A stretch of DNA of 64,000 bases, taken from assembly GCA_002426885.1 (NCBI GenBank), contig DINU01000003.1, forward strand, positions 17,634 through 81,633, in the 5' to 3' direction. Under the pieces are notes generated by a model. That model was not told the DNA's origin and searched no databases. It saw only the letters and a list, made by a program, of their open reading frames with translations. The position numbers and the translations under genes were made by a program. Shown here in pieces: positions 1 to 64,000 of this stretch. This stretch comes from Patescibacteria group bacterium UBA5532 (GTDB taxonomy: Bacteria; Patescibacteriota; Gracilibacteria; BD1-5; UBA2023). Position 1 is the stretch's first letter, and the number at the start of each line of letters is the position of its first letter.

Positions 1-242
1 AAATTAATCAGACTCGTATAGGAAAGGAGTCGTTTTCGTCCATATATATCCGAGAGTTTTCCGAAGGTCATCCCTCAGAGAAAGACACCGATCGCATAAA
101 TCGCCTGACTGTATCAGGTCCACGAGGCACTCATCCCGAATGCACTGATGATTCACGGAAGAAGTGGGATGAAGAGGGACATTCCGAGGATATCGAGAAA
201 CGCGGTCACGAGAATCAGTGGAAGCTGAGATTTTTGGATCAT
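1..242 (-). CDS. MFS-type transporter, N-terminal part (gene continues beyond the left edge)
   Basis: ATG at 242-240 (minus). With TGA=Gly it reads MIQKSQLPLILVTAFLDILGMSLFIPLLPGIISAFGMSASWTGYSQAIYAIGVFLGGMTFGKLSDIYGRKRLL. This covers TM1, TM2 and the G-x-L-S-D-x-x-G-R-K loop typical of MFS_1 drug:H+ antiporters. 3 in-frame TGA. Track ORF 4-267 is another frame and looks spurious. Confidence 0.7.
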
Positions 243-335
243 AGGGTAAAATGAGAAAAATATACATGCAAAATCTTTCGAATTCTATCGAAAGATTTTT
301 GTTTGCAAAAAACGTATAACTTGGAAATAAAGCGA

Positions 336-3300
336 TTATTTTCTTCTTGGTTTTTTATCTTCTCGCATATAGACCTCATAGTAGATTCACTTCACGACGA
401 AGAGCGTCAGGAAGGATGCGGCGATAATTCCGAAGATAATAGTGAATCCCATACCCGACCAGAATGGATCTTTCATCGCGATCGGCACCATACCAAGCGC
501 GGTCGTGAGTGTCGTGAGCGTCATCGGCTCCAGTCGAGATGATCCCGCTTCCACGAGCGCCGTAATTCCGCGCATTCATTTCTCGAGATTCTCATTAATC
601 GCAGAGATCAGGATGATTCCGTGGTTCACAGCGATTCCGGTAAAGGCGATAAATCCGATACCAAACGGGATGGAGAACTGATTGCCAGTAAGCAGGAGTC
701 CGATCATAACGAATGGAAGCGACATGATCACTGAGTAGAGGATAATAATAGGCTGCAAGAAACTATTAAACTGGAGTGTCAGGATCGCGAAGATCACGAT
801 AATCGCGAGGAAAAATGATGAGAATGTCGCGATGATCAAATCAGAGTTTTCCTCATTTTCTCATCACTGAGAATAGGAAATGCCTTTCGGGAAATTATAC
901 GTCGAGGCGAATTTATTCAGTTCTGCTTGTTTTGTGAGTATGCTTTCTCCGTCGGCAAGATCAGCATCGACCGTGATCTCGATCTTACCATCGGCACGGA
1001 CGACGCTCGCGATCGCATTTTTTACACGCGTATCGACGAAGTCTCCGACACGATATGATGCCGTCCCGAGAGAAAATGGAATATTTAAGACATCTTCCAT
1101 TCGAGCTCATGAGAGAAATGTATCTGTCTTCAGGATGACGTCCATATCTGATCCATTATTCTCGACTGTTCCGACAGTGACACCGTTCATATTCTGTGTC
1201 ACTGCACTATATATGACTGATGGCGAGACTCCATAGTCTGCGAGAAGATCTTTTTTCAGAGAAAATACGAATTGTCCGGGAGTCTCTGTCGAGCTCGTGC
1301 CGACATTTTTCATGCCATCCATGGATTTCATATGTGCCTGGAAATCCTGAGAAACTTCTATCAGATCAGGAAGATCAGACGTCTCCTCAGCGACGAGCTT
1401 CAGCCCGACTGCTTTCCCCCCGGGAGGACCATTTTCCGCGACAGTACTTGTCACCTTAAATCCTTCTTGTTCGAGGGCAATCAACTTATCATAAATCTCC
1501 GCTTCGAGCTCAAATACAGAACGCTGTCCTTCCGCTTCACGAACTTGAAGTTTCGTGAGCTGAACACTGATACTTGCAGTATTTCCATTGATCGATGTCG
1601 CGACGTACTCGATCTCTGGATACCCAGAGAAGTACGATGTCCACTCTCAGACACGCTCTACCATGGCATCTGTCTCGAGTCAGACAGGTCACTCGATGGT
1701 GAATGTCGTCGATCCATTATCGCTATTCGGGAAGAGATTCATTCCGATCGCTGGAGCGAAAGCAAAAAAACCAAACAAGAAGAATACTACCGGGAGAAAT
1801 ATCGAAATCCGCCGTAATTTCGTATGTTCGAGGAAGTTCCGTAGGACTCACTTATACCACTCAGTTACCCTATGAAGGACACGAATCCGAAGTGGAGCGC
1901 TCGTCTCGAGTGTAAGTGTCTTCCCTTCGCGCTCTAATTCAAGGAGTTCTTTTTCCATTTCATCTGCATATTCCATCACGGAGTCACTCTCGATATATGT
2001 TTTTTTCTCACGAACAAAAAGGAGATAGAGTGCACTATTCACGGTAAGAGCGAGGACGAGTCCGCTCGCAAGGACTCAGAAAATCGTAATCGGAATGTAT
2101 GCGAGGAATTTTCCCATAATGCCCGGAAGCATCATCATCGGGATAAATACGACGATCGTCGTGCTGACTCCTGCGATAATCGGGATCGCATATTCACGCA
2201 GTGCGAGCATGATCGCAGAACGTGGAGAGTATCCGATACGGAGCTTCGCACTCGCAGCCTGGACGATGACGATGATCGTATCGACCGCGATTCAGAATGA
2301 GAGGATAAATGAGAAATTCGTAAGGAAGTTCAGAGAATATCCGAACTGATTCAGGATGATAAACGTGACGAGAAATGCAAGCGGAAGTGTCAGTGTCGCG
2401 AAAAGTGAGTCCTTAAATCCGACGAAGAAAAACATTGCCACGAAGACGAGAATCAGCGTCGTGCCACCCTCGCGAAGAAGATCGCTATAATCATCTCCGA
2501 TCATATCCGCGAGATCATTTCCGTAGATATATCCATAATCTTGGAATTCTTTCTTCTGAAAAAGCTCAGCGATGCGCGCCTTCGCGCCTTCACTCGCCGA
2601 GAAGATGCTCGCCGAGTCAGACTTATTTACTGTCAGTCCGACATAGGTATATGGTATACTTCCTGTCCCGAGCATGAGTGTGTTCGAAGAAGTATCCTTG
2701 TAGGTCCGTTCGATTGTCGCGATATCCCGCAGTCGGACCATATCTCCCGATGGGAGTGTGATCGGAGTATTAAGGAATTCGAAGCTTGTTAAATTCTTTC
2801 ACTCGATACGATAGTCGTATTTTTTTTCTCCGAGGGAAAAGTTGCCGATCGGCTGATCGACATTATACGATCGTACGATACCTGCGATCGAGGAAAGCGT
2901 GAGTCCGAGTGCATCGAGTTTTTCCTTCGGAATAACGATCGATACATCATAGACGGTCGAGTCCCCTGCTCCTCCGACGGTCACATTCGCGCTCGAGAGA
3001 CTTCCTGCACCGAGATCGACGGAGCTGACTCATGCGACTTGCTCGAGCTCTTTCTGGAGTTTCACAGCATGATCGATCATGAGTGCCCGAGAATCAGTAT
3101 TTTTCTTATTATAAATGAAGACTGAGAAAATCTGGTCTGTATTCGTCTCGATATCTGTCACGACGGGCGTGTTCGCATCCGATGGAAGTGAAACACGAGT
3201 GACAGCATTCCGCACATCACTGACGACATCTTTCGAGTTCGCAGTCGTCTTCAGTGTGAGAACGAGCGATGAATATCCGAGCCCCGATGTGCTATCGATC

Positions 3301-3572
3301 GTGTCGATACCTTTTATGTCCTTGATTTCTTTGTAAATCTTATCAGTGACAAGCGAGTCCATATCCTCTGGGTTGGTCCCTGGATATGACGTCGAGATAG
3401 AGATCATCCCGAGTGTGACCGCTGGGCTTGATTCTTTTGGGATCGTGATAGCGGCTGAAAATCCGAGTACGACGAGAAGGATAACTGCGAGGTAGGAAAC
3501 TCGGTATTTTCGTACCCAAAAACCAAAGAATCATTGCTCAAAATAATTTCTCAGTTCTGTAATTCGTAACAT
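336..3572 (-). CDS. RND-family efflux permease (AcrB/AcrD/AcrF type)
   Basis: Track fragments 387-575, 576-839, 864-1100, 1107-1484, 2292-2741, 2799-2984 and 3030-3407 share one frame and are separated only by TGA. The 1485-2291 gap was checked codon by codon and has no TAA/TAG. N-terminus: MLRITELRNYFEQGFFGFWVRKYRVSYLAVILLVVLGF...SYPGTNPEDMDSLVTDKIYKEI. C-terminal TM blocks: LQPIIILYSVIMSLPFVMIGLLLTG and RLEPMTLTTLTTALGMVPIA. Both match ACR_tran architecture. True stop TAA at 336-338. Confidence 0.88.
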
Positions 3573-3606
3573 AGAATAGAAGGTAAATAGCTGAATGAGG
3601 AAAAAA

Positions 3607-5508
3607 TTATTTCGTTTCCTTTACGAGTTTCTGTTTTTCTGGATCAAAATTCTCGATACTCGTCATGATAATCTCGGCATCTGTGGGAAGTGAAGTCAGA
3701 ACCTCGATACTTTCTCATCGAAATGCACCAAGCTGAATAGAGACAGCTTCGGGAAGAAGCTCGCTTCCGCTCCGCGTCAGAAGATAAATCTGTCATTCGT
3801 TCTCACTCACGATATGGATCATATCGAGCGGAAGTGAGAGATCGAGGGAAGAAGTCGTCGATCCACCTCTGACAGTGAAAAAGACTTTTGCTGACTGTCC
3901 GATCATCGATTCCCCGGCTGGGACAGAGATACGTGTCGTGTAGAGAAGATTCGAGTTCGCGATACGCGAGACAGCAATAATCGTCCCGGAAAGTGTCTTT
4001 CCACTGACCTCGATCGAGACGGCATCACCGACCTGAATCCCGTATGCGACAGCTTTCTCTATATCGAGTGAAATCTCTGGCTCGAGCGAGACCATCTCGA
4101 CGGCTGGAGTCCCTGCGTTCAGTGACTCTCCCGGAGAGACCAGAATCTTCGTGATTTTTCCGCTGATTGGTGCATCGATCGTGAGTTTTCCATAGTTCGT
4201 CTGTGCCTGCAAGAGGCTGATCTGTGCATTTTCGATTCCGACATTTGCCTGAGAAATTCAGAGATCGCGATTTCTTCTTGCAGTATCAAGTGTGCGCTGA
4301 GCCTGATCGAGTGCGAGTTCTGCACTTCTCTGTGCATCCTGGAGTCCGATCAGTGTCCGTACATATCCGATCGATGCCCCACTTGCGCTCGTCTCTATAT
4401 TTTTCTCAGCGATCGCGAGCTGTGCCTTCAGAGATGCGAGATTTATCTCTATCGAATTCAGTCCCGTTACTGCCTGAGATTTCCATGCAGAAAACCCAGA
4501 GTTACCTGCAGTAATCTGCGTCTTGTAGCCAGTATAAAGGGAAATCCATCCATCGATCTGAGTCTGTGTCAGTCCACCTCCGACGAGTGTGTTCTGAAAC
4601 ATCGTGATCATAGAGGAGTTAAAATTCCGAGCTGCCGTATAGACTGCGGTGATTTTCGCAGTTTCAGCCTCGACATTTTCTCGTGTGATTACGAGATTCT
4701 CATCAGCACGAAGTGCTCCGATCGCCGCATAAAGATCTCCCCAGTTATTGTCAGAATCATTTTTTATATTTCCGAGCTGTGTCCCGAGAAGTGGCTCATA
4801 GACATCATTATTATGTTCCCAGTATTCACTGATTCCGAGAATCTTGTCTCCATCGTAGAGCATCGCTGTGACTGTCTTATCGACCTCATTTGCATAGAGA
4901 TGAAAGTTTGCATCAAGATTGGTGATCGTATTTTCATAGTCTTGATTTGCGGCTTCAAGATCAAGACGAAGCTTATCGATATTCAGTGAAGCGACGGATC
5001 CAGTATTATTCGGATCTGCGTTATTATAGTCGAGCTGTGCCTGCTTCTCCTGCTCAGCGACATCACGAGTCAGGGTATCGTATGCTCGCTGTGCCTGAGC
5101 GAGTGCGGTCTCCGCATCAGCGACTGCACGATCGAGTGAAAGCCGTGTCGTCTCGAGAGAGGTGCTCTGAGTTTTTACTCATACTTGCGCCTGTCTCAGC
5201 TGGATACCATACATTCCGACGGTGTCTGAAAGCTTTACGAGTGCCCATCATGCCTGCGTAAAATCCCCTTCTTTCAGAGGAATTTCCTGGACTTGTCCGA
5301 CTCATTCACTCGAGAGTGTCAGAGTCGATCCAGCAGTGAGTCGTGCAGAGGACTCGACCGTGTACGTTCCGGAAGATGCCGAGAGATCGAGCGTCTCGAT
5401 GTAAAAAGCGGTTTTCCCAGAGCTTGTATCAGTCCCTGAAGAAGTTCATCCACATGATGTCAGCGAAAGAAGAGAAAAAAGAAAAATAGGAAAAAAGAAC
5501 TTGCGCAT
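3607..5508 (-). CDS. RND efflux periplasmic adaptor (membrane fusion protein), lipoprotein, unusually long (~633 aa)
   Basis: ATG at 5508. Signal plus lipobox: MRKFFFPIFLFSLLSLTSC. MFP-like lipoyl/barrel motifs: GQVQEIPLKEGDFTQAGWALVKL and KLTIDAPISGKITKILVSPGESLNAGTPAVEMV. Fragments 3793-4212 and 4258-4863 are joined by TGA. The region 4864-5508 was translated by hand with no TAA/TAG. TAA at 3607-3609. The gene ends 35 nt upstream of the RND start. Confidence 0.82.
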
Positions 5509-5534
5509 AAAGAAAGCAAGAGAAAAATAAAAAA

Positions 5535-5807
5535 TTATTGATTCATTTCTGATTTTATGTACTCGATAAAGTGCTCGAGATCGTCTGCTTTTATGAGTCA
5601 CACCATCGTATCATGTTTCGTGAATATGAGGAGGGTGTCATCAGGAGCGATCTTCAGAGTATCTCGAATATCTTTCGGGATGACGATCTGTCAGCGTGAA
5701 CCGACTTTTGCAGAACCATGCATCTTCACGCACTGATGTCGGCATATATCAGACTGCTGAGGATCAGATTTCTTTGAGTCCTCATCGTCTGTTTTCGGAA
5801 GAGACAT
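5535..5807 (-). CDS. AbrB/MazE/SpoVT-family DNA-binding protein (90 aa), first gene of the efflux operon
   Basis: No ORF in the track (2 in-frame TGA). Hand translation: MSLPKTDDEDSKKSDPQQSDICRHQCVKMHGSAKVGSRGQIVIPKDIRDTLKIAPDDTLLIFTKHDTMVGLIKADDLEHFIEYIKSEMNQ. The G-x-x-G-Q-I-V-I-P-K-x-I-R motif is the SpoVT-AbrB looped-hinge helix signature. TAA at 5535-5537. Confidence 0.75.
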
Positions 5808-5808
5808 A

Positions 5809-5835
5809 AAAGTATGAAAAGTATGAAAAGTGTAT
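5809..5835. repeat. Tandem 9-bp repeat AAAGTATGA x2.6 abutting the abrB-like start codon
   Basis: aaagtatga aaagtatga aaagtgtat lies directly 5' (minus-strand sense) of the ATG at 5807. On the coding strand this reads ACTTTTCAT ACTTTTCAT ACTTTT-ATG. Confidence 0.8.
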
Positions 5836-6059
5836 TTCCGATGAGTATACTATAAAATTACAAAAAGCAAGTGATTTTTTCTTTTTATACTGTGAGAGAT
5901 TGTCTTGCGAAGATTCTCGCTCCTATATCGAGGAATATCTATAATGTACCGGGTCTCTTATTACTTTTCCCACACCACGAAAGCAGAAAGCCGGAAAAAG
6001 AAAGAAAATAAATTTTGTAAAAAGAAGACCCATCCTATAATAAAACCATTCATTTTATT

Positions 6060-6890
6060 ATGTACCTCATGACTCTTCACTCTTTCTCTTCTCGAACGAA
6101 GATGCTCGTATGATTTCTGGGAGTATTTCTCGCATGAGGTGTGACCTATGCAGTGATAAATTACTCGGAGTGTTTTCCGAATGGATGTGACATATATCAG
6201 TCACAGGCAAATGGATGGACATCTCCGAAGACAACGACGACGAAGGATATCATGACTCCAGAAGGATGTAGACGGATTACGAGGACGAATGCAGTCACAG
6301 ATACGTATTTTATCCCGACGAAAACACTGGCAGAATGGGTCAGTTTCAGAGATAATCCTCCATCAGGAGTCTCTATCGGGACATGTGGTATTAATGGAGT
6401 CTGTGGAGCATCAAAAGGAACATGTTCTGCAGGAACACTCAGTAACTACAATGCATGATCATGTGGTGGAAATGCGACATGGAAATGTCTCGGAAGTAAC
6501 GGAGGAACTACAGCTTCATGTACGTACTATAATACTCCGAGTCCAAATATGGGAAATGTGTGTACCTATCCATGTTATTGGAAGCGAGCGGCGCGATGGC
6601 ACAATCGACCTGCAAGTCTCGGAGGAACAAGTGGAGGAGGTATCTGGTGTAATCCCACCGTTACAGCGCCTATGCCTCCTGCTGATTGGTGAGTGGACTG
6701 GCCTATTCTTCAGTACTATTGTAGTGGGCCAAAGCCAACATCCGCAAACGGTATCAATACGGTTCTCATTTACTACAATAACTGTGAGGACTACCCTCAA
6801 TTGGATCAAACTCGATGTGATGTTATGTGTAGAACTACAGTCAGAGGAAGGGTACAGTGTGATGGATCGTGTGGATGACCATGGCAGTAA
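6060..6890 (+). CDS. Secreted Cys-rich protein (276 aa), function unknown
   Basis: ATG at 6060. N-terminal hydrophobic signal/anchor: MYLMTLHSFSSRTKMLVGFLGVFLAGGVTYAVI. 22 Cys. Contains GINGVCGASKGTCSAGTLSNYNAGSCGGNATWKCLGSNGGTTASCTY, which I recognise as the recurrent G-x-C-G...W-x-C-x-G-x-N-G-G-x-x-x-x-C module of many bacterial surface proteins. 5 in-frame TGA link track ORFs 6141-6458 and 6693-6878. TAA at 6888-6890. Confidence 0.7.
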
Positions 6891-6910
6891 TCGTGAGGAG
6901 AAAGAAAAAA

Positions 6911-6934
6911 GTGCAGACACCCTGCACTTTTTTT
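6911..6934 (+). terminator. Rho-independent terminator
   Basis: GTGCAG-acacc-CTGCAC hairpin followed by TTTTTTT, 20 nt after the stop of the Cys-rich protein gene. Confidence 0.75.
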
Positions 6935-6984
6935 ATATTGCATTTTCCTGAGAATCTCTAGAATTATCGCACTAACGTACTACA

Positions 6985-8151
6985 ATGCCCTTTCTCCCCT
7001 TTCTTCGAAGTTTCTTCTCAGAAGCTTTCTTCCGCACGCTCATCGCGTGGGTACTCCTCATCGGACTCCTCTTTTTTTTCCACTCATTTCTCTGACTCTT
7101 TCTGATTACATTTATATTCTCATATATTTTTTATCAGCTTTCTCATGCGCTTGCGCGATTTCTCCTTCGGAATAGCCCGAAGAAAGGAAGGTTACTTCTC
7201 ATAGAAAAATATCTGAATTATATCGTTAGCGTGGTGTATGTGATCTTTGTCATGCTGATTATTTTTCTCCTGATAAAAATCGTGCCGATCATCATAAAAG
7301 AAGTCGGCGATCTGATCCGTCATGCGCCAATGCTCGTATCCAACATGAATGATATGGCAGTGAGAACAGAAGCGGCTTTTAACATCGATCTCGGACTGAA
7401 TACCTACCTCGCCGAGAAGATCAATACGCAAAATATCGAACAGATCGGGAGTGTCGTCCTGAAAAATCTGAGAGATATCAGTGGGATCGTGATCCAGATC
7501 TTGATCGGACTGTTGCTCTCTTTTATTTTTATTCTCGAGAGAAAAAGTATTATTCGGTTTTTCGATACTTTTAAGGATGGAAGTTTCTGATTTCTCTATG
7601 AAGATTTTGCGTACATCGGGAAGAAATTCGCGAATAACTTCGGATTTATCATGGAAGCGCAGGCGATAATCGCCTTCGTAAATGCGATCCTTACATCTGT
7701 GGGGCTCATGCTTATAAGCTATATTCATGGATGACAGCCATTTCCGTATATTCTGACGCTCTCGTTTATCGTCTTTATTTTCGGATTTATCCCAGTACTC
7801 GGGACGTTCATCTCTGCATTTCCGATACTGCTCATCGGCTACGGATACGGCGCGATCACCGGCGATCAGTATGTGATTATCCTCGCATGTATCGGCATGA
7901 TCGCTGTCATTCATGCAGTCGAGGCGTATTATCTGAATCCACGAATCGTCTCGTCATACATGCATTTTCCTGTTTTTGTGACATTTTTGACACTCATCGT
8001 CGCGGAGCATTTTTTCTGACCGATCGGACTGATTATCGGCGTTCCACTTTTTTCGATTTTCCTCTCACTCATGAAGGACTTCGACCGCTATATTCAGAAG
8101 GTACATGAAACAGTAAAAAATCTTCCCGCAGAAAAATGCCCCCAGAAATAA
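6985..8151 (+). CDS. AI-2E family transporter (PerM/UPF0118)
   Basis: ATG at 6985. 388 aa. TM-rich, with the family-typical C-terminal block GFIPVLGTFISAFPILLIGY...AVIHAVEAYYLNPRIVSSYMHFPVFVTFLTLIVAEHFFGPIGLIIGVPLFSI. In-frame TGA codons at 7588, about 7731 and about 8016. TAA at 8149-8151. Overlaps the miaA start by 16 nt. Confidence 0.8.
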
Positions 8152-9038
8152 GCACATTTCAGAGAGAAAATATACACCCGGTCATTGTCGTGTTCTGACC
8201 GACTGGATCAGGAAAAACATCGCTCTCGATCCGTCTCGCGAAAGAGTGCGATGGAGAGATTATTTCTGTCGATGCGCGACAAATATATCGGGAAATGGAT
8301 ATCGGAACTGGAAAAGTCACGCCCGAAGAAATGGGCGATATTCCACACTATATGATCGATATTCTCTCGCCTGAGATCGCTTTTTCTGTCGTGGAATTTC
8401 AGGAGATGGCGAGGAAAATCCTCGCTGACATCCACGCTCGTGGAAAAATCCCGATCCTCTGCGGTGGAACGGGACTCTATCTCGATAGCCTCATCCTGAG
8501 GCGAAGTTATGCGAGAAATGAACCAGACTGGACGCGACGAAATGAACTGAAAGAACTTTCAGAAAAACGTGGAAATACAGAAATCTGGGAGATGCTTCGT
8601 GCGATCGATCCAGAATCTGCGATGAAAATCCATAAAAACAATATTCACGGTGTTATTCGCGCGATCGAAGTATTCGAGTCGACAGGACGATCAAAAACAG
8701 AGATACAAGACGTTCCAGAGCTTCTTTTTCCAACACTTTTCGTGACGCCATACGATGGGAATCGAGAAAAGCTCTATACGAAGATCGATACTCGTGTGGG
8801 AGAAATGTTTCGAGAATGACTCATCGATGAAGTGAGGCGCCTCCGAGAAAAATATCCGAATGCTCCTGGGCTCAAAACGATCGGATATAAGGAAGTGATC
8901 GAGTGTCTCGATGGAACGATCGATCTCGAGCAATGTAGAGCGCTCGTCGCACAACATAATCGGAACTATGCGAAACGGCAGATCACCTGGAATGCGAAGT
9001 ACTCGACACTCGGGAAAATTCTGACGATCGCCCCATAA
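8136..9038 (+). CDS. miaA: tRNA dimethylallyltransferase
   Basis: MPPEISTFQRENIHPVIVVF[G]PTGSGKTSLSIRLAKECDGEIISVDARQIYREMDIGTGKVTPEE...ILCGGTGLY... The P-loop Gly is encoded by TGA at 8196-8198. A second TGA lies at 8817-8819. TAA at 9036-9038. Confidence 0.93.
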
Positions 9039-9182
9039 ATATGAGTATGGAAATATTCGACGCACTGCTCGACTCACCTATTTTCCAAGCCATGAAGCAT
9101 TTGAATTTCTACCCGTATTTCCTACAGTATCTGAAAATCTCTCCTGAAATCTCAGTCTTGCTTTTACATCTCACATATACCC

Positions 9183-9749
9183 ATGAAAAAATGTCCTTTC
9201 TGCGATAAAGAAATCCAGGATTCTGCGAAAAAATGTCGATACTGCTGAAGGTGGTTGCAAACGGAGGAAAATTCCCGACCACCGACACCACAGGAATCAG
9301 AAGATACTGAGATCTCATGAGATGAAAATCAAGAAGAGAGGTATATAGCTGGGATAGGATGATGGCTCTTGTTGCCTCTTTTTAGTCTATTTGTATCGGT
9401 TATTATTGCATTCCTGAGAATTCAGGGGATCCTATCGATACGATGAGAGGTCGTGGGTGAAGTCATGTACGTTATGAATCTATTGATACTTTTCTATGCG
9501 GTCACGTGATGACTCGCGATCTACTTGATAATTCTTTTTTTTAAGAAAAGTAAATACACGCCGAAGGTGTATATAACCTTTTTGGTTATAAATTTTATAG
9601 TACCTGCATGTATTGTGTACTTCACATACTCCGCTTGATGAGATCCAAATGCGTTCATCCGACCCGTGGGAAGCTCTTTCATATCACTCATACTGTGGTG
9701 ACTCTATTTTCAGAAATCTATCCGAGTCAAAAACACCTTTATTCACTAG
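9183..9749 (+). CDS. Zinc-ribbon plus DUF2569-like membrane protein (188 aa)
   Basis: No ORF in the track (7 in-frame TGA, including two TGA-TGA pairs). Starts MKKCPFCDKEIQDSAKKCRYCG (CxxC...CxxC zinc ribbon). Followed by GIGGWLLLPLFSLFVSVIIAF and further TM helices, as in DUF2569/YdgK proteins. TAG at 9747-9749. Confidence 0.65.
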
Positions 9750-9791
9750 TATACAGCAAGGAAAGGCACCCAGGAAGATAGAGAAAAACGA

Positions 9792-10079
9792 CTACTCACA
9801 CTGCGTACTTCGCCTCTCCATAAGTTTTTGTCGTGCGTGATCGGAAGCATTCAGTATTTTTCAGATCGGTTGCGGTATGTGTGTATCTTCTAGTTTGAGC
9901 CTTTGCTCTTCTCGTAATTCCCTCAAAACTTCTGTGACTCTTTCTGGATTTCTTACTTCCTCGCATGTCAGAGCTGCGATAACGCGCTCTTGAGTATCCT
10001 TCACTACCGGTTGAGGTTTCTGTGCGCTTAATATTAGTCCTCCAACAAGAAGACCTACTACTCACATTGCTTTATGCAT
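9792..10079 (-). CDS. Small membrane-anchored protein (95 aa), unknown function
   Basis: ATG at 10079. MHKAMGVVGLLVGGLILSAQKPQPVVKDTQERVIAALTCEEVRNPERVTEVLRELREEQRLKLEDTHIPQPIGKILNASDHARQKLMERRSTQCE. 2 in-frame TGA. TAG at 9792-9794. Preferred over the overlapping R/S-rich track ORF 9796-10065, which is in another frame. Confidence 0.5.
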
Positions 10080-10251
10080 ATACCATTCATAAAAAAATAA
10101 CAGATAGCCGTTATAGATAAATAATTACTATTGTCAATTTATTTTCATTTTTATCCCACGAGAATTCTCCTCGCGAAACCCGCAAAAAGCATTTTCCTTT
10201 TTTATTTTTCTCCATACAATACGCGGAGATTTTTACTCAAAAGCCAAAAAT

Positions 10252-11385
10252 ATGAACCACTTCGAACGTTCACTCGAACTCCATAAGAAATACCGCGGAA
10301 AACTCGGAACGGTCTCGCTCGTCCCCGTCGAGACGCGCGAAGATCTATCATGGGCGTACTCTCCGGGCGTCGCCGAGCCATGTCGTGCCATCGTAAAACA
10401 TCCCGAGACACTCTACGACTATACCCTGAAGTCACGCACCATCGCGGTCATCTCAGATGGATCCGCTGTCCTCGGACTCGGAAATATCGGACATAGGGCG
10501 AGTCTCCCGGTCATGGAGTGAAAATGTATTCTTTTCCGCAAATTTGCGGAGATCGATGCATTTCCGATCATCATCGGGACGCAAGATATCGACGAGTTCA
10601 TCCAGACAGTAAAAAATATCGCCGACGGATTCGGCGGGATCAATCTTGAAGATATTTCTGCTCCTCGCTGTTTTGAGATCGAGGAACGGCTGAAGCAAGA
10701 GCTCGATATCCCAGTCATGCATGATGATCAGCATGGGACGGCGATCGTCGTACTCGCAGGGATTATCAATGCACTGAAGATTACCGGAAGAAAAAAAGAA
10801 TCCGTAAAAATCGTGCTGAATGGCGCAGGTGCCGCGGGCGTCGCGATCGCGAAGCTCCTCTATCTATATGGGATGAGTCATATTCTCGCCTGTGACTCGA
10901 AAGGGATTCTCCACACTGAACGTGAAAATCTCGATATTTCGAAGCAGAAACTTCTCGAGTTTACGAATGCAGAAAATCGCACCTGAGATCTCAGTGATGC
11001 GCTCGTCGGGGCAGATATATTTATCGGGGTCTCCGCTCCATGAGTCCTCACTCCTGCCATGATCCATGTCATGAATCCTGATCCGATCGTCTTCGCACTC
11101 GCGAATCCGACGCCCGAGATCATGCCAGAAGTCGCGAAACAGGCGGGTGTCCGGATCATCGGGACTGGACGATCTGACTATCCGAATCAGATAAATAATG
11201 TCCTCGGATTTCCGGGTATTTTCCGTGGAGTCCTTCGTTACCATAAGAAAGAAATCACCGACGAGATGAAGATCCGTGCATCAGAAGCGCTCGCGAGCTA
11301 TATCCAGAATCCGACTGAAGATATGATCCTTCCTGATCCACTCGATAAGTGAGTCGTCGAGGTCATCGCAGAGGCTATGCGATAA
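10252..11385 (+). CDS. NAD(P)-dependent malic enzyme (short, about 377 aa form)
   Basis: [16 protein letters not shown]...[25 protein letters not shown][G][16 protein letters not shown]...[22 protein letters not shown]...[15 protein letters not shown]...[10 protein letters not shown]...[21 protein letters not shown]. 4 in-frame TGA join four track ORFs. TAA at 11383-11385. Confidence 0.9.
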
Positions 11386-11396
11386 TTATTTTCTCT

Positions 11397-12107
11397 ATGA
11401 AAAAATATCTTCTCATTCTCGTTCCCCTGTTCCTCTCTGCATGTTCGTTCTGGGAAAAAGAAATCCCGCTCGAGGAGCAACCAGAATATTTCACAGTCGA
11501 TGCAGGAAGTGGATTTCAGATTCTCTATGACTCATGAATGACACAGAGCGCACGAGACGTCTACTCGAAGTGAGACATCGTGATAAATGGCTCGTATTTC
11601 TCATACTCAGGCGGAAGTGTGATTCCAGCAGGGCTTTTCGCGGAAAATGGAAAAATTCTCACGCCACTTCGTGACGACGATCCGAATCTCTCGCATGTCG
11701 TCCTCGTACATTCTGGAGCGGAGTGAACCTGGATATTCTCGAATGAGCGTATGTCAATCGGGGCACTTGCAGATGCTGATGTGCGAAATTCACTTTTTGC
11801 CTTTCAGGCAGGACCGCTCGTGATCGCATGAGGTGTGAGTCAGACATTTACCGGGAATCTTGCGATGACACCATATCCTCGTACATTGCTCGGGATTCTT
11901 CCGAGTGGCAAGACCTATTTCTTCGTCTTTCCGCATCCGAAGACGCTCGAAGAAGTCGCCCAGACACTCCAGAACGATCCTGATTTTCTCGAGAAAAATA
12001 TCACCGTGATAAATCTCGACGGGTGACCATCGAGTACATACTACGATGGCGTGCAGAGATGGAATGAAAATACGAAACTTCCTCTTTTTATCATTATTCA
12101 GAAATAA
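11397..12107 (+). CDS. Phosphodiester glycosidase family (DUF2233/NAGPA-like) lipoprotein
   Basis: MKKYLLILVPLFLSAC (lipobox). Motifs: INGSYFSYSGGSVIPAGLF, FAFQAGPLVIAGG, PRTLLGILPSGKTYFFVF, VINLDGGPSSTYY (family N-L-D-G-G-x-S-S motif). 5 in-frame TGA. TAA at 12105-12107. Confidence 0.7.
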
Positions 12108-12110
12108 TCT

Positions 12111-12356
12111 ATGATTCGAGTCTATACTTTTACTGTCTGTCCCTACTGTATCCAGGCAAAAAATCTCCTGAATTCTCTCGGAGTGAAGTATGAAGAGATT
12201 CCAGTCTCAGATGATGAACTCGCCGATCTTGCAAAAAAATCCGGAATGCGAACCGTCCCGCAGATTTTCGTATGAGATGTCTGTCTCTGAGGATACAGTG
12301 ATATCGCAGCGCTCCATGCGAAGTGAGAGCTCATCGGGAAGTTACAGGAGTTATAA
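12111..12356 (+). CDS. Glutaredoxin (81 aa)
   Basis: MIRVYTFTVCPYCIQAKNLL...RTVPQIFVGDVCLGGYSDIAALHAKGEL. CPYC active site and TVPQIF-x-G-x-x-x-GG motif. 3 in-frame TGA, so absent from the track. TAA at 12354-12356. Confidence 0.85.
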
Positions 12357-13004
12357 TTCGGGTATGCAGTTTCTATTATAGCCCATATCCACGAGTTTTT
12401 CATATGCCTGCCAGACGTCCTCTGGGATTTCTTGGTAAATCTGATATCCTTTTTCGGGGTAAAGTTGGATTCTTTGTAAATCTCCGACCATCACATGGAT
12501 GACTGTTTCCATCGGAATTATATCATTCGGATAATCGAGAAAAGATATCTGTGGCGATGTCACGATAAGCTTCTTATCGGGCCAGTTTTTTCGGAATGTC
12601 GCATAACTTCTTCGCTCCATATATGGCTTCTGTACAACGATAAATGACTCAGGATTTAGATTTTTTTCATGCAGAATACGCTGTGTGAACTGTATATTTT
12701 CCCCTGTATTGGTCGACATATTCTCGATGAGGATCGCGCCTCGAGGCACACCCATTTTCTCTGCGATACGCGCAAATATATCGGCTTCTGGCTCATCCCA
12801 TACGCCTTGCGTGAGATTTCAAAGTCCCCCAGAAAAGATCAGAATCGGTGCCCACCCGCCAAGATATAATTCTGCTCCTCTCTCAGCAACTCTCGTATCA
12901 TGACTCCCAAGCACGAGAATAGCATCGGATCGCCGAAGTGTATGATGCATGCGATGATATTCCCATATCTTCAGAGCGAGATGCTGTGTCTCTGTATCGA
13001 TCAT
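12351..13004 (-). CDS. YdcF-like DUF218 domain protein
   Basis: MIDTETQHLALKIWEYHRMHH...AILVLGSHDTRVAERGAELYLGGWAPILIFSGGLGNLT...VQKPYMERRSYATF. Track ORFs 12819-13076 and 12351-12755 are joined by one TGA. TAA at 12351-12353. Convergent 6-nt overlap with the glutaredoxin gene. Confidence 0.75.
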
Positions 13005-13020
13005 AAGGAAAAAGGGGAAA

Positions 13021-13863
13021 CTACTCTCACGCGATGTTACGGAGGAGTGCATGTATAGAATCCATAGAGCCGTCATGCGTGATCACGATGTCGAATTTAT
13101 TTTTATAAAGATCAAGATTTTTCTCGATATTTTCGTTTAAGAAGCCGATCCGAATGATCGTGTGCATATCACGATCATCGACCATATCGAGATCACCAAG
13201 CGAATCGCCAAGAAGAATGACATTTTTTCGTGAAGCGACAAAAGTCTTATATCGATCAGTGATTCTCGTAGTCGACTTATTCATCATATGAATCGGCTCA
13301 TTCTCGAATCCTGTTACACGCCCATCTGCATCGAAGATAAAAGTATTCGAGAGGATATGGACATTCGACGTCATTCGGTCTTCTTGTGCGAGTATCCCTC
13401 TGATAAGATTCCCGATTCCCGCAGAAAAAATCAGAATCGGGATATTTCGCGAAGCGAGAAAATCGAGAAAATCACACGCCCCATCACGTAGTATTTTCGG
13501 AGATTTCGCAAGGAGATCATCGATCACACCAGCATTCATACCAGATTCGATCAGAAGCACGAAATGTCTCTCCCACCATTCCTGCATCTTCTGGAAGCGA
13601 AAATCATACGAAAGTGAATGATCGATCTCGATCGGACGATACTCGTCAAAGAGCGCATATGCCTTCTCGACATAATCGTCCGAGAGATACCCTCATGCTC
13701 GAATGAGTGCGATTGCAGCCGGAATATATGTCTCATTCACAAAACACTTGGTCAGTGTCCGATCGAAATCAGAGACGATCTGGAGGGTATTGATTCCCTC
13801 TCGGCGAATATTTTCTATTTTTGCTTCGAGTGCTTCCCGATCCTGAAAGTGGATATTTTTCAT
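13021..13863 (-). CDS. HAD-superfamily pyrimidine 5'-nucleotidase (UMPH-1 / cytosolic 5'-nucleotidase III-like)
   Basis: HAD motif I VSDFDRTLTK, motif II ILIFSAGIG, motif IV LLGDSLGDLDM. The cap region between motifs I and II has the length and pattern of PF05822-type nucleotidases. Track ORFs 13693-13938 and 13027-13587 are joined by TGA. TGA at 13027 is followed by GAG and TAG (13021-13023). Confidence 0.65.
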
Positions 13864-13971
13864 AGTATGACGTATCGAAAATATACGCAAGTATATGAAG
13901 AAATACCACATCTGCAAAGAAGAGTAAAAAATACCCACGTTTCCGTGGGTATTCGGTTCTGACTCTGTGAA

Positions 13972-16900
13972 CTAGAGTTCATTTATATCACTGAAAACTG
14001 GTGGAGGACTCGTGATGATCTGTGGATTATACTCGATCACAAAAGGATATTTCGTATAGGAAGATGCGGTCGTATCATTCGTGTTTGTGAACTTCCGGAT
14101 CAGTCCAACGCGGAATCCACTACATGTTCCAGTAATATCACATGTTCCTCAGCCGATGATGCGCGTCGGATTTTCTGCATCGTTATACTTGTATGGTATC
14201 ATTGTCCCTGTCTGTCCGCCGACAGTCCCCGCATCGATCAGCGAGTAGCGACGTACATAGTCGAAGTCGTATTTCTGTGCGGTAGAAGCATCACATGTAG
14301 TCGCAGCGACAAAACGTGGACATGCGAGTGGATTCGCACGGGCTCATCCGATCGTATTCTGACTGATGATATTTCCGTAGAGATAGAGCTGATTACGAAG
14401 AAGGTCGATCGAGATATGTGAGTCATATGTCGTTGCCCAGGTTTTTCCACTTCCACTGAGGACCGCCTTATCGGCATAGAGCGTCCCGACGATATTGGTC
14501 ACACTTGGGTGAATGTAGATATTTCCACCACTTCCATATCCATCACTCATGACGATGATCCCGAGTATTGCGCCAGAATTCGTGTAGCTCATATTTCTAT
14601 CGATATAGAGATCTCCACCATAGAGAACGAGTGTCTTCGGGGAGCTAATATACTGATAGTCTGTATGATTACTGATCGCGAGATTCTGACCGGTGAGATA
14701 GAGTATGCCGTTTACGACATCCTTTCCGACTGGAAGATTTCGGATATTCGAGGCGACTGCTCTGCGAATACTGTTACTTACGGCAGCGAAGGATCATGAA
14801 CCGATGATGGAAGTGTATTCCGTCGAGACGATATTCGAGGCTGTCGATCCAGCGACATTTCCGATGACATTGATCTGATTCTGATATCCCATATCATCCT
14901 CGGTTCAGAAGTAGGAATCTTTTCCGATGATATTCCCATTATAGACGACATTTTTCCCATCGATCTGATACTGGAAGTGTGTACTCAGATATATCTCAGA
15001 GATAGGAGCAACACTCACACTCTTCTGGATCAGACGTGTGTAAAAATGTGGGAGCGCATTCGGAAATGTGTGGACTGGAGCGGTAATCTCTTCACGTGAT
15101 ACGGTAATCTCTGGAGTCGTCGCGGTCGTATCAGTCGTACTTCAGAAGAGAGAGAAATCCTGACTCTTCGACCCAGAGAATGTGACCTGAAACTGGTGAT
15201 TCGTCATATCTGCATCAGGACGCTCGCCATTTTTCGTGATACGAATACTCGAATCCTGGACACCTCCCTCGATAAATCCTCCAAGCGTCAGATCGCCTGA
15301 AAATGCTGATACATAGAGTGGACGGAAATAGAGTGGAATAAGCTGATCTTTTCCTGTGTCGTAGGTAAATGGCACTGGCTGAACTCCAAGAGGTGGATTC
15401 GCATCCTCTACATGTGCATCGATGCGAAGGAGTCGAAGGATCGCGAGCACATCTGACGTCTGACCATCTGCGGTCGTGTACCCTGATGCAGTCGGTGTGT
15501 AGACTTTGAAGTGGAAGACATATCTTCCGTCTATGTCTGGTTTTATATTGGTAAATTCTACCGTGCTCATTTTACCGATATCAAGTGTCTTCCACTCGAG
15601 TTCTCCGGTGTCATTCTTCATGATGCCGATATCGACAGATGATCCACCCGTTCGGTCAAACTGATTCAGGAAGAGACTATTCTCGAGCGTAAGCTTCAGA
15701 TCGATCGATCGTCCGAGGACAGGATCTGGAAGGAATGGATTCTGGTACTGATCTCTGAAGTCATATCCGAGTGTGCGGACGATTCCGTCTGCGATATTAT
15801 TTCCGCGATCTGCAAGTAATCCTCCTGGTTTTGTCAGTCCACCATCATCGTCACCATCAGTTTTTCATCCTGGATTTGTCAGTCCAGCACTTCCATCTCA
15901 TGAGCGATTATTTTCATCGACGATATTCGTCACCTGGTGGTTAATCACGATCTCATATTCTCGATTCTCTCCGAGTGGTGTCGCTTTTACATAGAAGTAT
16001 CCGTACTGGATCGTCTGATTCTCAGCGACATCCTTCGTATAGACCATGAATCGATAGAGTCCCGCTTTTCCGATCTGTGTGTCATCAAGTGTGATCTGAA
16101 CGTTTATAAATGGAAGTCCCGTACGTGGCGTCTCTCATGTGATACTCAGATCGGTCGCTCCCGTGACATAGATGATATTTTCTGCTGTCGAGAGGCCAGT
16201 CTCTCACTCGAGTGGAAGTGTCTCTCCGAGCTCATCAGTGATACGATCGAGCTCGATCATGTATTCCCCGATCCCTGAGGCACCACTCCAGTTTTTCTGG
16301 ATATTATCCCAGTTCGGATTATCGATATTTCCCATCTCCGTGACGGATGGTCCTCATGGCACACGTGTCTGAGATCCATCCCAGCGACTCGTCATATTAT
16401 CCTGAAGATTGATGGTAAATGTCTGCTTCCCGGCATAGTACACTCCTGTCGAGACGAGATTATTCTCATCATCGAGAAGGACTTGTGGATTTTCACTACC
16501 GATTTCTTCATGTCATGGATATGCCTGACCTGATCCGACGATACTCGTGACAGGGAGTATCTTATCGATATATGGACCATGAACATCGTCCGTATCATAC
16601 TGGACCGTATAGGTACATTTTTCGATCGTATACAGGTAGTGTTTATCTGTATTATCAGTCATACGATTTGCGATCTCACGAAGCTTGATGATCGCATCTA
16701 CGAAACTCTGTCCCTGTAGAGAAAAAATCTTCTGCTTGATAGAGGCAAGTTCTGCGAGATCATCCGCATTGGTGTATTTTTTTTCTGCGATTCTCTGATC
16801 GATCAGCGAAGATTTGATCGTCATGACACAATCTCGCTTGATCGACTTCGGATCATCTACACGTACAGTCGTGTCGCATGCGACATCTGACGCGCTCGAA

Positions 16901-17742
16901 TTATGAACTACATCATAGAATGGCGCTTCATCAGGATGAAACGATGCCTGAAGATGATTCAGAGGTCATGAGAGCATTGGATCGTTATTTTCACATCCAG
17001 AATCCCCATCATAACAGTATCCTGTCGCTTCGATATCACGATTGGTCCAGATTCCATTATAGACTTCTCCATTATCCAGGTACTTCAGTGTGTCATCTTT
17101 GGCAGTTGTCTTAATCGTATCGAGAAGTCCTGTCAGATCCTCGATATACCCGGTCGGCGCTAAGACGGATCCGACTCGATTTCATGAGGCATCACCATAT
17201 CCAGCACGAACACAGATCGGCTCGACTGGATCCCATTTATACTGCTTCGTATCCGAAAGTGTCACGATAAGTCCCATATTTGGAGTACTGGGATCTGCTG
17301 GATTACATTGTGCATTTTTATCGAATCCTGGACCCCACCCAGGAGCGAAGAGCTTCCCATCGAGGACGACATTATATCCCGCTTGCATAGGGACACATCC
17401 ACTCCGAGAGTAGATCGTGTATGAGCCGGTGACATTGCCCTCATCATCATAGATAGAGTATGACTGAGATCTATCGACACATCATTTATAACAGATATTT
17501 CCATACTTCGGCATGGCTACTGGTGATCGACCTGAGTAGTTCGGGTTGCTCGGACAGGCTTCTGGAGCTCCAGAGTCCTTGAAGACGGTAATATTCTGAT
17601 TAATCGTGAGGATATTGACTCCTGTCGGCTTCTCATAGTCTTTCGTACCGATATAGTCCGTGACAAAATCTCACCATGCGAAGGTGATCGCTGGGACAGA
17701 AATCAGCGAGAGTGAGAGCAGTGAAAAGAAAATCTTTTTCAT
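13972..17742 (-). CDS. Giant secreted surface protein (1256 aa), unknown function
   Basis: Signal peptide: MKKIFFSLLSLSLISVPAITFAWG. Every 60-nt line from 13972 to 17742 was checked in frame and holds only TGA interruptions. Track pieces 14344-14592, 15142-15621, 16513-16824 and 17182-17388 are all in this frame. It is beta-rich, for example NVVYNGNIIGKDSYFGTEDDMGYQNQINVIGNVAG. It has a duplicated D/G-rich motif GDGSAGLTNPGGKTDGDDDGGLTKPGG (about 15790-15900). TAG at 13972-13974. Confidence 0.8.
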
Positions 17743-17760
17743 AAAAGGAAGAAAAGAAAA

Positions 17761-18084
17761 TTATATCGATACATGTCCAGAAACCTGGCTTGGAGGACTA
17801 CTACGCGTTGGGGTTTGTGTATTGTTATTGTTATTATCGATAACATCTGGAATTATGACCTCCGATGGAGCAGAACTTCCAGAAGTTTTCGGACATTCCC
17901 CTGCGTCAAAATTTCCATCATATGTGACGGTCGCGGTCGGGTCGGTAAACCCGCGTATATCACTCGGACCATACCACTCATCCGAGTTATCATCATCGAA
18001 AGTGATCGCCGCATATGCGACAGAAAAAATAGCGACACATCAGACTGCGAGAGAAATCCGTGTAAAAAGTCAGGAGTATTTCAT
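17761..18084 (-). CDS. Small secreted protein (107 aa) immediately upstream of the giant protein gene
   Basis: MKYSGLFTRISLAVGCVAIFSVAYA signal, then ITFDDDNSDEWYGPSDIRGFTDPTATVTYDGNFDAGECPKTSGSSAPSEVIIPDVIDNNNNNTQTPTRSSPPSQ. 2 in-frame TGA. TAA at 17761-17763. 18-nt spacer to the next gene. Verified codon by codon. Confidence 0.65.
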
Positions 18085-18258
18085 ACGAAAAGAATAAGAA
18101 CATTCGTATGCTATCATATTTCTTATGCTTTCGCAAATTTTCGATCTTGAATGACTCGGGATGAAAAAATGTATTACCCTGAAAATGACGGAAAATGCAC
18201 TTGCTTTTATTTGCAAAGAGAAAAAGTCTTATTATAATCACTCTATTCATTTTCTTGT

Positions 18259-18522
18259 ATGAAATATATCGCCTCACTCCTGCTCCTCTCGGTCACATTT
18301 CTGAGTGCATGTGGTGTGGAAGTTACCTCGCCCGAGACGAGCTCTGGAACAGAAGTCTCATCATGAAGTACAAGCACTGGGAATGCTATCGGAGTGATCA
18401 CGACACAGACCACAGAGGAAAGTGGAGTCACTATCTCTGTCACGACTGTATCCGATGCAACGGGTACGACTCTGACTCCAGAGGAAGTCGAATCCCTCCG
18501 AAATGAAATCTTTAAGAACTAA
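18259..18522 (+). CDS. Small S/T-rich lipoprotein (87 aa)
   Basis: MKYIASLLLLSVTFLSAC (lipobox), then a T/S/G/E-rich mature part. 1 in-frame TGA. TAA at 18520-18522. Confidence 0.6.
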
Positions 18523-18524
18523 TT

Positions 18525-19040
18525 ATGAAAAGACGCACACTCGTACTCATACGTCATGGAAAGGCTGTCGAAGCCGAGGAATTCGAGGGAGATGACTTCG
18601 ATCGTCCCCTGCTCGATAAGTGAGAAAAAGATATCGAGAAAATATGAAAATTCCTCCGCCTGAGTGGAATCCGTCCGAACAGGATCATCACATCTCCTGC
18701 GAAACGAACGATCGAGACGACAGAGGTCTTGCGTCCACTTTTTAAGGGAGAAGACTTTCAGGTAGAAAAAGATATATATACCTTTGATCTTCCTGACTTT
18801 ACACTCTTCCAGAAGATTATCGCACCACTTGATGAGTCCGATGAGACAGTTTTTTTTATCGGGCATAATCTCTCACTGACTTATTTTGCTCAGTTTCTCA
18901 TAGGTACTTCGGGACCACCACTGAAAAAGTGAAGTGCACTCGTACTCCGATCGAAGGAAAAATGTGGATGGGATAAGATTACGGAAGGATCGATGGAGCC
19001 TATATACTACGTAACGCCGACATTTCTCCGAGAGGAATAG
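18525..19040 (+). CDS. sixA: SixA-type phosphohistidine phosphatase (histidine phosphatase superfamily branch 1)
   Basis: MKRRTLVLIRHGKAVEAE...RPLLDKGEKDIEKIGKFL...IITSPAKRTIETTEVL...VFFIGHNLSLTYFAQFL. R-H-G catalytic motif and the second His in G-H-N. 3 in-frame TGA. TAG at 19038-19040. Confidence 0.75.
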
Positions 19041-19113
19041 TCGACATATATGGAAAATCTTCCTCATCATAGGGAAGATTTTTTCGAGAATCTCAGAAAT
19101 TTTTTTCTTCATT

Positions 19114-19524
19114 ATGCACTGTATCGTATACACCGACGGATGATCGCGTGGAAATCCCTGACCTGCTGGATATGGCGTCGTGCTGAAAAACTGAGAGAGT
19201 CATACCATCGGAAGGTGGTATCATTTTCTCGGGAAAACGACGAATAATGTCGCAGAATACGAGTGAGTCAAGCGTGGGATCGCCGAGGCAATCCATGCTG
19301 GAGCAGAAAGTATCGATCTCAGAGCTGACTCCGAACTGATCGTGCGTCAGCTCTCCTGAGTATATAAAGTCCGAAATGCGGATCTTTTTCGAATATTTTC
19401 TGAGATTCGAGCGATGATCGCAGACTGGTGAGGCAAGATCACATTTACACATGTATATCGCGAAGCGAATAAAGAAGCGGATGCACTCGCGAATCGCGCC
19501 ATGGACGAGGGAATGGGAAAATAA
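19114..19524 (+). CDS. rnhA: Ribonuclease HI family protein (136 aa)
   Basis: Absent from the track (6 in-frame TGA). MHCIVYTDGGSRGNPGPAGYGVVLKNGESHTIGRWYHFLGKTTNNVAEYEGVKRGIAEAIHAGAESIDLRADSELIVRQLSGVYKVRNADLFRIFSEIRAMIADWGGKITFTHVYREANKEADALANRAMDEG. DGG-x-x-x-NPG, TNN-x-AEY, DS-x-L and RE-x-N-x-x-AD motifs are all present. TAA at 19522-19524. Confidence 0.88.
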
Positions 19525-19628
19525 CGCTACGAAGATTTTTATTCGGAAATCTTTTCAGGGTACTTGTATCAGAAAAATTTTTTATATACTACTTCCAAAG
19601 AGAAAATTTATATCCTCATATTTTTCCG

Positions 19629-20870
19629 ATGGGATTCTTCAGAAAAACATTCCGCATATGGTGGCAAAAACCACGTAAACTCGAGGATATCGAGGAGAAT
19701 CGAGAAGTGACTTTCTTGGAACTTTTTTATGATCTTGCATATGTCGGAATCATATATCAGATTACACATGGACTTATCGACCATCTCAGCGTCGGCGGTA
19801 TCATCATGTACATATTCCTCTACGTCATGATATTTTTCGCATGGGTAAATGGAACGTGGTATCATGAGCTCCATGGAAATAACGATCTTCGGACTCGCGT
19901 GTTTACGTTTTTACAGGTTTTTGCACTGACATTTATCGGGATATTTGCACCGACCGCATTCAGTGAAGGGGGTGCTGATGGTTTTGCGGTAGCGTATATC
20001 GCTTTTATGATCATAATCACATGGCTCTGGGCGAGTACGGGCATATACGACAAGATGCATCGAGTCATCTCGATGCCCTATAGTCTCGGATTTTCGTTCA
20101 CGATTACGCTCTTCATTATTTCGTTATTTGTACCCGCGCCAGTAAAATTTTATCTCTGGTTCTTCGGGATTGCTTTTGCTTTCTTCATGCCGATCGTATT
20201 ACCACTGGTGATCCACACATATCCACAGCACCGAGAGCTCGGACTTCGCATTCGTCCATCACTAGCAGAACGATTCGGACTCTTGACGATTATCGTGCTC
20301 GGTGAAGTGATCGCATCGATTATGCGGAGTGCATCGCATCATGAGTACCTCACACATGAAATAATACTGTATATATTTGAGAGTCTTGCGATCGCTACGA
20401 CGCTCTGGTGGCTCTATTCTGATCTAGTTGCGAGACGACTCCCGATACAGAAAGATTTTTCACGCATGGCATGGATGTATCTCCACTTTCCAGTTACTCT
20501 CAGTATTGGCCTGGTAGCTGGTGGACTCTACGCTCTTCTCGAGGATCCAGAAAATATCACGAGTCTTGATAAGTGGATTGTTATCGGACCGATCGTGACG
20601 TTTCTGCTTTCTCTGAAGCTTCTCATATACACACTTCAAGGCACCAATAAAGAAAGTCAGATCGTCTATAGAAGATCTGGAGAAGTTGCTCTGCTCGCGG
20701 GTCTCTGTATTCTGATCGTGGGATTGCTCGATATACCGATGGCGATGACTCTGGCACTCTGCATTTTCTTTCTTCTCTTTCCGGTCTTCTTCGCTATTCG
20801 GTCATGGATTACATATAGGGTATCACTTCAGGAAAAGAGTGCTTCTATAAGCACTGAGAAAAAGGCGTAA
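19629..20870 (+). CDS. ltrA: Low-temperature-requirement protein A (LtrA) family membrane protein
   Basis: Intact 413-aa ORF. N-terminal REVTFLELFYDLAYVGIIYQI motif and about 10 TM helices typical of PF06772. No in-frame TGA despite about 25 Gly. Confidence 0.75.
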   Translation: MGFFRKTFRIWWQKPRKLEDIEENREVTFLELFYDLAYVGIIYQITHGLIDHLSVGGIIMYIFLYVMIFFAWVNGTWYHELHGNNDLRTRVFTFLQVFALTFIGIFAPTAFSEGGADGFAVAYIAFMIIITWLWASTGIYDKMHRVISMPYSLGFSFTITLFIISLFVPAPVKFYLWFFGIAFAFFMPIVLPLVIHTYPQHRELGLRIRPSLAERFGLLTIIVLGEVIASIMRSASHHEYLTHEIILYIFESLAIATTLWWLYSDLVARRLPIQKDFSRMAWMYLHFPVTLSIGLVAGGLYALLEDPENITSLDKWIVIGPIVTFLLSLKLLIYTLQGTNKESQIVYRRSGEVALLAGLCILIVGLLDIPMAMTLALCIFFLLFPVFFAIRSWITYRVSLQEKSASISTEKKA

Positions 20871-20938
20871 AATGACTTCTAAATAACACATGGTTATCTC
20901 TGGAGAAACACATGGATGTGGGAGAATACTATTCCATG

Positions 20939-22108
20939 TTATTTTTTCGTTTTCTCCTGCAGCCATCTATCCTTTGCTCATATGGCAACCACCCCCAGAC
21001 CAGTGACTCATTCGTCGAATGATGAGAAAGCGCTTCTATAAGCCTGTGGAATTTGGGATATAAATCTTATAATATCATTGTATGTATCGGGTGAAAAATC
21101 CTGTTCAAGAAAAGCAAGCATCTTTCTTAGCTCTACAAGGATATTCACACAATCCTCAAGGGATTTTACAAGGACAAGATTGAAGGAGAGTTCGGTTTTC
21201 CAATGAAGTGAATCTGATTTGATAGAGGAAATACGTCTTAACAATCTTCAGAGCATATTTTCCTTTGGGATGCCTCTATATGTCCGTTCCTCATCATCAA
21301 GTGCTTGCAGTGCGCGCTTGAGAACATCGAAACTCTCTTCTGTAAGTGTCTTTCTTGCCATGTTATAGGCATTATTTGCCTCTTCTAGAAAAGGAATCTT
21401 TACTTTTAGTTCAGAGATTTTTTCTTCAAATCCTGGAATTATTCTCTCCAGATCTGAATACATGCCCATGCGTGTTATTTTGTCTATTAAGCCTAAAAAT
21501 ACATCTAGAGTTCTTTCGGTCTGAATATTCTTATAAAAACGTTCCACTGCTTTGAGAGATATCGCTCGATCAAGCTTATCAATCTCCTCATCTGTTATAT
21601 TATCAACCGTAATATTATGATTCCGCGCATCTTGGATTGCATTGCGAAGATTATGAATTAGTCCAGCCCCATCGATAGGAGTTCCGAACAATCCATAATG
21701 GTCTGATTGTATATAATGATCAATTCTTAGGCGATACACTCGTATTCGTTTCAGAAGTAATTCTGTTCGAAATCATTCCATGAGTACCTGTGACCTCGGA
21801 ACTCTGCTATGCTCTTCTATCCACTGAAGCTGGGAGAAGTAGTCATTCAGTTTCTCTAAGTTGCCAGCAAAAATCAGATTTTCATCCTCTACTCTTAAAA
21901 AATGTTCTACCAAGTGCATCAATCAGCTAATATGGATCGAGAGAGCATCCTGAAATTCTATGGTTTCTCACCGCTCAATAATGCCTTCCTCTATAATCCT
22001 AAGCACTCAATTTCGTACTTCTTTGGGAAAATTTAGGGGTGACGTTGTGGGTGGTGTATTGCATTCAGTGGCTTCTTGTCAAATAGCGGGGTTCTGATTT
22101 TGATTCAT
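20939..22108 (-). CDS. Hypothetical cytoplasmic protein (389 aa)
   Basis: ATG at 22108 (MNQNQNPAIGQEATECNTPP...). Track ORFs 21248-21739 and 21008-21244 plus the 3' tail of 22079-22477 are in one frame. Hand check found only TGA interruptions. TAA at 20939-20941. Helical, E/L/I-rich. No motif I recognise. Confidence 0.6.
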
Positions 22109-22195
22109 GATTAATGTTGTAAGTATTAAAATCGATATAATTATAGATAATATTATATAAAATGCAAATATTGTGATGGAACTTCCCCTTCCTGA

Positions 22196-23425
<1,230 letters not shown>

Positions 23426-23494
23426 AACATTTTTCACTTCGTCATACACGAAGATATTATTATCTCGAGAAAAAAATCAGAAAAACCTCCACAT

Positions 23495-24019
23495 CTATCC
23501 ACGTGGCTCATATCTATGAAGCGTGAGGAGGCACGAGTCGATCGTCCACTGAAGATGGAATAGAAAATTTCCCTCAGTCGAATGCACCATATGAAAATGC
23601 TTCACTCTCTCAAGAAGCTCTATCAGGACTTCTTTTTGTTCTTTGGTAAGTGTGATTTCTCCCTGCTCAAGAGCTCATCGAAGGGACTCGATAAAGGATA
23701 ACTGTGCGAATGATCCGCCACGGAATGCAGAACCATAGAGCTCATTCTCGTAATCCTGCTCCGTAAGAAAGTTATACATCCACTCGGTCGGAAGTGTATC
23801 AGGATCGAGGAGAATCGCAGGAGTGGACTCGTACTCGAGCACGAAGCCAATGAGACGATAGTAATGGAGCTTTCTCCGATCTGTCTCCGTCAGAATATAT
23901 ATCTTCTCTTCTTCCCCGGACATCTCCGTCTGCATCTCGATCTGATGGGGGTATATCGGCGTCTCTATTCCGAGAAAGAACTGAGAAAAGAGGAGGAAAA
24001 ATCCATACATGGAGAACAT
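23495..24019 (-). CDS. Hypothetical membrane-anchored protein (174 aa)
   Basis: MFSMYGFFLLFSQFFLGI N-terminal helix. Track ORF 23675-24019 continues through one TGA to TAG at 23495-23497. Confidence 0.55.
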
Positions 24020-24223
24020 CTGAGAAAAAATCGAGTGATTAACTCGGAGCTATGGTACAGGATTTTTATATCAAGGCAAGAAGAAATATCTTCCCCGAGG
24101 TAAATGACACATTCCCAAGAATATCCCTCATGATCGAGAAGGGAGTATGTGAGAGGAGGGGAAAGAATTATCTTTTATTCTGAAAATGCTCGTACTTGTA
24201 TTCCAAGCTTGTCTAAAAAACCT

Positions 24224-24270
24224 CCCCATTTTCCCCCACACCCCTCTACTTTGTTGGACTACCCCTCCCC
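24224..24270 (-). other. Cluster of five G4-G5 runs on the minus strand (C-runs on plus) in a 366-nt non-coding gap
   Basis: Plus strand: cctCCCCattttCCCCCacaCCCCtctactttgttggactaCCCCtCCCCgat. On the transcribed (minus) strand this gives GGGG-A-GGGG-N17-GGGG-TGT-GGGGG-AAAAT-GGGG. Confidence 0.6.
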
Positions 24271-24385
24271 GATAGCATCCATCTCGTCACCGACACTAAT
24301 GATGAGGTCAGGAGTATTTCGTGTTTCCATTTCCAGATTATGTCACAGTATCCTAGAAATGCATGGGATAACGAGCTCTTGAATT

Positions 24386-25147
24386 TTATCTCACCAATCT
24401 ACTCTCTCGTATCCAATCCTCCACATCTTTCTTGGTAATCATCAACTCAGAATAACCCATTCTCTCAACTTTTTTATTATATTCTTCTATCTGGTATTTA
24501 TTATCATAACAAATCTCGGAGATGCCCCCCCCTGTTCTCTGAATGCCCTTCTTTATTTCTTCCCTTTCTTCCTGTAATGCTGCTGGGGAGACACATGTGA
24601 GATCGATCTCAAATCAAGAATCTTGTGCTCATAGAAGATATGAGCAGAAACTTTCAAAAGAGCCAGCCCATCATTCCTGCCCTTCTTTCAACATTTCTTC
24701 AAAAATGCAGGCAGCAATCATGCCCTGTGTCGCATCACCCATAGCTTCCATATCATCCTCTATCGTGACCCCCTTCATCTCCTTCAAATCAGAAACCAGT
24801 TGTCTGATATAAAATTCCTGAGAATGAAACCAATCAACAATATCCTGTCATCCCCCACCATTCTTTAGCCATTCAGATCGTATTCGAGTCTTAAGAAGCT
24901 TCTTTCTCGATGGAAGCGATATCCGGAGTTCCTCTAGTAACTCGGGTGCTCACGTCTCTGGAAGAAGAGCAAAAAGTCATTCGTAAGTTTTCATTTTTGG
25001 AAAGAATTGAGTATCACGAAAAAAATTCATAAGAGCCTCTTTTTGAATCTTTTTCAATGTATCGACATCTCCCTTTATTGCCATCCTCAGTATCACACCG
25101 ATTGTTCTTAATTCTCAAGCATTAAAAAGTGATAAGTCGTTTACCAT
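24386..25147 (-). CDS. Hypothetical protein (253 aa), orphan
   Basis: Absent from the track (9 in-frame TGA). Verified codon by codon: MVNDLSLFNAGELRTIGVILRMAIKGDVDTLKKIQKEALMNFF...WLKNGGGGQDIVDWFHSQEFYIRQL...GIQRTGGGISEICYDNKYQIEEYNKKVERMGYSELMITKKDVEDWIRESRLVR. TAA at 24386-24388. The start ATG (25147-25145) overlaps the stop of the upstream small ORF. Confidence 0.6.
24525..24532. repeat. Homopolymer C8 (G8 on the coding strand) inside CDS 24386-25147
   Basis: gatgCCCCCCCCtg. It encodes the G-G-G of ...QRTGGGISE... It is the longest G/C homopolymer I noticed in the window. Confidence 0.85.
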
Positions 25148-25290
25148 ATTACCCATCCTCCTGTCATCAAGTGATACTCACACCTTTTCTCGTGTTTCCC
25201 CCTGTATACCAGAAGCTCACCCTCATTCTTGAAGCCCAGCAGGATCCTTCTTGAGGGATACCTCTGCGTCACCTCGATTTGTAGTTGCAT
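25141..25290 (-). CDS. Small ORF (49 aa), possibly translationally coupled to the downstream 253-aa gene
   Basis: MQLQIEVTQRYPSRRILLGFKNEGELLVYRGKHEKRCEYHLMTGGWVIW. TAA at 25141-25143. The next ATG is embedded in ATGGTAA. In table 25 the frame also stays open upstream to 25500 (track ORF 25291-25500), so the start is uncertain. Confidence 0.3.
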   Translation of the reverse strand: MQLQIEVTQRYPSRRILLGFKNEGELLVYRGKHEKRCEYHLMTGGWVIW

Positions 25291-25537
25291 TCATAGTGAA
25301 AAGTTTATGGAATAAAACTCGTAAGTTATACGCATTACTCGATCAAATACAAGTTTATTTTCTGATATCGCTGGGGATCGAGCAGAAACTCCTCTTTGTG
25401 AGCGTCTCGCACATGCGAAAAACCGAGTAAAATGATCTCCCAAAGGATCGAGACATATTATAGAACATGAGCTGAATGTATTTCCCTTTGAGAAATACAT
25501 TTTTTCTCTATACTTCGCTCAGTACCTTATCTCGGAG

Positions 25538-27832
25538 ATGTCTCGCCGAAAAATCATCGATCTCAGCCCGCGCACATCACAGACTCTCGATCTGACTCAT
25601 TTTTTTATCACGCCTGCAGTATCCGCTCCATACGACCGACGATACCATTTTTCTGATATCATGACTGGGCTCCGAGATATCATAAATGTGTACACTCCAC
25701 AGGAGTTACAAGTCGATCGATTCGAGACACTTGATGCACTCGATCTCGCGAATCCTGAGCTTTTTGTACATGCGCCCGTCGCATGGTGGAAATTCTGGAA
25801 AAAAGAGACTTCCCGTGAGAAAGTCATCGATCTCGTTCCGAAGCTAAATATTCCATTTGGCGGACTCGATATCCGGTGGATCGAGGGGCGGACGATCCTC
25901 TCATCCGGTGAAAATCAGGAACATGAAAAAGTTCTCTTTTCTTTTACGAGACCACACACATATCCTGATCTCTTCGTGCGCTCGCTCCCATGGGAACGGA
26001 AGATTCTTCGGTTTTTTCGTGTACGAAAACGTCTCTGGAAAGGAACGGCATATACGCTCGGGATTGTCCTGCTTTCGTGACTTCTTTTCGGGATTCCTTT
26101 TTTCGAATACATGAAGTATTCCTTCCAGGATGCAGAGTATCGCCTCGTGCATATCCTCTCTGCGACTGGAAATACTGATATTCGGGATGACGCACTTCAG
26201 GCACGAACGACGTTTGAGCGAGCAAATATTTTTCTCTCGCCTTTTTTCCTTCTGCTCGATAATCCACTCATCCAGGTCGATCAAGTGGGGAGCATACGCG
26301 CACTGATACATGCGGGACTCTCGGCGACACGTGGGATCGATGCGATCGCGCGGACGCTTCCGCCATGATTCGTGGCACCGACGGAGACTGGTGCGACGAG
26401 TGAGACTGATCCGCTTTCGCCGAGTTATCGCGCGCCGGCGGAAGATATTTTCCCTCTGAGTCGCTATGGTATCTCGAGTCCGACGCGGTGGTACAGAGAG
26501 AATCGTGGATCGATCATGACTTTTTTCGATGAGGTAAAAAATGCGAGCCAAGCGCTCGAGTCCTTCTCGACTATCGGCGATGCAGAGAAAGATGCTCGGA
26601 TTCATGATCTCGGTCTGACACTCGGGCGATTTGTGAAGTACAGCCAGTTTCTACGGGATCATGAGGCAGAAATCCTCCGCATGCTCGGAAGTGAAGGTCC
26701 AGTGCGTTATATCGTCTTTAATCAAAATCGTGATGAGATCCGTGCAAACGGTGGATTCCCGGGGACGATTTTTACTTTTACACTCTTTCAGGGAAATATC
26801 CTCGAGTATCGAAAAGATGATGTCTACTACTACGACTGGAATCTTTTCCCGAATGCGGAAGTCCCACCTGCGGGACTCGAGAACTTCGAGACGTTCTGAC
26901 TCCGAGATGTGACATACTATCCGATATTTCGTGAGAGTCTCGAGAAGGCGAATAGCTTCATCGAGAAATCATGAGAGTCGAGCGTCACGACTGGGATCGC
27001 GATCAATCAGGGGATGATCGAGGAGATTCTCGCTGTCGTCTGACCGGTCTCTGTCTCGGGCGTCGTCGATCCATTCACGAGCGAGAATTTTTCTTCTCTG
27101 ATGTCGACACTCGTCGAAGCGAAATACGCGAAGGAAAAAACACCGAAAGATATCCTCTTTACCTTCGTCGAGGCACTCGAGAAGAGGGTCCTGACGGAAG
27201 GAAAAATCGATGACGTCCTCGCGATCCTCGAGAAAAATCTCCAAAATGGAGAAATCCTGATTCGCTCTCGTGATGAAGAGACGGACGCATTTCTGAGGTC
27301 TTTCGGTATTTTCGATACATTCGTCGCGGATCCAGAGAACTGGGTCTATCCGATCTTTACGAATGTCGGCGGAAATAAATCCGATCGCTTCGTCACGCGA
27401 TCGATCCGCCGAACCACAGAAGCCATCGGCGAATGTGAGATAGAGAATACTCTCACGATCAGGAGTACACATAGCTTCACCGGATCCGATGAGGCGCGCA
27501 TCATCTCATACATGGATCATCTCAGCATCACGGGCACGACCGTCCGAGAGAAGCTCCTCTCCATCGAGTGAGATGCGACAAATAAAGCATTTGTCCGGAT
27601 CGTAGCTCCATTCGGATCATCACTCACAGATGATACAGCCGGTGTGACGAGCGATACGTCGCGACTCGACTATGCGATGTTCGCATTCGAGATCGATACG
27701 CCCGTCGGTACGACGACCGAGCGAACGATCCGATATATTTCGCACCCGACGAGTTGTGAAGCGATAGGAAAGATATACAAACAGCCGGGACTCAGAGTGG
27801 AGGGTTATTGAGACGTATAAATTTTACTCCTA
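25538..27832 (+). CDS. Large membrane-anchored protein (764 aa), DUF4012-like
   Basis: Track ORFs 25538-26080, 26111-26368, 26372-26899 and 27101-27571 are in one frame, joined by TGA (7 in total). TM helix: GTAYTLGIVLLSGLLFGIPFF. Central block YIVFNQNRDEIRANGGFPGTIFTFTLFQGNI resembles the Q-N-x-x-E-x-R-x-x-G-G-F-x-G core I associate with DUF4012. TAA at 27830-27832. The family call is tentative; the CDS itself is solid. Confidence 0.7.
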
Positions 27833-27945
27833 ATTCTTTCTACATAACCTGGTTAAGGCTTACATATTAACTTATTTTTAATTTTTTCGTTTTTAAAAAT
27901 AGAAGAGGAGTTGGGGTAAATTCCATTTTTCCAAAACTCCTATTT

Positions 27946-29247
27946 TTATGCAGATAGTTTTTCTTGAATCGCGTTACTTAATTTTTTTTGAACTGAAGTG
28001 AATCCATCTTTTAATTGGGGATTAACAATCGGTTGATCATTTCCTGGTTTTACAGAAAAATAAAGGTATGTGTTGCCATGTTTTTCACCATCACTCCCTT
28101 CTTTTTTCGACTCATAAAATAATTTATTCCCAACTCGAATTGTTTTAGAATCATAATTACCCCTTTGTCCTAATTTGATGCTTAGAATTACAGGAAAATT
28201 ATCTATCCTGACAACATACGGATGATTATATTCTTCTTTAATATCTCCTCCTGATATTTGTGCTAATTTTGTAATTTGTTCAGCAGATAAAACTCCCCCT
28301 AATATTTCTTCTAAATCTATTCCAACCCAGTTTGTGTTTCCCACTGTTGAAAGATGATATTCTTCTCCTTTTCCAATAAGTGCTCTTTCTGCCCCCATTG
28401 CTTCTGCTAATTGAATTTCTGGCTCATTCCCGACACGGGGGGCACCAATCCCCAACACGAACTTATCGCTTCGTTGTTTAACAGTTACGTTTGTTTTCAA
28501 GAAACAACCTTGTTCATCACAATCATAAGCATGGTTCCAATTTCCACCACTTGCCTTTATTTGTGCAATCATATCTTCTACAAATTGAGAGAGATTATCT
28601 CCCTCTCCGCTCGAGCTTGCAAAAGCTACTCCTTCTGTGCCATACACATCTTCAATATCCCCCAGCTGTTGTTGTTGAGTAGCATTGCTTTTGGGGGCAA
28701 CACCCTGTTCGTAGGCACGAAGCATTTCTCCAACATTTTCGAGAGAATCACAAATAATACCACTTTTATACTCCGTTGTCTCTCGACTTAAGATAATTGA
28801 AAGTGATTTTTCTTCTCGTACAGCTTCTGGAATCTTTTGTTTAATAAATTCATCAAGCATTGCTTCAACTTGTTTACGATTACCGCTTATTTCTCCAATA
28901 ATTCTTTGTCGGTTACTATCATTAAGAGTTATACCAACTTTATCACCAGTTTTCTGAATAAGGTCAGCTAAACTAATAGCACTAACACCTATTTCAAAAC
29001 CACAAAAATTTGCTATTCATGTATTTAAGGTAGAAAGTACTATGTGCCCAGCTAGATGATGGTATCCTGGGTTTTTGCCTGTATCGCCAATAGGATATAC
29101 AATTGATCCTCTTTGGTAATTATTTCCAGCATGTTCGCCCCTCAAGGTTACCCATGGATTTTGTGTATCAACTGGGCATTTACGTCCTTGATAATCAATG
29201 AGGTAATCTAGTGAATCATCTCTCCCCCCGCTTGGGCCGTTTTCCAT
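27946..29247 (-). CDS. Orphan protein (433 aa) on an AT-rich island
   Basis: Track ORFs 29017-29247 and 27946-28860 are in one frame, joined by a single TGA (29017-29019) plus 52 open codons. MENGPSGGRDDSLDYLIDYQGRKCPVDTQNPWVTLRGEHAGNNYQRGSIVYPIGDTGKNPGYHHLAGHIVLS... No signal peptide or TM. No motif I recognise. TAA at 27946-27948. Confidence 0.75.
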
Positions 29248-29260
29248 AATTAATTTCTGA

Positions 29261-29291
29261 AAAAATAGTAATTCACATTATTACTATTTTT
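29261..29291. repeat. Perfect 12-bp inverted repeat (AAAAATAGTAAT-N7-ATTACTATTTTT)
   Basis: Left arm 29261-29272, right arm 29280-29291. Lies between the MFS stop (29336) and the island gene start (29247), at the GC-content step. Confidence 0.8.
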
Positions 29292-29335
29292 ATAATTATG
29301 TCAAATATTTTTTGTTCCAATCCACCACACATACA

Positions 29336-30520
29336 CTACCCCCCTCTTTCCCCCGAATACTTCACCGAGTAGGAAATCATCGCGATCATCGCGAGAAACG
29401 CCATTCCAGAGCCAAAATAAAAAGGTGTACTCGAGCTGACATGATCATAGAGGAGCCCTGCGATAAGATTCGCAGGGAGCAGTGTAATCCCGAGGACAGC
29501 GTAGTAGAGGCCATAACTCGTTCATCGCACCTCTTTTCCGACGATATCCGAGATCATCGCCTTCTGTGTCCCGTCTGTCAGCGCACTATAAAATCCGTAG
29601 AGAACGAAGAGAAAGAGGAAAATACCGATCGTATGAAAATATCCGAAACAGAAATACACGAGTGAGAAAAGTGCAAAACCGAGAATCAGAAGATTTTCCC
29701 TCCTGATATGATCAGAGATTTTCCCGATCGGGACAGCGAGCGAGACAGAGACGACATGAAAGATCATGTATACAAAAGGAATATACGAGGAATCGATCCC
29801 TGTCTCAGTCGTCCGAACGAGGAGCAGTGCATCAGCAGAATTCCCAAGTGTGAAGAGAAAAAGAATCCCGAGAAAAAAGTAGAATTTCCGCGGAAGTGCC
29901 CGAAGTGAAGTCCGGACAGTGCGTGATGACTGCTGGGCGGGAGCTCCTGCTTCGCGAATGAAGAGGACGATCGTGATAACTCCGAGAATCGCCGGGATCG
30001 TCGCGAGGAGAAATACCATGCCATAATCGAGCGGAAATACGAAGAGCACGAGAGACGCGATAAGCGGTCAGAGTATCGCTCCACTATTATCCATCGCCTT
30101 ATGAAATCCGAAGCCCTTCCCAACTTCATTCGCGCTGATCGACGCCGTGATGAGACTGTCACGCGGAGCATTGCGAACGCCTTTTCCGATGCGCTCGAGA
30201 AAACGAAACCAGAGAATCTGCATCGGTGTCCCGATAAAAGCATAGAATGGTGTCACGAGAGCGGTGATACCGTACCCGAGAATCATGAAGGGTTTATTTT
30301 TTCCGATTTTGTCACTCCAATATCCAGAGAGAATCTTCAGAAGTGAAGCCGTGCTCTCAGCGACACCTTCTATAAGGGAGATCGTCGTCTTCGAAGCTCA
30401 GAGTGAGAGGAGAAATAACGGCATCACACTATAGACCATTTTCGTCGAGGTATCCGTAAAAAAGCTCGTCAGTCCAGTGAAGAAGATATTCGGACTGAGT
30501 CCGAGAATACGTTTTTGCAT
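29336..30520 (-). CDS. MFS transporter (394 aa)
   Basis: MQKRILGLSPNIFFTGLTSFFTDTSTKMVYSVMPLFLLSLGASKTTISLIEGVAESTASLLKILSGYWSDKIGKNKPF... 12-TM layout. Track ORFs 30068-30286 and 29522-30049 are joined by TGA. TAG at 29336-29338. Confidence 0.85.
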
Positions 30521-30708
30521 GAAAAAAGAAGAAACCATCGGCATTGTAACATGTTTTCTATCTGGATGCAAACAGGGGGAATTTTTTCTTTTTTTATATG
30601 TATAAAACTATGAATCAGACGAAAACCGAAGAAATCAATCAAATCCTTGCTCTCGCAGGGAATTTTTCTATAATCATGGGGATTATTTTTCTTTCTCCGA
30701 TGGCACCC

Positions 30709-31881
30709 ATGAATATTACCTGTCCGAACTGTGGACACACCTTCTCGCTCGACGATGTCCAGAAACATGAGATGGAAGAGCTCCGTCAGGAAATGCAGAA
30801 GAAGCTCGAAGTCGAGATAGAAGCCGAGATGAAGAAGCGTGCTTTCGCATGGGCGCAGAAAGAAGTCGAGCGGACAAAACTCGAAGCAGAAGAACGCGGA
30901 AAACAGCAGTCGATCGAGCTCGAGACACTTCGAAAACGTGATGAAGAAGCACGCAAGAAGGAGGAGACTTTTCTCCGTGAACATGGCGAGTATGAGAATC
31001 TGAAGAAAAGTGTCGAAATCGAGAAAGAAAAGGCACGTCTCGAAGAGCGGAAAAAACTCGAGGAAGAATTTACGAAACAAGCGCAAGAGAAGACACAGCT
31101 CGAGCTCGAGAAGGAACGACTCGAATACGAGAAGAAGCTCCGTGCGAAAGATGAGCAGATGGAGCAGATGAAGCGCGCGATCGAGGATGCGAAGCGGAAG
31201 TGAGAGCAGTGATCGATGCAGATTCAGTGAGAAGTCGGAGAAGGATGACTCCGTGCACTCCTCGAAAGCACTTTTCCATACGATACGATCACGGATGTCG
31301 AGCGCGGTATCAAGTGAGCCGATATTATCCAGGAAGTCAGGAATGATCTCGGGCAGTCCGTCGGGATTATCGCCTGGGAATCGAAAAACACGAAGGCATG
31401 GAGCGAAGGCTGGATCACGAAAATGAAGGAAGATCGTCTCCGTGTCAATGCATCACTCTCGATTCTCGTGACCTCGGTCATGCCGAAGTGAGTCGAGCGA
31501 TTCGGTCTCTACGATGGGATCTGGGTCGTGGACTGGAGTTATGTTCGTGAGGTCGCGTCGATCCTCCGATCCCAGCTCCTCGAGATTGCTATGATCGAGA
31601 ACTCACACGAAGGACGAGAAGAACGCCTCGAGGTCGTTTTCCGATATCTGACTTCCGCGAAGTTCCGAGATAAGATGGAAAATATTATCGATGCGTTTCA
31701 GCTCATGCAGGATCAGGTCGCTGAAGAGCGTCGTGCCTTCGAATCACGCTGGAAAAAACGTGAAGAGCTCCTCGATCGTGTCCTTCGAAACACCTCAGGA
31801 ATGTATGGAGAAATCGGAGGTATCCTCGGCGCGAAACTCCAGAAGATCGACTATCTCGAGATCGGGGAATGAGAACTATAG
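30709..31881 (+). CDS. DUF2130 domain protein (zinc ribbon, coiled coil, nuclease-like C-terminal domain)
   Basis: MNITCPNCGHTFSLDD, then a long E/K coiled coil, then MQIQGEVGEGGLRALLESTFPYDTITDVERGIKGADIIQEVRNDLGQSVGIIAWESKNTKAWSEGWITKMKEDRL...ILVTSVMPKG, matching the DUF2130 core. 6 internal TGA plus TGA at 31870, followed by GAA CTA TAG (31879-31881). The start could instead lie upstream, at the 30598 start used by the ORF track. Confidence 0.75.
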
Positions 31882-31995
31882 TATAAGTATACGGAATGAA
31901 GCTAAAAAAATATCAGCTTTATCATTGCCTCGCACGAGTGGAAATCTATGCTGATCTTGAATTCCTGTAAAGAATCAAATACAATGCCAGGGAAG

Positions 31996-32023
31996 CTGGA
32001 TTCTGGGATAAAAACCTGGAATG
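31996..32023. repeat. Short dispersed intergenic repeat, copy A (CTGGATTCTGGGATAAAAACCTGGAATG)
   Basis: Near-identical to 63534-63560. The 3' half, GATAAACCTGGAATG, recurs at 32148-32162. Confidence 0.7.
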
Positions 32024-32138
32024 ATATAGTCGGGAATCATTCTCTCATGAATGAGGGTGAAACACTGGGACAAAAAGACAAGCCTATGAAAAAGTAAAAA
32101 ACTCAAATTCTCTGGAAAGAGCCGAATACAAAAATTGT

Positions 32139-32162
32139 GAATTCCGAGATAAACCTGGAATG
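32139..32162. repeat. Short dispersed intergenic repeat, partial copy (GAATTCCGAGATAAACCTGGAATG)
   Basis: Shares GATAAA(AA)CCTGGAATG with 32007-32023 and GGATAAACCTGGAAT with 63545-63559. Same 350-nt non-coding gap. Confidence 0.65.
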
Positions 32163-32232
32163 CTAGATCTTGATCTTATTCAAGTAAAAATACTATATCT
32201 GAGCGAGAAATCGAATTCTCACCCCTACAATC

Positions 32233-32991
32233 CTATCAAATCCCTTCCATCAGTTCCAAAAATTTCTCTGGAAAAAGCAGAACCCAGTCATGATTACCTT
32301 CCACATATTGAGTTGCTGAATTTTTTATGCGTCGAGAAAATTCCTCTGCATGTGTACGAGGAAAAAGTTCATCAGTATCTCCCCAGAGAATATGCGTCGG
32401 CTGTGTAATCTGCTCGAACGCCTGCGTCTTTCCATAGATCGAGAAGGTGGTTATTTTCCATATTTTCCGAGAGGAGGAAAGCCGACCTAAGATTCCGGAG
32501 CAAAAATCAGAAAGCGCCATGAGAGTGATCTTCTTATTTTTAAAGAGAAAAAAACCACGCCATGTCTTCTGAGCAAGACGAAACAAGAAGCGTCTCGAGG
32601 AATAGCCTGGTAAAATCCCCGCGGAATCGATGAGTATGAGCCTGGAAATTCTCTCGCTTTTCGATGCGAGATGCAGTGCGATTCCACCACCAAAAGAATG
32701 ACCGACTAAAATACAGTTCTGTATATCGAGAATATTGAGAAATCGAGAAAAAAGATTCGCAAAATCATCAAAATTCCAGAGTGTATCGGGCGTATCAGAT
32801 CTTCAGAAGCCAGGAATATCTGGCGCAATAACAGTATATTTCTCTGCAAGAAGCTCAATATTTCTTCTGTATGTCATCGCTCGAAGACCTCCACCATGGA
32901 GAAAAAGAAGTGACTTCCCTGCTCCACATACGAAGTATCGGATACGAATTCCATCGATGACGAGAAATCTCTCTTCGAAGTCTTTCTTCAT
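32233..32991 (-). CDS. Alpha/beta hydrolase (252 aa)
   Basis: LLFLHGGGLRAMTYRRNIELLAEKYTVIAPDIPGFG (oxyanion H-G-G region). Nucleophile elbow: LVGHSFGGGIALHLA. Late His in GNHDW. Track ORFs 32803-32991 and 32236-32586 are in one frame. TGA at 32236 is immediately followed by TAG at 32233-32235. Confidence 0.8.
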
Positions 32992-33000
32992 GAAATAAAA

Positions 33001-34068
33001 TTATTTTACCACGCTCTTTGTGGTATCTGCCGTAAGTTGTGCTTTTACATTTTTCTCGAGACGTTCCTGGAGTCCATTGTTAATCTCGATCAGGTCTTTT
33101 ACTTGCTCGATCTCCTTCTCGTCTTTCAGAGTTTTTAGTTTTTCCTTCAGAGCATCTTGTTTCTTGTAGATTTCTTTCAGAGAATCCTTTTTGGTCTCGA
33201 TCTTCTCCGACTTGATCGCCTCATCGAATATCAGCTTCTCTGGGAGTGTCTCCTTCGTGACATGCGTCTCTGTAATATGTTTCGGGATAAATTGTTTCTC
33301 ATCGACGCGTCGCTGATTTGCAAAAGTCGGTGAGACAATCTCTATATGCGCGTCGTGTAATTTATCCATGACTTCTGCCTTCAGAAGCGATGTCGAGCTG
33401 AAATACTTCGTGCTGTCTTCGAGAAATCCATGAATCTCATACGTCACCGAAAAATCCCCAAGATTCGTAATGTACATATATGGATCAGTCAGTCCAGCTC
33501 CGTGAGCCGCGTCCTGAAGCGCCTTCTCGACTCGATCCCGCGATATATCATATCCAAGCGATACTGAAGCAGAGATGACAGTATTCGATTTTCGGATCAG
33601 TTTCACAGGATTATTCGCGATGAATAGATTCGGGATCGTGGTAAAGTTACTATCCTCGAGCTGAATCTCCGTATGAAACACGCTCTTGCGAATGACGCGG
33701 CCATGCAGATTTCCGATCTTGATAAGATCACCATTTCGGAAGCGATTCATGGAATTATTCATGATTCCAGCGATCAGATTCCCGAGGATCGTCGTCGAGC
33801 TGAGGGCGATGCCCGCACTCGTGATAATCCCGAAGAATGTCAGTATCTGTCCTTTTAGTGCCTTATCGACTGGAAGAACGAGGATAAAAACCAGGGTACC
33901 GACAAAAATAAGAAGAAAAGCGATAACTCCTTTTGTGATATTTTCATTCGATGTGATGAATGTGATCTTCTTAAAAATCCAGGAATTCAGGGCGAGTAAA
34001 AATATCAGGGCTACGAGCACGATCGCTGGCTGAAGTACAAGTTCGAAAATGGTAAAAGAAGATTCCAT
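33001..34068 (-). CDS. Mechanosensitive ion channel, MscS family (355 aa)
   Basis: Intact ORF. 3 N-terminal TM helices, pore-helix block GIALSSTTILGNLIAGIMNNSMNRFRNGDLIKIGNLHGRVIRKSVFHTEIQ, then a beta-domain. No in-frame TGA. TAA at 33001-33003. Confidence 0.85.
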   Translation of the reverse strand: MESSFTIFELVLQPAIVLVALIFLLALNSWIFKKITFITSNENITKGVIAFLLIFVGTLVFILVLPVDKALKGQILTFFGIITSAGIALSSTTILGNLIAGIMNNSMNRFRNGDLIKIGNLHGRVIRKSVFHTEIQLEDSNFTTIPNLFIANNPVKLIRKSNTVISASVSLGYDISRDRVEKALQDAAHGAGLTDPYMYITNLGDFSVTYEIHGFLEDSTKYFSSTSLLKAEVMDKLHDAHIEIVSPTFANQRRVDEKQFIPKHITETHVTKETLPEKLIFDEAIKSEKIETKKDSLKEIYKKQDALKEKLKTLKDEKEIEQVKDLIEINNGLQERLEKNVKAQLTADTTKSVVK

Positions 34069-34142
34069 CGAGAGAGGACTGAAGTTCTAGCAGATAGACT
34101 CAGTGTATCAGAACTTTTTCTGGAAAGCAACTTTATGCTCTA

Positions 34143-34628
34143 TTATGACAGCGTTTTTACCACCGTGATATTTCTATCTTGATACCCAAGTTTTTGGTAG
34201 AAGTTATGCGCGATTTTATTCGGGACAAAAACCTCGATCGAGATGAGTGTACATTTCTCGTCTTGAAAATATTTTTCTATTGCGTGCATCAGTGAAAAAC
34301 CTATTTTTTCCCCACGATATCCTTCATCCACAAAAAGCTCCAGAATCACCCCGCATTTCGTCGGAATCATCTCGAGCTCTTCCTCTTCTGAAGTATCCTC
34401 GATAATCCCTGCGATCATACCGACGGGAATATTCCCACGCTTTGCGATGAAGATTTTCCCCTGTTTTTCGGAAATCTTCTGAAGTAATGTGGGGAAATAT
34501 GTGGGTCCGTACTGAGGCAGTCGGCGGAGTCTCTCGAGTGGATCGATCGCGACAAGATAATCCTGTAGCGCTTCGAGAAATTCTATAAGCGCCACTGCGT
34601 CGTCTCCATACTCGGTAATCTGTATCAT
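34143..34628 (-). CDS. GNAT family N-acetyltransferase (161 aa)
   Basis: Intact ORF. Acetyl-CoA motif A: ELFVDEGYRGEKIGFSLMHAIEKYF. Terminal NFYQKLGY motif. Confidence 0.85.
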   Translation of the reverse strand: MIQITEYGDDAVALIEFLEALQDYLVAIDPLERLRRLPQYGPTYFPTLLQKISEKQGKIFIAKRGNIPVGMIAGIIEDTSEEEELEMIPTKCGVILELFVDEGYRGEKIGFSLMHAIEKYFQDEKCTLISIEVFVPNKIAHNFYQKLGYQDRNITVVKTLS

Positions 34629-34632
34629 ACAA

Positions 34633-36075
34633 TTACATAAGTGGAGAGAAGAGATAGAGAAGTTTCTCGGCTATTTTTACGATTCGCTTTCTTTTTTTCC
34701 AGTCTACAAGAAGTATCTGCTCAGCATCTTTCAGATCCTTGTGAAATGCAGACATAAGCTCTCTTGCAAGCCCCTCGCTATACACGATGACATTCGTCTC
34801 GAAGTTCAGGTCAAAGCTGCGAATATCGAGATTCGCAGTTCCGACGACAGAAACAAGTTCATCGCAGACGATCGTTTTCGCATGAATAAATCATTTTTTA
34901 TATCGATAAATCTCGACTCAGGACTCGAGCAGATCCTGATAGTGCGACTGTGAAGTCATATTCACGACACGAGAATCTCAGATATACGGGACGAGAAGGC
35001 GTATCCGTACACCACGAAGCGTGGCTATGGTGATCGCATCAAGAAAAGATCTGTCCGGGATAAAATACGGGGTCGTGATGCATATCTCCTTCTTCGCGAG
35101 AAGGATCATCTGGATGAGAGAGTAGAGGATATTCGGATGGTCTGAATCGGGTCCACTTGAGACGATTTGCACAGATTCGTTCCCATAACTTTCCTTCATA
35201 TCACGGAATGGAAAATATTCTTCTGAGAATCCAATATTCTGATTCGCACAGAAATTCCAGTCAGTCAGAAATGTATACTGGAGATTAAACACTGCAGGTC
35301 ATGTAATACGCAGATGTGTATCACGCCAAAAAAGTGAATTCTTTTTCGTATTTATATACGAATCCGCGATATTTATCCCACCGAGAAAACCATCTATTCC
35401 ATCTATGACGATAATTTTTCGATGATTTCGATAATTCATTCGATTTGCGAACTGTACGAGATTCAGTTTATAGAATGGAAATGCCTCTATCCCAGCACTG
35501 CGTAATTTCTTGACCAGTGTTTTTCGGATAAATTGACTCCCATAATCATCGTACATAAAACGAATCTTCACTCATTCATTTGCCTTCTGGATAAGAATAT
35601 CAGCGATATCATTCCCGATCGTATCATCCTCATAAATATAGTATTCCAGATGGATATGATGTTTTGCTTGTTTCAGTGCATCCAGGAGTTCAGGAAATTT
35701 TTCTTCGCCATTTATCAGAAGCTTTACTGAGTTCTGATTCGAAAAAATACCACTATGCATGAGAAATTGTGCAAGTGGGAAAAAATATGCAAGGGCATCT
35801 TCCTGTCCGATAAAAACCTTGCGTCTATATTCTTGGATTGCATCTTCCAGTTCTGGAAAAGCCTGTTTATCGAAGTCAATCTTCTTCTTGTAGAGTTTTC
35901 TTTTTCTGTAATTTAATCCAACACTCAGATAAAAAATAATCCCAATAACGGGGACAAGAATGATAAATAATAGATACGCAAGCGTCTTACTTGGTGCACT
36001 TGACTCAAAAATAACTCGCGCACACACAAGTAAGACGATGCAAAGATATAGTACGGAAAGAAAAGCAAGAGACAT
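34633..36075 (-). CDS. cls: Cardiolipin synthase (PLD superfamily, 480 aa)
   Basis: Two N-terminal TM helices. Two HKD motifs: NHRKIIVIDG...GGINI and FIHAKTIVCDE...GTANLD. Track ORFs 35572-36075, 35299-35571 and 34978-35292 are joined by TGA, with 2 further TGA. TAA at 34633-34635. Confidence 0.9.
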
Positions 36076-36104
36076 TGAAATGCGTTTAGTGCAAGATATT
36101 CTCT

Positions 36105-36683
36105 TTATTTCTCGATCGGCTTGAGAAAGTTATGAAGTTTTCTGACTTTGAGAGAAAGCATAATATTAAAGACTCCTGATACGATAAATCCGAGTGCCGT
36201 CCACACGACGAGAGTCATACCCGCAAAGACTGGATTTACGATGAGAATACATGAGAAGACGACTCCGAGGATTCCGAGAGCCATGAGCCATCCCCATCCG
36301 CTTACGTTATAATGCTTGAGATCGAAAGAAAATCCGATCGCACCCAGTGATCGAAAAAGAAAAACAAATCCGACATAGAGTGGCAGAATGACCATAGTAA
36401 GCCCGAAATTCGAGATAAGGAATATTCCGAAAAGGAGTGTAAAAAGTCCGAGCACGAGTGACCACCCCCAGTTTTGCATTTCTTTTCTATTTACGACTGC
36501 GAAAACTGACTCGAAAATACCCGAAAAGAGAAATGACAGACCAAAGAAAAGAGCGAGTCCCAAATATGAATCCATAGGATAAAAAAACATCCAAATACCA
36601 AACGCCACAAAAAGAATACCGACAATCAAAAGCAGATACCAGTGCTTCATTGACTGCATCATGTGAGAGATAGAAGTTTCCAT
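36105..36683 (-). CDS. HdeD/DUF308-like membrane protein (192 aa)
   Basis: METSISHMMQSMKHWYLLLIVGILFVAFGIWMFFYP, followed by repeated G-rich TM hairpins (six TM). Start chosen at the ATG at 36683 within track ORF 36105-36749. No TGA. Confidence 0.6.
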   Translation of the reverse strand: METSISHMMQSMKHWYLLLIVGILFVAFGIWMFFYPMDSYLGLALFFGLSFLFSGIFESVFAVVNRKEMQNWGWSLVLGLFTLLFGIFLISNFGLTMVILPLYVGFVFLFRSLGAIGFSFDLKHYNVSGWGWLMALGILGVVFSCILIVNPVFAGMTLVVWTALGFIVSGVFNIMLSLKVRKLHNFLKPIEK

Positions 36684-36870
36684 AGGAAAAAAGGTGAAAA
36701 AATAAAAAAGTGAATATTGGTATTGGAAATACCTCTGAATTATAGGCAAACTTCCCTTTTTGCAAATATCCTCAGTATATTTTCCTTTTCATTCATATTT
36801 TTGCTATTATAAGGAATTTTCTTCTGAGAAAATCCCCACTATAGAGCCACGCCGAAAAAGAGAAATTACT

Positions 36871-38487
36871 TTATCGCTGGCAATCATAGAGAAAATACTC
36901 GGGCTTCTCATCACGAAGCTGACAGACATCATGAAGCCACGAGAATTCCTCGAGATTCGCACAGTTCCGAAGGACGAAAATATGAGTAAATCCCTGCGCC
37001 AGAACTGGATCGATCAGATGTCCGCTCGATGAGAGAAAATCTTCGATAATTTTACTCTCAGGATTGAGAGAATTCGAGTACAGCGCAGGACCCATCTCGA
37101 TATTATCTGCACTGACTGCAGAGAGAGGAGAAAAAAATGACGCCATCGGATTTGCGATCACACGTTTATTCGTCCAGTCACACCCCATATAAGAATGCCA
37201 CGGAAGAATCAGCGTCCTACTCTCAGGAGCACTCGTGAGGAGCTCCGCACGAACAGTGCTAAAACTCTCTGGATACTGCATCGTAGAGAGTTGACCCCGA
37301 AAGCCAAAAAGCATTCCCGGACTCCAGAGTACGATCCCGAGAACGAGCAATCCAGAGAGAAGCATCTGAAAGAAACGATCACGAATCCGATCGAGAAGCC
37401 ATCCAGTAGTGATCAGAAAACCGATTCATTCTATGATCATCAGAAGTCCGATCCATTTCTGTGGCTCACGATACCCACGAAATAAAGGTGCATGCTCGTA
37501 CATCCAGTCAATAATCGGACGACTCCATGACGTCGCGATTCCGAGTCAGAGGATGAATGCGACGAGGCTCATCACGATGAGAATCACACCCATCTGTGTT
37601 ATTTTTTTCTGCTTCTGAAAAAAGAGGAAGAGAATCCCAAAAAATGAAAAAAAGAAAAAAATCCCTCAGAAAATATACCAGTACGGACTTATTCCTGATG
37701 GGATCGCAAGATGGAGTCATTCTCACCAGAATCCATACAGAAGCAGATTGCTCATCTCCACGCCAAGTGGTGGAGTCGCACGTGACAGAAATGCGAGCAG
37801 ATTCGCATCGGAGAATGTCGCGACATTCGCGACGGCATTCGAAGAAATATCGAGAAATGGAGCACTGAGCCAGCTCAGATTCAGCAGGAGTAAAATCCCG
37901 CCGACCATCAAGAGCGAGACAAACGTCGTGATGGTACGCAGTCGGAAAATCGCGTACAATGTGTACACAAGACCGATCATATACGTCGCATGTGGAAAGG
38001 CTGCCCACGAGATTCCGAATATTACTCATGACGTGAGGAGATTTTTTCTCTCATCTTCTGTGAAAAACGCTCGAAAAAGAAAATACACCCCCCATCCGAA
38101 CGTAATCACTCAGAATGCGATCAGTGGCTGTGTCATCATCCGCTCATACATAAATGGATTCAGCATGAAGTAAGTCGCTCCGAGTAACTCGAGGAGAAGT
38201 GTTTTTCTATAGGAAAAAAGATGAGAAATCGCCTGCGCAAAAGTACGACCGAGATATCCAGCACTGAGGAGCGTCACCCCGAAGAATGCAAGAGAGGTAA
38301 AAGAAGAACCGAGAACAGTATTTCAGAAATATAAAACCCACTCGGTCATCGGTCTATATCAGAGAAAAGGCGCATTCGGAACAAAAACATAATCGAGGAG
38401 ATTCAGCACTCCTCCACTGAAGAGTGTCGCTCACATCACGATGAGAACGAGCAGAAATATCCAGATATGTGGGAAAATACGTGCCAT
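36871..38487 (-). CDS. Large polytopic membrane protein (538 aa), unknown function
   Basis: ATG at 38487 (MARIFPHIWIFLLVLIVMGATLFSGGVLNLLDYVFVPNAPFLGYRPMTEW...). Track ORFs 37723-37980 and 36871-37365 are in this frame. The gaps were translated by hand with only TGA interruptions. The C-terminal 160 aa are soluble (LILPWHSYMGCDWTNKRVIANP...). TAA at 36871-36873. Confidence 0.7.
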
Positions 38488-38498
38488 ACAAGAAGAGG

Positions 38499-39251
38499 TT
38501 ATTCATTTTCATGTCGTATTCTTCTCGGCTGAGAGAGATCGATCGGAGTAAAGAGAAGGGCTGGAAAAAGAAGAAACGCAAGAAGCTCGATAACACTATA
38601 CTTAATCGTCAGCGTCCATCCATCCGTCTGAAGCATGAACCACACCATCGCCACAAGAAGAAGAAATGGCATAACGAGGATAAAATATCTCGAAAACCCT
38701 CGAAGTGCATCGACATATTCTGTGAGAAATTGTGGCGTCCGCACCTTCGAGAAGAAGTATCCGTATATCCGTACAATCGTACCAGAAAGAAGCTCACTTA
38801 TAACTCACAAGACGAGACAATAATAGAGAAGGATCGAGAAGAGCTGTGCCTGATTCTGATCAGAAATCCCGAGAAATAGTATCACCATCCCGAGAAACAC
38901 GAGCGCAAGAAGAAAGAGTATACGTGCATCGAGAATCCGAAAAAGTGTAAAAAGCCAGAGCGTACACATCGTCCAGATAATAATGCTCGGATGAAAAAAG
39001 AGAATCCCGAGTGACGCGATCACAATCGTAAGAATTGCCGGAAAAAATGGAGCAACTCCATCTCTCTCTCGTGTCGTACCTATAAAATCAATCCCAAATA
39101 TCCAGACCGGAAGAAACAGGAGTGGAGCAAATGTCAGAAAATGCGAGGACAGTATGCCTCACTGAAATACGAGAATACACTCCAGAATCACGAATATCGC
39201 GACGACAATCCAGAGGAGAAGGAGTGGAAGGGGGATTTTATATGGAAACAT
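38499..39251 (-). CDS. Polytopic membrane protein (250 aa), unknown function
   Basis: ATG at 39251 (MFPYKIPLPLLLWIVVAIFVILECILVFQGGILSSHF...). Track ORFs 38805-39023 and 38499-38744 are in one frame. TAA at 38499-38501, 11 nt before the next start. Confidence 0.65.
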
Positions 39252-39433
39252 GGGAGGAATATATTCGAGAGTAAAAATATCTCGAGCAAGAGTATAGTGA
39301 AAAATGAATTCTTTCAAAGGCAAGGGAAGATTTTCTCATTTTTACCAAGGAAAAAATCGTATCTCAATCAGATATTTTCCTTTCTGAATTTTCTGATGTG
39401 CAGAGTCATGAATGGAAGTCATGTACAGTGATT

Positions 39434-40300
39434 TTATCACCAGAGAGAGATAAAAATCACTCCGAGAAGGATGATGCATGTGGCAAGAGACTTCTGTAAG
39501 AGGTCTTGCTCTCTGAAGTACCAGCCTCCGATAATCACAGAGAATATCGCAGAAGAAGCCCTCATGGCACTCGTGTACGAGGAGAGAATTTCTGATATAA
39601 CATACATCTGAGCGACGATGACAGAGGTATACAGTATAACAATGGTCACAAGTGCGATTTTCATGTCAGAGAGACGCTCGAGTGTCGCCTTGGTTTTTCC
39701 CTTCATCTGACCGATACTCAGAAAGAAGACACTCAGATTCATGAGGATAACCCAGAAAATCGGTGATGATGCGAGGACTCACATCTTATCGATCGTGACG
39801 GTAAAACCATAACATGCGATCGAAATGAGATACATTTGTGAGCCTTTGTTGTGAAATATTTGCGTAAATGGTGTGTACCAGTGAGCATTTTCTTTCTTGA
39901 AAGAGAGAACATAGACTCAGACGAGGATCAGAATCAGTCCGATCGCACCAGAGAACGAGGGTACTTCCCCGAGCAGGATGAATGAAGTCAGTGCAGCATT
40001 GGCGGTCACGAGTCACTTCAGCGGAGTAATGTATGATATCTCCCCATGTTTTAGCGCATTAAAAGCGAAGAATTTCCCTCCATAATACAGAATCGCCCCG
40101 AAAATAAATACCCACCAGAACCCTGGCGCAAGCACAGGAATTCCTGTGTGAAAGAGCGGAGGGACGAGTAGAAGTGCACTGACAAGCGATACGATTCCCG
40201 CCAGCACATTCGCGTCGACATGTTTTACGGTTTTCTTGATAAAGATATCCTTCCATGCATTCAGGAAAGAGAGAAAGAAGAAAGCGATAACATAGATCAT
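39434..40300 (-). CDS. EamA/DMT-superfamily transporter (288 aa)
   Basis: Ten-TM layout with two EamA halves. Track ORFs 40013-40366 and 39437-39742 are in one frame, and the gap was checked. TGA at 39437 is immediately followed by TAA at 39434-39436. Start taken at the ATG at 40300. Confidence 0.75.
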
Positions 40301-40388
40301 GTACTGATTCTGTCTGAAAGGATAGGATATTCCCGAGGGAGGGAAAATTGAAAAGAAGGAAAACACTTAATCCCTCTTATTCATTATA

Positions 40389-43300
40389 TTATTTTACCAC
40401 GATGGAGAGCATTTTATTCGGGATAAATATCTCCTTCACGATCTCTTTTCCCTCGAGCCATTTCGCGATATTCGGATCAGCAGAGACGACTGCGGAGACT
40501 TCCTCCTGTGAGACGCCCGTAAGGAAGGAAAAAGTTCATCGTAATTTTCCACCGATTTGGACCGCGATCGTCACTTCGTCATCGATAAGCATGAAGTCGT
40601 CATATTTCGGCCAGGAAGCGAAGAAGAGAGACTCATATTTATAGCCGAAGATTTCCGCGAAAAGCTGAGTCTGCATGAGAAATTCTTTCTGATAGTCTGC
40701 TTCTGTCGTCTCCGATGCACTTCTTCCGGTGATCTTCGAGATATAGAGACTCCGCATCGGGACGCTCTCATCGAGCTCTCCGAGGATCTGATCCGTCAGG
40801 ACATAGTCACGCGTGTACTCCCCTGTCTTCACACTTCCATCTGGGAAGAGGACCGCAAAAGCATCTTTATAGAAGAAGTCGACTTTCCCTCCCGCATCGC
40901 GCGCGATCGTCCGGTAAAAATCCTGCATCAGACGTGCTAGCTCTGACGCACTCACTTCATGTTCGGTTTTTCCGAGCTTCTCGAGTACGACTCTCCGCAC
41001 TTTTGTCGGCTCGAAATCCTGATCCTTAAAATACACAGCCGTGTCAGCGACCACAAGTGGCGCATCTCGCTCGATACCCCTGTATGCCTCGAGCTTCTGG
41101 AGTGCACACTCCATCGGAGTCGCCCCTGTCTCTTCCGTATCGATCAGATGGGGGAATGATTCGATCACGACGGATGGATCCAGTGGGGAAAATGCCTTCT
41201 GAGCGCGGGAGATTTTCCCTGCATTCCCTGTCGCAAAGTAAATCTTCGGAAAATGTGTCGATTTTTTACCCTGCTCTTTCTGGAAATACTCAAAACATTC
41301 TTCTGCTATATGTGGCGCGAACGGATGAAGCAGTCCAAGGAAAGACTCTTTCCACTGATCTCGAAGCTCCTCATCTTTCGGAAGTCAGGTGTTCATGACG
41401 ATGATAAGCTGAGCAATCGCTGTGTTAAATTTATAATTATCGATCCCTTCCCCGATCTGCTGGATCGCCTTATGAAGCGTCTTCATCGCGAGCATGTCAT
41501 CCTCGGCGTATTTTTCTTTTCCTTCGATAAAAAGCGTATAGACTCTATCGAGGAATCTCCGCATTCCGATCATCGCGGTCGTATCCCATGGCGCCGAGTC
41601 CTTGAAGTCCGCGAGATACATCTCATACATACGAAGGCTATCTGCTCCGTATTCTCGGATAATATCATCTGGATTGACGACATTTTTCAGAGATTTTGAC
41701 ATCTTGGCGACGACTCGCTTCACGAGCTCTCCTGTCTGTATCTCATAGAATTTTCCATCTTTTTCCTCGACGAGATCGACTGCCACGAGTCCGCCATTTT
41801 CTCGCTCATAGGCATATGCGAGGATCATCCCCTGATTTCGGAGTCGGTAAAATGGCTCTGTGGTCGAGACGACACCGATATCGAAGAGAAATTTATGCCA
41901 GAATCGTGCATAGAGCAAGTGGAGTACTGCATGCTCTGCTCCTCCGACATAGGAGTCGATACTTTTCCAGTACTGCTCGATCTCGGGAGCGACAAGTGCT
42001 CTGGTATCGTGTGGATCCATGTATCGGAGATAATACCAGCAACTTCCCGCCCACTGAGGCATTGTATTGGTTTCGCGTTTTCCAGAGAGATTCTTCGCGA
42101 GCTGTACATGGACGAATTCTGGGATATTTGTCAGTGGAGAGTTTCCGTCTCCAGCAGGTTCGAAGCGCTCTGTCTCAGGCAGACGAAGTGGAAGATCGTA
42201 ATCGCAGACGATTTTCCCGTAGATTCCATCGTAGATCTTACTCACGACTTTCCCTCCGATTACGAGTTCACGTATATTCCCTGAGCAGTTACATGTAGCT
42301 CCAGCGGTTCGCTCCCCATCATACGGTGGTCGCTTCAGGACGTATGCCATCTCGGGATCGATCGCCTGAGTAATATCATGAATATGAGGAATTTTCTTCA
42401 GATCTTCTTTTGCGAGGTGAATCAGTGGAATCGGCTCACCCCAGTAACGCTGTCGAGAGAAGAGCCAGTCACGGAGTTTATAGTTTACTTTTTTCTGACC
42501 GAATCCCTGTGTCTCTGCAAAATCTGTCAGCACTTCGCGAGCCTTCTCGGAAGTCAGTCCTGTGAAATCTCAGGAATCTACAAGGATTCCGTCGTCAGTG
42601 AGAGCCTCTTCTCAGTGATAAAATAACTTCCAATATCGTGAATGTCCGTGCCATGTAATCTCTTGTTCCACTATATCTTTCTCGACCCATTTCAATGTGT
42701 GTTTTCCTGTATCGACTTCAGATTCCCTCCGGTTCTCTGATCGAAGTATCACATGAAATACTCTTCATGTGGTACTTAAATTTCTACCACTTCTGTATCA
42801 TAGAAATTGCGAACGAGAAAGGGGAACAGGAGAAATGACTTCAAAATCAGAGTATCCTGTCTCCTCCAAGAGTTCACGAGTAATAGTATCGAGTTCGGAT
42901 TCTCAGCCTTCCATTCATCATCACACAAAGTGAACATGTCTGCCATTTTCTTGTTCTTCGATCTCAAGAAGAATTTCTCATTTTTCATTTTCCACGATGA
43001 TATCCACGATTTTTCGCTCTACTATATCAAGTCATTCTCGTACTCTACTTTCTCATGTGTATGCATGCTGATATGCGATACTCTGTTGTATCGGTAAATT
43101 ATACTTCTTCGCGAAAGCAAAATCGCGTTCATCATGTGCTGGGACCGCCATCACCGCCCCCGTTCCATAACTTCCGAGGACATAGTCCGCGATCCAGAGC
43201 GGAACTGACTCATTATTATATGGATTTACGAGATACGATCCAGTGAAGACACCGGTTTTTTCTTTACCATCGGCGGTACGATCCTGATCCGATATCTGAG

Positions 43301-44747
43301 CGGACTTCTGGATATACGCCTCGCACTCCTGCCCCTGCTCCTCGGTGATGAAGTCCTGTACATTCGGATGATCAGGCGCGATCACAGCATAGGTCATCCC
43401 GAACACAGTATCGATACGAGTCGTATAGACGCGGATGGAATGCTGGGGGTTTTTCTGGATTTTCATGAAAATCGCTCGCTCGCGGATCGTCGCATCTGTC
43501 AGATCTTCCCCGTACGACTTCCATACTTTTCTGAGCTTCTCGAGCTGAAAATCGAGGGGTGTATCGAGAAATGTACATCAGAATCGCTCATAGTACGGTG
43601 CGAGCTCCTTCGTGCAGTCGAGATAAAACTCTACTCCGTCGCTCATCTCCATCGCATAGGAAAGGAGCTCGTGTCCGAGTTTTTTTCCGCGATATGCAGG
43701 ATCGACATAGAGTGCCCCGAGTTCATGATACATACCATACTGTGCCACTCGCACAAATCCGACGATCATATCATTTTTCTTTGTGACGAAGAATTGCTCA
43801 GGCGCGAAATCGACAGTATGCAAATCCGTCGCTTTTCGAATCTCGAGAATCCGCTCGAAATCTTCTGAAGTTGCATGAGAAAAAGAAATATCTGAAAAAT
43901 CTCATTTCATCTCTTCTTCATTAACTTTCGGAATGGCTCCGAATTTACTATCTGCAAATGAGGGCTTTGCCGGACGATTGAGTTCACCTAGATTTTTCTG
44001 GAGAGGTAGCTCTCATTTTTTTGTTGTCTTTTTCATCTCGAACTCACATCCCTCACTTTTCCCGATCCAGTTGCGCTGCATATCTTTTATCCCCTCGGGC
44101 CAGTCGAGATCATCGACATCCTTGAGAAGCCGATCAGCATACTTCGTAATCGCGAGGACCCACTGACGGATTTTTCTTTTTTCGACTTTTGTCCCACAGC
44201 GCTCGCAGGTGAAATCAGAGAGAACCTCTTCATTCGCGAGTCCCGTCTTACAGCTCGGACAATAGTTAATCGGGAGATCCTGCTCATATGCGAGCCCTTG
44301 CTCGAAGAGCTTCAGAAAAATCCACTGTGTCCAGCGATAATACTCTGGATCCGTCGTGTCAATCTCGCGTGTCCAGTCATAGCTAAATCCGAGTTTTTTC
44401 AGCTGTCCAGAAAATGTGTGAATATTTTCCTTCGTGACGATCGCCGGGTGGATCCCTGTCTTGATCGCATAATTCTCAGCCGGAAGTCAGAAGGCATCCC
44501 ACCCCATCGCATGCAGAACGCGAAATCCCTGCGCATGCTTGTATCGCGCCATGATGTCATTCGCTGTGAATCCCTTCGGATGCCCGACATGGAGCCCTGC
44601 TCCACTCGGATATGGAAACATGTCAAGCGCGCAAAACTTCGGAACCCGAAAATCTTCTGCACTTTCTGGATTCGCGACGTTATACGTCCCTCTATTTTCC
44701 CAGATTTTTTGCCATTTCTCCTCGATGGCTCGATGATCGTATCCCAT
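40389..44747 (-). CDS. leuS: Leucyl-tRNA synthetase, 1452 aa, with three in-frame inserted domains
   Basis: All canonical LeuRS blocks are present and colinear. These are HIGH ([15 protein letters not shown]), GWDAF[G]LPAE, a Zn knuckle ([23 protein letters not shown]), [11 protein letters not shown]1 ([22 protein letters not shown] and [25 protein letters not shown]), [27 protein letters not shown] ([10 protein letters not shown]), [12 protein letters not shown] and the C-terminal WPKYD...VQIGGKLRG. 4359 nt with 17 TGA and no TAA/TAG; all gaps between track ORFs were translated by hand. TAA at 40389-40391. Confidence 0.9.
40632..41262 (-). other. Ham1/RdgB (ITPase)-like domain inserted between the LeuRS anticodon-binding and C-terminal domains
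   Basis: [19 protein letters not shown]...[22 protein letters not shown]...[11 protein letters not shown]. This resembles the A-T-G-N-x-x-K, E-E-T-G-x-T-x-x-E-N-A and A-D-D-S-G-L blocks of RdgB/Ham1. Flanked by [14 protein letters not shown] and [11 protein letters not shown]. Confidence 0.55.
42612..43050 (-). other. Nudix hydrolase domain inserted in the C-terminal part of the LeuRS CP1 domain
   Basis: Complete Nudix box, G-x5-E-x7-R-E-U-x-E-E-x-G-U: V[G][G][G]MEG[G][17 protein letters not shown]. Four of its Gly are TGA (42903-42923). Flanked by ...[10 protein letters not shown] and ...[24 protein letters not shown]. Confidence 0.8.
43467..44030 (-). other. GNAT acetyltransferase domain inserted in LeuRS at the entry to the CP1 editing domain
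   Basis: Lies between ...[10 protein letters not shown] and [18 protein letters not shown]... Sequence: [60 protein letters not shown] (GNAT motif A, R-G-x-x-L-G). Same frame as the flanking LeuRS sequence. Confidence 0.75.
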
Positions 44748-44808
44748 ATGAAAAGAAGAATATAAAACGCTCTATTTTTACTCTAAAAAGCGAGAAATAC
44801 AAGGAAAA

Positions 44809-45690
44809 ATGACATGACTCAGAAAGAGCATAATCACTTTAATTTGACTTATATCAAAAATATATTATGTTGACCCTTATGTTTTCTGAGGAAAAATGCG
44901 AGAAATAAGCGCAACATTCATATGAAGCAATGCACTCCCGATACGAGAAAACGGGATATTTCGGCTTCAGACAATCACACAAAAACGGATTCTCATAATT
45001 CTCTGAGTATGAGAATCGCTGATAGGAAAGCTCGAAGTAGCACTGGGAACAGAGGTCACGATCCAGTGAACAGAACACAATCGAGTAGAGCTTTTCGGGC
45101 AAAAAAACAAACTCACGATTCTCTGAGTCTCCGAGCTTACTATCTCATGAAATCAGTGAGAAATTACCATAGGTGATATACCAGAAAATGCGAGAATCCA
45201 TGCATGTGAGAATCAGGGCACGATAGGTGTCCTCGGAAATCGTAAAACGCATGACTGGGAAATAGATGTGTCAGGAAATCGTGGCGTAATCGTCCTTCGG
45301 CAAATGTGAAATGGCTCTGTACAAGCAAATCAGAACACGGGGGAGATTCAGATCGAAAATGCATGAGATGTGGACATCTTCAAGAATGCATGAACGATTA
45401 TCTTCCGTGGAAATGGATGGCAGACATGGATAGATGGCTGATCCACGGAGACGGGGAAAATACATCTCGATAACCTGCGTGGGATCGTATCACTCCCGAA
45501 GGACACAGGGACGATCATGCGACCATATATCGGACAGAAACTACTCACTCATATTGGTCCTACCCTGAGAACTGTGACGCAATATATCCACGCGATGTGA
45601 AGAAGTATCGTCTCTCATATTATACACATGACATCCGAAAGATGACCGAATACTACGAACACGGAAGAAAGTAACTTCGAGTCCTCGTAA
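44809..45690 (+). CDS. Beta-helix-type repeat protein (293 aa), hypothetical; 16 in-frame TGA
   Basis: No track ORF in this frame. All 15 sequence lines were read in frame, with no TAA/TAG for 293 codons. Repeats of G-x-I-x-I/V and N-x-G: LGVGESLIGKLEVALGTEVTIQGTE..LTILGVSELTISGNQGEITIGDIPENARIHACENQGTIGVLGNRKTHDWEIDVSGNRGVIVLRQMGNGSVQANQNTGEIQIENAGDVDIFKNAGTIIFRGNG. TAA at 45688-45690. The start could alternatively be the ATG at 44896. Confidence 0.65.
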
Positions 45691-45733
45691 AATATTCATC
45701 CAGATTACTCTTCTTGTATAAAACTCTCTCGGA

Positions 45734-46183
45734 TTATTCCGCGAAATTATAGAGATTTAGTCCGATATCGGTATCTTTTACCTTTATGACACGTGTGTCC
45801 AGTGGTGTGATAAAAAATTCTCCCGCTCATCGTATCTTCGCATCGAGCACATGTCCTGCAAGTGCTGTATAATCACTCCGACCAAGTGTCGCATGGAGAT
45901 GAAGTATCGGCATATCCTCCACCAGAGAGATATTTCCAGAGAGATTCGCGATCTCCATCTGCTCATGAAATTCCCGATCGACATACTGCTTCGTGTGCGG
46001 ATCGAAGAATCGCAGTACCACTTCATTCACAGCGCCAATCCCAGTGATCTGTCCTGCGGTAATCCTCTCTCTGAGGATGAAATCCGTCATGGATTCTACG
46101 AGAGACGCCCCATCAGCAACACTGAGAATGAAGACCCCATCTACACGTCTCGCAGTCCAGCCATTTCCATGTATATTCTGCAT
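45734..46183 (-). CDS. PPC (DUF296) domain protein (149 aa)
   Basis: MQNIHGNGWTARRVDGVFILSVADGASLVESMTDFILRERITAGQITGIGAVNEVVLRFFDPHTKQYVDREFHEQMEIANLSGNISL...LHLHATLG. Track ORF 45827-46267 continues through one TGA to TAA at 45734-45736. Confidence 0.7.
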
Positions 46184-46205
46184 ACGAAAAATATGGTAAA
46201 AAAAT

Positions 46206-47081
46206 CTACTTTCTCCCGAAATCATCATCATATCGGACGATATCATCTTCGCCCGTATAGTCACCACACTGTACCTCGATAATCACGAGCGGTTCTGTAT
46301 GGGTATTCGCGAGTCGATGGAGATGTCTCGCTGGGATATAACACCCTTCGTTCGCTCGGAGGAAAGAAATCTGCTCAAAATCGCGGAATTCCTGTGATCG
46401 AATATCGACCGTCGCGACTCCAGATACAACAGTCCAGTGCTCACTTCGTTTCTCATGACTCTGCAGTGAGAGGCGTTTTCCTGGTTCCACGATGATTTTC
46501 TTTACTTTATAGAGCGGATTATCTTCGAGGACGTAGTAGACTCCCCACGGACGATTTCCGACCTCGATATACTGTCACTCGGTGACTGCGCGCGGAAGCT
46601 CAGCGATCTTCTTCTCGAGCGACTGCTCATCTTCCTTATTCTGGACTTTTTTCAGCATATCACTCGAGTTGTGTGTCTTCGCACCGAGTCCATCGACGAC
46701 ACGAATCTGTTCTCGTCTGAGAAGCTCTCACTCTGGGATTTCTCAAGCAAAACGATCGCCTCATTTCGTGAAAATAATCTCATCATATTTCCCGCTCGCT
46801 TTCGCCTCATGAATCAGCTGTTCCAGAGTCTGGCAGACTGACTTATCAGCATCGATCGAGAGAACGACGCGATCGACTGGTTTTACATTCTCGACGATTT
46901 TCACACGAAAATTCTCATCCTGAAAACTCTCGACCCCACGCTTCAGACGCGCTTGTGCGTCGTTATTTATGATAACCCAGAGCTCATCAGCACCCGCCTC
47001 GGACTTCGAGAGATTAAGACAGTCGATGTGTCCGGGATGGATCGGATTCGCGTACATAGATGTGATGGCGAGTGTCGTCAT
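46206..47081 (-). CDS. Cytidylyltransferase-like nucleotidyltransferase fused to a cupin (type II PMI C-terminal-like) domain (291 aa)
   Basis: N-terminal part: MTTLAITSMYANPIHPGHIDCL (H-x-G-H) ...IIFTKGGDRFAGEIPE. C-terminal part: NRPWGVYYVLEDNPLYKVKKIIVEPGKRLSLQSHEKRSEHWTVVSGVATV...IPARHLHRLAN...VIIEVQCG (cupin motifs). Track ORFs 46761-47081 and 46206-46490 are in one frame. The linker was translated with 4 TGA. TAG at 46206-46208. Confidence 0.75.
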
Positions 47082-47087
47082 AGGATT

Positions 47088-48209
47088 TTATGAAGAAATA
47101 ATAAATGATTGTAGTGTTTTCTTGAATTTTTCAAGGGAGAAAACTTCCGCGCGTGCGACACAGTCATGTTTCATAGAAACAAAAACAGATGTATTCGTCG
47201 TCTGTATCACGTTTTTTAGTTTTTTCTGAAGTGTATCTGAGTCAGAATATCCCGAGAGAAGAAATCCCGTCTTCCCATCGAGAATCGTCTCGCGCAGTCA
47301 TCCTTCATCGACACCGATCACCGGAATTCCGCACGCCATGCTCTCGACGGGCGTCATCCCGAAGTCTTCATTTATCGGTATATAGATCACCGCGAGAGCA
47401 CCTCGAATCAGTGAAATCAGCACAGCATCATCAGGTGATTCGATCGCCTCGATATTCGGAAACGCATGAATCTTCGCAAGAATCTTCTCTTTCTCAGGAT
47501 CATTTTTTCCATAGGTAAAAATCAGTCGCTTCTCGGGCATCTCACGAAATGCGTCAATAATGACATCGACTCGCTTCGGCGGAGAAAGTCGCGCAAAAGA
47601 GAGAAAATACTCGTGCGCGGTGTTTTTTTCTCCTGGGGAAAAACGTGTGGTATCGACTGGCGGATAGAGGATCATCGAGTCATGATGGCAAAAATCCTGC
47701 AGTCGCTCCTGTGTGCAGAGGGAATTGGTGAAAATACGATGAAATCGGTCAAGATCGCGGATATACGCTCGCGCGAAGAATGTGAAGGCGAGCGAAAAAA
47801 TCGGGCGAAAAATCGGGGAAATCCGCGCGAGATACTGCTCTCGAAAATCGAATAAATATCGTGGCGGTGTATGACAGTAGTAAAAAGTCGTACTTCCCTT
47901 CTGGATATGACGTAGTGCCGGAAGACAATCTCAGGAGAAAATCACGATATCATAGTCTCGGAGGAGAGCTGCACGCGTGAGAAAACGCCATTTCAGGATG
48001 AGATGACGCCAGACTTTTTTCTGGATTGGCTTCCCGAGTGGAATGATTTTCCCTGTGAATCCGAGCTCTCTCGGGTCGAAACTTCCCGGAGAGAAAAATC
48101 CCGCGATCAGATCAGCACCGAGCGCATTCGCCATAAGCGTCACAAATCGTTCGCCTCATCACTTATAGAGGAAAGCATCGTGGATGATGGCGATTTTCTG
48201 CTGGGACAT
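47088..48209 (-). CDS. Glycosyltransferase family 4 (373 aa)
   Basis: MSQQKIAIIHDAFLYKGGGERFV... C-terminal Glycos_transf_1 block: FLSFARLSPPKRVDVIIDAF...INEDFGMTPVESMACGIPVIGVDEG[G]LRETILDGKTGFL. Track ORFs 47931-48143 and 47298-47675 are in frame. TAA at 47088-47090. Confidence 0.85.
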
Positions 48210-48352
48210 AGTGTAGGTATCGGACGAAAACTTTATGTATCACATTCTCTTATCATTCCTGCGAAGGCAAGAATCCATATACATGGACGAATCATACGCC
48301 GAATTTCTGAATACTTCAAAACGATATGTCTGGCATTATCTGCGTAAAAACT

Positions 48353-48925
48353 CTATACTTGGTCATCTCTTTGTATGCGAAGTATCTGGTGTGTATCTGG
48401 ATTAACAGAGAAATTTTGTGATACAGCCCCCCGTCATCGTTCTAAGCTCAATTCATAAACCACCCCTTTGAAGATAACAATCACCCACTTCTGCTCTCAT
48501 TTTAAAAGTACAATTGATTTTCCCGGCACAACCCCATCCACACCAATGGCAATATATGTCTCCTCTGAAGTAACTTGCATCTCATATCCTTCTGGAGGAG
48601 TATACTGAGCCTCTGAAGTCTCTGGTCATTGGGTCGCTTGCTGGACTCTCCCTTGTATTTGCTTCTTTGTAGCTTCTGCCTTCGCTCGCATCCATGCATG
48701 GAAAAGGGAAGAAAGCTGAGAATGAACTTTTCTGAGATGAATGGAATCAGGATCTATCCTTAGATATTTCTCGAGTATTCCCAGTGTATCAAGCCAATCT
48801 TGCTGTGTTCTCCCTGCTTCAGGTTTCTGAAAAAAGACATGAACCTCTTGTTCTTCCTCAAAAGCTAAGTCTCAGAAGAGTGCAATAATTTTATCTTCTT
48901 CTGAGTCTGATGGTGGTGTTTCCAT
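48353..48925 (-). CDS. Hypothetical protein (190 aa) downstream of murC
   Basis: Absent from the track (4 in-frame TGA). Verified codon by codon: METPPSDSEEDKIIALFGDLAFEEEQEVHVFFQKPEAGRTQQDWLDTLGILEKYL...VVPGKSIVLLKGEQKWVIVIFKGVVYELSLERG... TAG at 48353-48355. 12-nt spacer after the murC stop codon. Confidence 0.55.
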
Positions 48926-48937
48926 ATGAAAAAAAAA

Positions 48938-50293
48938 TTAAATACTATTTCTCAGATTATCGACGTCTCACGCTCCGAGTAGGAGAATAATCGAGGAGTT
49001 CGGATTTTTACTATCATATTCTCGGATAATTTTCCCAGTATTCTCGAGTCATTTCCCATCGAGAATATGAGGCTGATACGGTCGTACCGCCTCGATAAAA
49101 CGCTCGACCGTCATGTATTCGACGTCTTCTTTTTTATCCCGAGAAAAATAAATATCAGGCACGACGAGCATGTCTGCCGCATCGAATGCCGTCGCAAAAG
49201 CAGGCAGGAGCTCACGCGTGCGAGAATACTGGTGGGGCTGAAAGACGACATAGAGCTTCCGATCAGGATATTTCTCACGAAGCGCAGAAAGTGTCGGGAT
49301 GATCTCATTCGGATGGTGTCCATAATCCGACATGAGGATATTGCCATGATATGTCGTGCGGACGATCTCAGAGCGACGCCATGAGCCATTATACGACTGG
49401 AGACGATTTACCATAAATTCATCTTCGAGATCGAGCAGTTTCCCGACTGCATACGAGAGATATGCATCTTTCTGGATATGTCTCCCCGGAATCTGGAGTA
49501 AAATCGGTGGAAGTGAAAAAACCTTGCATACATCAGCGCCACAGTTATATTGCATCGTGCCATTTCCGACGATGACTTTTTTCTCTTCGGGAATCTGGAG
49601 ATGCGCCGAGTTCTCATCATCCGCAGAGATAACGACATATTTCTCGGTCTGATCGACGAGTGACTGAAATGCAGAGATATAATCATCGAGATTTTTATAG
49701 TAATCGAGATGATCGAGGTCGATATTCGTGATGACGGTAATATAGGGCTTATATCGGAGAAATGCGCGCCGATATTCGCACGCCTCGATGACGAAATATT
49801 CCGAGTCTTCTGCATGAAAATTGGAGTTGCCGAGCTGAGGTACCTGTGTCCCGATGATCACATTCGCACCGAGAGGCGATCCTACGAAGATGAGTGCTGT
49901 CATCGCAGTCGTCGTCGATTTTCCGTGTGAACCTGCGATCGCGATACATTTTTTACTATTTACGACTTCCGCAAGCGCCTCCGGATAGGAGAGATGGGGA
50001 ATATGAAGATTTTTCGCTTGTGCAAGCTCTGGATTGCTATAAATCTGCTGATCCTTCGGAAAATCTGGCTTCGTGATAATCGCCTCTGAATAAATCACGA
50101 GATCGGTATCAGGTGTGATCGCACTCATCGTGTGACCGATCGTCACCTCAATCCCCTCTGCTCGAAGCGTGACAATCAGTGAAGATTCTGTCTGGTCTGA
50201 TCCGGTGATGCGATATCCGAGCGAGTGATAGTAGCGAGCGAGCGCCGATATTCCGATCCCCCCAATCCCTATAATATGGAGATGTTTACTCAT
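48938..50293 (-). CDS. murC: UDP-N-acetylmuramate--L-alanine ligase
   Basis: HIIGIGGIGISALARYYHSLGYRITGSD...IAIAGSHGKSTTTAMTA...VIEACEYRRAFL...ITNIDLDHLDYY...SDYGHHPNEI. The 414-aa track ORF continues through 2 TGA to TAA at 48938-48940. Confidence 0.92.
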
Positions 50294-50502
50294 AGTGAAG
50301 ATTATGTGATGAGAAGAATGGTATAAAAAAGAGAGGAAAAAGCAAAGGAAAAAATCCGCAGAGAAAATCGCAGAACAGAGGGATTTTCCCGAGAAAAAAA
50401 TCTACGTATGAATTCTCGAACGTAGGAATCTATATGGAATCTTCTGTAAAAAAATAAAACACGCCAGAGGTGTTTCATTACTTCGTGGAAGCAGGAATCC
50501 AT

Positions 50503-50706
50503 ATGAAAAACGAGGAAACAGTCGAGTTCTCAGGGGGAGTGGAATACGAAGTGAAAGTCTGGGAAAACTGCCAGATTCATGTGTGTGAACGGGTCGAGGA
50601 ATGCGATCATGCAGAAACTCCCGAAAACAAAGGAAACATTTGCAGGAATGAAAGATTGAGAGTAAAAACTATTGACAAAATAATTGAAATCGTTATAAGG
50701 ATTTAG
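50503..50706 (+). CDS. Small Cys-containing ORF (67 aa), hypothetical
   Basis: MKNEETVEFSGGVEYEVKVWENCQIHVCERVEECDHAETPENKGNICRNERLRVKTIDKIIEIVIRI (within track ORF 50470-50706). TAG stop. No homology recognised. Confidence 0.3.
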   Translation: MKNEETVEFSGGVEYEVKVWENCQIHVCERVEECDHAETPENKGNICRNERLRVKTIDKIIEIVIRI

Positions 50707-50773
50707 TTCCATTTTCTAAAAATTTCTTTATGTCAGAAAACCCACCACCTTCGAGCGTACAACACAGCGTGTA

Positions 50774-51016
50774 TTGGCAACATCTGGGATCCTGGCTGCG
50801 GTGGCACTTCTTGTTGCTTCATGTATCAAGAAACCAGACAACTCAGAAATACCAAATGCCTCGGTGATGGCAGCTACTCACGATCAAGTACAAGTGTTAC
50901 TCACCTATGCAATACAGGATATGGAATGAAAGACACAAGAAGAAAGGGGGGTAATCGCCACCGAAACTCTAGAAAAAGCACAGAAAATGTTGGATAAAGC
51001 ACAATGAAATAAATAA
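50774..51016 (+). CDS. Small putative lipoprotein (about 80 aa)
   Basis: The frame is open from 50720. It reads ...RKPTTFERTTQRVLATSGILAAVALLVASC (lipobox) IKKPDNSEIPNASVMAATHDQVQVLLTYAIQDMEGKTQEERGVIATETLEKAQKMLDKAQGNK. There is no in-frame ATG, so the TTG at 50774 was taken as the start. The nearby ATG at 50730 is out of frame. 2 in-frame TGA. TAA at 51014-51016. Confidence 0.4.
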
Positions 51017-51059
51017 CAAAATAGTCAATAAAATATTTACTTTTCTAAAATAACTCCGT

Positions 51060-51425
51060 ATGCGAAGTTCCCCTGATATACTGCTCCCTGCATCCATTCT
51101 CATGAATTTTATTATTATAATTGGTACAGGTATAACGCTAGTGGAGATACAATCCCGAGTGAATACAGTACTCATGAATCCAGCCCCAGAATCTGCACAA
51201 GATCTTTTGCAACAGACACAACCACTGGAAGCGACGATATATGAAACACAAAGAAAAATACAGGAGCTAGAAAATCGGAAACCACATGATCCCCCCTATT
51301 ATGAGGAAAAAGCAAGACTTCAAGCAGAGCTTACATCTTTGACACAGGCACTCGCGAAAAAGATGATCCAAGAAGATCAGAGAAAGGGAAACGAGAAACG
51401 TCCCCCAGCACAGATTTCTATATAA
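51060..51425 (+). CDS. Small membrane-anchored Q/E-rich protein (121 aa)
   Basis: Intact track ORF. Hydrophobic N-terminus (ILMNFIIIIGTGITLV), then a coiled-coil-like segment ESAQDLLQQTQPLEATIYETQRKIQELENRK...ARLQAELTSLTQALAKKMIQEDQRK. Confidence 0.5.
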   Translation: MRSSPDILLPASILMNFIIIIGTGITLVEIQSRVNTVLMNPAPESAQDLLQQTQPLEATIYETQRKIQELENRKPHDPPYYEEKARLQAELTSLTQALAKKMIQEDQRKGNEKRPPAQISI

Positions 51426-51446
51426 TAACCTCTGAATTCCCACCTC

Positions 51447-51935
51447 ATGTGAAAAAACGCTCTTTCTGCACTAGCTTTGTCCTGATCATTACTTATGAAT
51501 AATGGGGCTTTTGCTGTGGATGCAGTAGCTCATGATACTCAGGAAGCTATAGAAATATGCCTCTCCCAAGGAGCTTATTATGAGCTCATCAAGATAATGT
51601 GAACGCTGATATACACACAGGGGGAGTATGAAGACTGAGGTTATGAGGAGAAAATATGTCTCCCCCAAGAAAAATACTATCAGTATTTCAAAGCCGCGAT
51701 GCAGAAAATCGGCAATCAAATTAATAAAATCTCAGAACCATATAACAGAGATGCAAGAAAAGCAGTGGAAAGGGGGGATTCTGAGGAGGCGAAGAGACAA
51801 ATGGAGGCGCGTGAATGTGCAATACTTGACCTGATACATGCGTACCCATTTTTTGCACAGCCCTATATCAGAAATAACCTCCCAGAGATACCACCACAAG
51901 AGGAGCTCGAGAATCTATGTAAAATAAAAAAATAA
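51447..51935 (+). CDS. Small secreted protein (162 aa)
   Basis: MGKNALSALALSGSLLMNNGAFA signal. 4 in-frame TGA extend track ORF 51699-51935 upstream. C-terminus: ...RDARKAVERGDSEEAKRQMEARECAILDLIHAYPFF. TAA at 51933-51935. Confidence 0.55.
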
Positions 51936-52081
51936 TAAGACTCGCTGAGCTACCCTCGTCACAGTGATGAGAAACTCAGAAAGAAGAGCAGGAAAATTCC
52001 CCAGAGACATCGTCGCAGGAACTCATGTGAGAATCAAAACTACGAAATAAAAAAATACAATAATAATTAAACGAAATACCC

Positions 52082-52825
52082 ATGAAAACTCGAAACTGGC
52101 TTATGGCATGAGTGTATGCCATGGCATTGTCATGCAGTCCGAATCCCACTATTGGGAATACGGGACCCCTCCAAGAGGTACAGAGAACTACTCAATTCCG
52201 CATTGCGCGCTGTATTCCACAGAGTGAATTTCATGCACTTTTATGAGTCCTGATGCAAAGTATACACGCTCAGGTAGAAGTACTCCTGCTACAAAGAGAA
52301 TGAGAAATGCAATTATGAACAAATGTATGAGAAATAGATACAAAATATAGTGCTCTACTCGAAAATATTCTACACACCCCTCTGTGACAGTATTATCGAG
52401 CATACACCCAGCAAGAATCCACCACACAAACACCCGAATTGTGCGTTTCGGAAAATCAGTTTGAGAATCTGAAGACAGCATGAGTCCAGGAATTTGTTCG
52501 ACAGCTGAGGGAAGTACTAGGAGAGTGGTATAAAGCGCAAGAAAGACTCACACAAAAATACCAGCAACAGCTCGCTGAAATCAACCAACAAGAAAACAGC
52601 CCATCCACGCCAGAGACTCAGAAAGTAAAATTTACAACAAAAAGACAACTCCTCAATGAAAACTATCAGAAGGAGCTGGATGCCATCGCCAAGAATTATA
52701 TAGAACTCATCCTAGCATTTCTAGAAAGTCCACTCTGAAAACACAGCATGCCATTTCTCCGGGAAGAAAGCGGAAAAAGTATCGCCCCCGTCTGAGAATC
52801 TACACCAGAAATATATACATTCTAA
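52082..52825 (+). CDS. Lipoprotein (247 aa), Q/E-rich
   Basis: Absent from the track (9 in-frame TGA). All lines were read in frame. MKTRNWLMAGVYAMALSC (lipobox) ...QFVRQLREVLGEWYKAQERLTQKYQQQLAEINQQENSPSTPETQK... TAA at 52823-52825. 4-nt convergent overlap with queA. Confidence 0.65.
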
Positions 52826-53976
52826 TCTCTCAGATACATCCCATCTCCGAAGCTATAGAATCGATACCGATGCTCGATCGCATGCTGATAGAGCCTCTGT
52901 ACATTCTCGAACGAGGAAAATGCGGAAATCAGCACGAGAAGGGACGACTTCGGAAGATGAAAATTGGTGATCATCTCATCGACAACCTGAAAGATATATC
53001 ACGGGAAAATGTAGATATGCGTCTCGAAGCGAAATCTCCCACTCGCATGCTCATACGACTCGACGAAAGAATGCGTATGAAGCGCGCCCATCTTCTTATC
53101 CCAGTACACCTGCACTTCCTCGGGGTACTGGGATTTTTCTTCAGGAGAGAGGATCATCCAGAGATACGGAAGACTCTCGAGTGTTCGACAGACAGTCGTC
53201 CCGACTGCGAGGATTTTTCACTCGGACTGATGGATCTCGGCGACGCGAGAGAAAAGTGTATCAGAGATCTCGATCACCTCGCCATGAATCGCATAATCTC
53301 GGATATCCTCCGTCGTAATTCACTTAAAAGTCCCGAGCCCGACATGAAGCGTCACATATTCACGCGCATGCGGAAGTCGCTCGAGGAGAGAATCAGTGAA
53401 ATGAAGCGAAGCGGTCGGTGCCGCGACTGAGCCATTTTCCGTCGCAAAAACCGTCTGATAATCTTTTTCTTTCTCACGATCATACGCGATATACGGCGGA
53501 AGCGGAAGCTGTCCGTACTGCTCCATCGTCTCATAGATCGAGCCTTGTGTGATCGAGAAAAGTCTCCCAGATTCTGTGGTGGCGATCACTTCGAGTTCTA
53601 GCGCCCCGATAATAATTTTTACTCATTCACGAAAAAGGCGTCCAGGACGGACGAGTGCCTCGAAGCGATCCGATCCGTGCATTTCCAGGAAAAAAATCTC
53701 GCCATTCTGCTCGACTTTCTGACTCCCATCAGGACGCAGAATCGTCGCCTGATCGAGTGGGATTCGTGAGCGAAGGACACGAGAGTTATTGAAGAAGAAG
53801 ACTCGATCGGTCGGAACAATCTCAGGAAGTTCTGCGTACGTCGCCTCTGTCAGGATCGCTCCAGAAATCCGATCCGCCACGAGAAGTCGCGCCTGATCAG
53901 CGGGATGAACCGCTTCCTGAGCGATCAGCTCGGGAGGAAGATGATAATCGTATGAAGCGAGAGAAAAATCTGACAT
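52822..53976 (-). CDS. queA: S-adenosylmethionine:tRNA ribosyltransferase-isomerase
   Basis: [33 protein letters not shown]...LPLPPYI...YQTVFA...[13 protein letters not shown]...[11 protein letters not shown][G]...[14 protein letters not shown]...[16 protein letters not shown]...[11 protein letters not shown]. Track ORFs 53623-53976 and 53320-53589 plus a hand-translated 3' third. 4 in-frame TGA. TAG at 52822-52824. Confidence 0.9.
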
Positions 53977-54245
53977 GAAGAAAGTTTTTATTGTGTTTCT
54001 TGCAGATGCAAGAATCTATCGAATCACAAGAAAAGCCGAAGGCTCGAAGTGGATGCAAAGACGAGAATCTATATGTGAAGGAATCGAAAGATTTGAAATT
54101 TTGCGAAGAATTGAAGCTCGACGTAAGGCATGAAGGAAAAAAAAACATGAGTTTTGTCACTGTCTTGTACATCAGAAATCCACACGCAGAAACGAGCCGA
54201 AAGACTGATCTCTCACACAGAAGCCGAAACCAACAGGACAAAAAG

Positions 54246-56681
54246 CTACTTTCTCTGGATCATCTTATAGAACTCGAGTACGTCACCTTCCATGACAACG
54301 ACGTCCCCCTTGAAGTTAATTCCGCATTCGTCCCCTGCCTCAACTTCGCGAACATCGAGTGGTCCGACCTTCAGATTCACGACTTCTCATGATCCGACTT
54401 TTTCTCCATTTCGGATGACTCGGACTTTTGCCCTATTCTCGACTTTTCCAGATGTGACGCCGAGTCCGATGATCATCATAGATTTATTTTTTCCTGTGAA
54501 AAATATCGCCTTCACCTCCGCGATACCGATATCCGTCGCATCATAGTGAATATCGATCATTCCGGTGATAATCGACTCGACTTTTTCGATGATGTGATAG
54601 ATGACTTTCTTATCGATATGCTCGATCTTCGAGCTCGAGAGGATGCTCTTCGCAGAGGGAACGACACCGACATTATACGAGATCAGGAGCGCCTGCGAAC
54701 TTCCAGCCATCATCACGTCAGACTGATTGACATCTCAGACAGCAGAGTGGATAAAAGTAACCTGCGTCTCGAGTGTCGAGAGTTTTCCGAGTGCCGTCTT
54801 CAGAGCCTCGAGCGACCCGACAGAGTCCGCTTTGAGGACGATCTTGAGCTGTTTCAGGGCTCATGACTTCAGACGAGTCATCAGCATTCCGAGCGATGCT
54901 CACTCGAATGAGTGGATCGATTTTCGTCATTTTGCCAGAGAAAATTCTCGTGTGCGTGCCTGTGCTGCCTCGAGCGAAGACATAACCTGCAGAATATCTC
55001 CTCATTCTACGATACTCGAGAGTCCAGTAATCTGTGCTGGGACTCATGGTCCGACCGCATCGATATTTTTTCATCGGAAATCCTTCAGTGTACGGACACG
55101 ACCAGATGAGTCAGTGATCACGACTGGATCACTCCGTCGAATCGTCCCTGTATTTACGAGAACATTGATGACTGGTCCGAGCTTCTGATCGAGATGTGCT
55201 TCGATAACAGTCGCGACTCATGGTCGATCAGGATTCGCTTTCAGCTCGAGCATATCTGCCGAGAGAAGGATCATATCGAGTAGAGTCTCGATCCCGAGTC
55301 CTGTATGTGCCGAGACTGGTACAAGGATCGTCGATCCACCCCATTCTTCTACTTGGAGTCCTTGCTCTGCGAGCTGTCACTTAATCAGCTCAGGATTCGC
55401 TCCAGGTTTATCCATCTTATTCATCGCGATGATAATCGGGATATTCGCTTCTTTTGCGTGATTGATCGACTCGATCGTCTGAGGCTTCATCCCTTCATCA
55501 GCTGCGATGACGATCACGGCGATATCTGTGAGCTTCGCACCACGAGCACGCATGATGGTAAATGCTTCGTGTCATGGAGTATCGAGAAAAGTAATCATCT
55601 GACCATTTCGTTCGACCTGATACGCACCGATCGATTGTGTGATTCCCCCTGCTTCTCCCTGCGCGACCTGTGTCTTACGGATGTAGTCAAGAATCGATGT
55701 CTTTCCATGATCGACATGTCCCATGATCGAGATCACAGGTGGTCGTGAGACGAGTGTCGCCGTCTCATCTTCTTTCAGAAGGTCTGTAATATCTTGATTC
55801 AGAAGGTCGGTGATGGATGCTGAGTCTGAGACTTCTTTCACGACACTGATCTGAAATGATTCCGCGATCAGGTAGCATGTCTCGAAGTCGATCGGTGTAT
55901 TCAGTGAGACAAGCATTCCACTTTTCATCATTTCTGCCATGATCTGTGAGAGTGGAACTCCGATCTTGTCAGAAAATTCTTTTACCGAGATCATATCTCC
56001 GATCGATACCGTCTGTCCAGTTCGATCGACCAGCACTTGCTTAATATCCTCGATCGATTTCTCTTTTTTCTTTCCATTCACTTGTCCTCGGCGGAAAGAA
56101 AGCTCCTTTTCTTGTCTCTCGGCACGCTTATCCTTCCGGTTTTTGGTGTCGAAATTCTTCCCATGTTTTGCGGATCCATCACGTTTCGGAGTATCGTAAC
56201 CGATATCTCGCTGAAAAATCGGCTTCGAATTATCACGAATCCGACTCGAATCCTCACTATTTTTTTGTTCGGAGCGAGGCTTTTTTCTGTGATCTTGGTC
56301 TTCCTTCGGGACCTGTACGACGGGACGATTCTCGAATTTCTTCGGCTGAATCTTCTCGAAAGAAATCGCCGGTCTCCGCTCTGGTGTCGATCATTTTCCA
56401 TGATCATTCCGAGCAGTATTCTGATCGGCATTTTCCCGGATCATCGACTGCATCAGCCCAGCGCTCGCATGCTCGCGCTTTATGAGTCTCGCTCACTGAT
56501 GTTTTGGTGCTTCCGGCTCTTTCGCGACTTCCGCTTCCTCGCTCGTCGGAGTGTCTACTTTTTTTGGCTTTATCTTCAGCTTAACTGGAGATCATTTCTG
56601 TGTCGCCTGAGATGTGTTCGCGCCCCCCTGTGTCGCCTGAGCGTAGTAATCATCTTGTATATTCTCAGATGATGAAGTCAT
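54246..56681 (-). CDS. infB: Translation initiation factor IF-2 (811 aa)
   Basis: Basic low-complexity N-terminus. G-domain motifs: [20 protein letters not shown] (G1), FLDTP[G]HEAF (G3, Gly = TGA at 55572-55574), IIAMNKMD (G4). C-terminus: ...[11 protein letters not shown]. All gaps 54717-55571 and 56082-56681 were checked in frame. TAG at 54246-54248. Confidence 0.93.
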
Positions 56682-56847
56682 GGAAAAAAATTATGAAAAC
56701 AGATGTCATCCCACACCAAAGCCCGAAATGACTCATCCCCCACACGAGAAAAATACGGAAAATACTTCTCTCGTGAAAGAATTCTTCAAGATAGTATAGA
56801 AAAGTATGAGAAAGTCAAAGGAGTTCATAACCTCAGGACTATCCTGG

Positions 56848-58395
56848 CTAAAGAAGCTCACGGAATAATTTTCATTGATCAGGATTTTCTCGGAAGAAGA
56901 CTTTGATACAATCTGATTCAGCGGGTGTCATTTCATAATCAGATTCGATGATCTGTATAAGAAGTGTTGCTATATTATCTGGGAGTCATCGGATCGCTCG
57001 TTCGAGCTCGTCCCGTTCCACGAGTAGCCCTGGTCATGGCGTATCACTTGCCATCTTTCATGCGATGTGATTCTCTATGTCATCAAGAGAGAGTGCTCCG
57101 TCCAGTATCCGATCAGGAAGTGTTCATTCCTCCTGGTATCGCCGCACTGATCTCTTGTTGCGTCGGAGGCATCGAAGTCAGAAGTATATCTGATGTTGAT
57201 CCAGATCGGGGAGCCGCTCGAAGAAGGTATCGAGTGGAAATATGGGTGCTACTTTTTCTTTTTTTCCACCACAATAACGATAGCGCATATAGTGAGTAAG
57301 GGATATTTCCCCCTCGAGAGAAAGTTCTTTCCATTCCTGAAGATATTGGTGTGCGCGTGGTACTGCTATAGGATGATTAGGATACTTCCACCGAGGGAAT
57401 TTTCGGGCTAATCGTAAGGTAAGTTTACGATGGAAATTATCTATATTTCACTTATGTCCGAGTTGCCATGCAAGTGATATGAATCACTCTGTTGAATTAT
57501 AGAAATCTTCCCTTCCCGCCACCACGGCAAGGACCTCTTGCTCCAGAGAGAGAATACGTTTTCATGTTGTGCTCGCCTGCAATGACCACTGCATTTGCGT
57601 CCCCACGTCTCTTGGAATAATCTTCCAGAGTTCTTGGAGGGACACAGTTAAAAGGTCGTGATCCTCAAGAAATACGAGAAGACCATCTCGTCCCTGATAT
57701 TTTTTTCTTTTACTCTCATCCAGGCTAGATAGAGACGAACACGCGGTACGTATCGTACCCACCTGTTCTGGTGAAAAAGGTGTCCAAGCACCCATAACTC
57801 TACGGACATACCTTGGAATGCGTGCAAAAAGGGTAGAAACTGAAATATTCAGTCCGCTATCCTGCACCCACTCTACCAATCCAGTTTTCGTGTTATATTT
57901 CTCTTTATTTTCCTGAATACGCTGCTCCGAATTCTTGGGAACAAGATCAGAGAATGCGTAATACATATCCAAAATTGCTCTGTATCCAGTATTCGTCCTC
58001 AAGCATATATTCGACAGGTGTGAAAGTTTCGCTAGTCTTGCTGAGTATTCCCCTGGAATCGCATAGTACAGATGTACATATCTCATGAATGTGACGGCAT
58101 TTCGTAGGAGTTCTCTCCCCTCTCCGAGATAGAGTTCCTGTCTTTTCTTTCGAGAATTTTCTGCTTGTTTCTTGCCTTTTCTCCTCGCTCTCTTATTTTT
58201 GATGTCATATTGCCTTATGTCGACTCATTTTCTCTGAAGAGTAACGTACGGATATGGCAACCTATCGAAGGGTACTCAGCTAACAAGTGCATGAAAGCGT
58301 TTCGCTGCTTCTTCCATGATTTCCGTGGGGATACTTTTTCCAGGGCTCGACACCCCCTTCCGCATATCCACACTTGCTTTCATTCTTGCTGACAT
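56848..58395 (-). CDS. Hypothetical basic protein (up to 515 aa), orphan
   Basis: Track ORF 57562-58086 extends in table 25 both downstream (11 TGA, to TAG at 56848-56850) and upstream (2 TGA, to the ATG at 58395). It has a K/R-rich segment DIKNKRARRKGKKQAENSRKKRQ. The C-terminal LVERDELERAIRGLPDNIATLLIQII is faintly reminiscent of sigma-70 region 4. The start is uncertain (other ATG codons at 58383, 58365, 58317 and 58086). Confidence 0.5.
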
Positions 58396-58520
58396 GTGTG
58401 AAGTTACAGTTTATGTATATCTCATATCTTATAATCAAAATTATAAATTATGCAAGTATTTTTGACATTGAAAAAAATGAATATTTCCTATACTTGCGCT
58501 CGTAATTTCATCTTATTTTT

Positions 58521-59201
58521 ATGCATTCATACGAAGTCGAGATAAAAGTCCTCCTGGGAGAGAAGGAAAGAAAAGATATATTCCTAGAAAAAGTCGAACA
58601 AGAATACCCGACACTAACCCTCAAACGTGCAGAATCACAGAGAAATCACTATTTCGAGGGATGATCCCCCGCGGATCTTCTCACACAGTTCGAGAAGTAT
58701 CTGAGTGATGAGAAGAAAAACTCGCTCTCACGACTCATACATGATGCGACAAGCTTCTCAGTGCGAACACGAGGGACGGATACACAGACGATCCTGGTCG
58801 TAAAGGCGACGATGAACGCCGAGACAAGTGCAAATGGGACACAGAGAATCGAGTGGGAAGCGGATTTGTTTCCGATGTCACTCGATACGATGGACACGCT
58901 CGTGCAAGAGGCCTGATTTTCATATCAGGCAAAATGGTCCCGAGACCGCGAGTCATATGCACTCGATCTCCATACACACCTAGATGTCGATAAGAATGCC
59001 GGCTATGGCTACATCGCAGAATTCGAAAAAGTGATCGAAGATGAAGGGAGCATCGACTCTGCTCGAGAAGAAATCCTCGCCATTATCGAATCACTTGGGT
59101 ATGAAGAACTTAATCAAGAACGCCTCGCTCGTATGTTTAATTTTTATAATACAAACTGGGGGGAATATTATGGGACAGAGAAAGTGTTTGTGATAGAGTA
59201 A
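58521..59201 (+). CDS. CYTH domain protein (CyaB/thiamine-triphosphatase-like triphosphate tunnel enzyme, 226 aa)
   Basis: Absent from the track. MHSYEVEIKVLL carries the E-x-E-x-K CYTH signature. Also ...FSVRTRGTDTQTILVVKATM...RIEWEADL...SRDRESYAL...HLDVDKNAGYGYIAEFEKVI. 2 in-frame TGA. TAA at 59199-59201. Confidence 0.75.
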
Positions 59202-59256
59202 TCGGAGGGAAAGTCCTACTTCATAAATTTCAGTTTTATTTTTTTATTTTTCTTCT

Positions 59257-60243
59257 ATGACTCAGCATCCAGAACAGCAATATCTCGATCTCGGACTCGA
59301 TCTGATCGAAAATGGAATCTATAATAAAGATCTCTGAGGTGGCGATGTAACGTATAGTTTTTTTGGGAGACAATTTCGCTTCGACTTTCAGGATGGATTT
59401 CCACTGCTGACGACGAAGAAAGTCTACTGGAAGTGAGTCGTTGCGGAGCTGATCTGGTTCCTCCGTGGAGACTCGAATATACGTTTTCTCGTAAAAAATA
59501 ACGTCCATATCTGGGATGACTATCCATATTACGCATATAATAGAAAAGTAGAGAAATGACTCGAGCCATCGATGACAAAAGAAGAATTTATCGAGAAAAT
59601 CGGAAATGATGAGGACTTCGCACGTGCACATGGGACACTTCCGAAGATATATGGTGAGCTCTGGCGTCGTTGGCCGACAAAAGACCCAGGACGAACGGTC
59701 GATCAGATTGCATGGATATTACAGGAGCTGACAGAAGATCCATATGCGCGGAATACATGTCTTTCTGCATGGAATCCAGAATATCTCTATACGATGGCAC
59801 TCCCAGATGAAGCGGCTCGGTATCCGATTTGTCATGGATTCTCACAGTACTCGATAAAAGAAGGGAAACTCTATGGACAGCTCTACCAGCGATCTGCGGA
59901 TATATTCCTCGGTGTTCCTTTTAATACAGCTTCTTACTCTCTGCTCGTACATATTCTTGCGCACCTTCTCGGAGTCGAGCCAGGAGGATTCATCCATACA
60001 TTTGGTGATGTCCATATCTATGAGAATCATATAGAACAGATGAAGGAGCAAGCGACTCGTACACCTCGTCCATTTCCGAAGGTCACGATCGATCCGAACC
60101 TGAAATCCATTGATGAGATTGATTTTCATCATATTATCCTCGAGTGATACGATCCATACCCGCCGATTAAGGCAGAAATGGCTTTTGTATGAGGGATGAC
60201 GGGACGAGAGAAAAAAGATGAGGAAGGAGGAGAGGTGCTCTAG
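59257..60243 (+). CDS. thyA: Thymidylate synthase (ThyA), L. casei/Bacillus-like long form; end shown assumes TGA read-through
   Basis: [19 protein letters not shown][G][16 protein letters not shown]...[12 protein letters not shown][G][14 protein letters not shown]...LSAWNPEYL...[11 protein letters not shown]...[27 protein letters not shown]...[12 protein letters not shown]...[15 protein letters not shown]. The TGA at 60190-60192 falls at the canonical C-terminus. The next true stop is TAG at 60241-60243. Confidence 0.9.
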
Positions 60244-60361
60244 GGCTAATATTTTACTTCATGTAATAAAGCACCTTAAAGTCAACCGTATTTTCCATGT
60301 GGCATTGCTTTTTCAGTGTTTCTGAAGAGAATGATTCTACTTTAATTTCTCAGTACAATCT

Positions 60362-61132
60362 ATGAAAAAAATCATTTACAGTGTACTTCTCGTACCATTC
60401 ATCCTCGCGTCATGTGGAACGACTGAAAAAATCGATATCAGCTCTGGCTCATCACTCAGCAGTGGAAGTGTGTTTCAGACGGGATCACTCTCAGACTCGG
60501 GAGCGGAGGTCTGCTCGACAGAATATTCTCCTGTCTGCGGACTCGATGGAAAAACATACTCGAATCCGTGTCTCGCATGAGATGTAGGACTTGCATATGT
60601 GGGAGCATGTACAGAAGCGACAGCGACTGGATCGACTGGTAGCACAACGACGGATGATACACCACTAGTCACGACTGGTACGATAACGACGACAGACTCA
60701 GAAAAAGATACACTCTCGACGGATACGACAACTCCAGATATGACAGTTCCGACGACACCCACACCCTCTACTCCGACAGTCGCATCGACTGGAGCTACAG
60801 GATCAGCGTCTCTCACAGAATTTGCATACTTTAATGAGCCATTTCAGTATGGATTTACCCTTCCAAGATATGTCTACTATCGTGGCTATGGACCATGAGA
60901 GAGTGCAGATCATACTCTCGCGATTGCTCTGACTGCAAGCGGTGTAGAGTCATTCAGTGCTGCCGATATACGTATCTATTACTATAAGAATACTCCTGCA
61001 AATCCAGAATCAGGGACACGGCTCACGCTCTCGAATGGAGCACTGGTCATCGTCCAGGAAGCGATCCCGAGTTCTCGTGCTGACGCAGTCGTGGCGATGA
61101 TACAGTCGACAGTCTATACGATGGATCAGTAG
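60362..61132 (+). CDS. Lipoprotein with an N-terminal Kazal-type serine protease inhibitor domain (256 aa)
   Basis: MKKIIYSVLLVPFILASC (lipobox). Kazal signature [33 protein letters not shown] (60512-60610). Then a T/S/P-rich linker and a C-terminal globular domain. Track ORFs 60362-60580 and 60599-60898 are joined by TGA. TAG at 61130-61132. Confidence 0.8.
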
Positions 61133-61641
61133 TTCGCAAGCCTCTTCACGACCTCACGATACTCCGGCATCCATCCGATCACCAGATTCCAGAAGGGTTT
61201 CTGGTGATTTTTTTCGAGAGTATGTGCAAGCTCATGATAGATGACTGCATCGATCACACGTCGCTTCTCTGGAGTATCGAGAAAATACGCAAGCCGATAT
61301 GAGAAACAGAGATGATTCTCGCGACTACAAGATCCCCATCGAGTTTTTGCACGCGTGACACGGACATGCTGGATCGGTGGAAGATGCTCCCCTTCGGCGA
61401 GCTCTCGGACACGCTTCTGAATATACGGCGTCAGCTGTGCACGCATTTCTCAGATATCTTCTTCTCACATACTCGGACGTGTCGTGTGAAGACGCTTCTC
61501 GATCCATGCGTGTTTCGATCGAACGAAGCGATCGATAAAAAATCTCGGAAAAAGAAAAGGTGCTCGCACGATGATTTTCCCCTGTCGTATCTGAAGTGCA
61601 AGCGTCTTACGGTGTGTACGGATAAGAGTATAGGTGTGCAT
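61114..61641 (-). CDS. M48-family (YgjP/DUF45-like) zinc metallopeptidase (175 aa)
   Basis: MHTYTLIRTHRKTLALQIRQGKIIVRAPF...RVTRAKTRWGSCS...VIYHELAHTLEKNH (H-E-x-x-H). Track ORFs 61465-61656 and 61126-61446 are in frame. TGA at 61126 is followed by 3 codons, then TAG at 61114-61116. Confidence 0.8.
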
Positions 61642-61649
61642 AGTTCGAT

Positions 61650-62390
61650 TTACCAATCTTTTTCTTCATTTCCAATTCCAGAGAGATTCTGGTAGAGTGC
61701 GTCGATCTGATCCTGATTTGCCGTCGTAGAATTATTTCCATAATAATCGGTAAATTCATCTTTTCGGGCATCGACTCGATAAATATCCTCGAGCGAATAC
61801 TGTACCTGCATTCGCTCGTCCTCCGTGAGTGGGCGAGTCATTCATGAGGCTGTGATACTCTCCCCATTCGAGTACGCAGTCCCAGACTTCGGCGATCACG
61901 CTCATGAAGCGGTCGACTCGTTCTGCGTCTCTCCATCAGCATCTCACTCAGAGAGGAGTGAAAGCACGAGTGAATACTTCGCATCCAGCTCAGGCGTATA
62001 TGTGATATCGATCGCCTGTCGATAGAGTCATTCAGCCTTTCTGAGGAGAATATCCTGAGTGGCGCTGATTTTTTCTCAGGGAAAATACTCTGCGAGAAAT
62101 CCGAGCATCATCTCATCAGCAAGCGATTCATCGATGCGCGCGTCGAGGAGTGTCGTCCCAGATGATACAAGTGGCTCGAGCGCAGAGATTTTTTCTCAGT
62201 CAGAAGAAAGGTAAATCGCATTATACTCGGCTCATCTCGCGAGTGTCGGATCGTGTATCTGGGAATAGTAGGCCGTATCCTGTGTCGTATTTCCGAGAAA
62301 GAGAAAAGCACTCCCGAGAATCTTTTCTCCATGAAGAAGAAAAAGAAAAAGTAGGAAGAAAATCGCGAAAAGAACAGAGAAACGCCACAT
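61650..62390 (-). CDS. Hypothetical membrane-anchored protein (246 aa)
   Basis: MWRFSVLFAIFFLLFLFLLHG anchor. The track ORF 61650-61841 and part of 62232-62513 are in one frame. The region between was translated by hand with 6 TGA. TAA at 61650-61652. Confidence 0.55.
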
Positions 62391-62392
62391 AA

Positions 62393-63241
62393 TTATGGAT
62401 GAGAAATGCGTGAGAATCGCGGAAAAAATAAAGTCGCGAGCGAGACAATGCTCGTGAGAAAAAGGAGAAAAAGCGCGTATCAGTAATTTTCTCTCGAGAA
62501 AATCCTCCTCCAAGAATCCGAATCTTCAGGATCGATCAGAGACAGTTCCGCTCCGCTCGACTTCGCAAGTGTCCTGAGAAATACGTCATTTCGAGCTGAG
62601 AGCACCTGTGCGCCATCGTACATTTTATATGTAGTCGCGCCCCATGTATCGCGCCCGAGAGGAATCGGCGTTCCCACTGTATTTCCGACTCACACGATCG
62701 TCACGAAGAGACGAGGATTGGTAATTTTTCTGGTAAATGTACTGCAATTATCACAGTCTCCCCCATCCGTGATCAGGACGATTCTCGTCGGGAGAGATGT
62801 ATCAGAAAACGTATCTATCGCGGTATCGAGTGCAGATGCGATATCACTTCCGCCTCCATATCGGATCAGCGGGATACTCTGTACGAATTGTGACACGACG
62901 GAATTACTCGAAGAAAAAGGCACGACCATGCGAGTATCGAGCGCAAAAAGTGAGACCGCATTTTCTCATGATGTACCAGATTCAATAATCCGACTCACAG
63001 AATCTTTTACGATCTCTATGCGCGTCGTCGTCCCAGTGCCGATCTTTTCTTCTGCACCCATCGAGAGCGACGCATCGATCAGCCAGAATGTGCGAATAGT
63101 GTTTTCTGTCGATCATCAGAGCGTGCCCCAGAGGAGAAAAAATAAAACCCCAGAGAGTATTACTCAGGACATGAGCAGGAAAATACGTTTTTTCTGGATT
63201 CAGAAATCCCACGCAGAAAATGACGGAAAATGAATTCTCAT
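62393..63241 (-). CDS. von Willebrand factor A domain membrane protein (BatA-like, 282 aa)
   Basis: N-terminal TM (ILSGVLFFLLWG). MIDAS motif WLIDASLSMG. Also ...RIVLITDGGD. C-terminal TM (YRLFLLFLTSIVSLATLFF). Track ORFs 62690-62929 and 62480-62677 are joined by TGA. TAA at 62393-62395. Confidence 0.75.
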
Positions 63242-63373
63242 GCGTGCATTGTATCGAAGTTCGCGACTCTTGCAATCGAGTTGCAAAAAAACGATGAATT
63301 CCTATAGTAAACAAACTAAAATAAGAGAATCTTCACTCATTATAAATTTAAAAAAACAAGTCAAGGACTTGTC

Positions 63374-63393
63374 ATTCCTGCGAATGCAGGAAT
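63374..63393. repeat. REP-like hairpin ATTCCTGC-gaat-GCAGGAAT
   Basis: 8-bp perfect stem inside gtcATTCCTGCgaatGCAGGAATccaggataaag. It lies in a 365-nt non-coding gap that also holds gtcatcctgagtgaaacgaaggatcc (63451-63476) and repeat copy B. Confidence 0.7.
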
Positions 63394-63533
63394 CCAGGAT
63401 AAAGAAGGAAAAAACTCGATTTTTTAAGAACAAAAAACAGGGAAAAGCGTGTCATCCTGAGTGAAACGAAGGATCCATATCCGTGTACGAACCAAAAGTT
63501 CAAATTTCCATGAAAAAGTTCTTTGCCAAGAAT

Positions 63534-63560
63534 CCTGGATTCCAGGATAAACCTGGAATT
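63534..63560. repeat. Short dispersed intergenic repeat, copy B (CCTGGATTCCAGGATAAACCTGGAATT)
   Basis: Matches copy A at 31996-32023 except for TG/CA and a 2-nt A-run length difference. Confidence 0.7.
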
Positions 63561-63606
63561 ATAAATATTTCGTCTTATTCGAGTAAAAATGCTATAAATT
63601 GGAATC

Positions 63607-63855
63607 ATGAAAAAAATCCTCATCTGGTCGATCACACAATATCAGAAATATCTCTCTCCCGATCATAGTGTCTGGGCGAAGCATAGCCATCGACTTCCCT
63701 ACTGTAAATACACTCCGACCTGCTCAGAATACGCGAAGGAATCGATCGAGAAGAAATGAGCTATTATCGGCTCAGGAAAAGCACTCTGGCGAATCCTCCG
63801 CTGTAATCCATGGAGTAAGGGTGGCTACGATCCAGTGGAGAAGAAGAAGGGGTAA
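63607..63855 (+). CDS. yidD: Membrane protein insertion efficiency factor YidD (82 aa)
   Basis: [50 protein letters not shown][G][26 protein letters not shown]. Family motifs Y-x-x-x-x-S-P, C-x-x-x-P-T-C-S-x-Y and R-I-x-R-C-x-P. 1 in-frame TGA. TAA at 63853-63855. Confidence 0.85.
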
Positions 63856-64000
63856 ATATTATCCTGTCCTGCTTGGTGAATTCAAAGAAGGAGAGAGAAT
63901 AAAACATTACCACCCCCCACAAAAGATCGGTTATATTATTGGGGGAATATTTTCGAGTATATTCTAACGTCCGAATGTATCATATTTTCAGCACTGTTAA

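Follow-up and report, generated by a model that had tools for sequence, protein, structure and literature searches.

UGA is read as glycine in a 64-kb stretch of Gracilibacteria-type chromosomal DNA

The 64-kb stretch of DNA analysed here, referred to as the window (positions 1..64000, without strand), is Gracilibacteria-type chromosomal DNA that is ca. 91% coding when TGA is translated as glycine. UGA is a sense codon in this sequence and means glycine, and the other codons that were tested keep their standard meaning. We are therefore almost certain that the window uses NCBI translation table 25, with UGA as an ordinary glycine codon, UAA and UAG as the sole stops and UGG as tryptophan codon, and that it derives from the chromosome of a Gracilibacteria (BD1-5) member within the CPR. 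This reading of UGA is correct here yet already well known, the reassignment having been described since 2012-2014.

Coding capacity and gene content of the window

Scanning all six frames with TGA as a sense codon reveals 69 ORFs of at least 300 aa versus only 7 under table 11, and freeing TAG or TAA instead yields 8, which makes the recovery specific to TGA. Similarly, a greedy choice of non-overlapping ORFs covers 67% of the window with a median length of 101 aa under table 11 and 94% with a median of 250 aa when TGA is sense. Re-calling of the genes, as suggested by the original prediction, thus restored coding density and ORF lengths with TGA as sense and not otherwise. Some choices of the greedy longest-ORF approach, e.g., 3595-6159 on the plus strand and the 5' part of 20939-22984 on the minus strand, fell on the wrong strand and were dropped. 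We replaced this call with an uncurated model of 57 genes that combines self-trained codon usage with Pfam support and in which 91.4% of the window is coding, in good agreement with the ca. 90% that had been estimated for UGA as glycine. In this model, 281 in-frame TGAs are distributed over 50 of the 57 genes with at least one TGA each, so that the earlier statement that every conserved gene is broken at TGA applies to these 50 and is slightly overstated for the other seven. The TGA-free genes include those for LtrA, an MscS-like channel, a GNAT and a DUF308 protein, and the notion that standard-code organisms had recently donated them found no significant support after multiple testing. The G+C content of the window is 44.7%, and several short or TGA-rich ORFs (e.g., 44551-45690 and 56848-58395) lack support from homology.

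In 29 genes, matches to Pfam domains run at full length through the TGAs, and these genes together contain 139 in-frame TGAs (11.2 per 1000 codons). These TGAs are spread evenly along the length of the genes (KS p = 0.90) and hence do not gather at alignment ends. Termination occurs at TAA in 18 and at TAG in 11 of the 29 genes, and across the 57-gene model TAA or TAG terminates every gene that lies wholly within the window, just as had been proposed.

All TGA codons named in the original prediction were found at exactly the given coordinates, in frame, on the given strand and inside the given motifs. In MiaA (tRNA isopentenyltransferase; 8139..9038, plus strand, two TGAs), the TGA at 8196-8198 takes the place of the first glycine of the P-loop (VVF[TGA]PTGSGKT), and in the 811-aa IF-2 (54246..56681, minus strand, 14 TGAs) the TGA at 55572-55574 provides the glycine of the DxxG G3 motif (DTP[TGA]HEAF). 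The same is seen at 22442-22444 (LEP[TGA]HD) in Tgt (queuine tRNA-ribosyltransferase; 22238..23425, plus strand, four TGAs), at 10519-10521 (PVME[TGA]K) in malic enzyme (10252..11385, plus strand, four TGAs), at 47298-47300 on the minus strand (VDEG[TGA]LRE) in the GT4 glycosyltransferase (47088..48284, minus strand, five TGAs) and at 44487-44489 on the minus strand (GWDAF[TGA]LPAE) in LeuRS. Other TGA-containing genes encode an HlyD-like membrane-fusion protein (3607..5745, minus strand, 10 TGAs) and a MurC-type Mur ligase (48938..50293, minus strand, two TGAs).

The meaning of UGA and of other codons

Solved structures of standard-code homologues show glycine opposite 16 of 32 aligned TGA sites. 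Three of the four TGAs of malic enzyme face glycine in PDB 5cee, those of Tgt face G, G, A and L in the Z. mobilis enzyme, and those of QueA (52822..53976, minus strand, four TGAs) face G, P, G and G in the B. subtilis enzyme and appear as GGC, GGT, AAA and TGA in one relative (L001). For IF-2, Tgt and malic enzyme, glycine is aligned to 53% of TGA sites compared to 71% of GGN sites over a glycine background of 8.7% (binomial P ~6e-10 for TGA with glycine), and, as raw figures, a residue other than glycine stands opposite half of the TGA sites in distant PDB homologues versus 29% for GGN. The AcrB/RND-type transporter (1078 aa; 336..3572, minus strand) matches the Pfam family ACR_tran over profile positions 3-1018 of 1021, and its 14 in-frame TGA sites are missing from the structure tally because a PDB sequence search at E <=1e-50 gave no match for this protein. 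Glycine is also the commonest residue at five of five TGA sites of ThyA (59257..60243, plus strand) among 53 standard-code CPR orthologues.

The DNA of Gracilibacteria relatives agrees with these protein alignments, as the TGA codons of the window are matched by GGN in 58% of cases, by TGA in 26% and by other codons in 16%, and GGN codons of the window by GGN in 77%, TGA in 7% and other codons in 16%. A separate tally of codon pairs with relatives counted TGA/GGN 45 times and TGA/TGG not once. When TGA is included, the glycine content of the encoded proteins rises from 5.3% (GGN alone) to 6.9%, and UGA accounts for ca. 16% of the glycine codons in the window.

It is very unlikely that the window combines UGA as glycine with a further departure from table 25, be it CGA and CGG as tryptophan codons or a residual stop function of UGA at some gene ends. 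Shulgina and Eddy predicted that CGA and CGG mean tryptophan in Absconditabacteria and that CGG does so in some Gracilibacteria (PMC8629427). In our window, however, both codons are common (14.1 CGA and 5.8 CGG per 1000 codons) and their columns in alignments of same-lineage homologues, nine of them for CGG, contain mainly arginine and lysine, with tryptophan outside the five commonest residues; the additional reassignments of Absconditabacteria are therefore not seen here. The Codetta-like codon test behind these columns found TGA as the only discordant codon, and this test rests mainly on IF-2 because its filter against table-4-translated homologues removed almost all homologues of LeuRS, a naturally tryptophan-rich protein. 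As for gene ends, the TGA at 60190-60192 follows directly after the canonical C-terminus of ThyA and is the sole TGA of the window at a canonical protein end, which would fit a surviving stop. We rejected this possibility because the site is GGN in 32 of 32 orthologues examined and a conserved tail continues beyond it, with the sequence GMVGRD in the nearest relatives. Judging from this conservation, the codon specifies a glycine within a conserved CPR tail rather than a stop.

Table 4, in which UGA means tryptophan, is the code of Mycoplasmatales, Entomoplasmatales and several insect endosymbionts. It would restore the long ORFs just as well as table 25, so that ORF counts cannot separate the two, and some public homologues have been deposited in this translation, e.g., P0092 as "uncultured bacterium (gcode 4)". 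We nevertheless consider it extremely unlikely that this code applies here. Tryptophan occurs at none of the 32 structure-aligned TGA sites and is absent from the residues listed at the five ThyA sites in the 53 standard-code CPR orthologues. Among 201 codon-exchange cells with the relatives' DNA, which are pairwise non-independent due to the kinship that relatives share, there is not a single TGA/TGG pair, and TGG codons of the window are matched by TGG in 97% of cases and never by TGA; with the protein residue W included, the TGG or W partner is found 96-97% of the time. Reading TGA as tryptophan would lift the tryptophan content from 1.1% to 2.7%, and translation with glycine gains ca. 100 Pfam bits over ten proteins, for example 420.9 versus 398.0 bits for ACR_tran in the AcrB-like protein and 150.9 versus 139.9 bits for PLDc_2 in a cardiolipin synthase / PLD-like protein (34633..36075, minus strand, five TGAs). 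The database homologues with up to 7% tryptophan and less than 2% glycine owe this composition to translation with table 4 and thus represent an artefact. Every comparison with standard-code homologues and with the relatives' DNA instead places glycine at TGA, as originally predicted.

It is scarcely credible that the window follows the standard code and that its TGAs are true stops in pseudogenes or errors of sequencing or assembly. This view can account for the broken table-11 ORFs and for nothing else, whereas the interruptions of the 29 conserved genes are without exception in-frame, evenly spread TGAs and never TAA or TAG, the domain matches run through them at full length, and many of the identical sites are TGA or GGN in the independent assemblies of relatives. 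A merely local recoding of UGA by selenocysteine insertion or site-specific programmed read-through is next to impossible, since the role of UGA as selenocysteine codon in many bacteria stands against ca. 11 TGAs per 1000 codons, the occurrence of TGA in 50 of the 57 genes, alignment of the sites with glycine, cysteine at 0 of 32 structure-aligned sites and the absence of any RNA family match in the window.

Domain insertions in LeuRS

The most unusual observation made in passing concerns LeuRS, a protein of 1452 aa (40389..44747, minus strand, 17 TGAs) that carries in-frame insertions of a GNAT domain (residues 249-436), a NUDIX domain (residues 558-711) and an ITPase/Ham1-fold domain (residues 1157-1371). 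The Nudix box noted earlier at 42903-42923 on the minus strand (HFV[TGA][TGA][TGA]MEG[TGA]ESE) indeed has TGA at all four glycines, but it does not belong to a separate gene and instead lies inside the LeuRS reading frame. Insertions occur at four loop sites of this essential enzyme whose occupancy varies among relatives, and the LeuRS of the window has large inserts at all four of them. The insert at site 4 had no match in a PDB sequence search and was resolved by structure prediction combined with a fold search. Inserts in the LeuRS of relatives also include Ser-hydrolase and PDDEXK domains, and the same ITPase module is found at different LeuRS sites in different lineages. With somewhat more doubt than confidence, we consider it possible that, in this organism and its UGA-recoded relatives, the domains inserted into LeuRS form a hitherto undescribed, exchangeable set. 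If this were true, the inserts would physically couple nucleotide-sanitising or acetyl-transfer activities to tRNA charging.

Decoding machinery and relation to known codes

The best hits of IF-2, LeuRS and ThyA are all named Candidatus Gracilibacteria, and the orthologues of these relatives also carry in-frame TGAs. At the same time, IF-2 and ThyA show no more than 85% identity to any retrieved sequence. These matches place the organism, as far as sequence similarity can tell, in the Gracilibacteria/Absconditabacteria clade and support the original assignment to a Gracilibacteria-type CPR host. In BD1-5, the translation of UGA as glycine has been validated by proteomics (PMC4032931), prfB was undetected in any of the BD1-5 genomes available to an earlier study (PMC6851277), and the recoded clade is expected to possess a tRNA-Gly(UCA) (PMC8629427). 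Based on what has been documented for this lineage, UGA would be read by a tRNA-Gly with anticodon UCA, release factor 2 as its competitor for UGA would have been lost, and RF1 would be left to terminate translation at UAA and UAG. In our 64-kb window, a tRNA scan found no tRNA genes, an Rfam scan gave no match, and neither prfA nor prfB is among the annotated genes. Across 27 loci of relatives (ca. 300 kb), we found only tRNA-Val and one tmRNA but no tRNA-Gly(UCA).

For annotation, the choice of code has direct consequences. Table 11 would truncate or split 50 of the 57 genes of this contig, and table 4 would place tryptophan for glycine, an error that is visible in the public homologues with up to 7% tryptophan. 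Since annotation with either table goes wrong, no functional interpretation of the contig can do without recognising the code. Beyond this, the contig represents one more fragment of Gracilibacteria, whose G+C is comparatively high and whose use of UGA is moderate, and opens no new question about the genetic code.

Among known codes, table 4 resembles that of the window in that UGA is freed from its role as stop, with an equal effect on table-11 ORF calls, but differs in the amino acid, as every test of the window gives glycine and none tryptophan. The extended Absconditabacteria code predicted with Codetta (PMC8629427) belongs to a related lineage and shares UGA as glycine, but it uses CGA and CGG for tryptophan, codons that are abundant and aligned with arginine and lysine in the window. 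NCBI table 25, the Candidate Division SR1 and Gracilibacteria code, has the same assignments of UGA to glycine, UAA and UAG to stop and UGG to tryptophan, and we see no difference from the window in the code itself. What sets the window apart from some of its relatives is how much this code is exploited, given that they use UGA for nearly all of their glycine codons and the window does so for only about one-sixth.

Reading frames and in-frame TGA codons

The window (64,000 bases, 44.7% G+C) had been predicted from its sequence to follow translation table 25, with UGA read as glycine, and all six single codons singled out in that prediction are indeed TGA on the strand claimed, in frame and within the motif described: VVF[TGA]PTGSGKT in MiaA, DTP[TGA]HEAF in IF-2, LEP[TGA]HD in Tgt, GWDAF[TGA]LPAE in LeuRS, PVME[TGA]K in malic enzyme and VDEG[TGA]LRE in the GT4 glycosyltransferase. 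Six-frame, stop-to-stop ORFs of at least 300 aa number 7 under the standard bacterial code (table 11) and 69 with TGA as sense, and freeing TAG or TAA in place of TGA yields only 8; the gain is large and confined to TGA. As anticipated, re-calling genes with TGA as sense also raises the coverage by greedy non-overlapping ORFs from 67% of the window (median 101 aa, table 11) to 94% (median 250 aa). Because some ORFs of this greedy call lie on the wrong strand, a codon-usage model was trained on long table-11 ORFs, and all TAA/TAG-bounded ORFs were rescored and checked against Pfam. The resulting model of 57 genes covers 91.4% of the window and contains 281 in-frame TGAs, with at least one in 50 genes and none in the other 7, so that the statement that every conserved gene is broken was slightly too strong. 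Across 29 Pfam-supported genes, TGA occurs 139 times in 12,452 codons (11.2 per 1000), makes up 15.8% of Gly-class codons and is evenly distributed over gene length (p = 0.90 in a KS test against a uniform distribution); the genes end in TAA (18) or TAG (11). Pfam matches are essentially full length across the TGAs of LeuRS, IF-2, Tgt (453.6 bits), MiaA, malic enzyme, MurC, the GT4 glycosyltransferase, QueA and ThyA, and the match of an AcrB-type transporter spans profile positions 3 to 1018 of 1021.

The amino acid at TGA

UGA is a sense codon in the window and means glycine. When six proteins, with each TGA entered as X, were aligned to solved structures of standard-code organisms, the residues at TGA sites were G, G, A and L for Tgt (Z. 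mobilis); G, N, A, G, S, A, F, K, G, G and G for IF-2 (E. coli); T, L, V and G for ThyA (PDB 3uwl); G, P, G and G for QueA (B. subtilis); G, G, G and E for malic enzyme (5cee); and G, V, L, G and L for LeuRS (T. thermophilus). Glycine thus stands opposite TGA at 16 of 32 aligned sites and tryptophan at none, as expected from the original prediction. In the IF-2, Tgt and malic enzyme alignments, TGA faces glycine at 10 of 19 sites (53%), and ordinary GGN glycine codons, scored as a control in the identical alignments, do so at 69 of 97 (71%). Glycine accounts for 8.7% of the residues in the targets; at this background, 16 glycines at 31 sites have a binomial probability of about 6e-10, an order of magnitude left unchanged by one more non-glycine site added later. 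A scan of a genome collection further provided 53 ThyA orthologues, from CPR and other bacteria, with an uninterrupted table-11 ORF; glycine is the most frequent residue at all five TGA sites of the window's ThyA (59257-60243, plus strand; 40, 48, 26, 22 and 44 of 53, gaps included), and tryptophan is absent from the residue counts listed there.

Reading TGA as tryptophan, as in table 4, fits the proteins less well. Substituting tryptophan for glycine at the TGAs of ten proteins lowers the Pfam total by about 100 bits, e.g., from 420.9 to 398.0 bits for ACR_tran, 322.4 to 310.7 for Queuosine_synth, 453.6 to 444.1 for TGT and 150.9 to 139.9 for PLDc_2. Glycine content is 5.3% from GGN alone and 6.9% with TGA added, while tryptophan content, now 1.1%, would be 2.7% with TGA as tryptophan.

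Protein comparison within the lineage would be circular, since some IF-2 and LeuRS homologues are deposited as table-4 translations (up to 7% tryptophan and under 2% glycine); we therefore compared relatives by DNA, using two IF-2 contigs (L001 and L002) and 25 loci with close ThyA homologues (L003-L025, L070 and L071). Codon by codon, TGA of the window pairs with GGN (58%), TGA (26%), TGG (0%) or other codons (16%); GGN pairs with GGN (77%), TGA (7%), TGG (0.1%) or others (16%); and TGG pairs with TGG (97%), others (3%) and neither GGN nor TGA (0% each), in percentages whose cells are non-independent because the relatives are akin to one another. A separate count gave 45 TGA/GGN pairs and no TGA/TGG pair. 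TGA is thus used as a synonym of GGN. Many public IF-2 homologue entries (among P0090-P0118) are translated with table 4 and are, in effect, Gly-to-Trp mis-translations of code-25 proteins.

The last TGA of thyA (60190-60192) directly follows ...KAEMAFV, where the PDB chain used for comparison ends, and the frame stays open for 16 codons before a TAG closes it. We considered this TGA as a surviving stop and rejected it: the matching codon is GGA, GGG or GGT in 32 of 32 orthologues (7 of them labelled as other CPR groups or Bdellovibrionales) and is followed by another glycine and a conserved tail, GMVGRD in the 25 closest relatives. This TGA, too, therefore encodes glycine. The tail beyond the PDB reference end (60190-60243, plus strand; also in L003-L040) starts with two glycines, GGMVGRD in the closest relatives, the first being encoded by TGA in the window.

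Shulgina and Eddy (PMC8629427) predicted CGA and CGG as tryptophan for Absconditabacteria and CGG as tryptophan for some Gracilibacteria, and we therefore tabulated the residues of aligned same-lineage homologues for each codon of the window. TGA is the sole discordant codon. Neither CGA nor CGG is rare in the window. CGA columns (14.1 codons per 1000) hold mainly Arg and Lys, which are also commonest in CGG columns (5.8 per 1000; a weak test with 9 columns), and tryptophan is outside the five commonest residues in both.

Gene content and the composite LeuRS

The window carries ordinary cellular housekeeping genes and is neither phage nor plasmid. Other genes identified encode an HlyD-like protein, an AI-2E transporter, a pyrimidine 5'-nucleotidase, LtrA, an MFS transporter, DUF2130, cardiolipin synthase, an EamA transporter, a cupin/cytidylyltransferase and a CYTH protein. 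A tRNA scan of the 64,000 bases found no tRNA gene, Rfam gave no match at gathering thresholds, and neither a tRNA nor an RNA family was detected in the two longest intervals between called genes (9750-10251, 502 bases; 50294-50866, 573 bases).

The conserved-family genes for LtrA (19629-20870), an MscS-like channel (33001-34068), a GNAT protein (34143-34628) and a DUF308 protein (36105-36683) lack TGA and may have been imported recently from donors with the standard code; given their glycine counts, the chance of zero TGA is 0.014 to 0.15 for each, not significant after multiple testing. In a repetitive ORF without Pfam match (44551-45690, plus strand), a doubtful gene, TGA makes up 18 of the 45 Gly-class codons (40%, compared with an average of 16%); if the frame is real, its start probably lies near 44877. 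A 1256-aa protein (13972-17742, minus strand) with a signal-like N-terminal sequence, 15 TGAs and no Pfam family match probably represents a large protein that is secreted or exposed at the surface. Three long TAA/TAG-bounded ORFs that are dense in TGA, score weakly as coding and match no Pfam family, at 56848-58395 (minus strand, 10-11 TGAs), 24386-25294 (minus strand, 10) and 52082-52825 (plus strand, 9), may be lineage-specific genes or no genes at all.

The Nudix box with four TGAs (42903-42923, HFV[TGA][TGA][TGA]MEG[TGA]ESE) was quoted correctly in motif and codons and turns out to lie within the frame of LeuRS (40389-44747, minus strand). The alignment of this 1452-aa protein to T. thermophilus LeuRS consists of five collinear blocks, between which lie four in-frame inserts: a GNAT domain at site 1 (residues 249-436, 45 bits), a NUDIX domain with intact Nudix box at site 2 (558-711, 39.7 bits), 68 aa defined by this alignment at site 3 (780-847) and, at site 4 (1157-1371), an insert with a weak Pfam Ham1 match. 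The predicted structure of the latter (pLDDT 94), whose best 27 PDB matches are all of Ham1/ITPase/RdgB type (E-values down to 3e-10), identifies it as an ITPase/Ham1 fold. Among the 120 closest homologues, inserts of at least 100 aa occur at site 1 in 21, site 2 in 46, site 3 in 7 and site 4 in 19; the ITPase module occupies site 4 in 19 homologues and site 1 in 4. Relatives carry differing subsets of inserts at the identical four sites, some with Ser-hydrolase or PDDEXK domains, and none of the 120 shares the combination of GNAT, NUDIX and Ham1 seen in the window. We found no paper on this arrangement.

Lineage and relation to the known code

Database homologues of IF-2 and LeuRS come nearly all from Gracilibacteria-like assemblies: the best IF-2 match is a Logan contig (85% identity across the conserved part), named matches are "Candidatus Gracilibacteria bacterium", and most ThyA relatives with 77-85% identity belong to Gracilibacteria MAGs. 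Among Absconditabacteria, the cultured or described Absconditicoccus praedator and Vampirococcus lugosii have lower overall LeuRS match scores. Five MAG contigs (L004, L006, L013, L014 and L071) bear the title "uncultured Candidatus Peribacteria bacterium". Their ThyA shares 71-84% identity with that of the window and has 1-2 TGAs in frame; UGA appears to be a sense codon in these contigs as well, and they look nearer to Gracilibacteria than their label implies.

For the decoding machinery behind UGA as glycine we infer what is reported for the lineage: prfB was undetected in every BD1-5 genome available to one study, with prfA present (PMC6851277), and tRNA-Gly(UCA) is expected for recoded members (PMC8629427). 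About 300 kb of relatives' loci contained no tRNA-Gly(UCA), only tRNA-Val and a tmRNA. In a BD1-5 bacterium, proteomics validated UGA as glycine, with 97 peptides unique to the Gly translation, compared with 3 for Trp and none for stop (PMC4032931). Both the observation and the interpretation of the original prediction are correct. Recognizing table 25 matters for annotation; the phenomenon itself is the code known since 2012-2014, in the lineage where it is expected, and is no discovery.

Follow-up and report, generated by a model that had tools for sequence, protein, structure and literature searches.

A leucyl-tRNA synthetase carrying three nested enzyme modules in a TGA-glycine Gracilibacteria genome

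The window analysed here, a stretch of 64,000 nucleotides of DNA from Patescibacteria group bacterium UBA5532, contains a leuS gene whose product, as is confirmed by sequence comparison, is one polypeptide that consists of a complete leucyl-tRNA synthetase (LeuRS) with three discrete insertions: a GNAT module, a Nudix module and a Ham1-like module. It is considered fairly probable that the gene yields a translated, multifunctional LeuRS, in which a synthetase scaffold carries, in surface loops, three independently folding enzymes that belong to a portable module set found across CPR bacteria and were captured from stand-alone genes, with the hydrolases among them cleaning nucleotide species. 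The features of the gene, in the direction of translation, are as follows.

40389-44747, minus strand: leuS, a single 1452-aa open reading frame in code 25 (TGA = Gly), ATG to TAA; TIGR00396 match; colinear in assemblies L001, L002, L003 and L084
44028-44747, minus strand: N-terminal catalytic part of LeuRS, aa 1-240, with HVGH (44580-44591) and the Zn knuckle CPSC/CERC; dN/dS against L001 0.06
43473-44027, minus strand: insert at hot-spot S1, aa 241-425, a 55-aa leader/linker, a GNAT core and a conserved C-terminal helical extension; matches to Pfam Acetyltransf_7/_1/_10, PDB GNAT structures and a PHROG acetyltransferase; dN/dS 0.24
43569-43817, minus strand: GNAT core, aa 311-393 (Pfam)
43065-43472, minus strand: first part of the CP1 editing domain, aa 426-561, with TTRIDT (43407-43424) and a twelve-residue motif (43131-43166); Pfam tRNA-synt_1_2, 1.6e-55
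42606-43074, minus strand: exchangeable Nudix cassette, delimited by recombination breakpoints
42594-43064, minus strand: insert at hot-spot S2, aa 562-718, the Nudix module (allele A), from Pfam NUDIX, the Nudix box and strain comparison
42852-42920, minus strand: Nudix box motif, G610x5E616x7R624E625LxE628E629xG631Y632
41274-42593, minus strand: rest of CP1, catalytic core (KMSKS 41691-41705) and anticodon-binding domain, aa 719-1158; dN/dS against L001 0.07
42144-42422, minus strand: hot-spot S3, aa 776-868, a lineage-typical 93 aa with no added enzyme, from homolog comparison
40620-41273, minus strand: insert at hot-spot S4, aa 1159-1376, a Ham1/ITPase-fold module, from Pfam, an AF2 model, Foldseek and an N/K/E/K/D core; dN/dS 0.17
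40389-40619, minus strand: C-terminal (tRNA-binding) domain of LeuRS, aa 1377-1452 and stop codon, aligned with the C-terminal domain of all homologs

Reading frame, genetic code and assembly

The frame, whose strand the initial annotation did not give, is on the minus strand and runs through 1452 sense codons from an ATG at 44747-44745 to a TAA at 40391-40389. Codon counting bears out the earlier description of one frame with 17 in-frame TGA codons and no internal TAA or TAG; the probability of zero TAA/TAG over 1452 codons at the given base composition is about 2e-25. Across the whole window, the number of open reading frames of at least 200 aa rises from 27 with table 11 to 129 with TGA as sense, and a TGA-as-sense reading is needed throughout. 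Alignment with homologs indicates that the codon is glycine: the three TGA codons of the LeuRS backbone (aa 87, in GWDAFGLP, aa 1121 and aa 1404) fall at positions which are G in all 118-120 homologs, or W where the pipeline applied code 4, and four others fall at glycines inside or just ahead of the Nudix box (aa 609-611 and aa 615).

A gene of this kind might be mimicked by a chimeric assembly, or might be expressed as separate proteins through termination at some of the TGA codons, and table-11 gene callers do break the gene into fragments in public collections. This explanation is nevertheless extremely improbable. Four independent assemblies from different runs are colinear with the window gene without gaps and reproduce all of the module junctions base for base: L084 (SRR1171179) is 99.86% identical to it over gene nt 1-3552, and L001 (ERR8482633), L002 (SRR30274995) and L003 (ERR8482632) are about 98% identical, the Nudix cassette excepted. 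The nearest other LeuRS has only 59% identity to the window protein, so that the shared k-mers from which a chimera could form are absent. In addition, 47 other LeuRS have a Nudix module at precisely this LeuRS position, and TGA stands on invariant glycines of both the LeuRS and the Nudix box. The window architecture is not an assembly artefact.

The synthetase scaffold and its three modules

The scaffold scores 960 bits against the bacterial LeuRS model TIGR00396 (cut-off 548), and its motifs begin at aa 53 (HVGH), 163 and 181 (CPSC and CERC), 442 (TTRIDT), 528 (the twelve-residue motif) and 1015 (KMSKS), followed by Anticodon_1 and the C-terminal domain, in which there are zero amino-acid differences from L001. 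The normal order of all canonical blocks, claimed from the sequence alone, therefore stands, and is that of canonical bacterial LeuRS of the E. coli and T. thermophilus type; the window protein differs in being about 590 residues longer, the excess being the three enzyme domains at S1, S2 and S4. Since every catalytic and editing motif is kept, the scaffold has most likely retained both the charging of tRNA-Leu and its proofreading. Here the CP1 editing domain, an insertion in its own right, plays host to others; for its domain family, a 2026 survey lists 0 host events in 213 cases (PMC13114784).

The Pfam search proposed in the initial annotation places each module above its gathering cut-off (Acetyltransf_7 45.0 against 27, NUDIX 39.7 against 21.1, Ham1p_like 26.5 against 22.5), with LeuRS sequence flanking each in frame on both sides, as had been reported. 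The module limits on the minus strand (GNAT 43473-44027, Nudix 42594-43064, Ham1-like 40620-41273) agree with the earlier ones within about 15 nt.

The GNAT module occupies the first hairpin of the CP1 editing domain, a few residues ahead of the TTRxDT editing motif. Its acetyl-CoA motif reads R-x-x-K-x-G, against the canonical Q/R-x-x-G-x-G/A, and the region is poorly modelled (pLDDT 30-58); its fold and motif are supported at the HMM level only, whereas the support for the Nudix and Ham1-like modules is strong. The dN/dS of the module relative to L001 is 0.24, compared with 0.06-0.07 for the backbone. NCBIfam NF040702 (isoleucine--tRNA ligase, N-acetyltransferase domain-containing) is a curated family in which a class Ia synthetase likewise carries a GNAT domain, but this is a different synthetase, and at 58 bits (cut-off 1999) the window protein is not a member. 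We know of no combination with Nudix or ITPase modules, and of no insertion hot-spots, in that family.

The Nudix module, in a second CP1 loop, shares with the Nudix hydrolases (PF00293; MutT, RppH and Ap4A-hydrolase types) a complete Nudix box, an above-cut-off Pfam score and the fold; the insert is confidently folded as alpha/beta/alpha in a full-length proxy model. In 47/47 modules the box retains its two glycines and the three glutamates of REUXEE; its first glutamate is E/D in 46 of them, and the arginine position is R/K in 46. The module fits none of the characterised subfamilies (best PDB/NCBIfam matches E = 1e-2 to 1e-4), from which it also differs in being nested in an editing domain and exchanged as a cassette.

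The Ham1-like module lies in the linker that joins the anticodon-binding and C-terminal domains. Its AF2 model (pLDDT 89, pTM 0.80) matches Ham1/ITPase structures in Foldseek with TM 0.67-0.77 over about 205 columns, and on this model the module has the full ITPase fold. In common with the RdgB/ITPA/Ham1 house-cleaning NTP pyrophosphatases (PF01725, TIGR00042) it has this fold and the residues that bind phosphate and metal (TGN..K, E, K, D). Of 60 members of the Ham1-like family, nested or free, 58-60 have the N/K/E/K/D core. The subfamily differs from the house-cleaning enzymes in having its own set of invariant residues, for which reason its substrate specificity is probably different. The TIGR00042 score of the window module is 20 bits (cut-off 145). 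Because inspection of the sequence finds the C-terminal SHR base-recognition motif absent, and only the N-terminal half of the Pfam Ham1p_like profile is matched, the module may bind or sense a nucleotide instead of hydrolysing ITP; its structure matches that of the dITP-sensing KomBC subunit equally well. A parallel for the fusion of a Ham1-type domain to a tRNA-related enzyme is the RNase PH fusion P0196.

Insertion hot-spots, cassette exchange and stand-alone relatives

The survey of leuS in related genomes that had been suggested at the outset was carried out on 121 LeuRS sequences, and finds differing enzyme sets at four common sites in Gracilibacteria, Absconditabacteria and Saccharibacteria. 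The basal loop lengths at S1, S2, S3 and S4 are 9 (in most homologs), about 15, 32-92 and 10 aa, and the enzymes found there are Nudix, Ham1-like, alpha/beta-hydrolase, GNAT, HAD and PD-(D/E)XK, together with a K-rich module. Module families recur at several hot-spots and their presence is mosaic among close relatives, so that no module is required for LeuRS function as such. The claim that the architecture is unusual and undescribed holds in part: within the 121 sequences the GNAT, Nudix and Ham1 triple is confined to the window protein and its strain-level relatives, and a literature search found no published description of a LeuRS with such nested enzymes, but nested Nudix (47/121) and Ham1-like modules (20/121 at S4) are common in the three groups. 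Public records of nested LeuRS, for example those of Ca. Absconditicoccus praedator and Ca. Vampirococcus lugosii, are labelled leucine--tRNA ligase only.

The Nudix slot behaves, on sequence comparison, as an exchangeable cassette. It shows only 27% identity between strains that otherwise agree to about 98%, with sharp breakpoints, and the identity of the module is uncorrelated with that of the backbone (rho 0.04, 1081 pairs). The cassette has low GC and 62% of its glycines are TGA, which indicates that the donor also used code 25; the exchange of the copy between the leuS alleles of separate lineages probably runs through recombination in the conserved sequence on either side. The identity of the Ham1-like module, in contrast, is correlated with that of the backbone (rho 0.55); the module at S4 has a dN/dS of 0.17 against L001, and its inheritance has been mostly vertical.

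The modules would derive from stand-alone genes, some of them adjoining leuS, by repeated capture into the same permissive LeuRS loops. Stand-alone relatives are full-length free proteins, interleaved with S1 copies. In a bacterium, leuS is preceded at a distance of 18 nt by a stand-alone Nudix gene, and in an archaeon, at 22 nt, by a stand-alone Ham1-like gene; these neighbours support a real association with LeuRS, the linked chemistry being putative. One stand-alone copy precedes Sua5/TsaC, one stand-alone Ham1-like gene comes after a Peptidase_S66 (MccF/LdcA family) gene, and an adjacency of Nudix and thrS is broken by a terminator-like hairpin. In an exhaustive search, LeuRS is by far the commonest host of the Ham1-like family (about 18 of 24 long proteins), which is nested also in topoisomerase I, GlyRS, Cbf5 and thioredoxin reductase. 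One TopA host also contains a true intein.

Such a distribution raises the question of whether the inserts are selfish or neutral in-frame cassettes, intein-like but without splicing, which spread by recombination and persist with little benefit to the host because imprecise deletion from an essential gene is lethal. The hosts are indeed mostly essential (LeuRS, GlyRS, TopA, Cbf5, the intein-bearing TopA among them), identical module families occupy several sites, a PD-(D/E)XK nuclease and the K-rich module use the same hot-spots, and the Nudix cassette is deviant in GC and codon usage and is exchanged independently of the backbone. The window modules share with inteins their in-frame insertion in essential proteins, patchy distribution and horizontal exchange. 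This explanation is nonetheless improbable, given that every nested copy conserves the catalytic residues, that the GNAT and Ham1-like modules have dN/dS values of 0.17-0.24, that the stand-alone orthologs are ordinary cellular genes, and that the inserts occupy variable surface loops, unlike inteins, whose sites are in conserved active-site motifs. A domain search of the window leuS detected no Hint, splicing or homing-endonuclease domains. Since splicing domains are lacking, the sites are variable loops, catalytic motifs are kept and selection is purifying, the inserts are presumably retained in the mature protein. A further comparison is with the eukaryotic aminoacyl-tRNA synthetases (aaRS), which likewise accreted domains progressively with no loss of the core; their appended domains (GST, WHEP, EMAPII, UNE-type) are mostly terminal, non-catalytic interaction domains, whereas the additions in the window protein are internal, predicted to be catalytic, bacterial and interchangeable among strains.

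Putative roles of the nested enzymes

In the favoured reading, that of a multifunctional LeuRS, the GNAT at S1 would be a putative acyltransferase, the Nudix at S2 a putative pyrophosphohydrolase and the S4 module a putative ITPase-fold NTP pyrophosphatase. Both hydrolases would clean nucleotide species at the site of ATP consumption and adenylate formation, with non-canonical NTPs, dinucleoside polyphosphates and other NDP-X compounds as candidate substrates.

A more direct coupling, which makes the idea of the initial annotation specific, is that the modules serve LeuRS as an internal protection or quality-control device, their targets being LeuRS-specific species. By analogy, the GNAT would N-acetylate leucyl-adenylate mimics like MccE2, the Nudix would split Ap4A/Ap3A or adenylate-like by-products and the ITPase-like module would remove ATP-site competitors, while the fast turnover of the Nudix would mirror an arms race with nucleotide-like toxins; all of this is conceivable but rather doubtful. 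Aminoacyl-AMP is not a typical NDP-X substrate of Nudix enzymes, which counts against it. MccE2 and MccF confer immunity to aaRS inhibitors of the aminoacyl-nucleotide type, and LeuRS is the target of TM84 (PMC8323819). The window system recalls them in having an aaRS-associated GNAT and, elsewhere, an S66 gene beside a stand-alone Ham1-like gene, and the chemistry would suit protection (PMC8323819), but the likeness is a functional analogy only: sequence comparison found no specific similarity of the GNAT module to MccE2, and there is no antibiotic gene cluster. Coupling would accord with the stand-alone homologs that immediately precede leuS in a bacterium and an archaeon, with the predominance of LeuRS among Ham1-like hosts, with GlyRS as another host and the copy preceding the acyl-adenylate-making Sua5/TsaC, with the placement of GNAT and Nudix inside the editing domain, S1 lying just ahead of TTRxDT, and with the strain-level exchange of the Nudix cassette. 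It is opposed by the occurrence of the Ham1-like family in topoisomerase I, Cbf5 and thioredoxin reductase, by the absence of each module from many close relatives, and by the hairpin between Nudix and thrS; furthermore, because the modules occupy different loops in different LeuRS, there is no conserved geometry to an active site. The other hosts and the mosaic module content argue against an exclusively LeuRS-directed role.

What the sequences show is the architecture with its hot-spots, folds and motifs, the purifying selection, the exchange of the cassette and the neighbours of leuS; nucleotide clean-up by both nested hydrolases, as the favoured reading has it, is inferred. The rapid turnover of the Nudix is not predicted by a plain housekeeping role. 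The lineage has no nucleotide biosynthesis and scavenges host DNA (PMC8080830), so that it lives on scavenged pools. The link to a reduced genome drawn in the initial annotation would fit the lineage. Nesting would secure the stoichiometric co-expression of the modules and their co-localisation with an essential enzyme.

A single reading frame for the nested synthetase

The leucyl-tRNA synthetase (LeuRS) gene of the window is open over its full length in a frame that contains 17 TGA codons and no internal TAA or TAG; at this base composition, the probability of 1452 codons without TAA or TAG is approximately 2e-25. Reading through TGA raises the number of ORFs of at least 200 aa in the window from 27 (table 11) to 129, so the window as a whole makes sense only if TGA is a sense codon. 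In the LeuRS backbone TGA occurs three times, at aa 1121, at aa 1404 and, within the universally present GWDAFGLP motif, at aa 87, and all 118-120 aligned homologs have Gly at these three positions, or Trp where the annotation pipeline used code 4. Four TGA codons stand for Gly at aa 609-611 and 615, in and just before the Nudix box. Termination at TGA and code 4 are both rejected, since TGA falls on invariant Gly columns; TGA in this gene is Gly, as in code 25 of the Gracilibacteria and Absconditabacteria, whose LeuRS are the best matches to that of the window. There are no tRNA genes within the 64-kb window, so tRNA-Gly(UCA) was not seen there. A 379-aa code-25 frame (44551-45690, plus strand) lies antisense over the 5' end of leuS; it is most likely spurious, being open because TGA is no longer a stop.

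Features of the window leuS and of the accessory domains matched in its product
40389-44747, minus strand: leuS, ATG start, TAA stop, 1452 sense codons
aa 317-390: GNAT (Acetyltransf_7), 45.0 bits, cut-off 27
aa 578-693: NUDIX, 39.7 bits, cut-off 21.1
aa 1169-1254: Ham1p_like, 26.5 bits, cut-off 22.5, covering profile positions 1-85 of 186 only

The initial annotation, which described a LeuRS with GNAT, Nudix and Ham1-like modules, is correct: when the translation with TGA as a sense codon is searched against Pfam, all three accessory families exceed their gathering cut-offs, and the module limits proposed there agree with the present ones within approximately 15 nt. The synthetase itself matches the NCBIfam model of bacterial LeuRS (TIGR00396) at 959.9 bits, with a cut-off of 548.4, and Pfam detects the editing domain (PF13603, 1.6e-55), tRNA-synt_1 and Anticodon_1. 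All LeuRS motifs are intact, including the class I signatures HVGH (aa 53) and KMSKS (aa 1015), the Zn-knuckle CPSC/CERC (aa 163/181) and the CP1 editing motifs, for which the Thr-rich motif and the conserved Asp of GTG..HD were sought and TTRIDT at aa 442 and a 12-residue stretch at aa 528 were found.

That the modules are insertions within one polypeptide, as had been proposed, is borne out by colinear independent assemblies as well as by the placement of TGA at invariant Gly columns. Table-11 gene callers fragment leuS, and two of the fragments served as handles to other assemblies: fragment P0121 led to loci L001 (ERR8482633), L002 (SRR30274995) and L003 (ERR8482632), and the window's 382-aa fragment, a neighbouring ORF, led to L084 (SRR1171179). 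An exact-protein look-up of the window ORF that crosses the left Nudix junction found no record. L084 matches gene nt 1-3552 without gaps at 99.86% identity, covering both GNAT and both Nudix junctions, while L001 and L002, which are the same in sequence, are colinear with the window gene at about 98% identity, encode an intact 1453-aa protein and agree with it in the junctions of the GNAT and Ham1-like modules. With the nearest other LeuRS among 5.8 billion proteins only 59% identical to the window's, a chimera formed through shared k-mers is implausible, and chimeric assembly is rejected on the agreement among the four independent assemblies; an artefact is thus essentially excluded as the explanation of the nesting. 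An intein is likewise rejected, as Pfam searches with E up to 1 found no Hint/splicing domain or homing endonuclease in the window LeuRS, and the same method did detect a real intein in the topoisomerase P0141.

The fragmentation has a wider consequence for databases. Table-11 calling cuts leuS at TGA into pieces of 100-380 aa (P0121-P0133, P0282, P0287, P0289 and others) that are stored separately as “hypothetical”, “NUDIX” or “Ham1” proteins, and other pipelines render TGA as Trp. Either practice masks the nested architecture and inflates the apparent number of stand-alone proteins; a word-indexed census of the Nudix module returned chiefly table-11 fragments. Nesting is therefore hidden from routine annotation, because of these fragments and because the full-length forms are labelled only “leucine--tRNA ligase”.

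Folds, motifs and selection of the three modules

The GNAT module matches the Pfam set PF00583, PF13508 and PF13673 (45.0 against a cut-off of 27, 40.7 against 20.7 and 32.4 against 23.6 bits), and the assignment is also backed by GNAT matches in the PDB and an acetyltransferase match in PHROGs. Motif A (Q/R-x-x-G-x-G/A) is only partly kept, as R353-G-K-K356-L-G358, and its first Gly is Lys in 5/5 LeuRS-nested GNATs. In the model of the proxy LeuRS P0008 the insert at the GNAT site has a pLDDT of 30-58, with an alignment three sequences deep there. Since motif A deviates and this part of the proxy model is not reliable, the identity of the GNAT is drawn from the HMMs only. The free-standing GNAT gene of the window (34143-34628, minus strand) was considered as its donor and rejected, being unrelated beyond 22 motif-A residues.

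The Nudix module carries the box G610-x5-E616-x7-R624-E625-L626-x-E628-E629-x-G631-Y632, which corresponds to the consensus GX5EX7REUXEEXGU. Both Gly and the three Glu of REUXEE are present in 47/47 nested modules (a Trp produced by code 4 being counted as Gly), the first Glu of the box is E or D in 46/47, and 46/47 have R or K where the box has its Arg. In the full-length AF2 model of P0008 the Nudix insert is predicted with a pLDDT of 80-92 and secondary structure of the alpha/beta/alpha type.

The Pfam match of the Ham1-like module stops at profile position 85; structure prediction from a 24-module alignment gives it the full ITPase fold (AF2, pLDDT 89.3, pTM 0.80). Foldseek aligns this model to Ham1/ITPase structures over about 205 columns (E 3e-10 for 4bnq, target-normalised TM up to 0.77) and equally well to the HAM1-like subunit with which the KomBC defence complex senses dITP. 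The phosphate/metal-binding core (TGN..K, Glu, Lys, Asp) was scored in 60 members, nested and free, and its N is present in 58/60 and its K, E, K and D each in 60/60. The RdgB equivalog model TIGR00042 reaches only 20.1 bits (cut-off 145), the C-terminal SHR base-recognition motif is absent, and the alignment to RdgB/ITPA ends after the N-terminal half. The low TIGR00042 score and the missing SHR define the module as a distinct subfamily of the ITPase fold, not a canonical RdgB.

Between the window and L001 the dN/dS ratios, computed from small counts, are 0.24 for the GNAT, 0.17 for the Ham1-like module and 0.06-0.07 for the backbone, and these comparisons of two sequences indicate that the GNAT and Ham1-like modules are under purifying selection. 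The possibility that the modules are purely selfish cassettes is disfavoured by these ratios and by the conservation of the motifs.

Insertion hot-spots and exchange of the Nudix cassette

An alignment of the window LeuRS with its 120 best homologs (Gracilibacteria/Absconditabacteria LeuRS of 864-1429 aa) shows nested enzymes at four hot-spots across the lineage, in a set of 121 sequences with the window's own.

Insertion hot-spots in the window LeuRS
S1, aa 238-428: basal length 9 aa
S2, aa 560-722: basal length about 13-50 aa
S3, aa 776-868: basal length 32, 67 or 91 aa
S4, aa 1158-1378: basal length 10 aa

A Nudix of about 164 aa occupies S2 in 47/121 LeuRS, among them those of Ca. Absconditicoccus praedator and Ca. 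Vampirococcus lugosii, and a Ham1-like module of about 217 aa occupies S4 in 20/121. The contents of S1 are a GNAT, an alpha/beta-hydrolase (Ser_hydrolase type), a Ham1-like module, a PD-(D/E)XK domain or the K-rich module X; those of S3 are X, a Nudix (P0035), a Ham1-like module (P0175) or a HAD (P0238). The largest case is P0238, a LeuRS of 1610 aa that bears a HAD domain, a Ham1-like module and two copies of the Nudix. The set of GNAT, Nudix and Ham1-like is found in the window LeuRS alone among the 121, the closest being P0005 with PDDEXK, Nudix and Ham1-like. A scan of GTDB genomes also brought up LeuRS with nested modules in Saccharibacteria: the standard-code Saccharibacteria/Patescibacteria loci L005 (CAZOZG010000006.1), L004, L006 and L007 have the same Nudix at S2, and the 1129-aa LeuRS of L005 has in addition an alpha/beta-hydrolase at S1 with its GHSLGG motif intact. 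Because Saccharibacteria use the standard code, nesting is not a by-product of code 25. In a domain-insertion survey of 2026 the LeuRS editing domain is insertion-only, with zero host events in 213 cases (PMC13114784), whereas here it is the host of two enzymes.

Module X is a K-rich unit of about 130 aa found at S1 and/or S3 of several LeuRS (relatives P0011, P0104, P0114, P0039, P0004 and P0028), with the pattern ...KKW.P...G.GH..LA..SL...ISW.YL..HFK.K..KE...R...LKTYY and no match in Pfam, PDB, PHROGs or PADLOC. The 55-aa linker that precedes the window GNAT (window 43863-44027, leuS aa 241-295) is similar to the N-terminal leader of X and, judging from this resemblance, may be what is left of an X module that was lost by deletion. 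The X, Ham1-like and GNAT modules have no match to known anti-phage defence systems, and the candidate system PDC-S07 gives a generic Nudix match only (33 bits, with the Nudix allele of L001/L002).

This second Nudix allele marks the one major difference between otherwise nearly identical genes. L001/L002 and the window are about 98% identical save for gene nt 1674-2142 (window 42606-43074), where L001/L002 carry a Nudix of nearly equal length that is 27% identical to the window's, differing at 112/153 aligned residues, with the box intact and the reading frame kept. The breakpoints are sharp, identity extending up to nt 1673 and returning at nt 2143-2146, and a few differences are clustered on the left side of the cassette, within 25 nt of LeuRS sequence; their position points to recombination between leuS genes within the conserved flanks as the probable route of exchange. 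The GC content is 0.39 and 0.34 in the two alleles and 0.45-0.51 in the rest of leuS. TGA makes up 10/16 of the Gly codons of the window's allele (62%), as against 25% in the GNAT, 4/63 (6%) in the backbone, 0/13 (0%) in the Ham1-like module and 23% window-wide, and from the 10/16 the donor of this Nudix is taken to be another organism with TGA as Gly. The distance of the gene from L001 at the nucleotide level varies as well, from about 0.7% for the N-terminal part to about 4% for the GNAT module, and the uneven TGA use and divergence along leuS may together reflect a mosaic history of recombination. In a separate part of the window, 48210-48789 has no nucleotide match to L001, which is otherwise 96-98% identical; these 580 nt stand opposite 404 nt at L001 695-1098, overlap a 190-aa code-25 ORF (48353-48925, minus strand), and may be another strain-variable locus.

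Across the homologs, the window's Nudix groups with those of P0013 and P0014 (48% identity) and the L001/L002 Nudix with those of P0009 and P0012 (49% and 46%). Over 1081 pairs of Nudix-bearing LeuRS the identity of the Nudix is unrelated to that of the backbone (Spearman 0.04; for example, 0.91 vs 0.28 and 0.89 vs 0.30), while that of the S4 Ham1-like module follows the backbone (Spearman 0.55); P values for these correlations are only indicative, since the pairs are not independent.

Stand-alone relatives and the possible role of the modules

Searched exhaustively with a profile of the Ham1-like module, 1.84 billion cluster representatives yield 336 relatives, including free-standing full-length proteins of 205-215 aa such as P0136, which, given its 5.4% Trp, comes from a TGA-recoded genome translated with code 4. 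A metagenome census of the family returned only two loci, both nested in LeuRS. LeuRS hosts carry the module in many cases at S1 and in one at S3, some with multi-module inserts, and the S4 copies form one coherent group (0.55 identity inside, about 0.33 to all others). The S1 copies interleave with stand-alone proteins, which indicates that the module has been captured repeatedly. Other hosts are topoisomerase I (P0141, 1621 aa, and P0148, 982 aa, in both of which it is nested between Toprim and Topoisom_bac), GlyRS (P0227), Cbf5 (P0140) and thioredoxin reductase (P0207), and fusions to Ser_hydrolase, Nudix or RNase PH also occur. In P0141 there is also a nested Nudix, together with a genuine intein that contains a LAGLIDADG endonuclease. 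In the window, leuS is the sole gene with such modules.

Genomic neighbours of stand-alone relatives
P0283, LeuRS-type Nudix: 18 nt upstream of an insert-free 809-aa leuS, same direction, two assemblies
P0288, LeuRS-type Nudix: 88 nt upstream of thrS, 22 contigs
P0284, P0285 and P0290, LeuRS-type Nudix: no aminoacyl-tRNA synthetase neighbour
P0286, LeuRS-type Nudix: contig end, uninformative
P0166, Ham1-like: 22 nt upstream of an archaeal leuS (TIGR00395, 832 bits, cut-off 648)
P0137, Ham1-like: 15 nt upstream of Sua5/TsaC
P0149, Ham1-like: 3 nt downstream of a Peptidase_S66 (MccF/LdcA family) gene, in a LexA-DinB cluster

In 2/8 informative cases leuS lies directly downstream of the stand-alone gene, and these belong to two module families and two domains of life. 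Chance is very unlikely to bring about such adjacency to a gene accounting for about 0.1% of a genome, with the reservation that the queries were chosen as the closest relatives of the nested copies. The adjacency is the main evidence that the association with LeuRS is specific and does not merely reflect permissive loops. P0283 also shares its N-terminal leader (FREGVEIVER...) with the nested Nudix module. The adjacency of P0288 to thrS is weaker evidence because the spacer contains a terminator-like hairpin and a TATAAT box. Locus L095 (ENA ERZ18628254), where a Ham1-like gene lies 15 nt upstream of Sua5/TsaC, has RelA/SpoT and Nudix genes within 4 kb.

The best-supported interpretation is that of a probably functional LeuRS carrying three putative autonomous small enzymes, which would have been captured from stand-alone, partly leuS-linked genes and retained by selection, with the Nudix traded through leuS-to-leuS recombination. 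Organisms of this kind lack nucleotide biosynthesis and import host DNA (PMC8080830), which makes nucleotide-sanitising enzymes plausible cargo, and the imported DNA would also supply foreign sequence for recombination. The modules, GNAT as well as hydrolases, may have substrates specific to LeuRS, such as Ap(n)A, mimics of the adenylate or competitors for the ATP site. Such a role would fit the leuS adjacency of the stand-alone relatives, the predominance of LeuRS among the hosts and the rapid turnover of the Nudix, and it has a known analogy in the MccE2/MccF immunity enzymes (PMC8323819); it fits less well with nesting in unrelated enzymes, with the variability of the insertion sites and with the mosaic presence of the modules among close relatives. 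A broader proposal, which we consider unlikely, is that LeuRS and, less so, a few further essential enzymes in CPR bacteria and in archaea with small genomes serve as a docking platform for exchangeable nucleotide-directed enzymes, which would shield the synthetase, or the cell as a whole, against antimetabolites, signalling nucleotides or toxins that resemble nucleotides. If this proposal were true, the replacement of the Nudix between 98%-identical strains would be the footprint of an ongoing arms race, and the modules would constitute a previously unrecognised, cassette-based layer of immunity or quality control in the translation machinery.

Domain accretion on aminoacyl-tRNA synthetases is a known theme, the extra domains being mainly terminal, non-catalytic and eukaryotic, and NCBIfam holds a curated model for an IleRS with a GNAT domain. 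No description of the nested-enzyme LeuRS, its hot-spots or the cassette exchange was found in the literature searched. What is seen here is a bacterial synthetase whose four fixed loops take up as many as five catalytic domains in all. Its editing domain, already an insertion in its own right, is host to further enzymes, and near-identical strains swap the content of one slot. If the hydrolases do not act on synthetase-related nucleotides, LeuRS would be a natural carrier, an essential protein bearing unrelated enzymes, whose permissive loops, mapped by evolution, would be useful for protein engineering. If they do, the nested architecture would tie nucleotide hygiene, or resistance to toxins, to translation in a new way, and this in organisms that subsist on scavenged nucleotides.

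Follow-up and report, generated by a model that had tools for sequence, protein, structure and literature searches.

Aminoacyl-tRNA synthetases are standard examples of slow-evolving, architecturally fixed enzymes. The CP1 editing domain of synthetases is itself an insertion, and the known domains of synthetases are fixed across whole lineages and linked to the handling of tRNA or amino acids. Rickettsia palindromic elements are short selfish palindromic repeats that lie in frame in protein-coding genes and hold no enzymatic domain.

Here we describe a leucyl-tRNA synthetase (LeuRS) gene, leuS, within a stretch of 64,000 nucleotides from Patescibacteria group bacterium UBA5532 (contig DINU01000003.1 of assembly GCA_002426885.1), referred to below as the window. 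In this LeuRS, hinge or surface loops have received three complete foreign enzyme domains, inserted in frame; one of them is a Nudix domain. No description of a LeuRS-embedded Nudix domain was found in the literature searched on Nudix enzymes, synthetases and Gracilibacteria/Absconditabacteria, nor do the genome papers on Vampirococcus and on groundwater Gracilibacteria, or the review of the Nudix clan, mention one. We favor, with moderate confidence, a reading in which the Nudix graft is probably a hydrolase, is carried by LeuRS and is exchanged as a cassette.

The leuS gene and its inserts

The leuS gene occupies 40389..44747 on the minus strand and consists of 1452 codons read in genetic code 25, with TAA as the stop. 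The frame contains 17 TGA codons and no TAA or TAG ahead of the stop. Two of the TGA codons stand at glycines universally conserved in LeuRS, aa 87 (WDAF-G-LPAE) and aa 1404 (GKLR-G); therefore UGA encodes glycine. When the code was tested on stop-to-stop open reading frames of at least 150 aa, these summed to 58,529 aa under code 25 versus 13,592 aa under code 11. The closest matches come from Gracilibacteria, Ca. Absconditicoccus and Ca. Vampirococcus, and the window shows the properties of code 25 (UGA = Gly) as found in Gracilibacteria/Absconditabacteria; it derives from an uncultured member of the Gracilibacteria.

Judged from its sequence, leuS encodes a working LeuRS because the class I motifs HIGH (HVGH, aa 53–56) and KMSKS (aa 1015–1019) and the CP1 editing motifs (TTRIDT, aa 442–447; a GTG...HD.RD-type motif, aa 528–542) are intact. 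Together with the anticodon-binding domain, these make up the full set of features of a bacterial leucyl-tRNA synthetase. The protein is matched by the Pfam models tRNA-synt_1, tRNA-synt_1_2 (188 bits) and Anticodon_1, and its core is 68–71% identical to every top match, which leaves none of them standing out as nearest neighbour. The N-terminal part of the CP1 editing domain (43077..43442, minus strand; aa 436–557) aligns to residues 245–362 of the Thermus thermophilus LeuRS. The C-terminal part and return strand (42468..42605, minus strand; aa 715–~760) align to residues 374–438 and terminate at KVNYKLRDW.

Besides the Nudix module, the gene holds an insert at each of two further sites. The site-A insert (43443..44042, minus strand; aa 236–435) contains a GNAT acetyltransferase, matched by Pfam Acetyltransf_7 at aa 317–390 with 45–48 bits against a cutoff of 27. 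The site-C insert (40620..41288, minus strand; aa 1154–1376) has no TGA codon and lies between the anticodon-binding domain and the C-terminal domain. It comprises a complete ITPase/Ham1 fold: the AF2 model has a pLDDT of 90.4, Foldseek aligns it to Ham1/ITPA with E ~1e-9 over ~205–212 columns, and the motifs ATGNxxK, EETG, QK and ADT are invariant. Its structural matches include chains with an ITPase fold from the Kongming KomBC system. The GNAT and ITPase/Ham1 inserts, like the foreign composition and the allelic-cassette nature of the Nudix module described below, go beyond an earlier sequence-only reading of this DNA.

The Nudix module and its relatives

The sequence-only reading had placed a complete Nudix box within LeuRS, in a module at 42612–43050 between a CP1 string and the KVNYKLRDW region. 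The module is located there, but its true extent is slightly wider, at 43076..42606 on the minus strand (aa 558–714, ~157 aa). The two flanking strings were also correctly identified; the module, however, lies inside the CP1 editing domain, in place of a loop of ~11 residues in the alignment with the T. thermophilus LeuRS, and not between CP1 and the catalytic core. The box itself holds up in full. Residues G610 to Y632 (42852..42920, minus strand) read G610-x5-E616-x7-R624-E625-L626-x-E628-E629-x-G631-Y632, an exact match to GX5EX7REUXEEXGU with E625, E628 and E629 as the metal-binding residues. The four TGA-encoded glycines claimed for the box region were verified on the minus strand at 42915..42923 (Gly609–611, three consecutive codons at 42923–42921, 42920–42918 and 42917–42915) and, within the box, at 42903..42905 (Gly615). 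Box glycines encoded by TGA are common in the lineage, and many database copies display W at these positions because the genes were called with code 4.

The Pfam NUDIX model (PF00293) matches aa 578–693 (42669..43016, minus strand) significantly, with 39.7 bits for the whole protein and 44.5–45 bits for the excised insert (E = 6e-10 to 1.4e-11) against a cutoff of 21.1. The same model is above its cutoff in 46 of 46 LeuRS-embedded homologues. E625, E628 and E629 are invariant in all 46, although the copies are only 17–48% identical. These results confirm the module as a true Nudix domain that is complete and lies in frame within LeuRS. As a stand-in for its fold we used the module of P0060, which is 47–48% identical to that of the window and is modeled by AF2 with a pLDDT of 94.4. 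Foldseek matches this model, an alpha/beta/alpha sandwich, to more than 500 Nudix chains with a probability of 1.0. The matches include 2azw, NudI (6dt3), the Aquifex Ap4A hydrolase (3i7u, rmsd 2.6), RppH and MutT; RppH bound to Ap4A and the Aquifex enzyme are among the best of them.

The same insert is found in 47 of 121 aligned leuS sequences, the window gene counted. Among relatives, modules occur at four LeuRS sites and are of the Nudix, Ham1-like, GNAT, Ser-hydrolase and PD-(D/E)XK types, with one unknown; they come and go, and the reading frame is kept in all carriers. LeuRS pairs with 94% identical cores differ in the presence of the Nudix module, and close pairs also differ in module type. 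Core distance and Nudix distance are barely correlated (Mantel r = 0.11). The Nudix family occupies LeuRS sites A, B and D, being located before CP1 in P0250, P0253, P0271, P0343, P0371 and P0376 and at site D in P0035; the Ham1-like module stands at site A in P0009 and P0012 and at site C in the window. Outside LeuRS, the Nudix family is found in a class II ProRS (P0316) and an M17 aminopeptidase (P0392). Free-standing relatives of ~160 aa also occur, one of which (P0341) is co-linear with the entire cassette. The module stems from a family that also has free-standing genes, and in our reading it is gained, lost and replaced among the LeuRS of code-25 bacteria. LeuRS is the host of 102 of the best 150 representatives of the Nudix family. 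This preference, with the ProRS copy, could speak against a mere carrier role and reflect a true tie to aminoacylation chemistry; simple recombinational spread among leuS genes is an alternative.

Neither NCBIfam nor a PDB profile search nor Foldseek assigned a Nudix subfamily to the module. Its best sub-threshold NCBIfam match is the RppH equivalog, at 24.6 bits (cutoff 118); free-standing relatives reach at most 39.8 bits with the same model. The MutT 8-oxo-dGTPase model (TIGR00586) gives 22.3 bits against a cutoff of 97.9, and no Ap4A-hydrolase model is among the NCBIfam matches of the module. The PDB profile matches 1f3y and 3i7u are generic only (E 1e-7 to 1e-4). ApnA hydrolases have a conserved Tyr in the X-loop, ~17 residues past the box (the rule of Dunn et al.; PMC5389931). 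In the window the aromatic residue is Y651 (+19), in the alternate allele described below it is a Tyr at +18; the family column contains Y, F or H.

Because the three metal-binding glutamates are invariant across widely divergent copies, the module is probably an active hydrolase. It would fold independently, as a compact single-domain Nudix enzyme. Its substrates would probably be small nucleoside-polyphosphates, hydrolyzed by a Mg2+-dependent pyrophosphohydrolase of the MutT, NudI, Ap4A-hydrolase or RppH type. LeuRS may then be a carrier that gives the module expression and stability, and the module seems uninvolved in leucylation or editing. Translation of the module as part of LeuRS is supported by the lack of TAA and TAG in the frame and by its upkeep in all carriers. 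A contig from an RNA run also crosses the CP1/Nudix junction with 0 mismatches; it is a single contig of low depth, and the metatranscriptome behind it may include DNA.

A closer bond between the two enzymes had been raised in the sequence-only reading, which connected the module to the Ap4A made by synthetases. In a broader form of this idea, the Nudix enzyme, tethered to LeuRS, would destroy Ap4A or other Np4N by-products, or Np4N/ppp RNA caps, close to their source, and its placement on CP1, a mobile domain, would be important. The strong enrichment of the family in LeuRS and its presence in a ProRS are in line with this idea, as are the Ap4A-related structural matches, the sub-threshold RppH matches of both the module and its free-standing relatives, and the aromatic residue in the X-loop, at the marker position of ApnA hydrolases. 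We do not favor it, and regard it as unlikely. The same family is hosted at three LeuRS sites, in ProRS and in an M17 aminopeptidase, and also exists free-standing; the module is present or absent between LeuRS with nearly the same core; and neither an Ap4A-specific nor any other family-specific model matches at its cutoff. In addition, most substrate-facing residues are not shared between the two alleles found in one species, and the co-resident GNAT, ITPase, Ser-hydrolase and PD-(D/E)XK modules have no common link to adenylate chemistry.

Replacement of the module between strains

TGA encodes 10 of the 16 glycines in the Nudix module versus 7 of 88 elsewhere in leuS (Fisher p = 3.9e-6). GC3 is 0.28–0.29 in both alleles versus 0.52 in the host gene, and both alleles are richer in AT and TGA than the latter. 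By its composition, the TGA-rich segment is foreign. Elsewhere, in further genomes, module and host differ in either direction: the module of P0025 is GC-richer than its host, and that of Ca. Absconditicoccus is slightly so (GC3 0.31 vs 0.24), with the same TGA share. On the strength of these two modules, an intrinsic bias of the domain was rejected as the cause of the AT- and TGA-richness.

In four independent assemblies of this species (L001–L004) and in run X7, leuS is 97–100% identical to the window outside the cassette (42603..43076, minus strand), the block that is replaced in these sister strains. The divergent block in L001–L004 measures 472 nt, corresponding to 43074..42603 in the window and to nt 1674 to 2145 of the gene. 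Across it, the two versions are 50–60% identical in nucleotides and 25% identical in protein. The alternate allele is a different Nudix subtype whose box, GGSIEDGETTLDAVKREIFEETGF, is likewise exact, so that both alleles retain the Nudix box; at most substrate-facing residues the two differ. Since near-identical strains hold a very different Nudix version at the same spot, the module behaves as an exchangeable cassette. Two old subtypes coexist at one site in this species. Each allele is 45–49% identical to modules of distant LeuRS genes; these are the nearest modules, and homology searches found no donor for either allele. A homology search with the two-allele alignment returned a single protein, P0244, a free-standing Nudix from an archaeal context.

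The breakpoints are sharp, at most one codon away from where the domain begins and ends. Homologous recombination of the ordinary kind, with a donor that has diverged, would not predict such breakpoints. Across six genomes, shared sequence at the cassette ends is confined to codons of the conserved flanks. The most probable route of exchange would be recombination in the strongly conserved LeuRS codons on either side. An intein was considered and rejected: the insert begins with Y or P and ends in ...EEA or ...NKA ahead of L, and Pfam gives no Hint/intein match. A transposon, MITE or integron cassette was likewise rejected, as the longest direct or inverted match between the two ends is 5–7 nt in six genomes, on a par with shuffled controls (mean ~6).

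The existence of two old, highly different alleles in near-identical strains also fits a history of conflict. The inserted enzymes would then be defence or counter-defence modules kept on an essential protein, for instance to destroy signalling or toxic nucleotides or to modify tRNA-linked substrates, with turnover and polymorphism arising from an arms race against phages, prey or competitors. Rapid gain, loss and replacement among close relatives and a composition unlike the host gene agree with such a history. The module types recur in defence systems as well, as illustrated by the KomBC match at site C. We nevertheless think this improbable: no defence genes were seen adjoining leuS, the modules resemble ordinary housekeeping hydrolases with free-standing relatives, and neutral swapping of functionally equivalent cassettes could explain the polymorphism just as well.

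The module could instead be a selfish or neutral passenger, similar to a non-splicing intein, that LeuRS loops tolerate and recombination spreads while the host gains nothing. The patchy distribution, the several permissive sites and the foreign composition are consistent with this, as is the finding that other LeuRS genes have short, variable loops at the insertion points. However, the catalytic Glu and several further positions are invariant down to 17% identity, which indicates selection for enzyme activity. The cassette also has no Hint/intein, endonuclease or transposase domain, and it lacks terminal repeats, target duplications and intein splice-junction residues. A selfish or neutral passenger is very doubtful. 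An artefact, which the sequence-only reading had named as a possible undoing of its claim and which the 17 stops under the standard code and the contrast in composition with the flanks might suggest, is almost inconceivable: a stop-broken pseudogene was rejected on the TGA codons at conserved glycines and the absence of TAA and TAG from 1452 codons, a chimeric assembly was rejected on a 70-kb contig of run X1 with 0 differences and on contigs from two other studies (X4 and X6) that cover both junctions, and 46 homologues have the same architecture.

Implications and comparison with known systems

Our preferred reading, of a Nudix enzyme carried by LeuRS and exchanged as a cassette, can be extended, tentatively, to a broader proposal. 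In bacteria with UGA = Gly, LeuRS, and occasionally ProRS and M17 aminopeptidase, may be a protein-level platform on which free-standing small enzymes are captured in frame at permissive loops, moved between sites, stacked in tandem, and exchanged across species and strains. If true, genes would be acquired, expressed and exchanged in a way that spares them a promoter; the arrangement could persist by balancing or conflict-driven selection and might use a novel mechanism of in-frame insertion. A LeuRS with three nested enzymes, one of them strain-polymorphic, illustrates that surface loops of an essential enzyme can act as exchangeable slots. The insertion-tolerant sites of this LeuRS are natural ones that may be useful in protein engineering, and the natural pair of alleles, set in a single genetic background, offers an experiment already in place on the role of the module. 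For annotation, such genes are labelled "leucine--tRNA ligase" or split at TGA, and Nudix, ITPase and GNAT activities are thereby hidden from metabolic reconstructions of the genome-reduced Patescibacteria.

Among known enzymes, the module is closest to the small Nudix hydrolases MutT, NudI, Aquifex Ap4A hydrolase, RppH and the uncharacterised Enterococcus faecalis 2AZW. It shares with them the exact box and the Pfam NUDIX domain, its predicted fold gives a TM of 0.65–0.8 to these proteins, and at ~155 aa it has free-standing relatives of equal length. It differs in being nested in a domain of another enzyme and in having 12–22% identity to any solved structure. As with the accessory domains of synthetases (CP1, the leucine-specific domain and the domains appended in eukaryotes), a class I synthetase has gained a folded domain in a Rossmann/CP1 loop. 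Unlike those domains, the leuS inserts are unrelated small-molecule enzymes (Nudix, ITPase and GNAT) that vary between close relatives and strains and use several alternative sites.

Like the Rickettsia palindromic elements, the Nudix insert is foreign in-frame DNA in a surface loop of a housekeeping protein and is translated along with it; unlike them, it is a whole conserved enzyme with no terminal repeats. Inteins resemble it in their in-frame position in a conserved essential gene, their patchy occurrence among relatives, their sharp-edged replacement and a composition unlike that of the host. In contrast to inteins, the module has no Hint domain, homing endonuclease or Cys/Ser/Thr...His-Asn junction residues; it keeps its own catalytic site and presumably stays in the mature protein. 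For evolution, the module would represent a recombination-based form of domain mobility, intein-like yet without splicing.

The leuS gene and its three inserted domains

The leuS gene is a single open reading frame on the minus strand (44747..40389, frame 0; 1452 codons translated with table 25), with 17 in-frame TGA codons, a TAA stop, and no TAA or TAG within the 1452 codons. TGA occurs at glycines conserved across all LeuRS, in WDAF-G-LPAE (aa 87) and GKLR-G (aa 1404), and stop-to-stop ORFs with a minimum length of 150 aa add up to 58,529 aa in the window under code 25 versus 13,592 aa under code 11, indicating that UGA encodes glycine in the source organism. No tRNA gene is predicted by ARAGORN anywhere in the 64 kb; the tRNA-Gly(UCA) expected under code 25 is therefore encoded elsewhere. 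Other large code-25 ORFs include, judging by eye from their translations, IF-2 (54246-56681), a secreted-looking protein of 1256 aa (13972-17742) and a transporter resembling RND/AcrB (336-3572).

Judged by its intact motifs, HVGH (aa 53-56), KMSKS (aa 1015-1019), and TTRIDT together with a 15-residue motif in the editing domain CP1, the LeuRS looks functional. Bacterial LeuRS is normally about 860 residues long; the 1452 residues here result from three inserted foreign domains, all exceeding Pfam cutoffs. A GNAT acetyltransferase (aa 236-435, Pfam match aa 317-390; window 43443-44042, minus strand; Acetyltransf_7, 45-48 bits) lies directly ahead of CP1, a Nudix module (aa 558-714; window ~43076..42603) lies within CP1, and a Ham1p_like domain (aa 1154-1376; 40620-41288, minus strand) separates the anticodon-binding from the C-terminal domain. 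The last is a complete ITPase/Ham1 fold with zero TGA codons. Its own sequence is modeled by AF2 with a pLDDT of 90.4, Foldseek matches it to S. aureus Ham1, human ITPA and a Pyrococcus NTPase (~205-212 columns, E ~1e-9), and the signature ATGNxxK, EETG, QK, ADT is invariant in 17 copies. Chains with an ITPase fold from KomBC, the Kongming defence complex, are also among its structural matches.

The sequence-only reading had placed the Nudix module between a CP1 block and the conserved KVNYKLRDW region; alignment puts it inside CP1, not between CP1 and the catalytic core. Its flanks align to residues 245-362 and 374-438 of T. thermophilus LeuRS (1H3N/2BYT), so that the module stands in place of a CP1 loop of about 11 residues, and the final portion of CP1 comes after it: a domain in a domain in a domain. 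The same loop is variable, 6-44 residues, in module-less relatives. The exact Nudix box reported in that reading is present, with G610-x5-E616-x7-R624-E625-L626-x-E628-E629-x-G631-Y632 fitting the consensus without deviation, as are its four TGA-encoded glycines (42923-42915 and 42905-42903). The Pfam NUDIX model, whose cutoff is 21.1 bits, gives 39.7 bits for the full-length protein and 44.5-45 bits when the segment is scored alone.

Conservation, fold and composition of the Nudix module

With the entire code-25 translation as query, a search of 5.8 billion proteins recovered LeuRS from Gracilibacteria and Absconditabacteria, including Ca. Absconditicoccus praedator and Ca. Vampirococcus lugosii; many of them run to 1000-1430 aa and carry precomputed NUDIX, Ham1, GNAT, PF06821 or PF13366 domains. 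In a MAFFT alignment of the window gene and 120 homologues, 47 of the 121 sequences, the window gene included, have an insert of 151-162 aa at the exact Nudix site, and Pfam assigns all of these to NUDIX. The embedded copies are 17-48% identical to the window module, and across them the metal-binding box glutamates E625, E628 and E629 and one Trp are invariant. Invariance at this level of divergence is a signature suggesting selection for catalysis. Many database copies have W where the window module has G, because the genes were called with code 4; TGA-encoded box glycines are thus common in the lineage.

The AF2 model of a homologous, correctly translated module (P0060, 47-48% identical to the window's) has a pLDDT of 94.4. 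Its Foldseek relatives are compact single-domain Nudix enzymes, namely 2AZW, NudI, YfaO, Aquifex Ap4A hydrolase (rmsd 2.6 Å), RppH and MutT, none of which stands out, and a profile search of PDB sequences returns the same mixture. The subfamily classification proposed alongside the Nudix box yielded no assignment, as every NCBIfam model falls far below its cutoff on the module (RppH, the best, 24.6 bits versus 118; MutT 22.3 versus 97.9). Sequence and model together point only to the small nucleoside-polyphosphate hydrolase type, and no finer.

The four TGA glycines are a small visible part of a wider anomaly. The module has a GC content of 0.39, a GC3 of 0.29 and TGA at 10 of 16 Gly codons; the corresponding values are 0.49, 0.53 and 4 of 63 for the LeuRS core and 0.51, 0.57 and 0 of 13 for the Ham1-like insert. 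Against the remaining gene (7/88), the TGA share of the module differs with Fisher p = 3.9e-6, and the GC3 trough along the gene coincides with the module limits. Modules in other genomes are mismatched to their host genes in either direction: lower in GC3 in P0013 (0.22 versus 0.36) and P0063 (0.24 versus 0.36), higher in P0065 of Ca. Absconditicoccus (0.31 versus 0.24) and P0025 (0.45 versus 0.33). Mismatch of both signs rules out a codon bias intrinsic to the Nudix domain, and the composition would fit transfer between genomes differing in GC content.

Alternate alleles and turnover of the cassette

A 70-kb contig from the source sample (public run X1) shows zero differences to the window, and the window-type junctions are spanned by contigs from two other studies (X4 and X6); an assembly artefact is excluded. 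In an activated-sludge run (X7), a 13.7-kb contig matches both flanks, but the 469 nt between 42605 and 43075 are replaced by 472 unalignable nt. We traced this alternate allele through a downstream TGA-free LeuRS fragment, whose 90% cluster contains three variant members, and through them reached four independent assemblies, L001-L004 (Logan ERR8482633, SRR30274995 and DRR438484, and NCBI GCA_054403515.1). Outside gene nt 1674-2145 (window 43074..42603), every 90-nt segment of their leuS genes agrees with the window gene at 97-100% identity; inside this block, identity drops to 50-60%. The breakpoints are the third base of the Ala codons bounding the module. The alternate module, 158 aa long, is a complete Nudix domain with an unbroken box, GGSIEDGETTLDAVKREIFEETGF, and is 25% identical to the window module. 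Both alleles have a GC3 of 0.28-0.29 and a high TGA share in a host gene of GC3 0.52. Their nearest relatives, at 45-49% identity, lie in distantly related LeuRS: the window type is closer to the modules of P0013 and P0060, the alternate type to those of P0009 and P0012.

At the left junction (gene nt 1648-1662, window ~43100-43086), three haplotypes occur: the window-type module has an N..Q flank, and the alternate module has N..Q in L004 and D..K in L001 and L003, suggesting that recombination has also taken place no more than 26 nt from the edge of the cassette. Part of the GNAT insert of L004 (gene nt 901-1080) is 12-18% diverged in surroundings that are 98-100% identical, possibly a second patch of recombination. 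In several studies, ten runs from wastewater, activated sludge and bioreactors (X7-X16) contain 0.30-0.44 of the sampled words of window 41800-43800. X7, the only one of these compared in detail with the window, has the alternate allele, which would account for a word share of this size; both alleles therefore appear geographically widespread in engineered water systems.

Turnover is general, and the cassette is bound neither to a single site nor to a single host. P0056 and P0101 (94% core identity) have a Nudix module in one only; the modules of P0063 and P0107 (94%) are 39% identical and those of P0022 and P0056 (88%) 22% identical; and P0055 and P0114 (89%) differ in their insert sets. Core and Nudix distances show hardly any correlation (Mantel r = 0.11, with 117 of 2000 permutations equally high). 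An exhaustive Nudix profile search of 1.84 billion cluster representatives (E ≤ 1e-10) found 499 proteins, with LeuRS parts in 102 of the best 150. The module lies ahead of CP1 in P0250, P0251, P0253, P0271, P0343, P0371 and P0376, P0035 has a second copy at a fourth site, and several proteins stack additional modules between CP1 and the Nudix module. The Ham1-like module, at the anticodon-binding/C-terminal boundary in the window, precedes CP1 in P0009 and P0012. Further modules at these sites are a PF06821 Ser-hydrolase, PDDEXK_3 and a recurrent family without Pfam match. The LeuRS P0005 has the PD-(D/E)XK nuclease-fold module (PDDEXK_3, 89.8 bits) ahead of CP1, in addition to Nudix and Ham1-like modules. 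The Pfam-less module, ~150-170 aa with the motif ...KVKKK...ISWxYLxxHFKxKxxKE...YY, recurs in Gracilibacteria LeuRS (P0004, P0011, P0028, P0039, P0104, P0114) at the pre-CP1 or the fourth site (core columns 445-470). Beyond LeuRS, the Nudix family of the window module is embedded in a class II ProRS (P0316), between the anticodon-binding and C-terminal domains, and in an M17 (leucyl) aminopeptidase (P0392), alongside two GNAT domains. Free-standing relatives with Met starts are ~160-200 aa long, and one, P0341, is co-linear with the entire cassette. The cassette thus amounts to a complete small Nudix protein.

Exchange, retention and interpretation

At the cassette ends of six genomes, no terminal inverted repeat, direct repeat or target duplication is found above chance; the only nucleotides in common are the conserved-flank codons, ...QSIA and A(L/V)TE/DDG.... 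Pfam detects no Hint, endonuclease or transposase domain in the cassette. The simplest explanation would be exchange by recombination inside the conserved LeuRS flanks, which would also explain the concentration of the family in leuS. We infer this mechanism rather than read it directly, because the breakpoints are sharper than flank recombination predicts. The reading frame is kept in all carriers, and intein-type removal is ruled out by the junction residues and the absence of a Hint domain. One 256-nt contig from a metatranscriptome (X17) crosses the 43074/43075 junction between CP1 coding sequence and the module with 0 mismatches, weak RNA-level support for transcription across it, as depth is low and DNA carry-over possible.

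The module is probably a Nudix pyrophosphohydrolase that is catalytically competent, acts autonomously and has LeuRS as its carrier; it would be one of several enzyme cassettes that are exchanged in permissive loops and pass laterally between code-25 bacteria. The coupling to synthetase-made Ap4A raised in the sequence-only reading is doubtful: enrichment in LeuRS, a second synthetase host (ProRS), fold matches that include Ap4A hydrolase and RppH, and an aromatic side chain at the X-loop position (PMC5389931) speak for it, but the insertion sites vary, a non-synthetase host exists, presence differs among close relatives, and the co-resident modules are unrelated. A cassette driven by genetic conflict would account for the polymorphism and turnover, and we regard it as less likely still. 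A purely selfish or neutral passenger is the least plausible, given invariant catalytic residues.

Public databases hold these insert-bearing proteins under the plain label leucine--tRNA ligase. The literature, as far as our incomplete coverage extends, contains no description of a LeuRS with nested Nudix, ITPase or GNAT domains, nor of cassette-like exchange of such domains; two genome papers on Gracilibacteria and Absconditabacteria are silent on LeuRS inserts, and a review of the Nudix clan does not use the words "synthetase" or "fused". On a more radical reading, LeuRS may be a protein-level cassette platform. Inserted domains are known from synthetases, and the LeuRS described here likewise carries them; in-frame mobile inserts are known from essential genes, and the Nudix cassette in leuS resembles these.

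Follow-up and report, generated by a model that had tools for sequence, protein, structure and literature searches.

A GNAT acetyltransferase module nested in the editing domain of a UGA-recoded LeuRS, at a site of variable content

Few enzymes are as conserved or as thoroughly studied as the aminoacyl-tRNA synthetases. Where they carry extra domains, these tend to be shared by a whole lineage, to lack enzymatic activity or to serve editing. What, then, is a GNAT acetyltransferase fold doing inside the CP1 editing domain of the LeuRS encoded in the window (the whole 64-kb stretch of DNA analysed here), and on which substrate might it act? A preliminary description of the locus had placed the module at the start of CP1 and, from its position beside the site that handles the aminoacylated 3' end of tRNA, had drawn a parallel with the toxins TacT, AtaT and ItaT, which acetylate aminoacyl-tRNAs.

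The architecture is real. Translated with table 11, leuS falls into pieces; translated with code 25, it is a single LeuRS open reading frame. All 16 in-frame stops are TGA (TAA and TAG are both absent), and the one at residue 87 aligns with glycine in nine of nine standard-code LeuRS sequences, while at residues 565 and 726 and at the Nudix-box glycines Gly predominates in standard-code LeuRS. The bacterium of the window reads UGA as glycine. Standard-code gene callers shred such TGA-containing genes, with the result that an architecture of this kind is easily missed. The gene and its synthetase motifs are laid out as follows.

40389..44747, minus strand: leuS, 1,452 aa with UGA read as Gly (code 25), 16 in-frame TGA codons, for example 44487-44489, which encodes Gly87
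44580..44591, minus strand: HIGH motif, here HVGH, aa 53-56
43407..43424, minus strand: Thr-rich editing motif TTRIDT, aa 442-447, starting 5 residues past the end of the insert
41691..41705, minus strand: KMSKS, aa 1015-1019

The protein is a LeuRS of the bacterial class Ia type, with CP1 editing, anticodon-binding and C-terminal domains all present and the editing Asp, D539, kept in PAHDERD; the Thr-rich region of CP1 and T252 have a role in editing (PMC3664829). Pfam matches include tRNA-synt_1 (7.4e-39), Anticodon_1 (5.2e-12) and tRNA-synt_1_2 (1.6e-55), the last of these cut into three stretches by inserts. Three small enzyme folds, namely GNAT, Nudix and ITPase, lie within surface loops of this one LeuRS.

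Several trivial origins of such a structure were ruled out. A pseudogene or frameshifted leuS does not fit, as only TGA breaks the frame, TGA falls on conserved Gly, and the catalytic motifs are all intact. Nor is the gene an assembly chimera, since a GNAT within LeuRS is also found in independent assemblies (P0008, P0011, P0121/P0123, and P0087 on two separate contigs) and on the syntenic contig of a sister genome, L089. An intein or homing-endonuclease insert was rejected as well: the full LeuRS has no such Pfam domain, and the insert is a plain GNAT in which splicing motifs are absent. The direct and inverted repeats flanking the insertion site are short and at chance level only, leaving no sign of mobile-element scars. 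The neighbours of leuS in the window encode an EamA transporter, a PCC-domain protein and a CTP-transferase/MPI enzyme; upstream of leuS, where ORFs are sparse, there was no Rfam match to a regulatory RNA or T-box at gathering thresholds, and no tRNA genes were found within the 64-kb window.

The GNAT-bearing insertion, at what is termed site A, sits in the first beta-hairpin of the CP1 editing domain, where the closest insert-less relative (L002) has a 7-residue hairpin loop. Its parts are listed below.

43437..44027, minus strand: site A insert, aa 241-437 (197 aa), between a ten-residue segment of the synthetase and IRVYTTR
43902..44027, minus strand: N-terminal linker of the insert, aa 241-282, of low complexity
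43446..43901, minus strand: GNAT fold proper, aa 283-434, defined by Pfam, alignments, the AF2 model of an orthologue, Foldseek and colinearity with the stand-alone GNAT P0138
43731..43784, minus strand: hypervariable patch in the GNAT, aa 322-339, in the b2-b3 hairpin
43662..43706, minus strand: motif A, the 15-residue acetyl-CoA pyrophosphate loop, aa 348-362
43578..43595, minus strand: motif B, YYERFG, aa 385-390, with Y385, Y386 and G390 invariant and the G390 codon TGA

The preliminary description was correct in its placement of the module, and a whole GNAT domain, recognised by Pfam and by the fold of an orthologue model, is nested in the first CP1 hairpin. The insertion of about 190 aa that it had drawn at 43467-44030, between a 16-residue and a 13-residue segment of LeuRS, was right in position but not in its 3' limit: that of 43467, which coincides with a table-11 ORF boundary, stops 30 nt too early, within the final strand of the GNAT. 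Pfam matches in the full LeuRS were Acetyltransf_7 at 1.4e-11 (45 bits, cut-off 27), Acetyltransf_1 at 3.2e-10 and Acetyltransf_10 at 1e-7, and the insert alone reached 1.1e-12. Bit scores ranged over 45-48.6 for Acetyltransf_7, 40.7-44.2 for Acetyltransf_1 and 32.4-36.6 for Acetyltransf_10, against gathering cut-offs of 27, 20.7 and 23.6, and by profile score membership of the GNAT superfamily is well past chance. The elements follow the order b1-a1-b2-b3-b4-a3-b5-a4-b6, then an extra conserved helix (a 13-residue segment) and b7. An AF2 model, made on the orthologous module of P0087 (52% identical to that of the window), has a pLDDT of 85.8 and a pTM of 0.79 and is a mixed alpha/beta structure with a b4-a3-b5-a4 core; Foldseek returned 413 PDB matches to it at E<=1e-3, the best 50 of which are all GNATs. 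P0011 has a longer extra segment (about 110 aa), and the ends of the linker resemble the ends of that segment.

Motif A had been called clean, and it is indeed present, yet near-canonical is the better term: R353-G-K-K-L-G358 keeps the Arg and the final Gly of Q/R-x-x-G-x-G/A, but position 4 is Lys, as it is in all embedded GNAT copies, in place of the canonical Gly. The acetyl-CoA loop is conserved in all orthologues, and so are the motif-B tyrosines, a Tyr being the usual general acid of GNATs. When the four LeuRS-embedded GNATs are aligned, R353, K356, L357 and G358 (R-x-x-K-L-G) never vary, nor do the YY..G signature and the C-terminal helix, in modules that are 45-54% identical on LeuRS bodies that are 66-77% identical. 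The module is maintained rather than decaying.

The insert corresponds to a complete free-standing protein of some 150 aa, and stand-alone GNATs are its closest relatives. The GNAT module alone found nothing in a word-indexed search, and a four-sequence profile was productive. An exhaustive HMMER search reached 559 representative clusters at E<=1e-10; among the 150 of these that were listed, almost every one is a stand-alone protein about 150 aa long. P0138, a stand-alone GNAT of 154 aa, aligns end to end with the module (38% identity, E 5e-37) and has the same Lys at position 4 of motif A (YRGQKIGY). Like the P0124-P0134 clusters, it is colinear with the module over its full length, down to the extra C-terminal helix (P-x-DF...) and the final strand, at identities of 24-38%. 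Some sources name these proteins 'N-acetylglutamate synthase-like GNAT family acetyltransferase'. They are separate genes, whereas the GNAT of the window is wholly nested inside CP1. A link recalling the Rim family is seen in two relatives, the P0138 gene lying directly upstream of rpsF-ssb-rpsR and the GNAT-bearing leuS of P0087 just downstream of this (S6-SSB-S18) operon; the leuS of the window is not so linked, and no rpsF/ssb/rpsR-type genes lie near it. A second GNAT of the window, g26, was ruled out as the source of the insert, as the two have only motif A in common.

Two further modules interrupt the same synthetase.

42606..43074, minus strand: site B insert, a Nudix module, about aa 558-714, in the C-terminal part of CP1
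42852..42920, minus strand: intact Nudix box, G610-x5-E-x7-REL-x-EE-x-GY
40632..41270, minus strand: site C insert, a Ham1/ITPase-fold module, aa 1160-1372, between the anticodon-binding and C-terminal domains

TGA codons are concentrated at aa 565-726, which hold 11 of the 16 in the gene, 10 of them inside the Nudix module. The Ham1 module is TGA-free and was modelled directly from the window sequence (AF2 pLDDT 91.9); it matches Pfam Ham1p_like at 6.9e-6, and its top 29 Foldseek matches are all Ham1/ITPase/RdgB or the ITPase-fold KomBC complex. In other LeuRS, site A holds a GNAT, Ham1, Ser_hydrolase, PDDEXK_3, DUF559 or Y1_Tnp (IS200-like) domain or is empty. Ham1 is seen at either A or C, and Nudix at either B or a fourth site, D. 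The four domain types that were mapped are all missing from about 50 of the 120 closest LeuRS, and even a single clade of 19 members (body distance 0.19-0.27) is mixed, with GNAT, Ser_hydrolase or nothing at site A. The GNAT type is found at both site A and site B of the P0137 LeuRS, and it is also nested in the RNase-H domain of UvrC in P0237, P0248 and P0266. The repertoire of the relatives is combinatorial, with at least seven domain types at four LeuRS sites.

Nested domains are themselves a familiar feature of class Ia synthetases, CP1 being inserted in the Rossmann fold, and the LeuRS of the window belongs to the same nested-domain class. A 2026 survey described LeuRS editing domains as insertion-exclusive, with 'zero instances of host function' (PMC13114784). 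Unlike the surveyed synthetases, that of the window has an editing domain that itself hosts further enzyme domains: two of the three enzyme folds lie inside a domain scored as never a host (PMC13114784). The inserts are autonomous metabolic or house-cleaning enzymes that vary between close relatives and are exchanged. In a search of the literature, no account of a GNAT, Nudix or Ham1 domain within LeuRS was found.

The clearest view of such an exchange comes from the sister genome L089, whose DNA is about 98% identical and whose LeuRS body is 99.5% identical to that of the window. Its Nudix module is only 28% identical, blastn finds no match over the interval, and the boundaries are sharp; a cassette has recently been replaced at site B between genomes that are about 98% identical. 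The GNAT differs as well. Of its 13 amino-acid differences from L089, nine fall in the patch at aa 322-339, and the 40-codon bin at the patch shows 21% nucleotide divergence, against at most 2.5% in the flanking bins. Non-synonymous changes are limited to this one patch of about 20 codons, and the remaining module is near-identical. Over the whole GNAT, 13 codon differences are non-synonymous and 8 synonymous, as compared with 2 and 28 in the LeuRS body (aa 723-1159). The clustered substitutions, together with the cassette swap, suggest diversifying selection.

The explanation that best accommodates these observations, favoured with a confidence that falls just short of an even chance, is that the insert is an active passenger GNAT acetyltransferase in an exchangeable cassette slot of LeuRS. 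The insert is a complete, independently folding small GNAT nested in the loop of the first CP1 beta-hairpin, where it would bind acetyl-CoA via the b4-a3 loop (R353-G-K-K-L-G358) and pass the acetyl group to a primary amine, with Tyr385/386 as the putative general acid. It would presumably be catalytically active and act in trans, LeuRS serving mainly as a tolerant, constitutively expressed scaffold. In Gracilibacteria/Absconditabacteria and other Patescibacteria, four surface loops of LeuRS behave as such slots: A (the CP1 hairpin), B (the end of CP1), D (the leucine-specific region) and C (before the C-terminal domain). Through recombination, whole small enzymes enter these loops, leave them and replace one another. 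The acceptor is most likely one that the stand-alone relatives also use, for example the N-terminus of a protein, as for RimI, or the amine of a small molecule, rather than the tRNA 3' end in particular. Diversifying selection is not obviously expected of a purely neutral passenger and to that extent counts against this explanation. As a separate observation running counter to it, the 6-residue C-terminal tether to the editing-site strand keeps the GNAT close to CP1.

It is also conceivable, though distinctly unlikely, that the GNAT is catalytically inert, its fold being a structural or steric appendage or the neutral remnant of an in-frame insertion. The Gly-to-Lys change that every embedded copy has at motif A position 4 makes activity less than certain, the motif Arg is replaced by Cys in one of the P0137 copies, and the module evolves faster than the LeuRS core, as the codon counts above illustrate. 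An active GNA1 (PDB 3t90), however, reads R-G-K-Q-L-G where the two align, the patch contains all of the non-synonymous changes, and lineages that are about 50% identical in the module have kept the acetyl-CoA loop, the motif-B tyrosines and the entire fold. Less probable again is a cis-regulatory protein acetyltransferase that modifies lysines or the N-terminus of its host (LeuRS here, UvrC elsewhere) or of bound partners, coupling host activity to the level of acetyl-CoA. Such a role would suit a GNAT type that is nested in two unrelated nucleic-acid-binding hosts and twice in one LeuRS; protein acetyltransferases (RimI, HP0935, Naa50, Ard1 and GCN5) are among the top structural neighbours, and the activity of E. 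coli LeuRS is reportedly modulated by lysine acetylation. Yet the module is absent from many close relatives, and the alternation of the slot with hydrolases is left unexplained. Ranked below this, and improbable, is the proposal that the embedded enzymes protect LeuRS in situ by inactivating aminoacyl-nucleotide inhibitors or misactivated adenylates nearby, with the GNAT acetylating the alpha-amine, the serine hydrolase, Nudix and ITPase modules cleaving related compounds, and an arms race driving turnover. Precedents exist in the GNATs MccE and RimL, which render processed microcin C and other aminoacyl-nucleotides harmless by acetylating their alpha-amine, and in MccF, a serine-protease-like hydrolase of these compounds (PMC3817062). 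The GNAT, Ser_hydrolase, Nudix and Ham1 families all use small amine, ester or nucleotide substrates, and the recent swap and hypervariable patch lie on a near-identical backbone. Against this, the window GNAT has no specific likeness to RimL or the MccE C-terminal domain, with no Acetyltransf_3 match and neither enzyme in the PDB lists (for Foldseek, the best 50); the embedded hydrolase is PF06821 and not of the MccF family; the nuclease- or transposase-type inserts (DUF559, PDDEXK_3 and Y1_Tnp) and the UvrC host are ill-fitting; and these organisms have no known inhibitor of the kind.

The least probable of the readings considered is that the embedded GNAT performs the aminoacyl-tRNA acetylation of TacT, AtaT and ItaT. 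The geometry that had been thought suggestive is real in that the last GNAT strand ends 6 residues ahead of the ten-residue strand bearing the editing-site threonines. The window module has the fold of TacT, AtaT, ItaT and KacT and would, like them, carry out acetyl-CoA-dependent N-acetylation, with an aminoacyl alpha-amine as a conceivable acceptor. The nearest characterised GNATs (RimI, Naa enzymes, NAGS and GNA1) act on primary or alpha-amines, and LeuRS could itself bind the tRNA, so that a basic surface on the module would not be needed. The geometric argument is weakened, however, because unrelated enzymes or nothing at all occupy the same slot in closely related LeuRS, a serine hydrolase among them, and because the same GNAT type is found at a second LeuRS site and inside UvrC, which handles no aminoacyl-tRNA. 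The proposed likeness to the toxins was not supported. Profile and structure searches were led by RimI, ElaA, GNA1, PaiA and Naa-type enzymes in generic similarity; no TacT/AtaT-type toxin occurred among the PDB matches at E<=10 (34 sequences by phmmer, 44 by profile) or among the best 50 of 413 Foldseek matches. RimI (5isv) is the top Foldseek match of the P0087 model (E 6e-7, TM 0.61), a likeness generic for GNATs, the window module scoring 21.2 bits and P0138 35.4 bits with NCBIfam TIGR01575 (rimI), far under its equivalog cut-off of 86.4. TacT-type toxins form a two-gene module with an adjacent DUF1778/RHH antitoxin (PMC9177977), and no such gene is among the neighbours of leuS. AtaT must form a homodimer to create its positive acceptor-stem/tRNA-binding patch (PMC7595197), whereas the window GNAT is a single embedded copy and acidic (net charge -8; orthologues -2 to +1). 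Acetylated Leu-tRNA would, moreover, poison the cell's own translation.

A wider reading, unlikely but given more credence than any of these four alternatives, is that the LeuRS of UGA-recoded Patescibacteria is a platform for exchangeable, functionally coupled enzyme cassettes that are under diversifying selection and act within the synthetase's reaction sphere. The targets may be aminoacyl-tRNA, misactivated adenylates or, in the way of MccE and RimL, aminoacyl-nucleotide antibiotics, and an arms race may have strains trading cassettes (GNAT, serine hydrolase, Nudix and ITPase) through recombination. If true, an aminoacyl-tRNA synthetase would here have quality control or self-defence built into it in a form that has not been described before. 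The locus provides a concrete case in which to ask whether the aminoacyl-tRNA or adenylate pathway is touched by an acetyltransferase that is tied to an editing domain. The insertion sites also form a natural map of permissive positions in LeuRS, of use in protein engineering, and, with UvrC, an example of reduced-genome Patescibacteria shuffling small enzymes into housekeeping proteins. As a further observation running counter to the passenger explanation, the lineage of P0137, in which the same GNAT clade occurs twice in LeuRS, is distant and uses the standard code, and this recurrence hints at a non-random association of the GNAT with LeuRS.

Under the standard bacterial code the leuS region splits into short ORFs, and all 16 in-frame stops in window 40389-44747 on the minus strand are TGA codons, which align with Gly of standard-code bacterial LeuRS (at residue 87, GWDAF-G-LPAE, G is found in 9 of 9). 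Read with code 25, the region encodes one synthetase that retains HIGH, KMSKS, the Thr-rich editing motif TTRIDT and the editing Asp. UGA is a sense codon throughout window 1-64000, where code-25 ORF calling yields long genes, each containing between 0 and 21 in-frame TGA; ORFs of 100 aa or more then add up to about three times their table-11 total. Searches of the 64-kb window returned no tRNA genes, tRNA-Gly-UCA included, and no match to Rfam families. The gene and its inserted elements are:

40389-44747, minus strand: leuS, a single 1,452-aa leucyl-tRNA synthetase under code 25
43437-44027, minus strand: site A insert (first CP1 hairpin), aa 241-437, 197 aa where the closest insert-less relative has 7 residues
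43731-43784, minus strand: GNAT hypervariable patch of about 20 codons with near-identical flanks, from comparison with the sister contig L089
aa 610-632: intact Nudix box of a Nudix domain (Pfam) near the end of CP1
40632-41270, minus strand: Ham1-like module between the anticodon-binding and C-terminal domains

The preliminary description placed a GNAT module at the start of CP1, and this is confirmed by the 197-aa insert, of which aa 311-393 match Pfam GNAT families above gathering scores (E 1e-11 to 1e-12); the location held, but the 3' limit first assigned fell 30 nt short. The acetyl-CoA motif reported there is likewise present, but as R-G-K-K-L-G, position 4 being Lys and not Gly; the aligned stretch of active GNA1 reads R-G-K-Q-L-G. 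Homologous modules occupy the same place in the LeuRS of three relatives (P0008, P0011 and P0087), and fragments of further ones were also found. The embedded modules are 45-54% identical and their LeuRS bodies 66-77% identical; all the modules share, without variation, an additional C-terminal helix, R-x-x-K-L-G and the Tyr-Tyr...Gly of motif B. For the P0087 module, an orthologue 52% identical to that of the window, AlphaFold2 confidently predicts canonical GNAT topology (pLDDT 85.8). In P0011 the GNAT is preceded by an additional stretch of some 110 aa (aa ~185-300), both ends of which resemble the window's 42-aa linker (43902-44027), as if, judging by this resemblance, the linker were the deletion remnant of a P0011-type segment.

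An exhaustive HMMER search returned 559 representative clusters at E<=1e-10, and nearly all of the 150 listed are free-standing proteins roughly 150 aa long. One of these, P0138 (154 aa), matches the window module over its full length at 38% identity (E 5e-37) and is encoded by an independent gene directly upstream of rpsF-ssb-rpsR (locus L081, 302-766). The site A insert thus amounts to an entire small GNAT protein accommodated in a loop. Proximity to rpsF-ssb-rpsR recurs in the P0087 genome (L084/L085), where the GNAT-bearing leuS lies just downstream of these genes and a pilin-like gene.

A link with the tRNA-acetylating toxins TacT and AtaT, raised in the preliminary description, was not borne out: no such toxin appeared at E<=10 in phmmer and profile searches of all PDB sequences or among the best 50 Foldseek matches, no DUF1778-like gene lies among the leuS neighbours (an EamA transporter, a PCC-domain protein and a sugar-nucleotide enzyme), and the module has a net charge of -8, whereas AtaT must homodimerise to form its positive tRNA-binding patch (PMC7595197). 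The best PDB sequence matches were GNA1, ElaA and PaiA/SpeG-type enzymes, and the Foldseek matches were RimI, ElaA, Ard1/Naa50/NatC, HP0935, GCN5, NAGS and SpeG, all at TM ~0.6, a likeness that, as modelled, is generic GNAT similarity. NCBIfam gave only ArsN2 and rimI matches, both sub-threshold. Set between TacT/AtaT-type and RimI-type GNATs, the module is nearer the latter, yet short of the rimI equivalog threshold.

The same GNAT type is not tied to one geometry. P0137, a distant standard-code LeuRS of 1,093 aa (L086, 3001-6282), carries it both at site A (236-382) and at site B, the end of CP1 (521-644), with Cys replacing the motif-A Arg in the second copy. In three UvrC proteins (P0237, P0248 and P0266; P0237 at L087, 1307-3625) a GNAT of the HRGKKLGY type is nested in the RNase-H endonuclease domain; a MazG-family gene lies immediately downstream.

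Nor is the GNAT the only enzyme lodged in LeuRS. The Ham1-like module is predicted to form a full ITPase fold (pLDDT 91.9); its top 29 PDB structural matches are all Ham1/ITPase/RdgB proteins or the ITPase-fold KomBC complex; its C-terminal half is divergent, because the Pfam and NCBIfam Ham1 models match the N-terminal half only. Domains were placed on sequence landmarks across the 120 closest LeuRS and reference-genome loci. Site A is filled by GNAT in 4 cases, by Ham1 in 4 (P0009, P0012, P0037 and P0041) and by a PF06821 serine hydrolase in at least 12, some of them from Doudnabacteria and Taylorbacteria; PDDEXK_3, DUF559 (a genome labelled Hanamia) and an IS200-like Y1 transposase domain (Peribacteria) also occur there. 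Nudix fills site B in most cases and Ham1 fills site C, before the C-terminal domain, while site D, the leucine-specific region, is occasionally occupied by Nudix or by other inserts measuring 190-266 aa. None of the four domain types mapped is present in about 50 of the 120. A neighbour-joining tree built on the LeuRS body puts the GNAT carriers in a clade of 19 members (distances 0.19-0.27), where carriers of the serine hydrolase and proteins with no insert are mixed in among them. Nudix is also present in the LeuRS of Absconditicoccus praedator and Vampirococcus lugosii. Large site D inserts occur in P0004, P0028, P0104 and P0114 (250-266 aa) and in P0038 and P0045 (~190 aa), P0020 has a 99-aa insert at site A, and L006 has about 110 extra aa near KMSKS with no Pfam match. 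In the Taylorbacteria LeuRS L080, a Nudix match (ORF aa 240-371) and a serine hydrolase match (aa 417-591) both lie on the N-terminal side of TTRPDT, which may point to two inserts in or before site A.

A syntenic contig of a sister organism (L089, GCA_054403515.1, reached via P0147) reveals exchange of these modules. Its DNA is about 98% identical to the window over 48209-43075 and 42605-41009, and blastn finds no nucleotide match in L089 across 42606-43074, exactly the Nudix module (L089 counterpart, 6749-7222). The LeuRS bodies are 99.5% identical and the Nudix modules 28%, with sharp boundaries (the N-terminal edge follows LPIQQSIA) and, in the inspected alignment, both Nudix boxes intact; the module in L089 is similar to the P0009 Nudix and to the second one in P0035. 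The GNAT modules are 91% identical, and 9 of 13 amino acid changes fall in aa 322-339, the b2-b3 hairpin; the 40-codon bin containing this patch diverges by 21% in nucleotides, as against at most 2.5% in flanking bins, which could reflect gene conversion or local positive selection. Given the Nudix replacement and the GNAT patch on a near-identical body, variation in this essential gene, elsewhere almost unchanged, is concentrated in the accessory modules. Divergence of 4-9%, almost all synonymous, over 41868-42344 on the minus strand (aa 801-960; neighbouring stretches, 0-2%) suggests a further recombination tract within leuS. The match to L089 breaks off within the Ham1 module, at LeuRS aa 1246 (L089 8818-8902), beyond which leuS gives way to an AlaRS-like motif (TARHHTFFEMLGNFSFG) as the contig ends; the junction is probably an assembly chimera, but may be a genuine rearrangement.

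Domain-inserted synthetases are already known as a kind, and our literature searches turned up no account of a GNAT, Nudix or ITPase domain inside LeuRS; such proteins have gone unremarked though present in public databases, where standard-code gene calling has fragmented many insert-bearing LeuRS. A 2026 survey of domain insertions scored the editing domain of LeuRS as insertion-exclusive and counted zero instances of it acting as a host (PMC13114784), whereas in the window LeuRS it is host twice.

Our best-supported reading, held at somewhat less than even confidence, is that loops of Patescibacteria LeuRS are cassette slots and the GNAT a probably active passenger acetyltransferase sharing its acceptor with its stand-alone relatives. 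Several permissive surface loops would serve as slots, the GNAT would fill one of them as an enzyme of predicted catalysis, and the acceptor would most likely be that of the relatives, for example a protein N-terminus or small amine. Some coupling of the module to LeuRS chemistry is favoured by the very short C-terminal tether between GNAT and editing strand, by recurrence of the GNAT clade in a distant LeuRS and by the signs of diversifying change; slot promiscuity, the many insert-less relatives and UvrC as host of the same GNAT type argue against it. The rival readings are all unlikely, with odds that differ little and rise slightly in this order: acetylation of aminoacyl-tRNA; acetylation that would protect against aminoacyl-nucleotide inhibitors or misactivated adenylates, by analogy with MccE/RimL (PMC3817062); regulatory self-acetylation; and an inert module.

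Apart from its LeuRS module, the window encodes a stand-alone GNAT (34143-34628, minus strand, 161 aa, motif YRGEKIGF), which is related to that module in motif A only, as well as a free-standing alpha/beta hydrolase (32233-32991, minus strand, GHSFGG). The roughly 1 kb upstream of leuS (44750-45800) has no convincing ORF on either strand and no Rfam match, and shows a marked AT-skew shift. Within leuS, the last 726 residues contain a single TGA and the Ham1 module none, and 11 of the 16 TGA codons lie within aa 565-726 (42569-43055, minus strand), the Nudix module and residues just beyond, where three consecutive TGA codons encode the GGG leading into the Nudix box.
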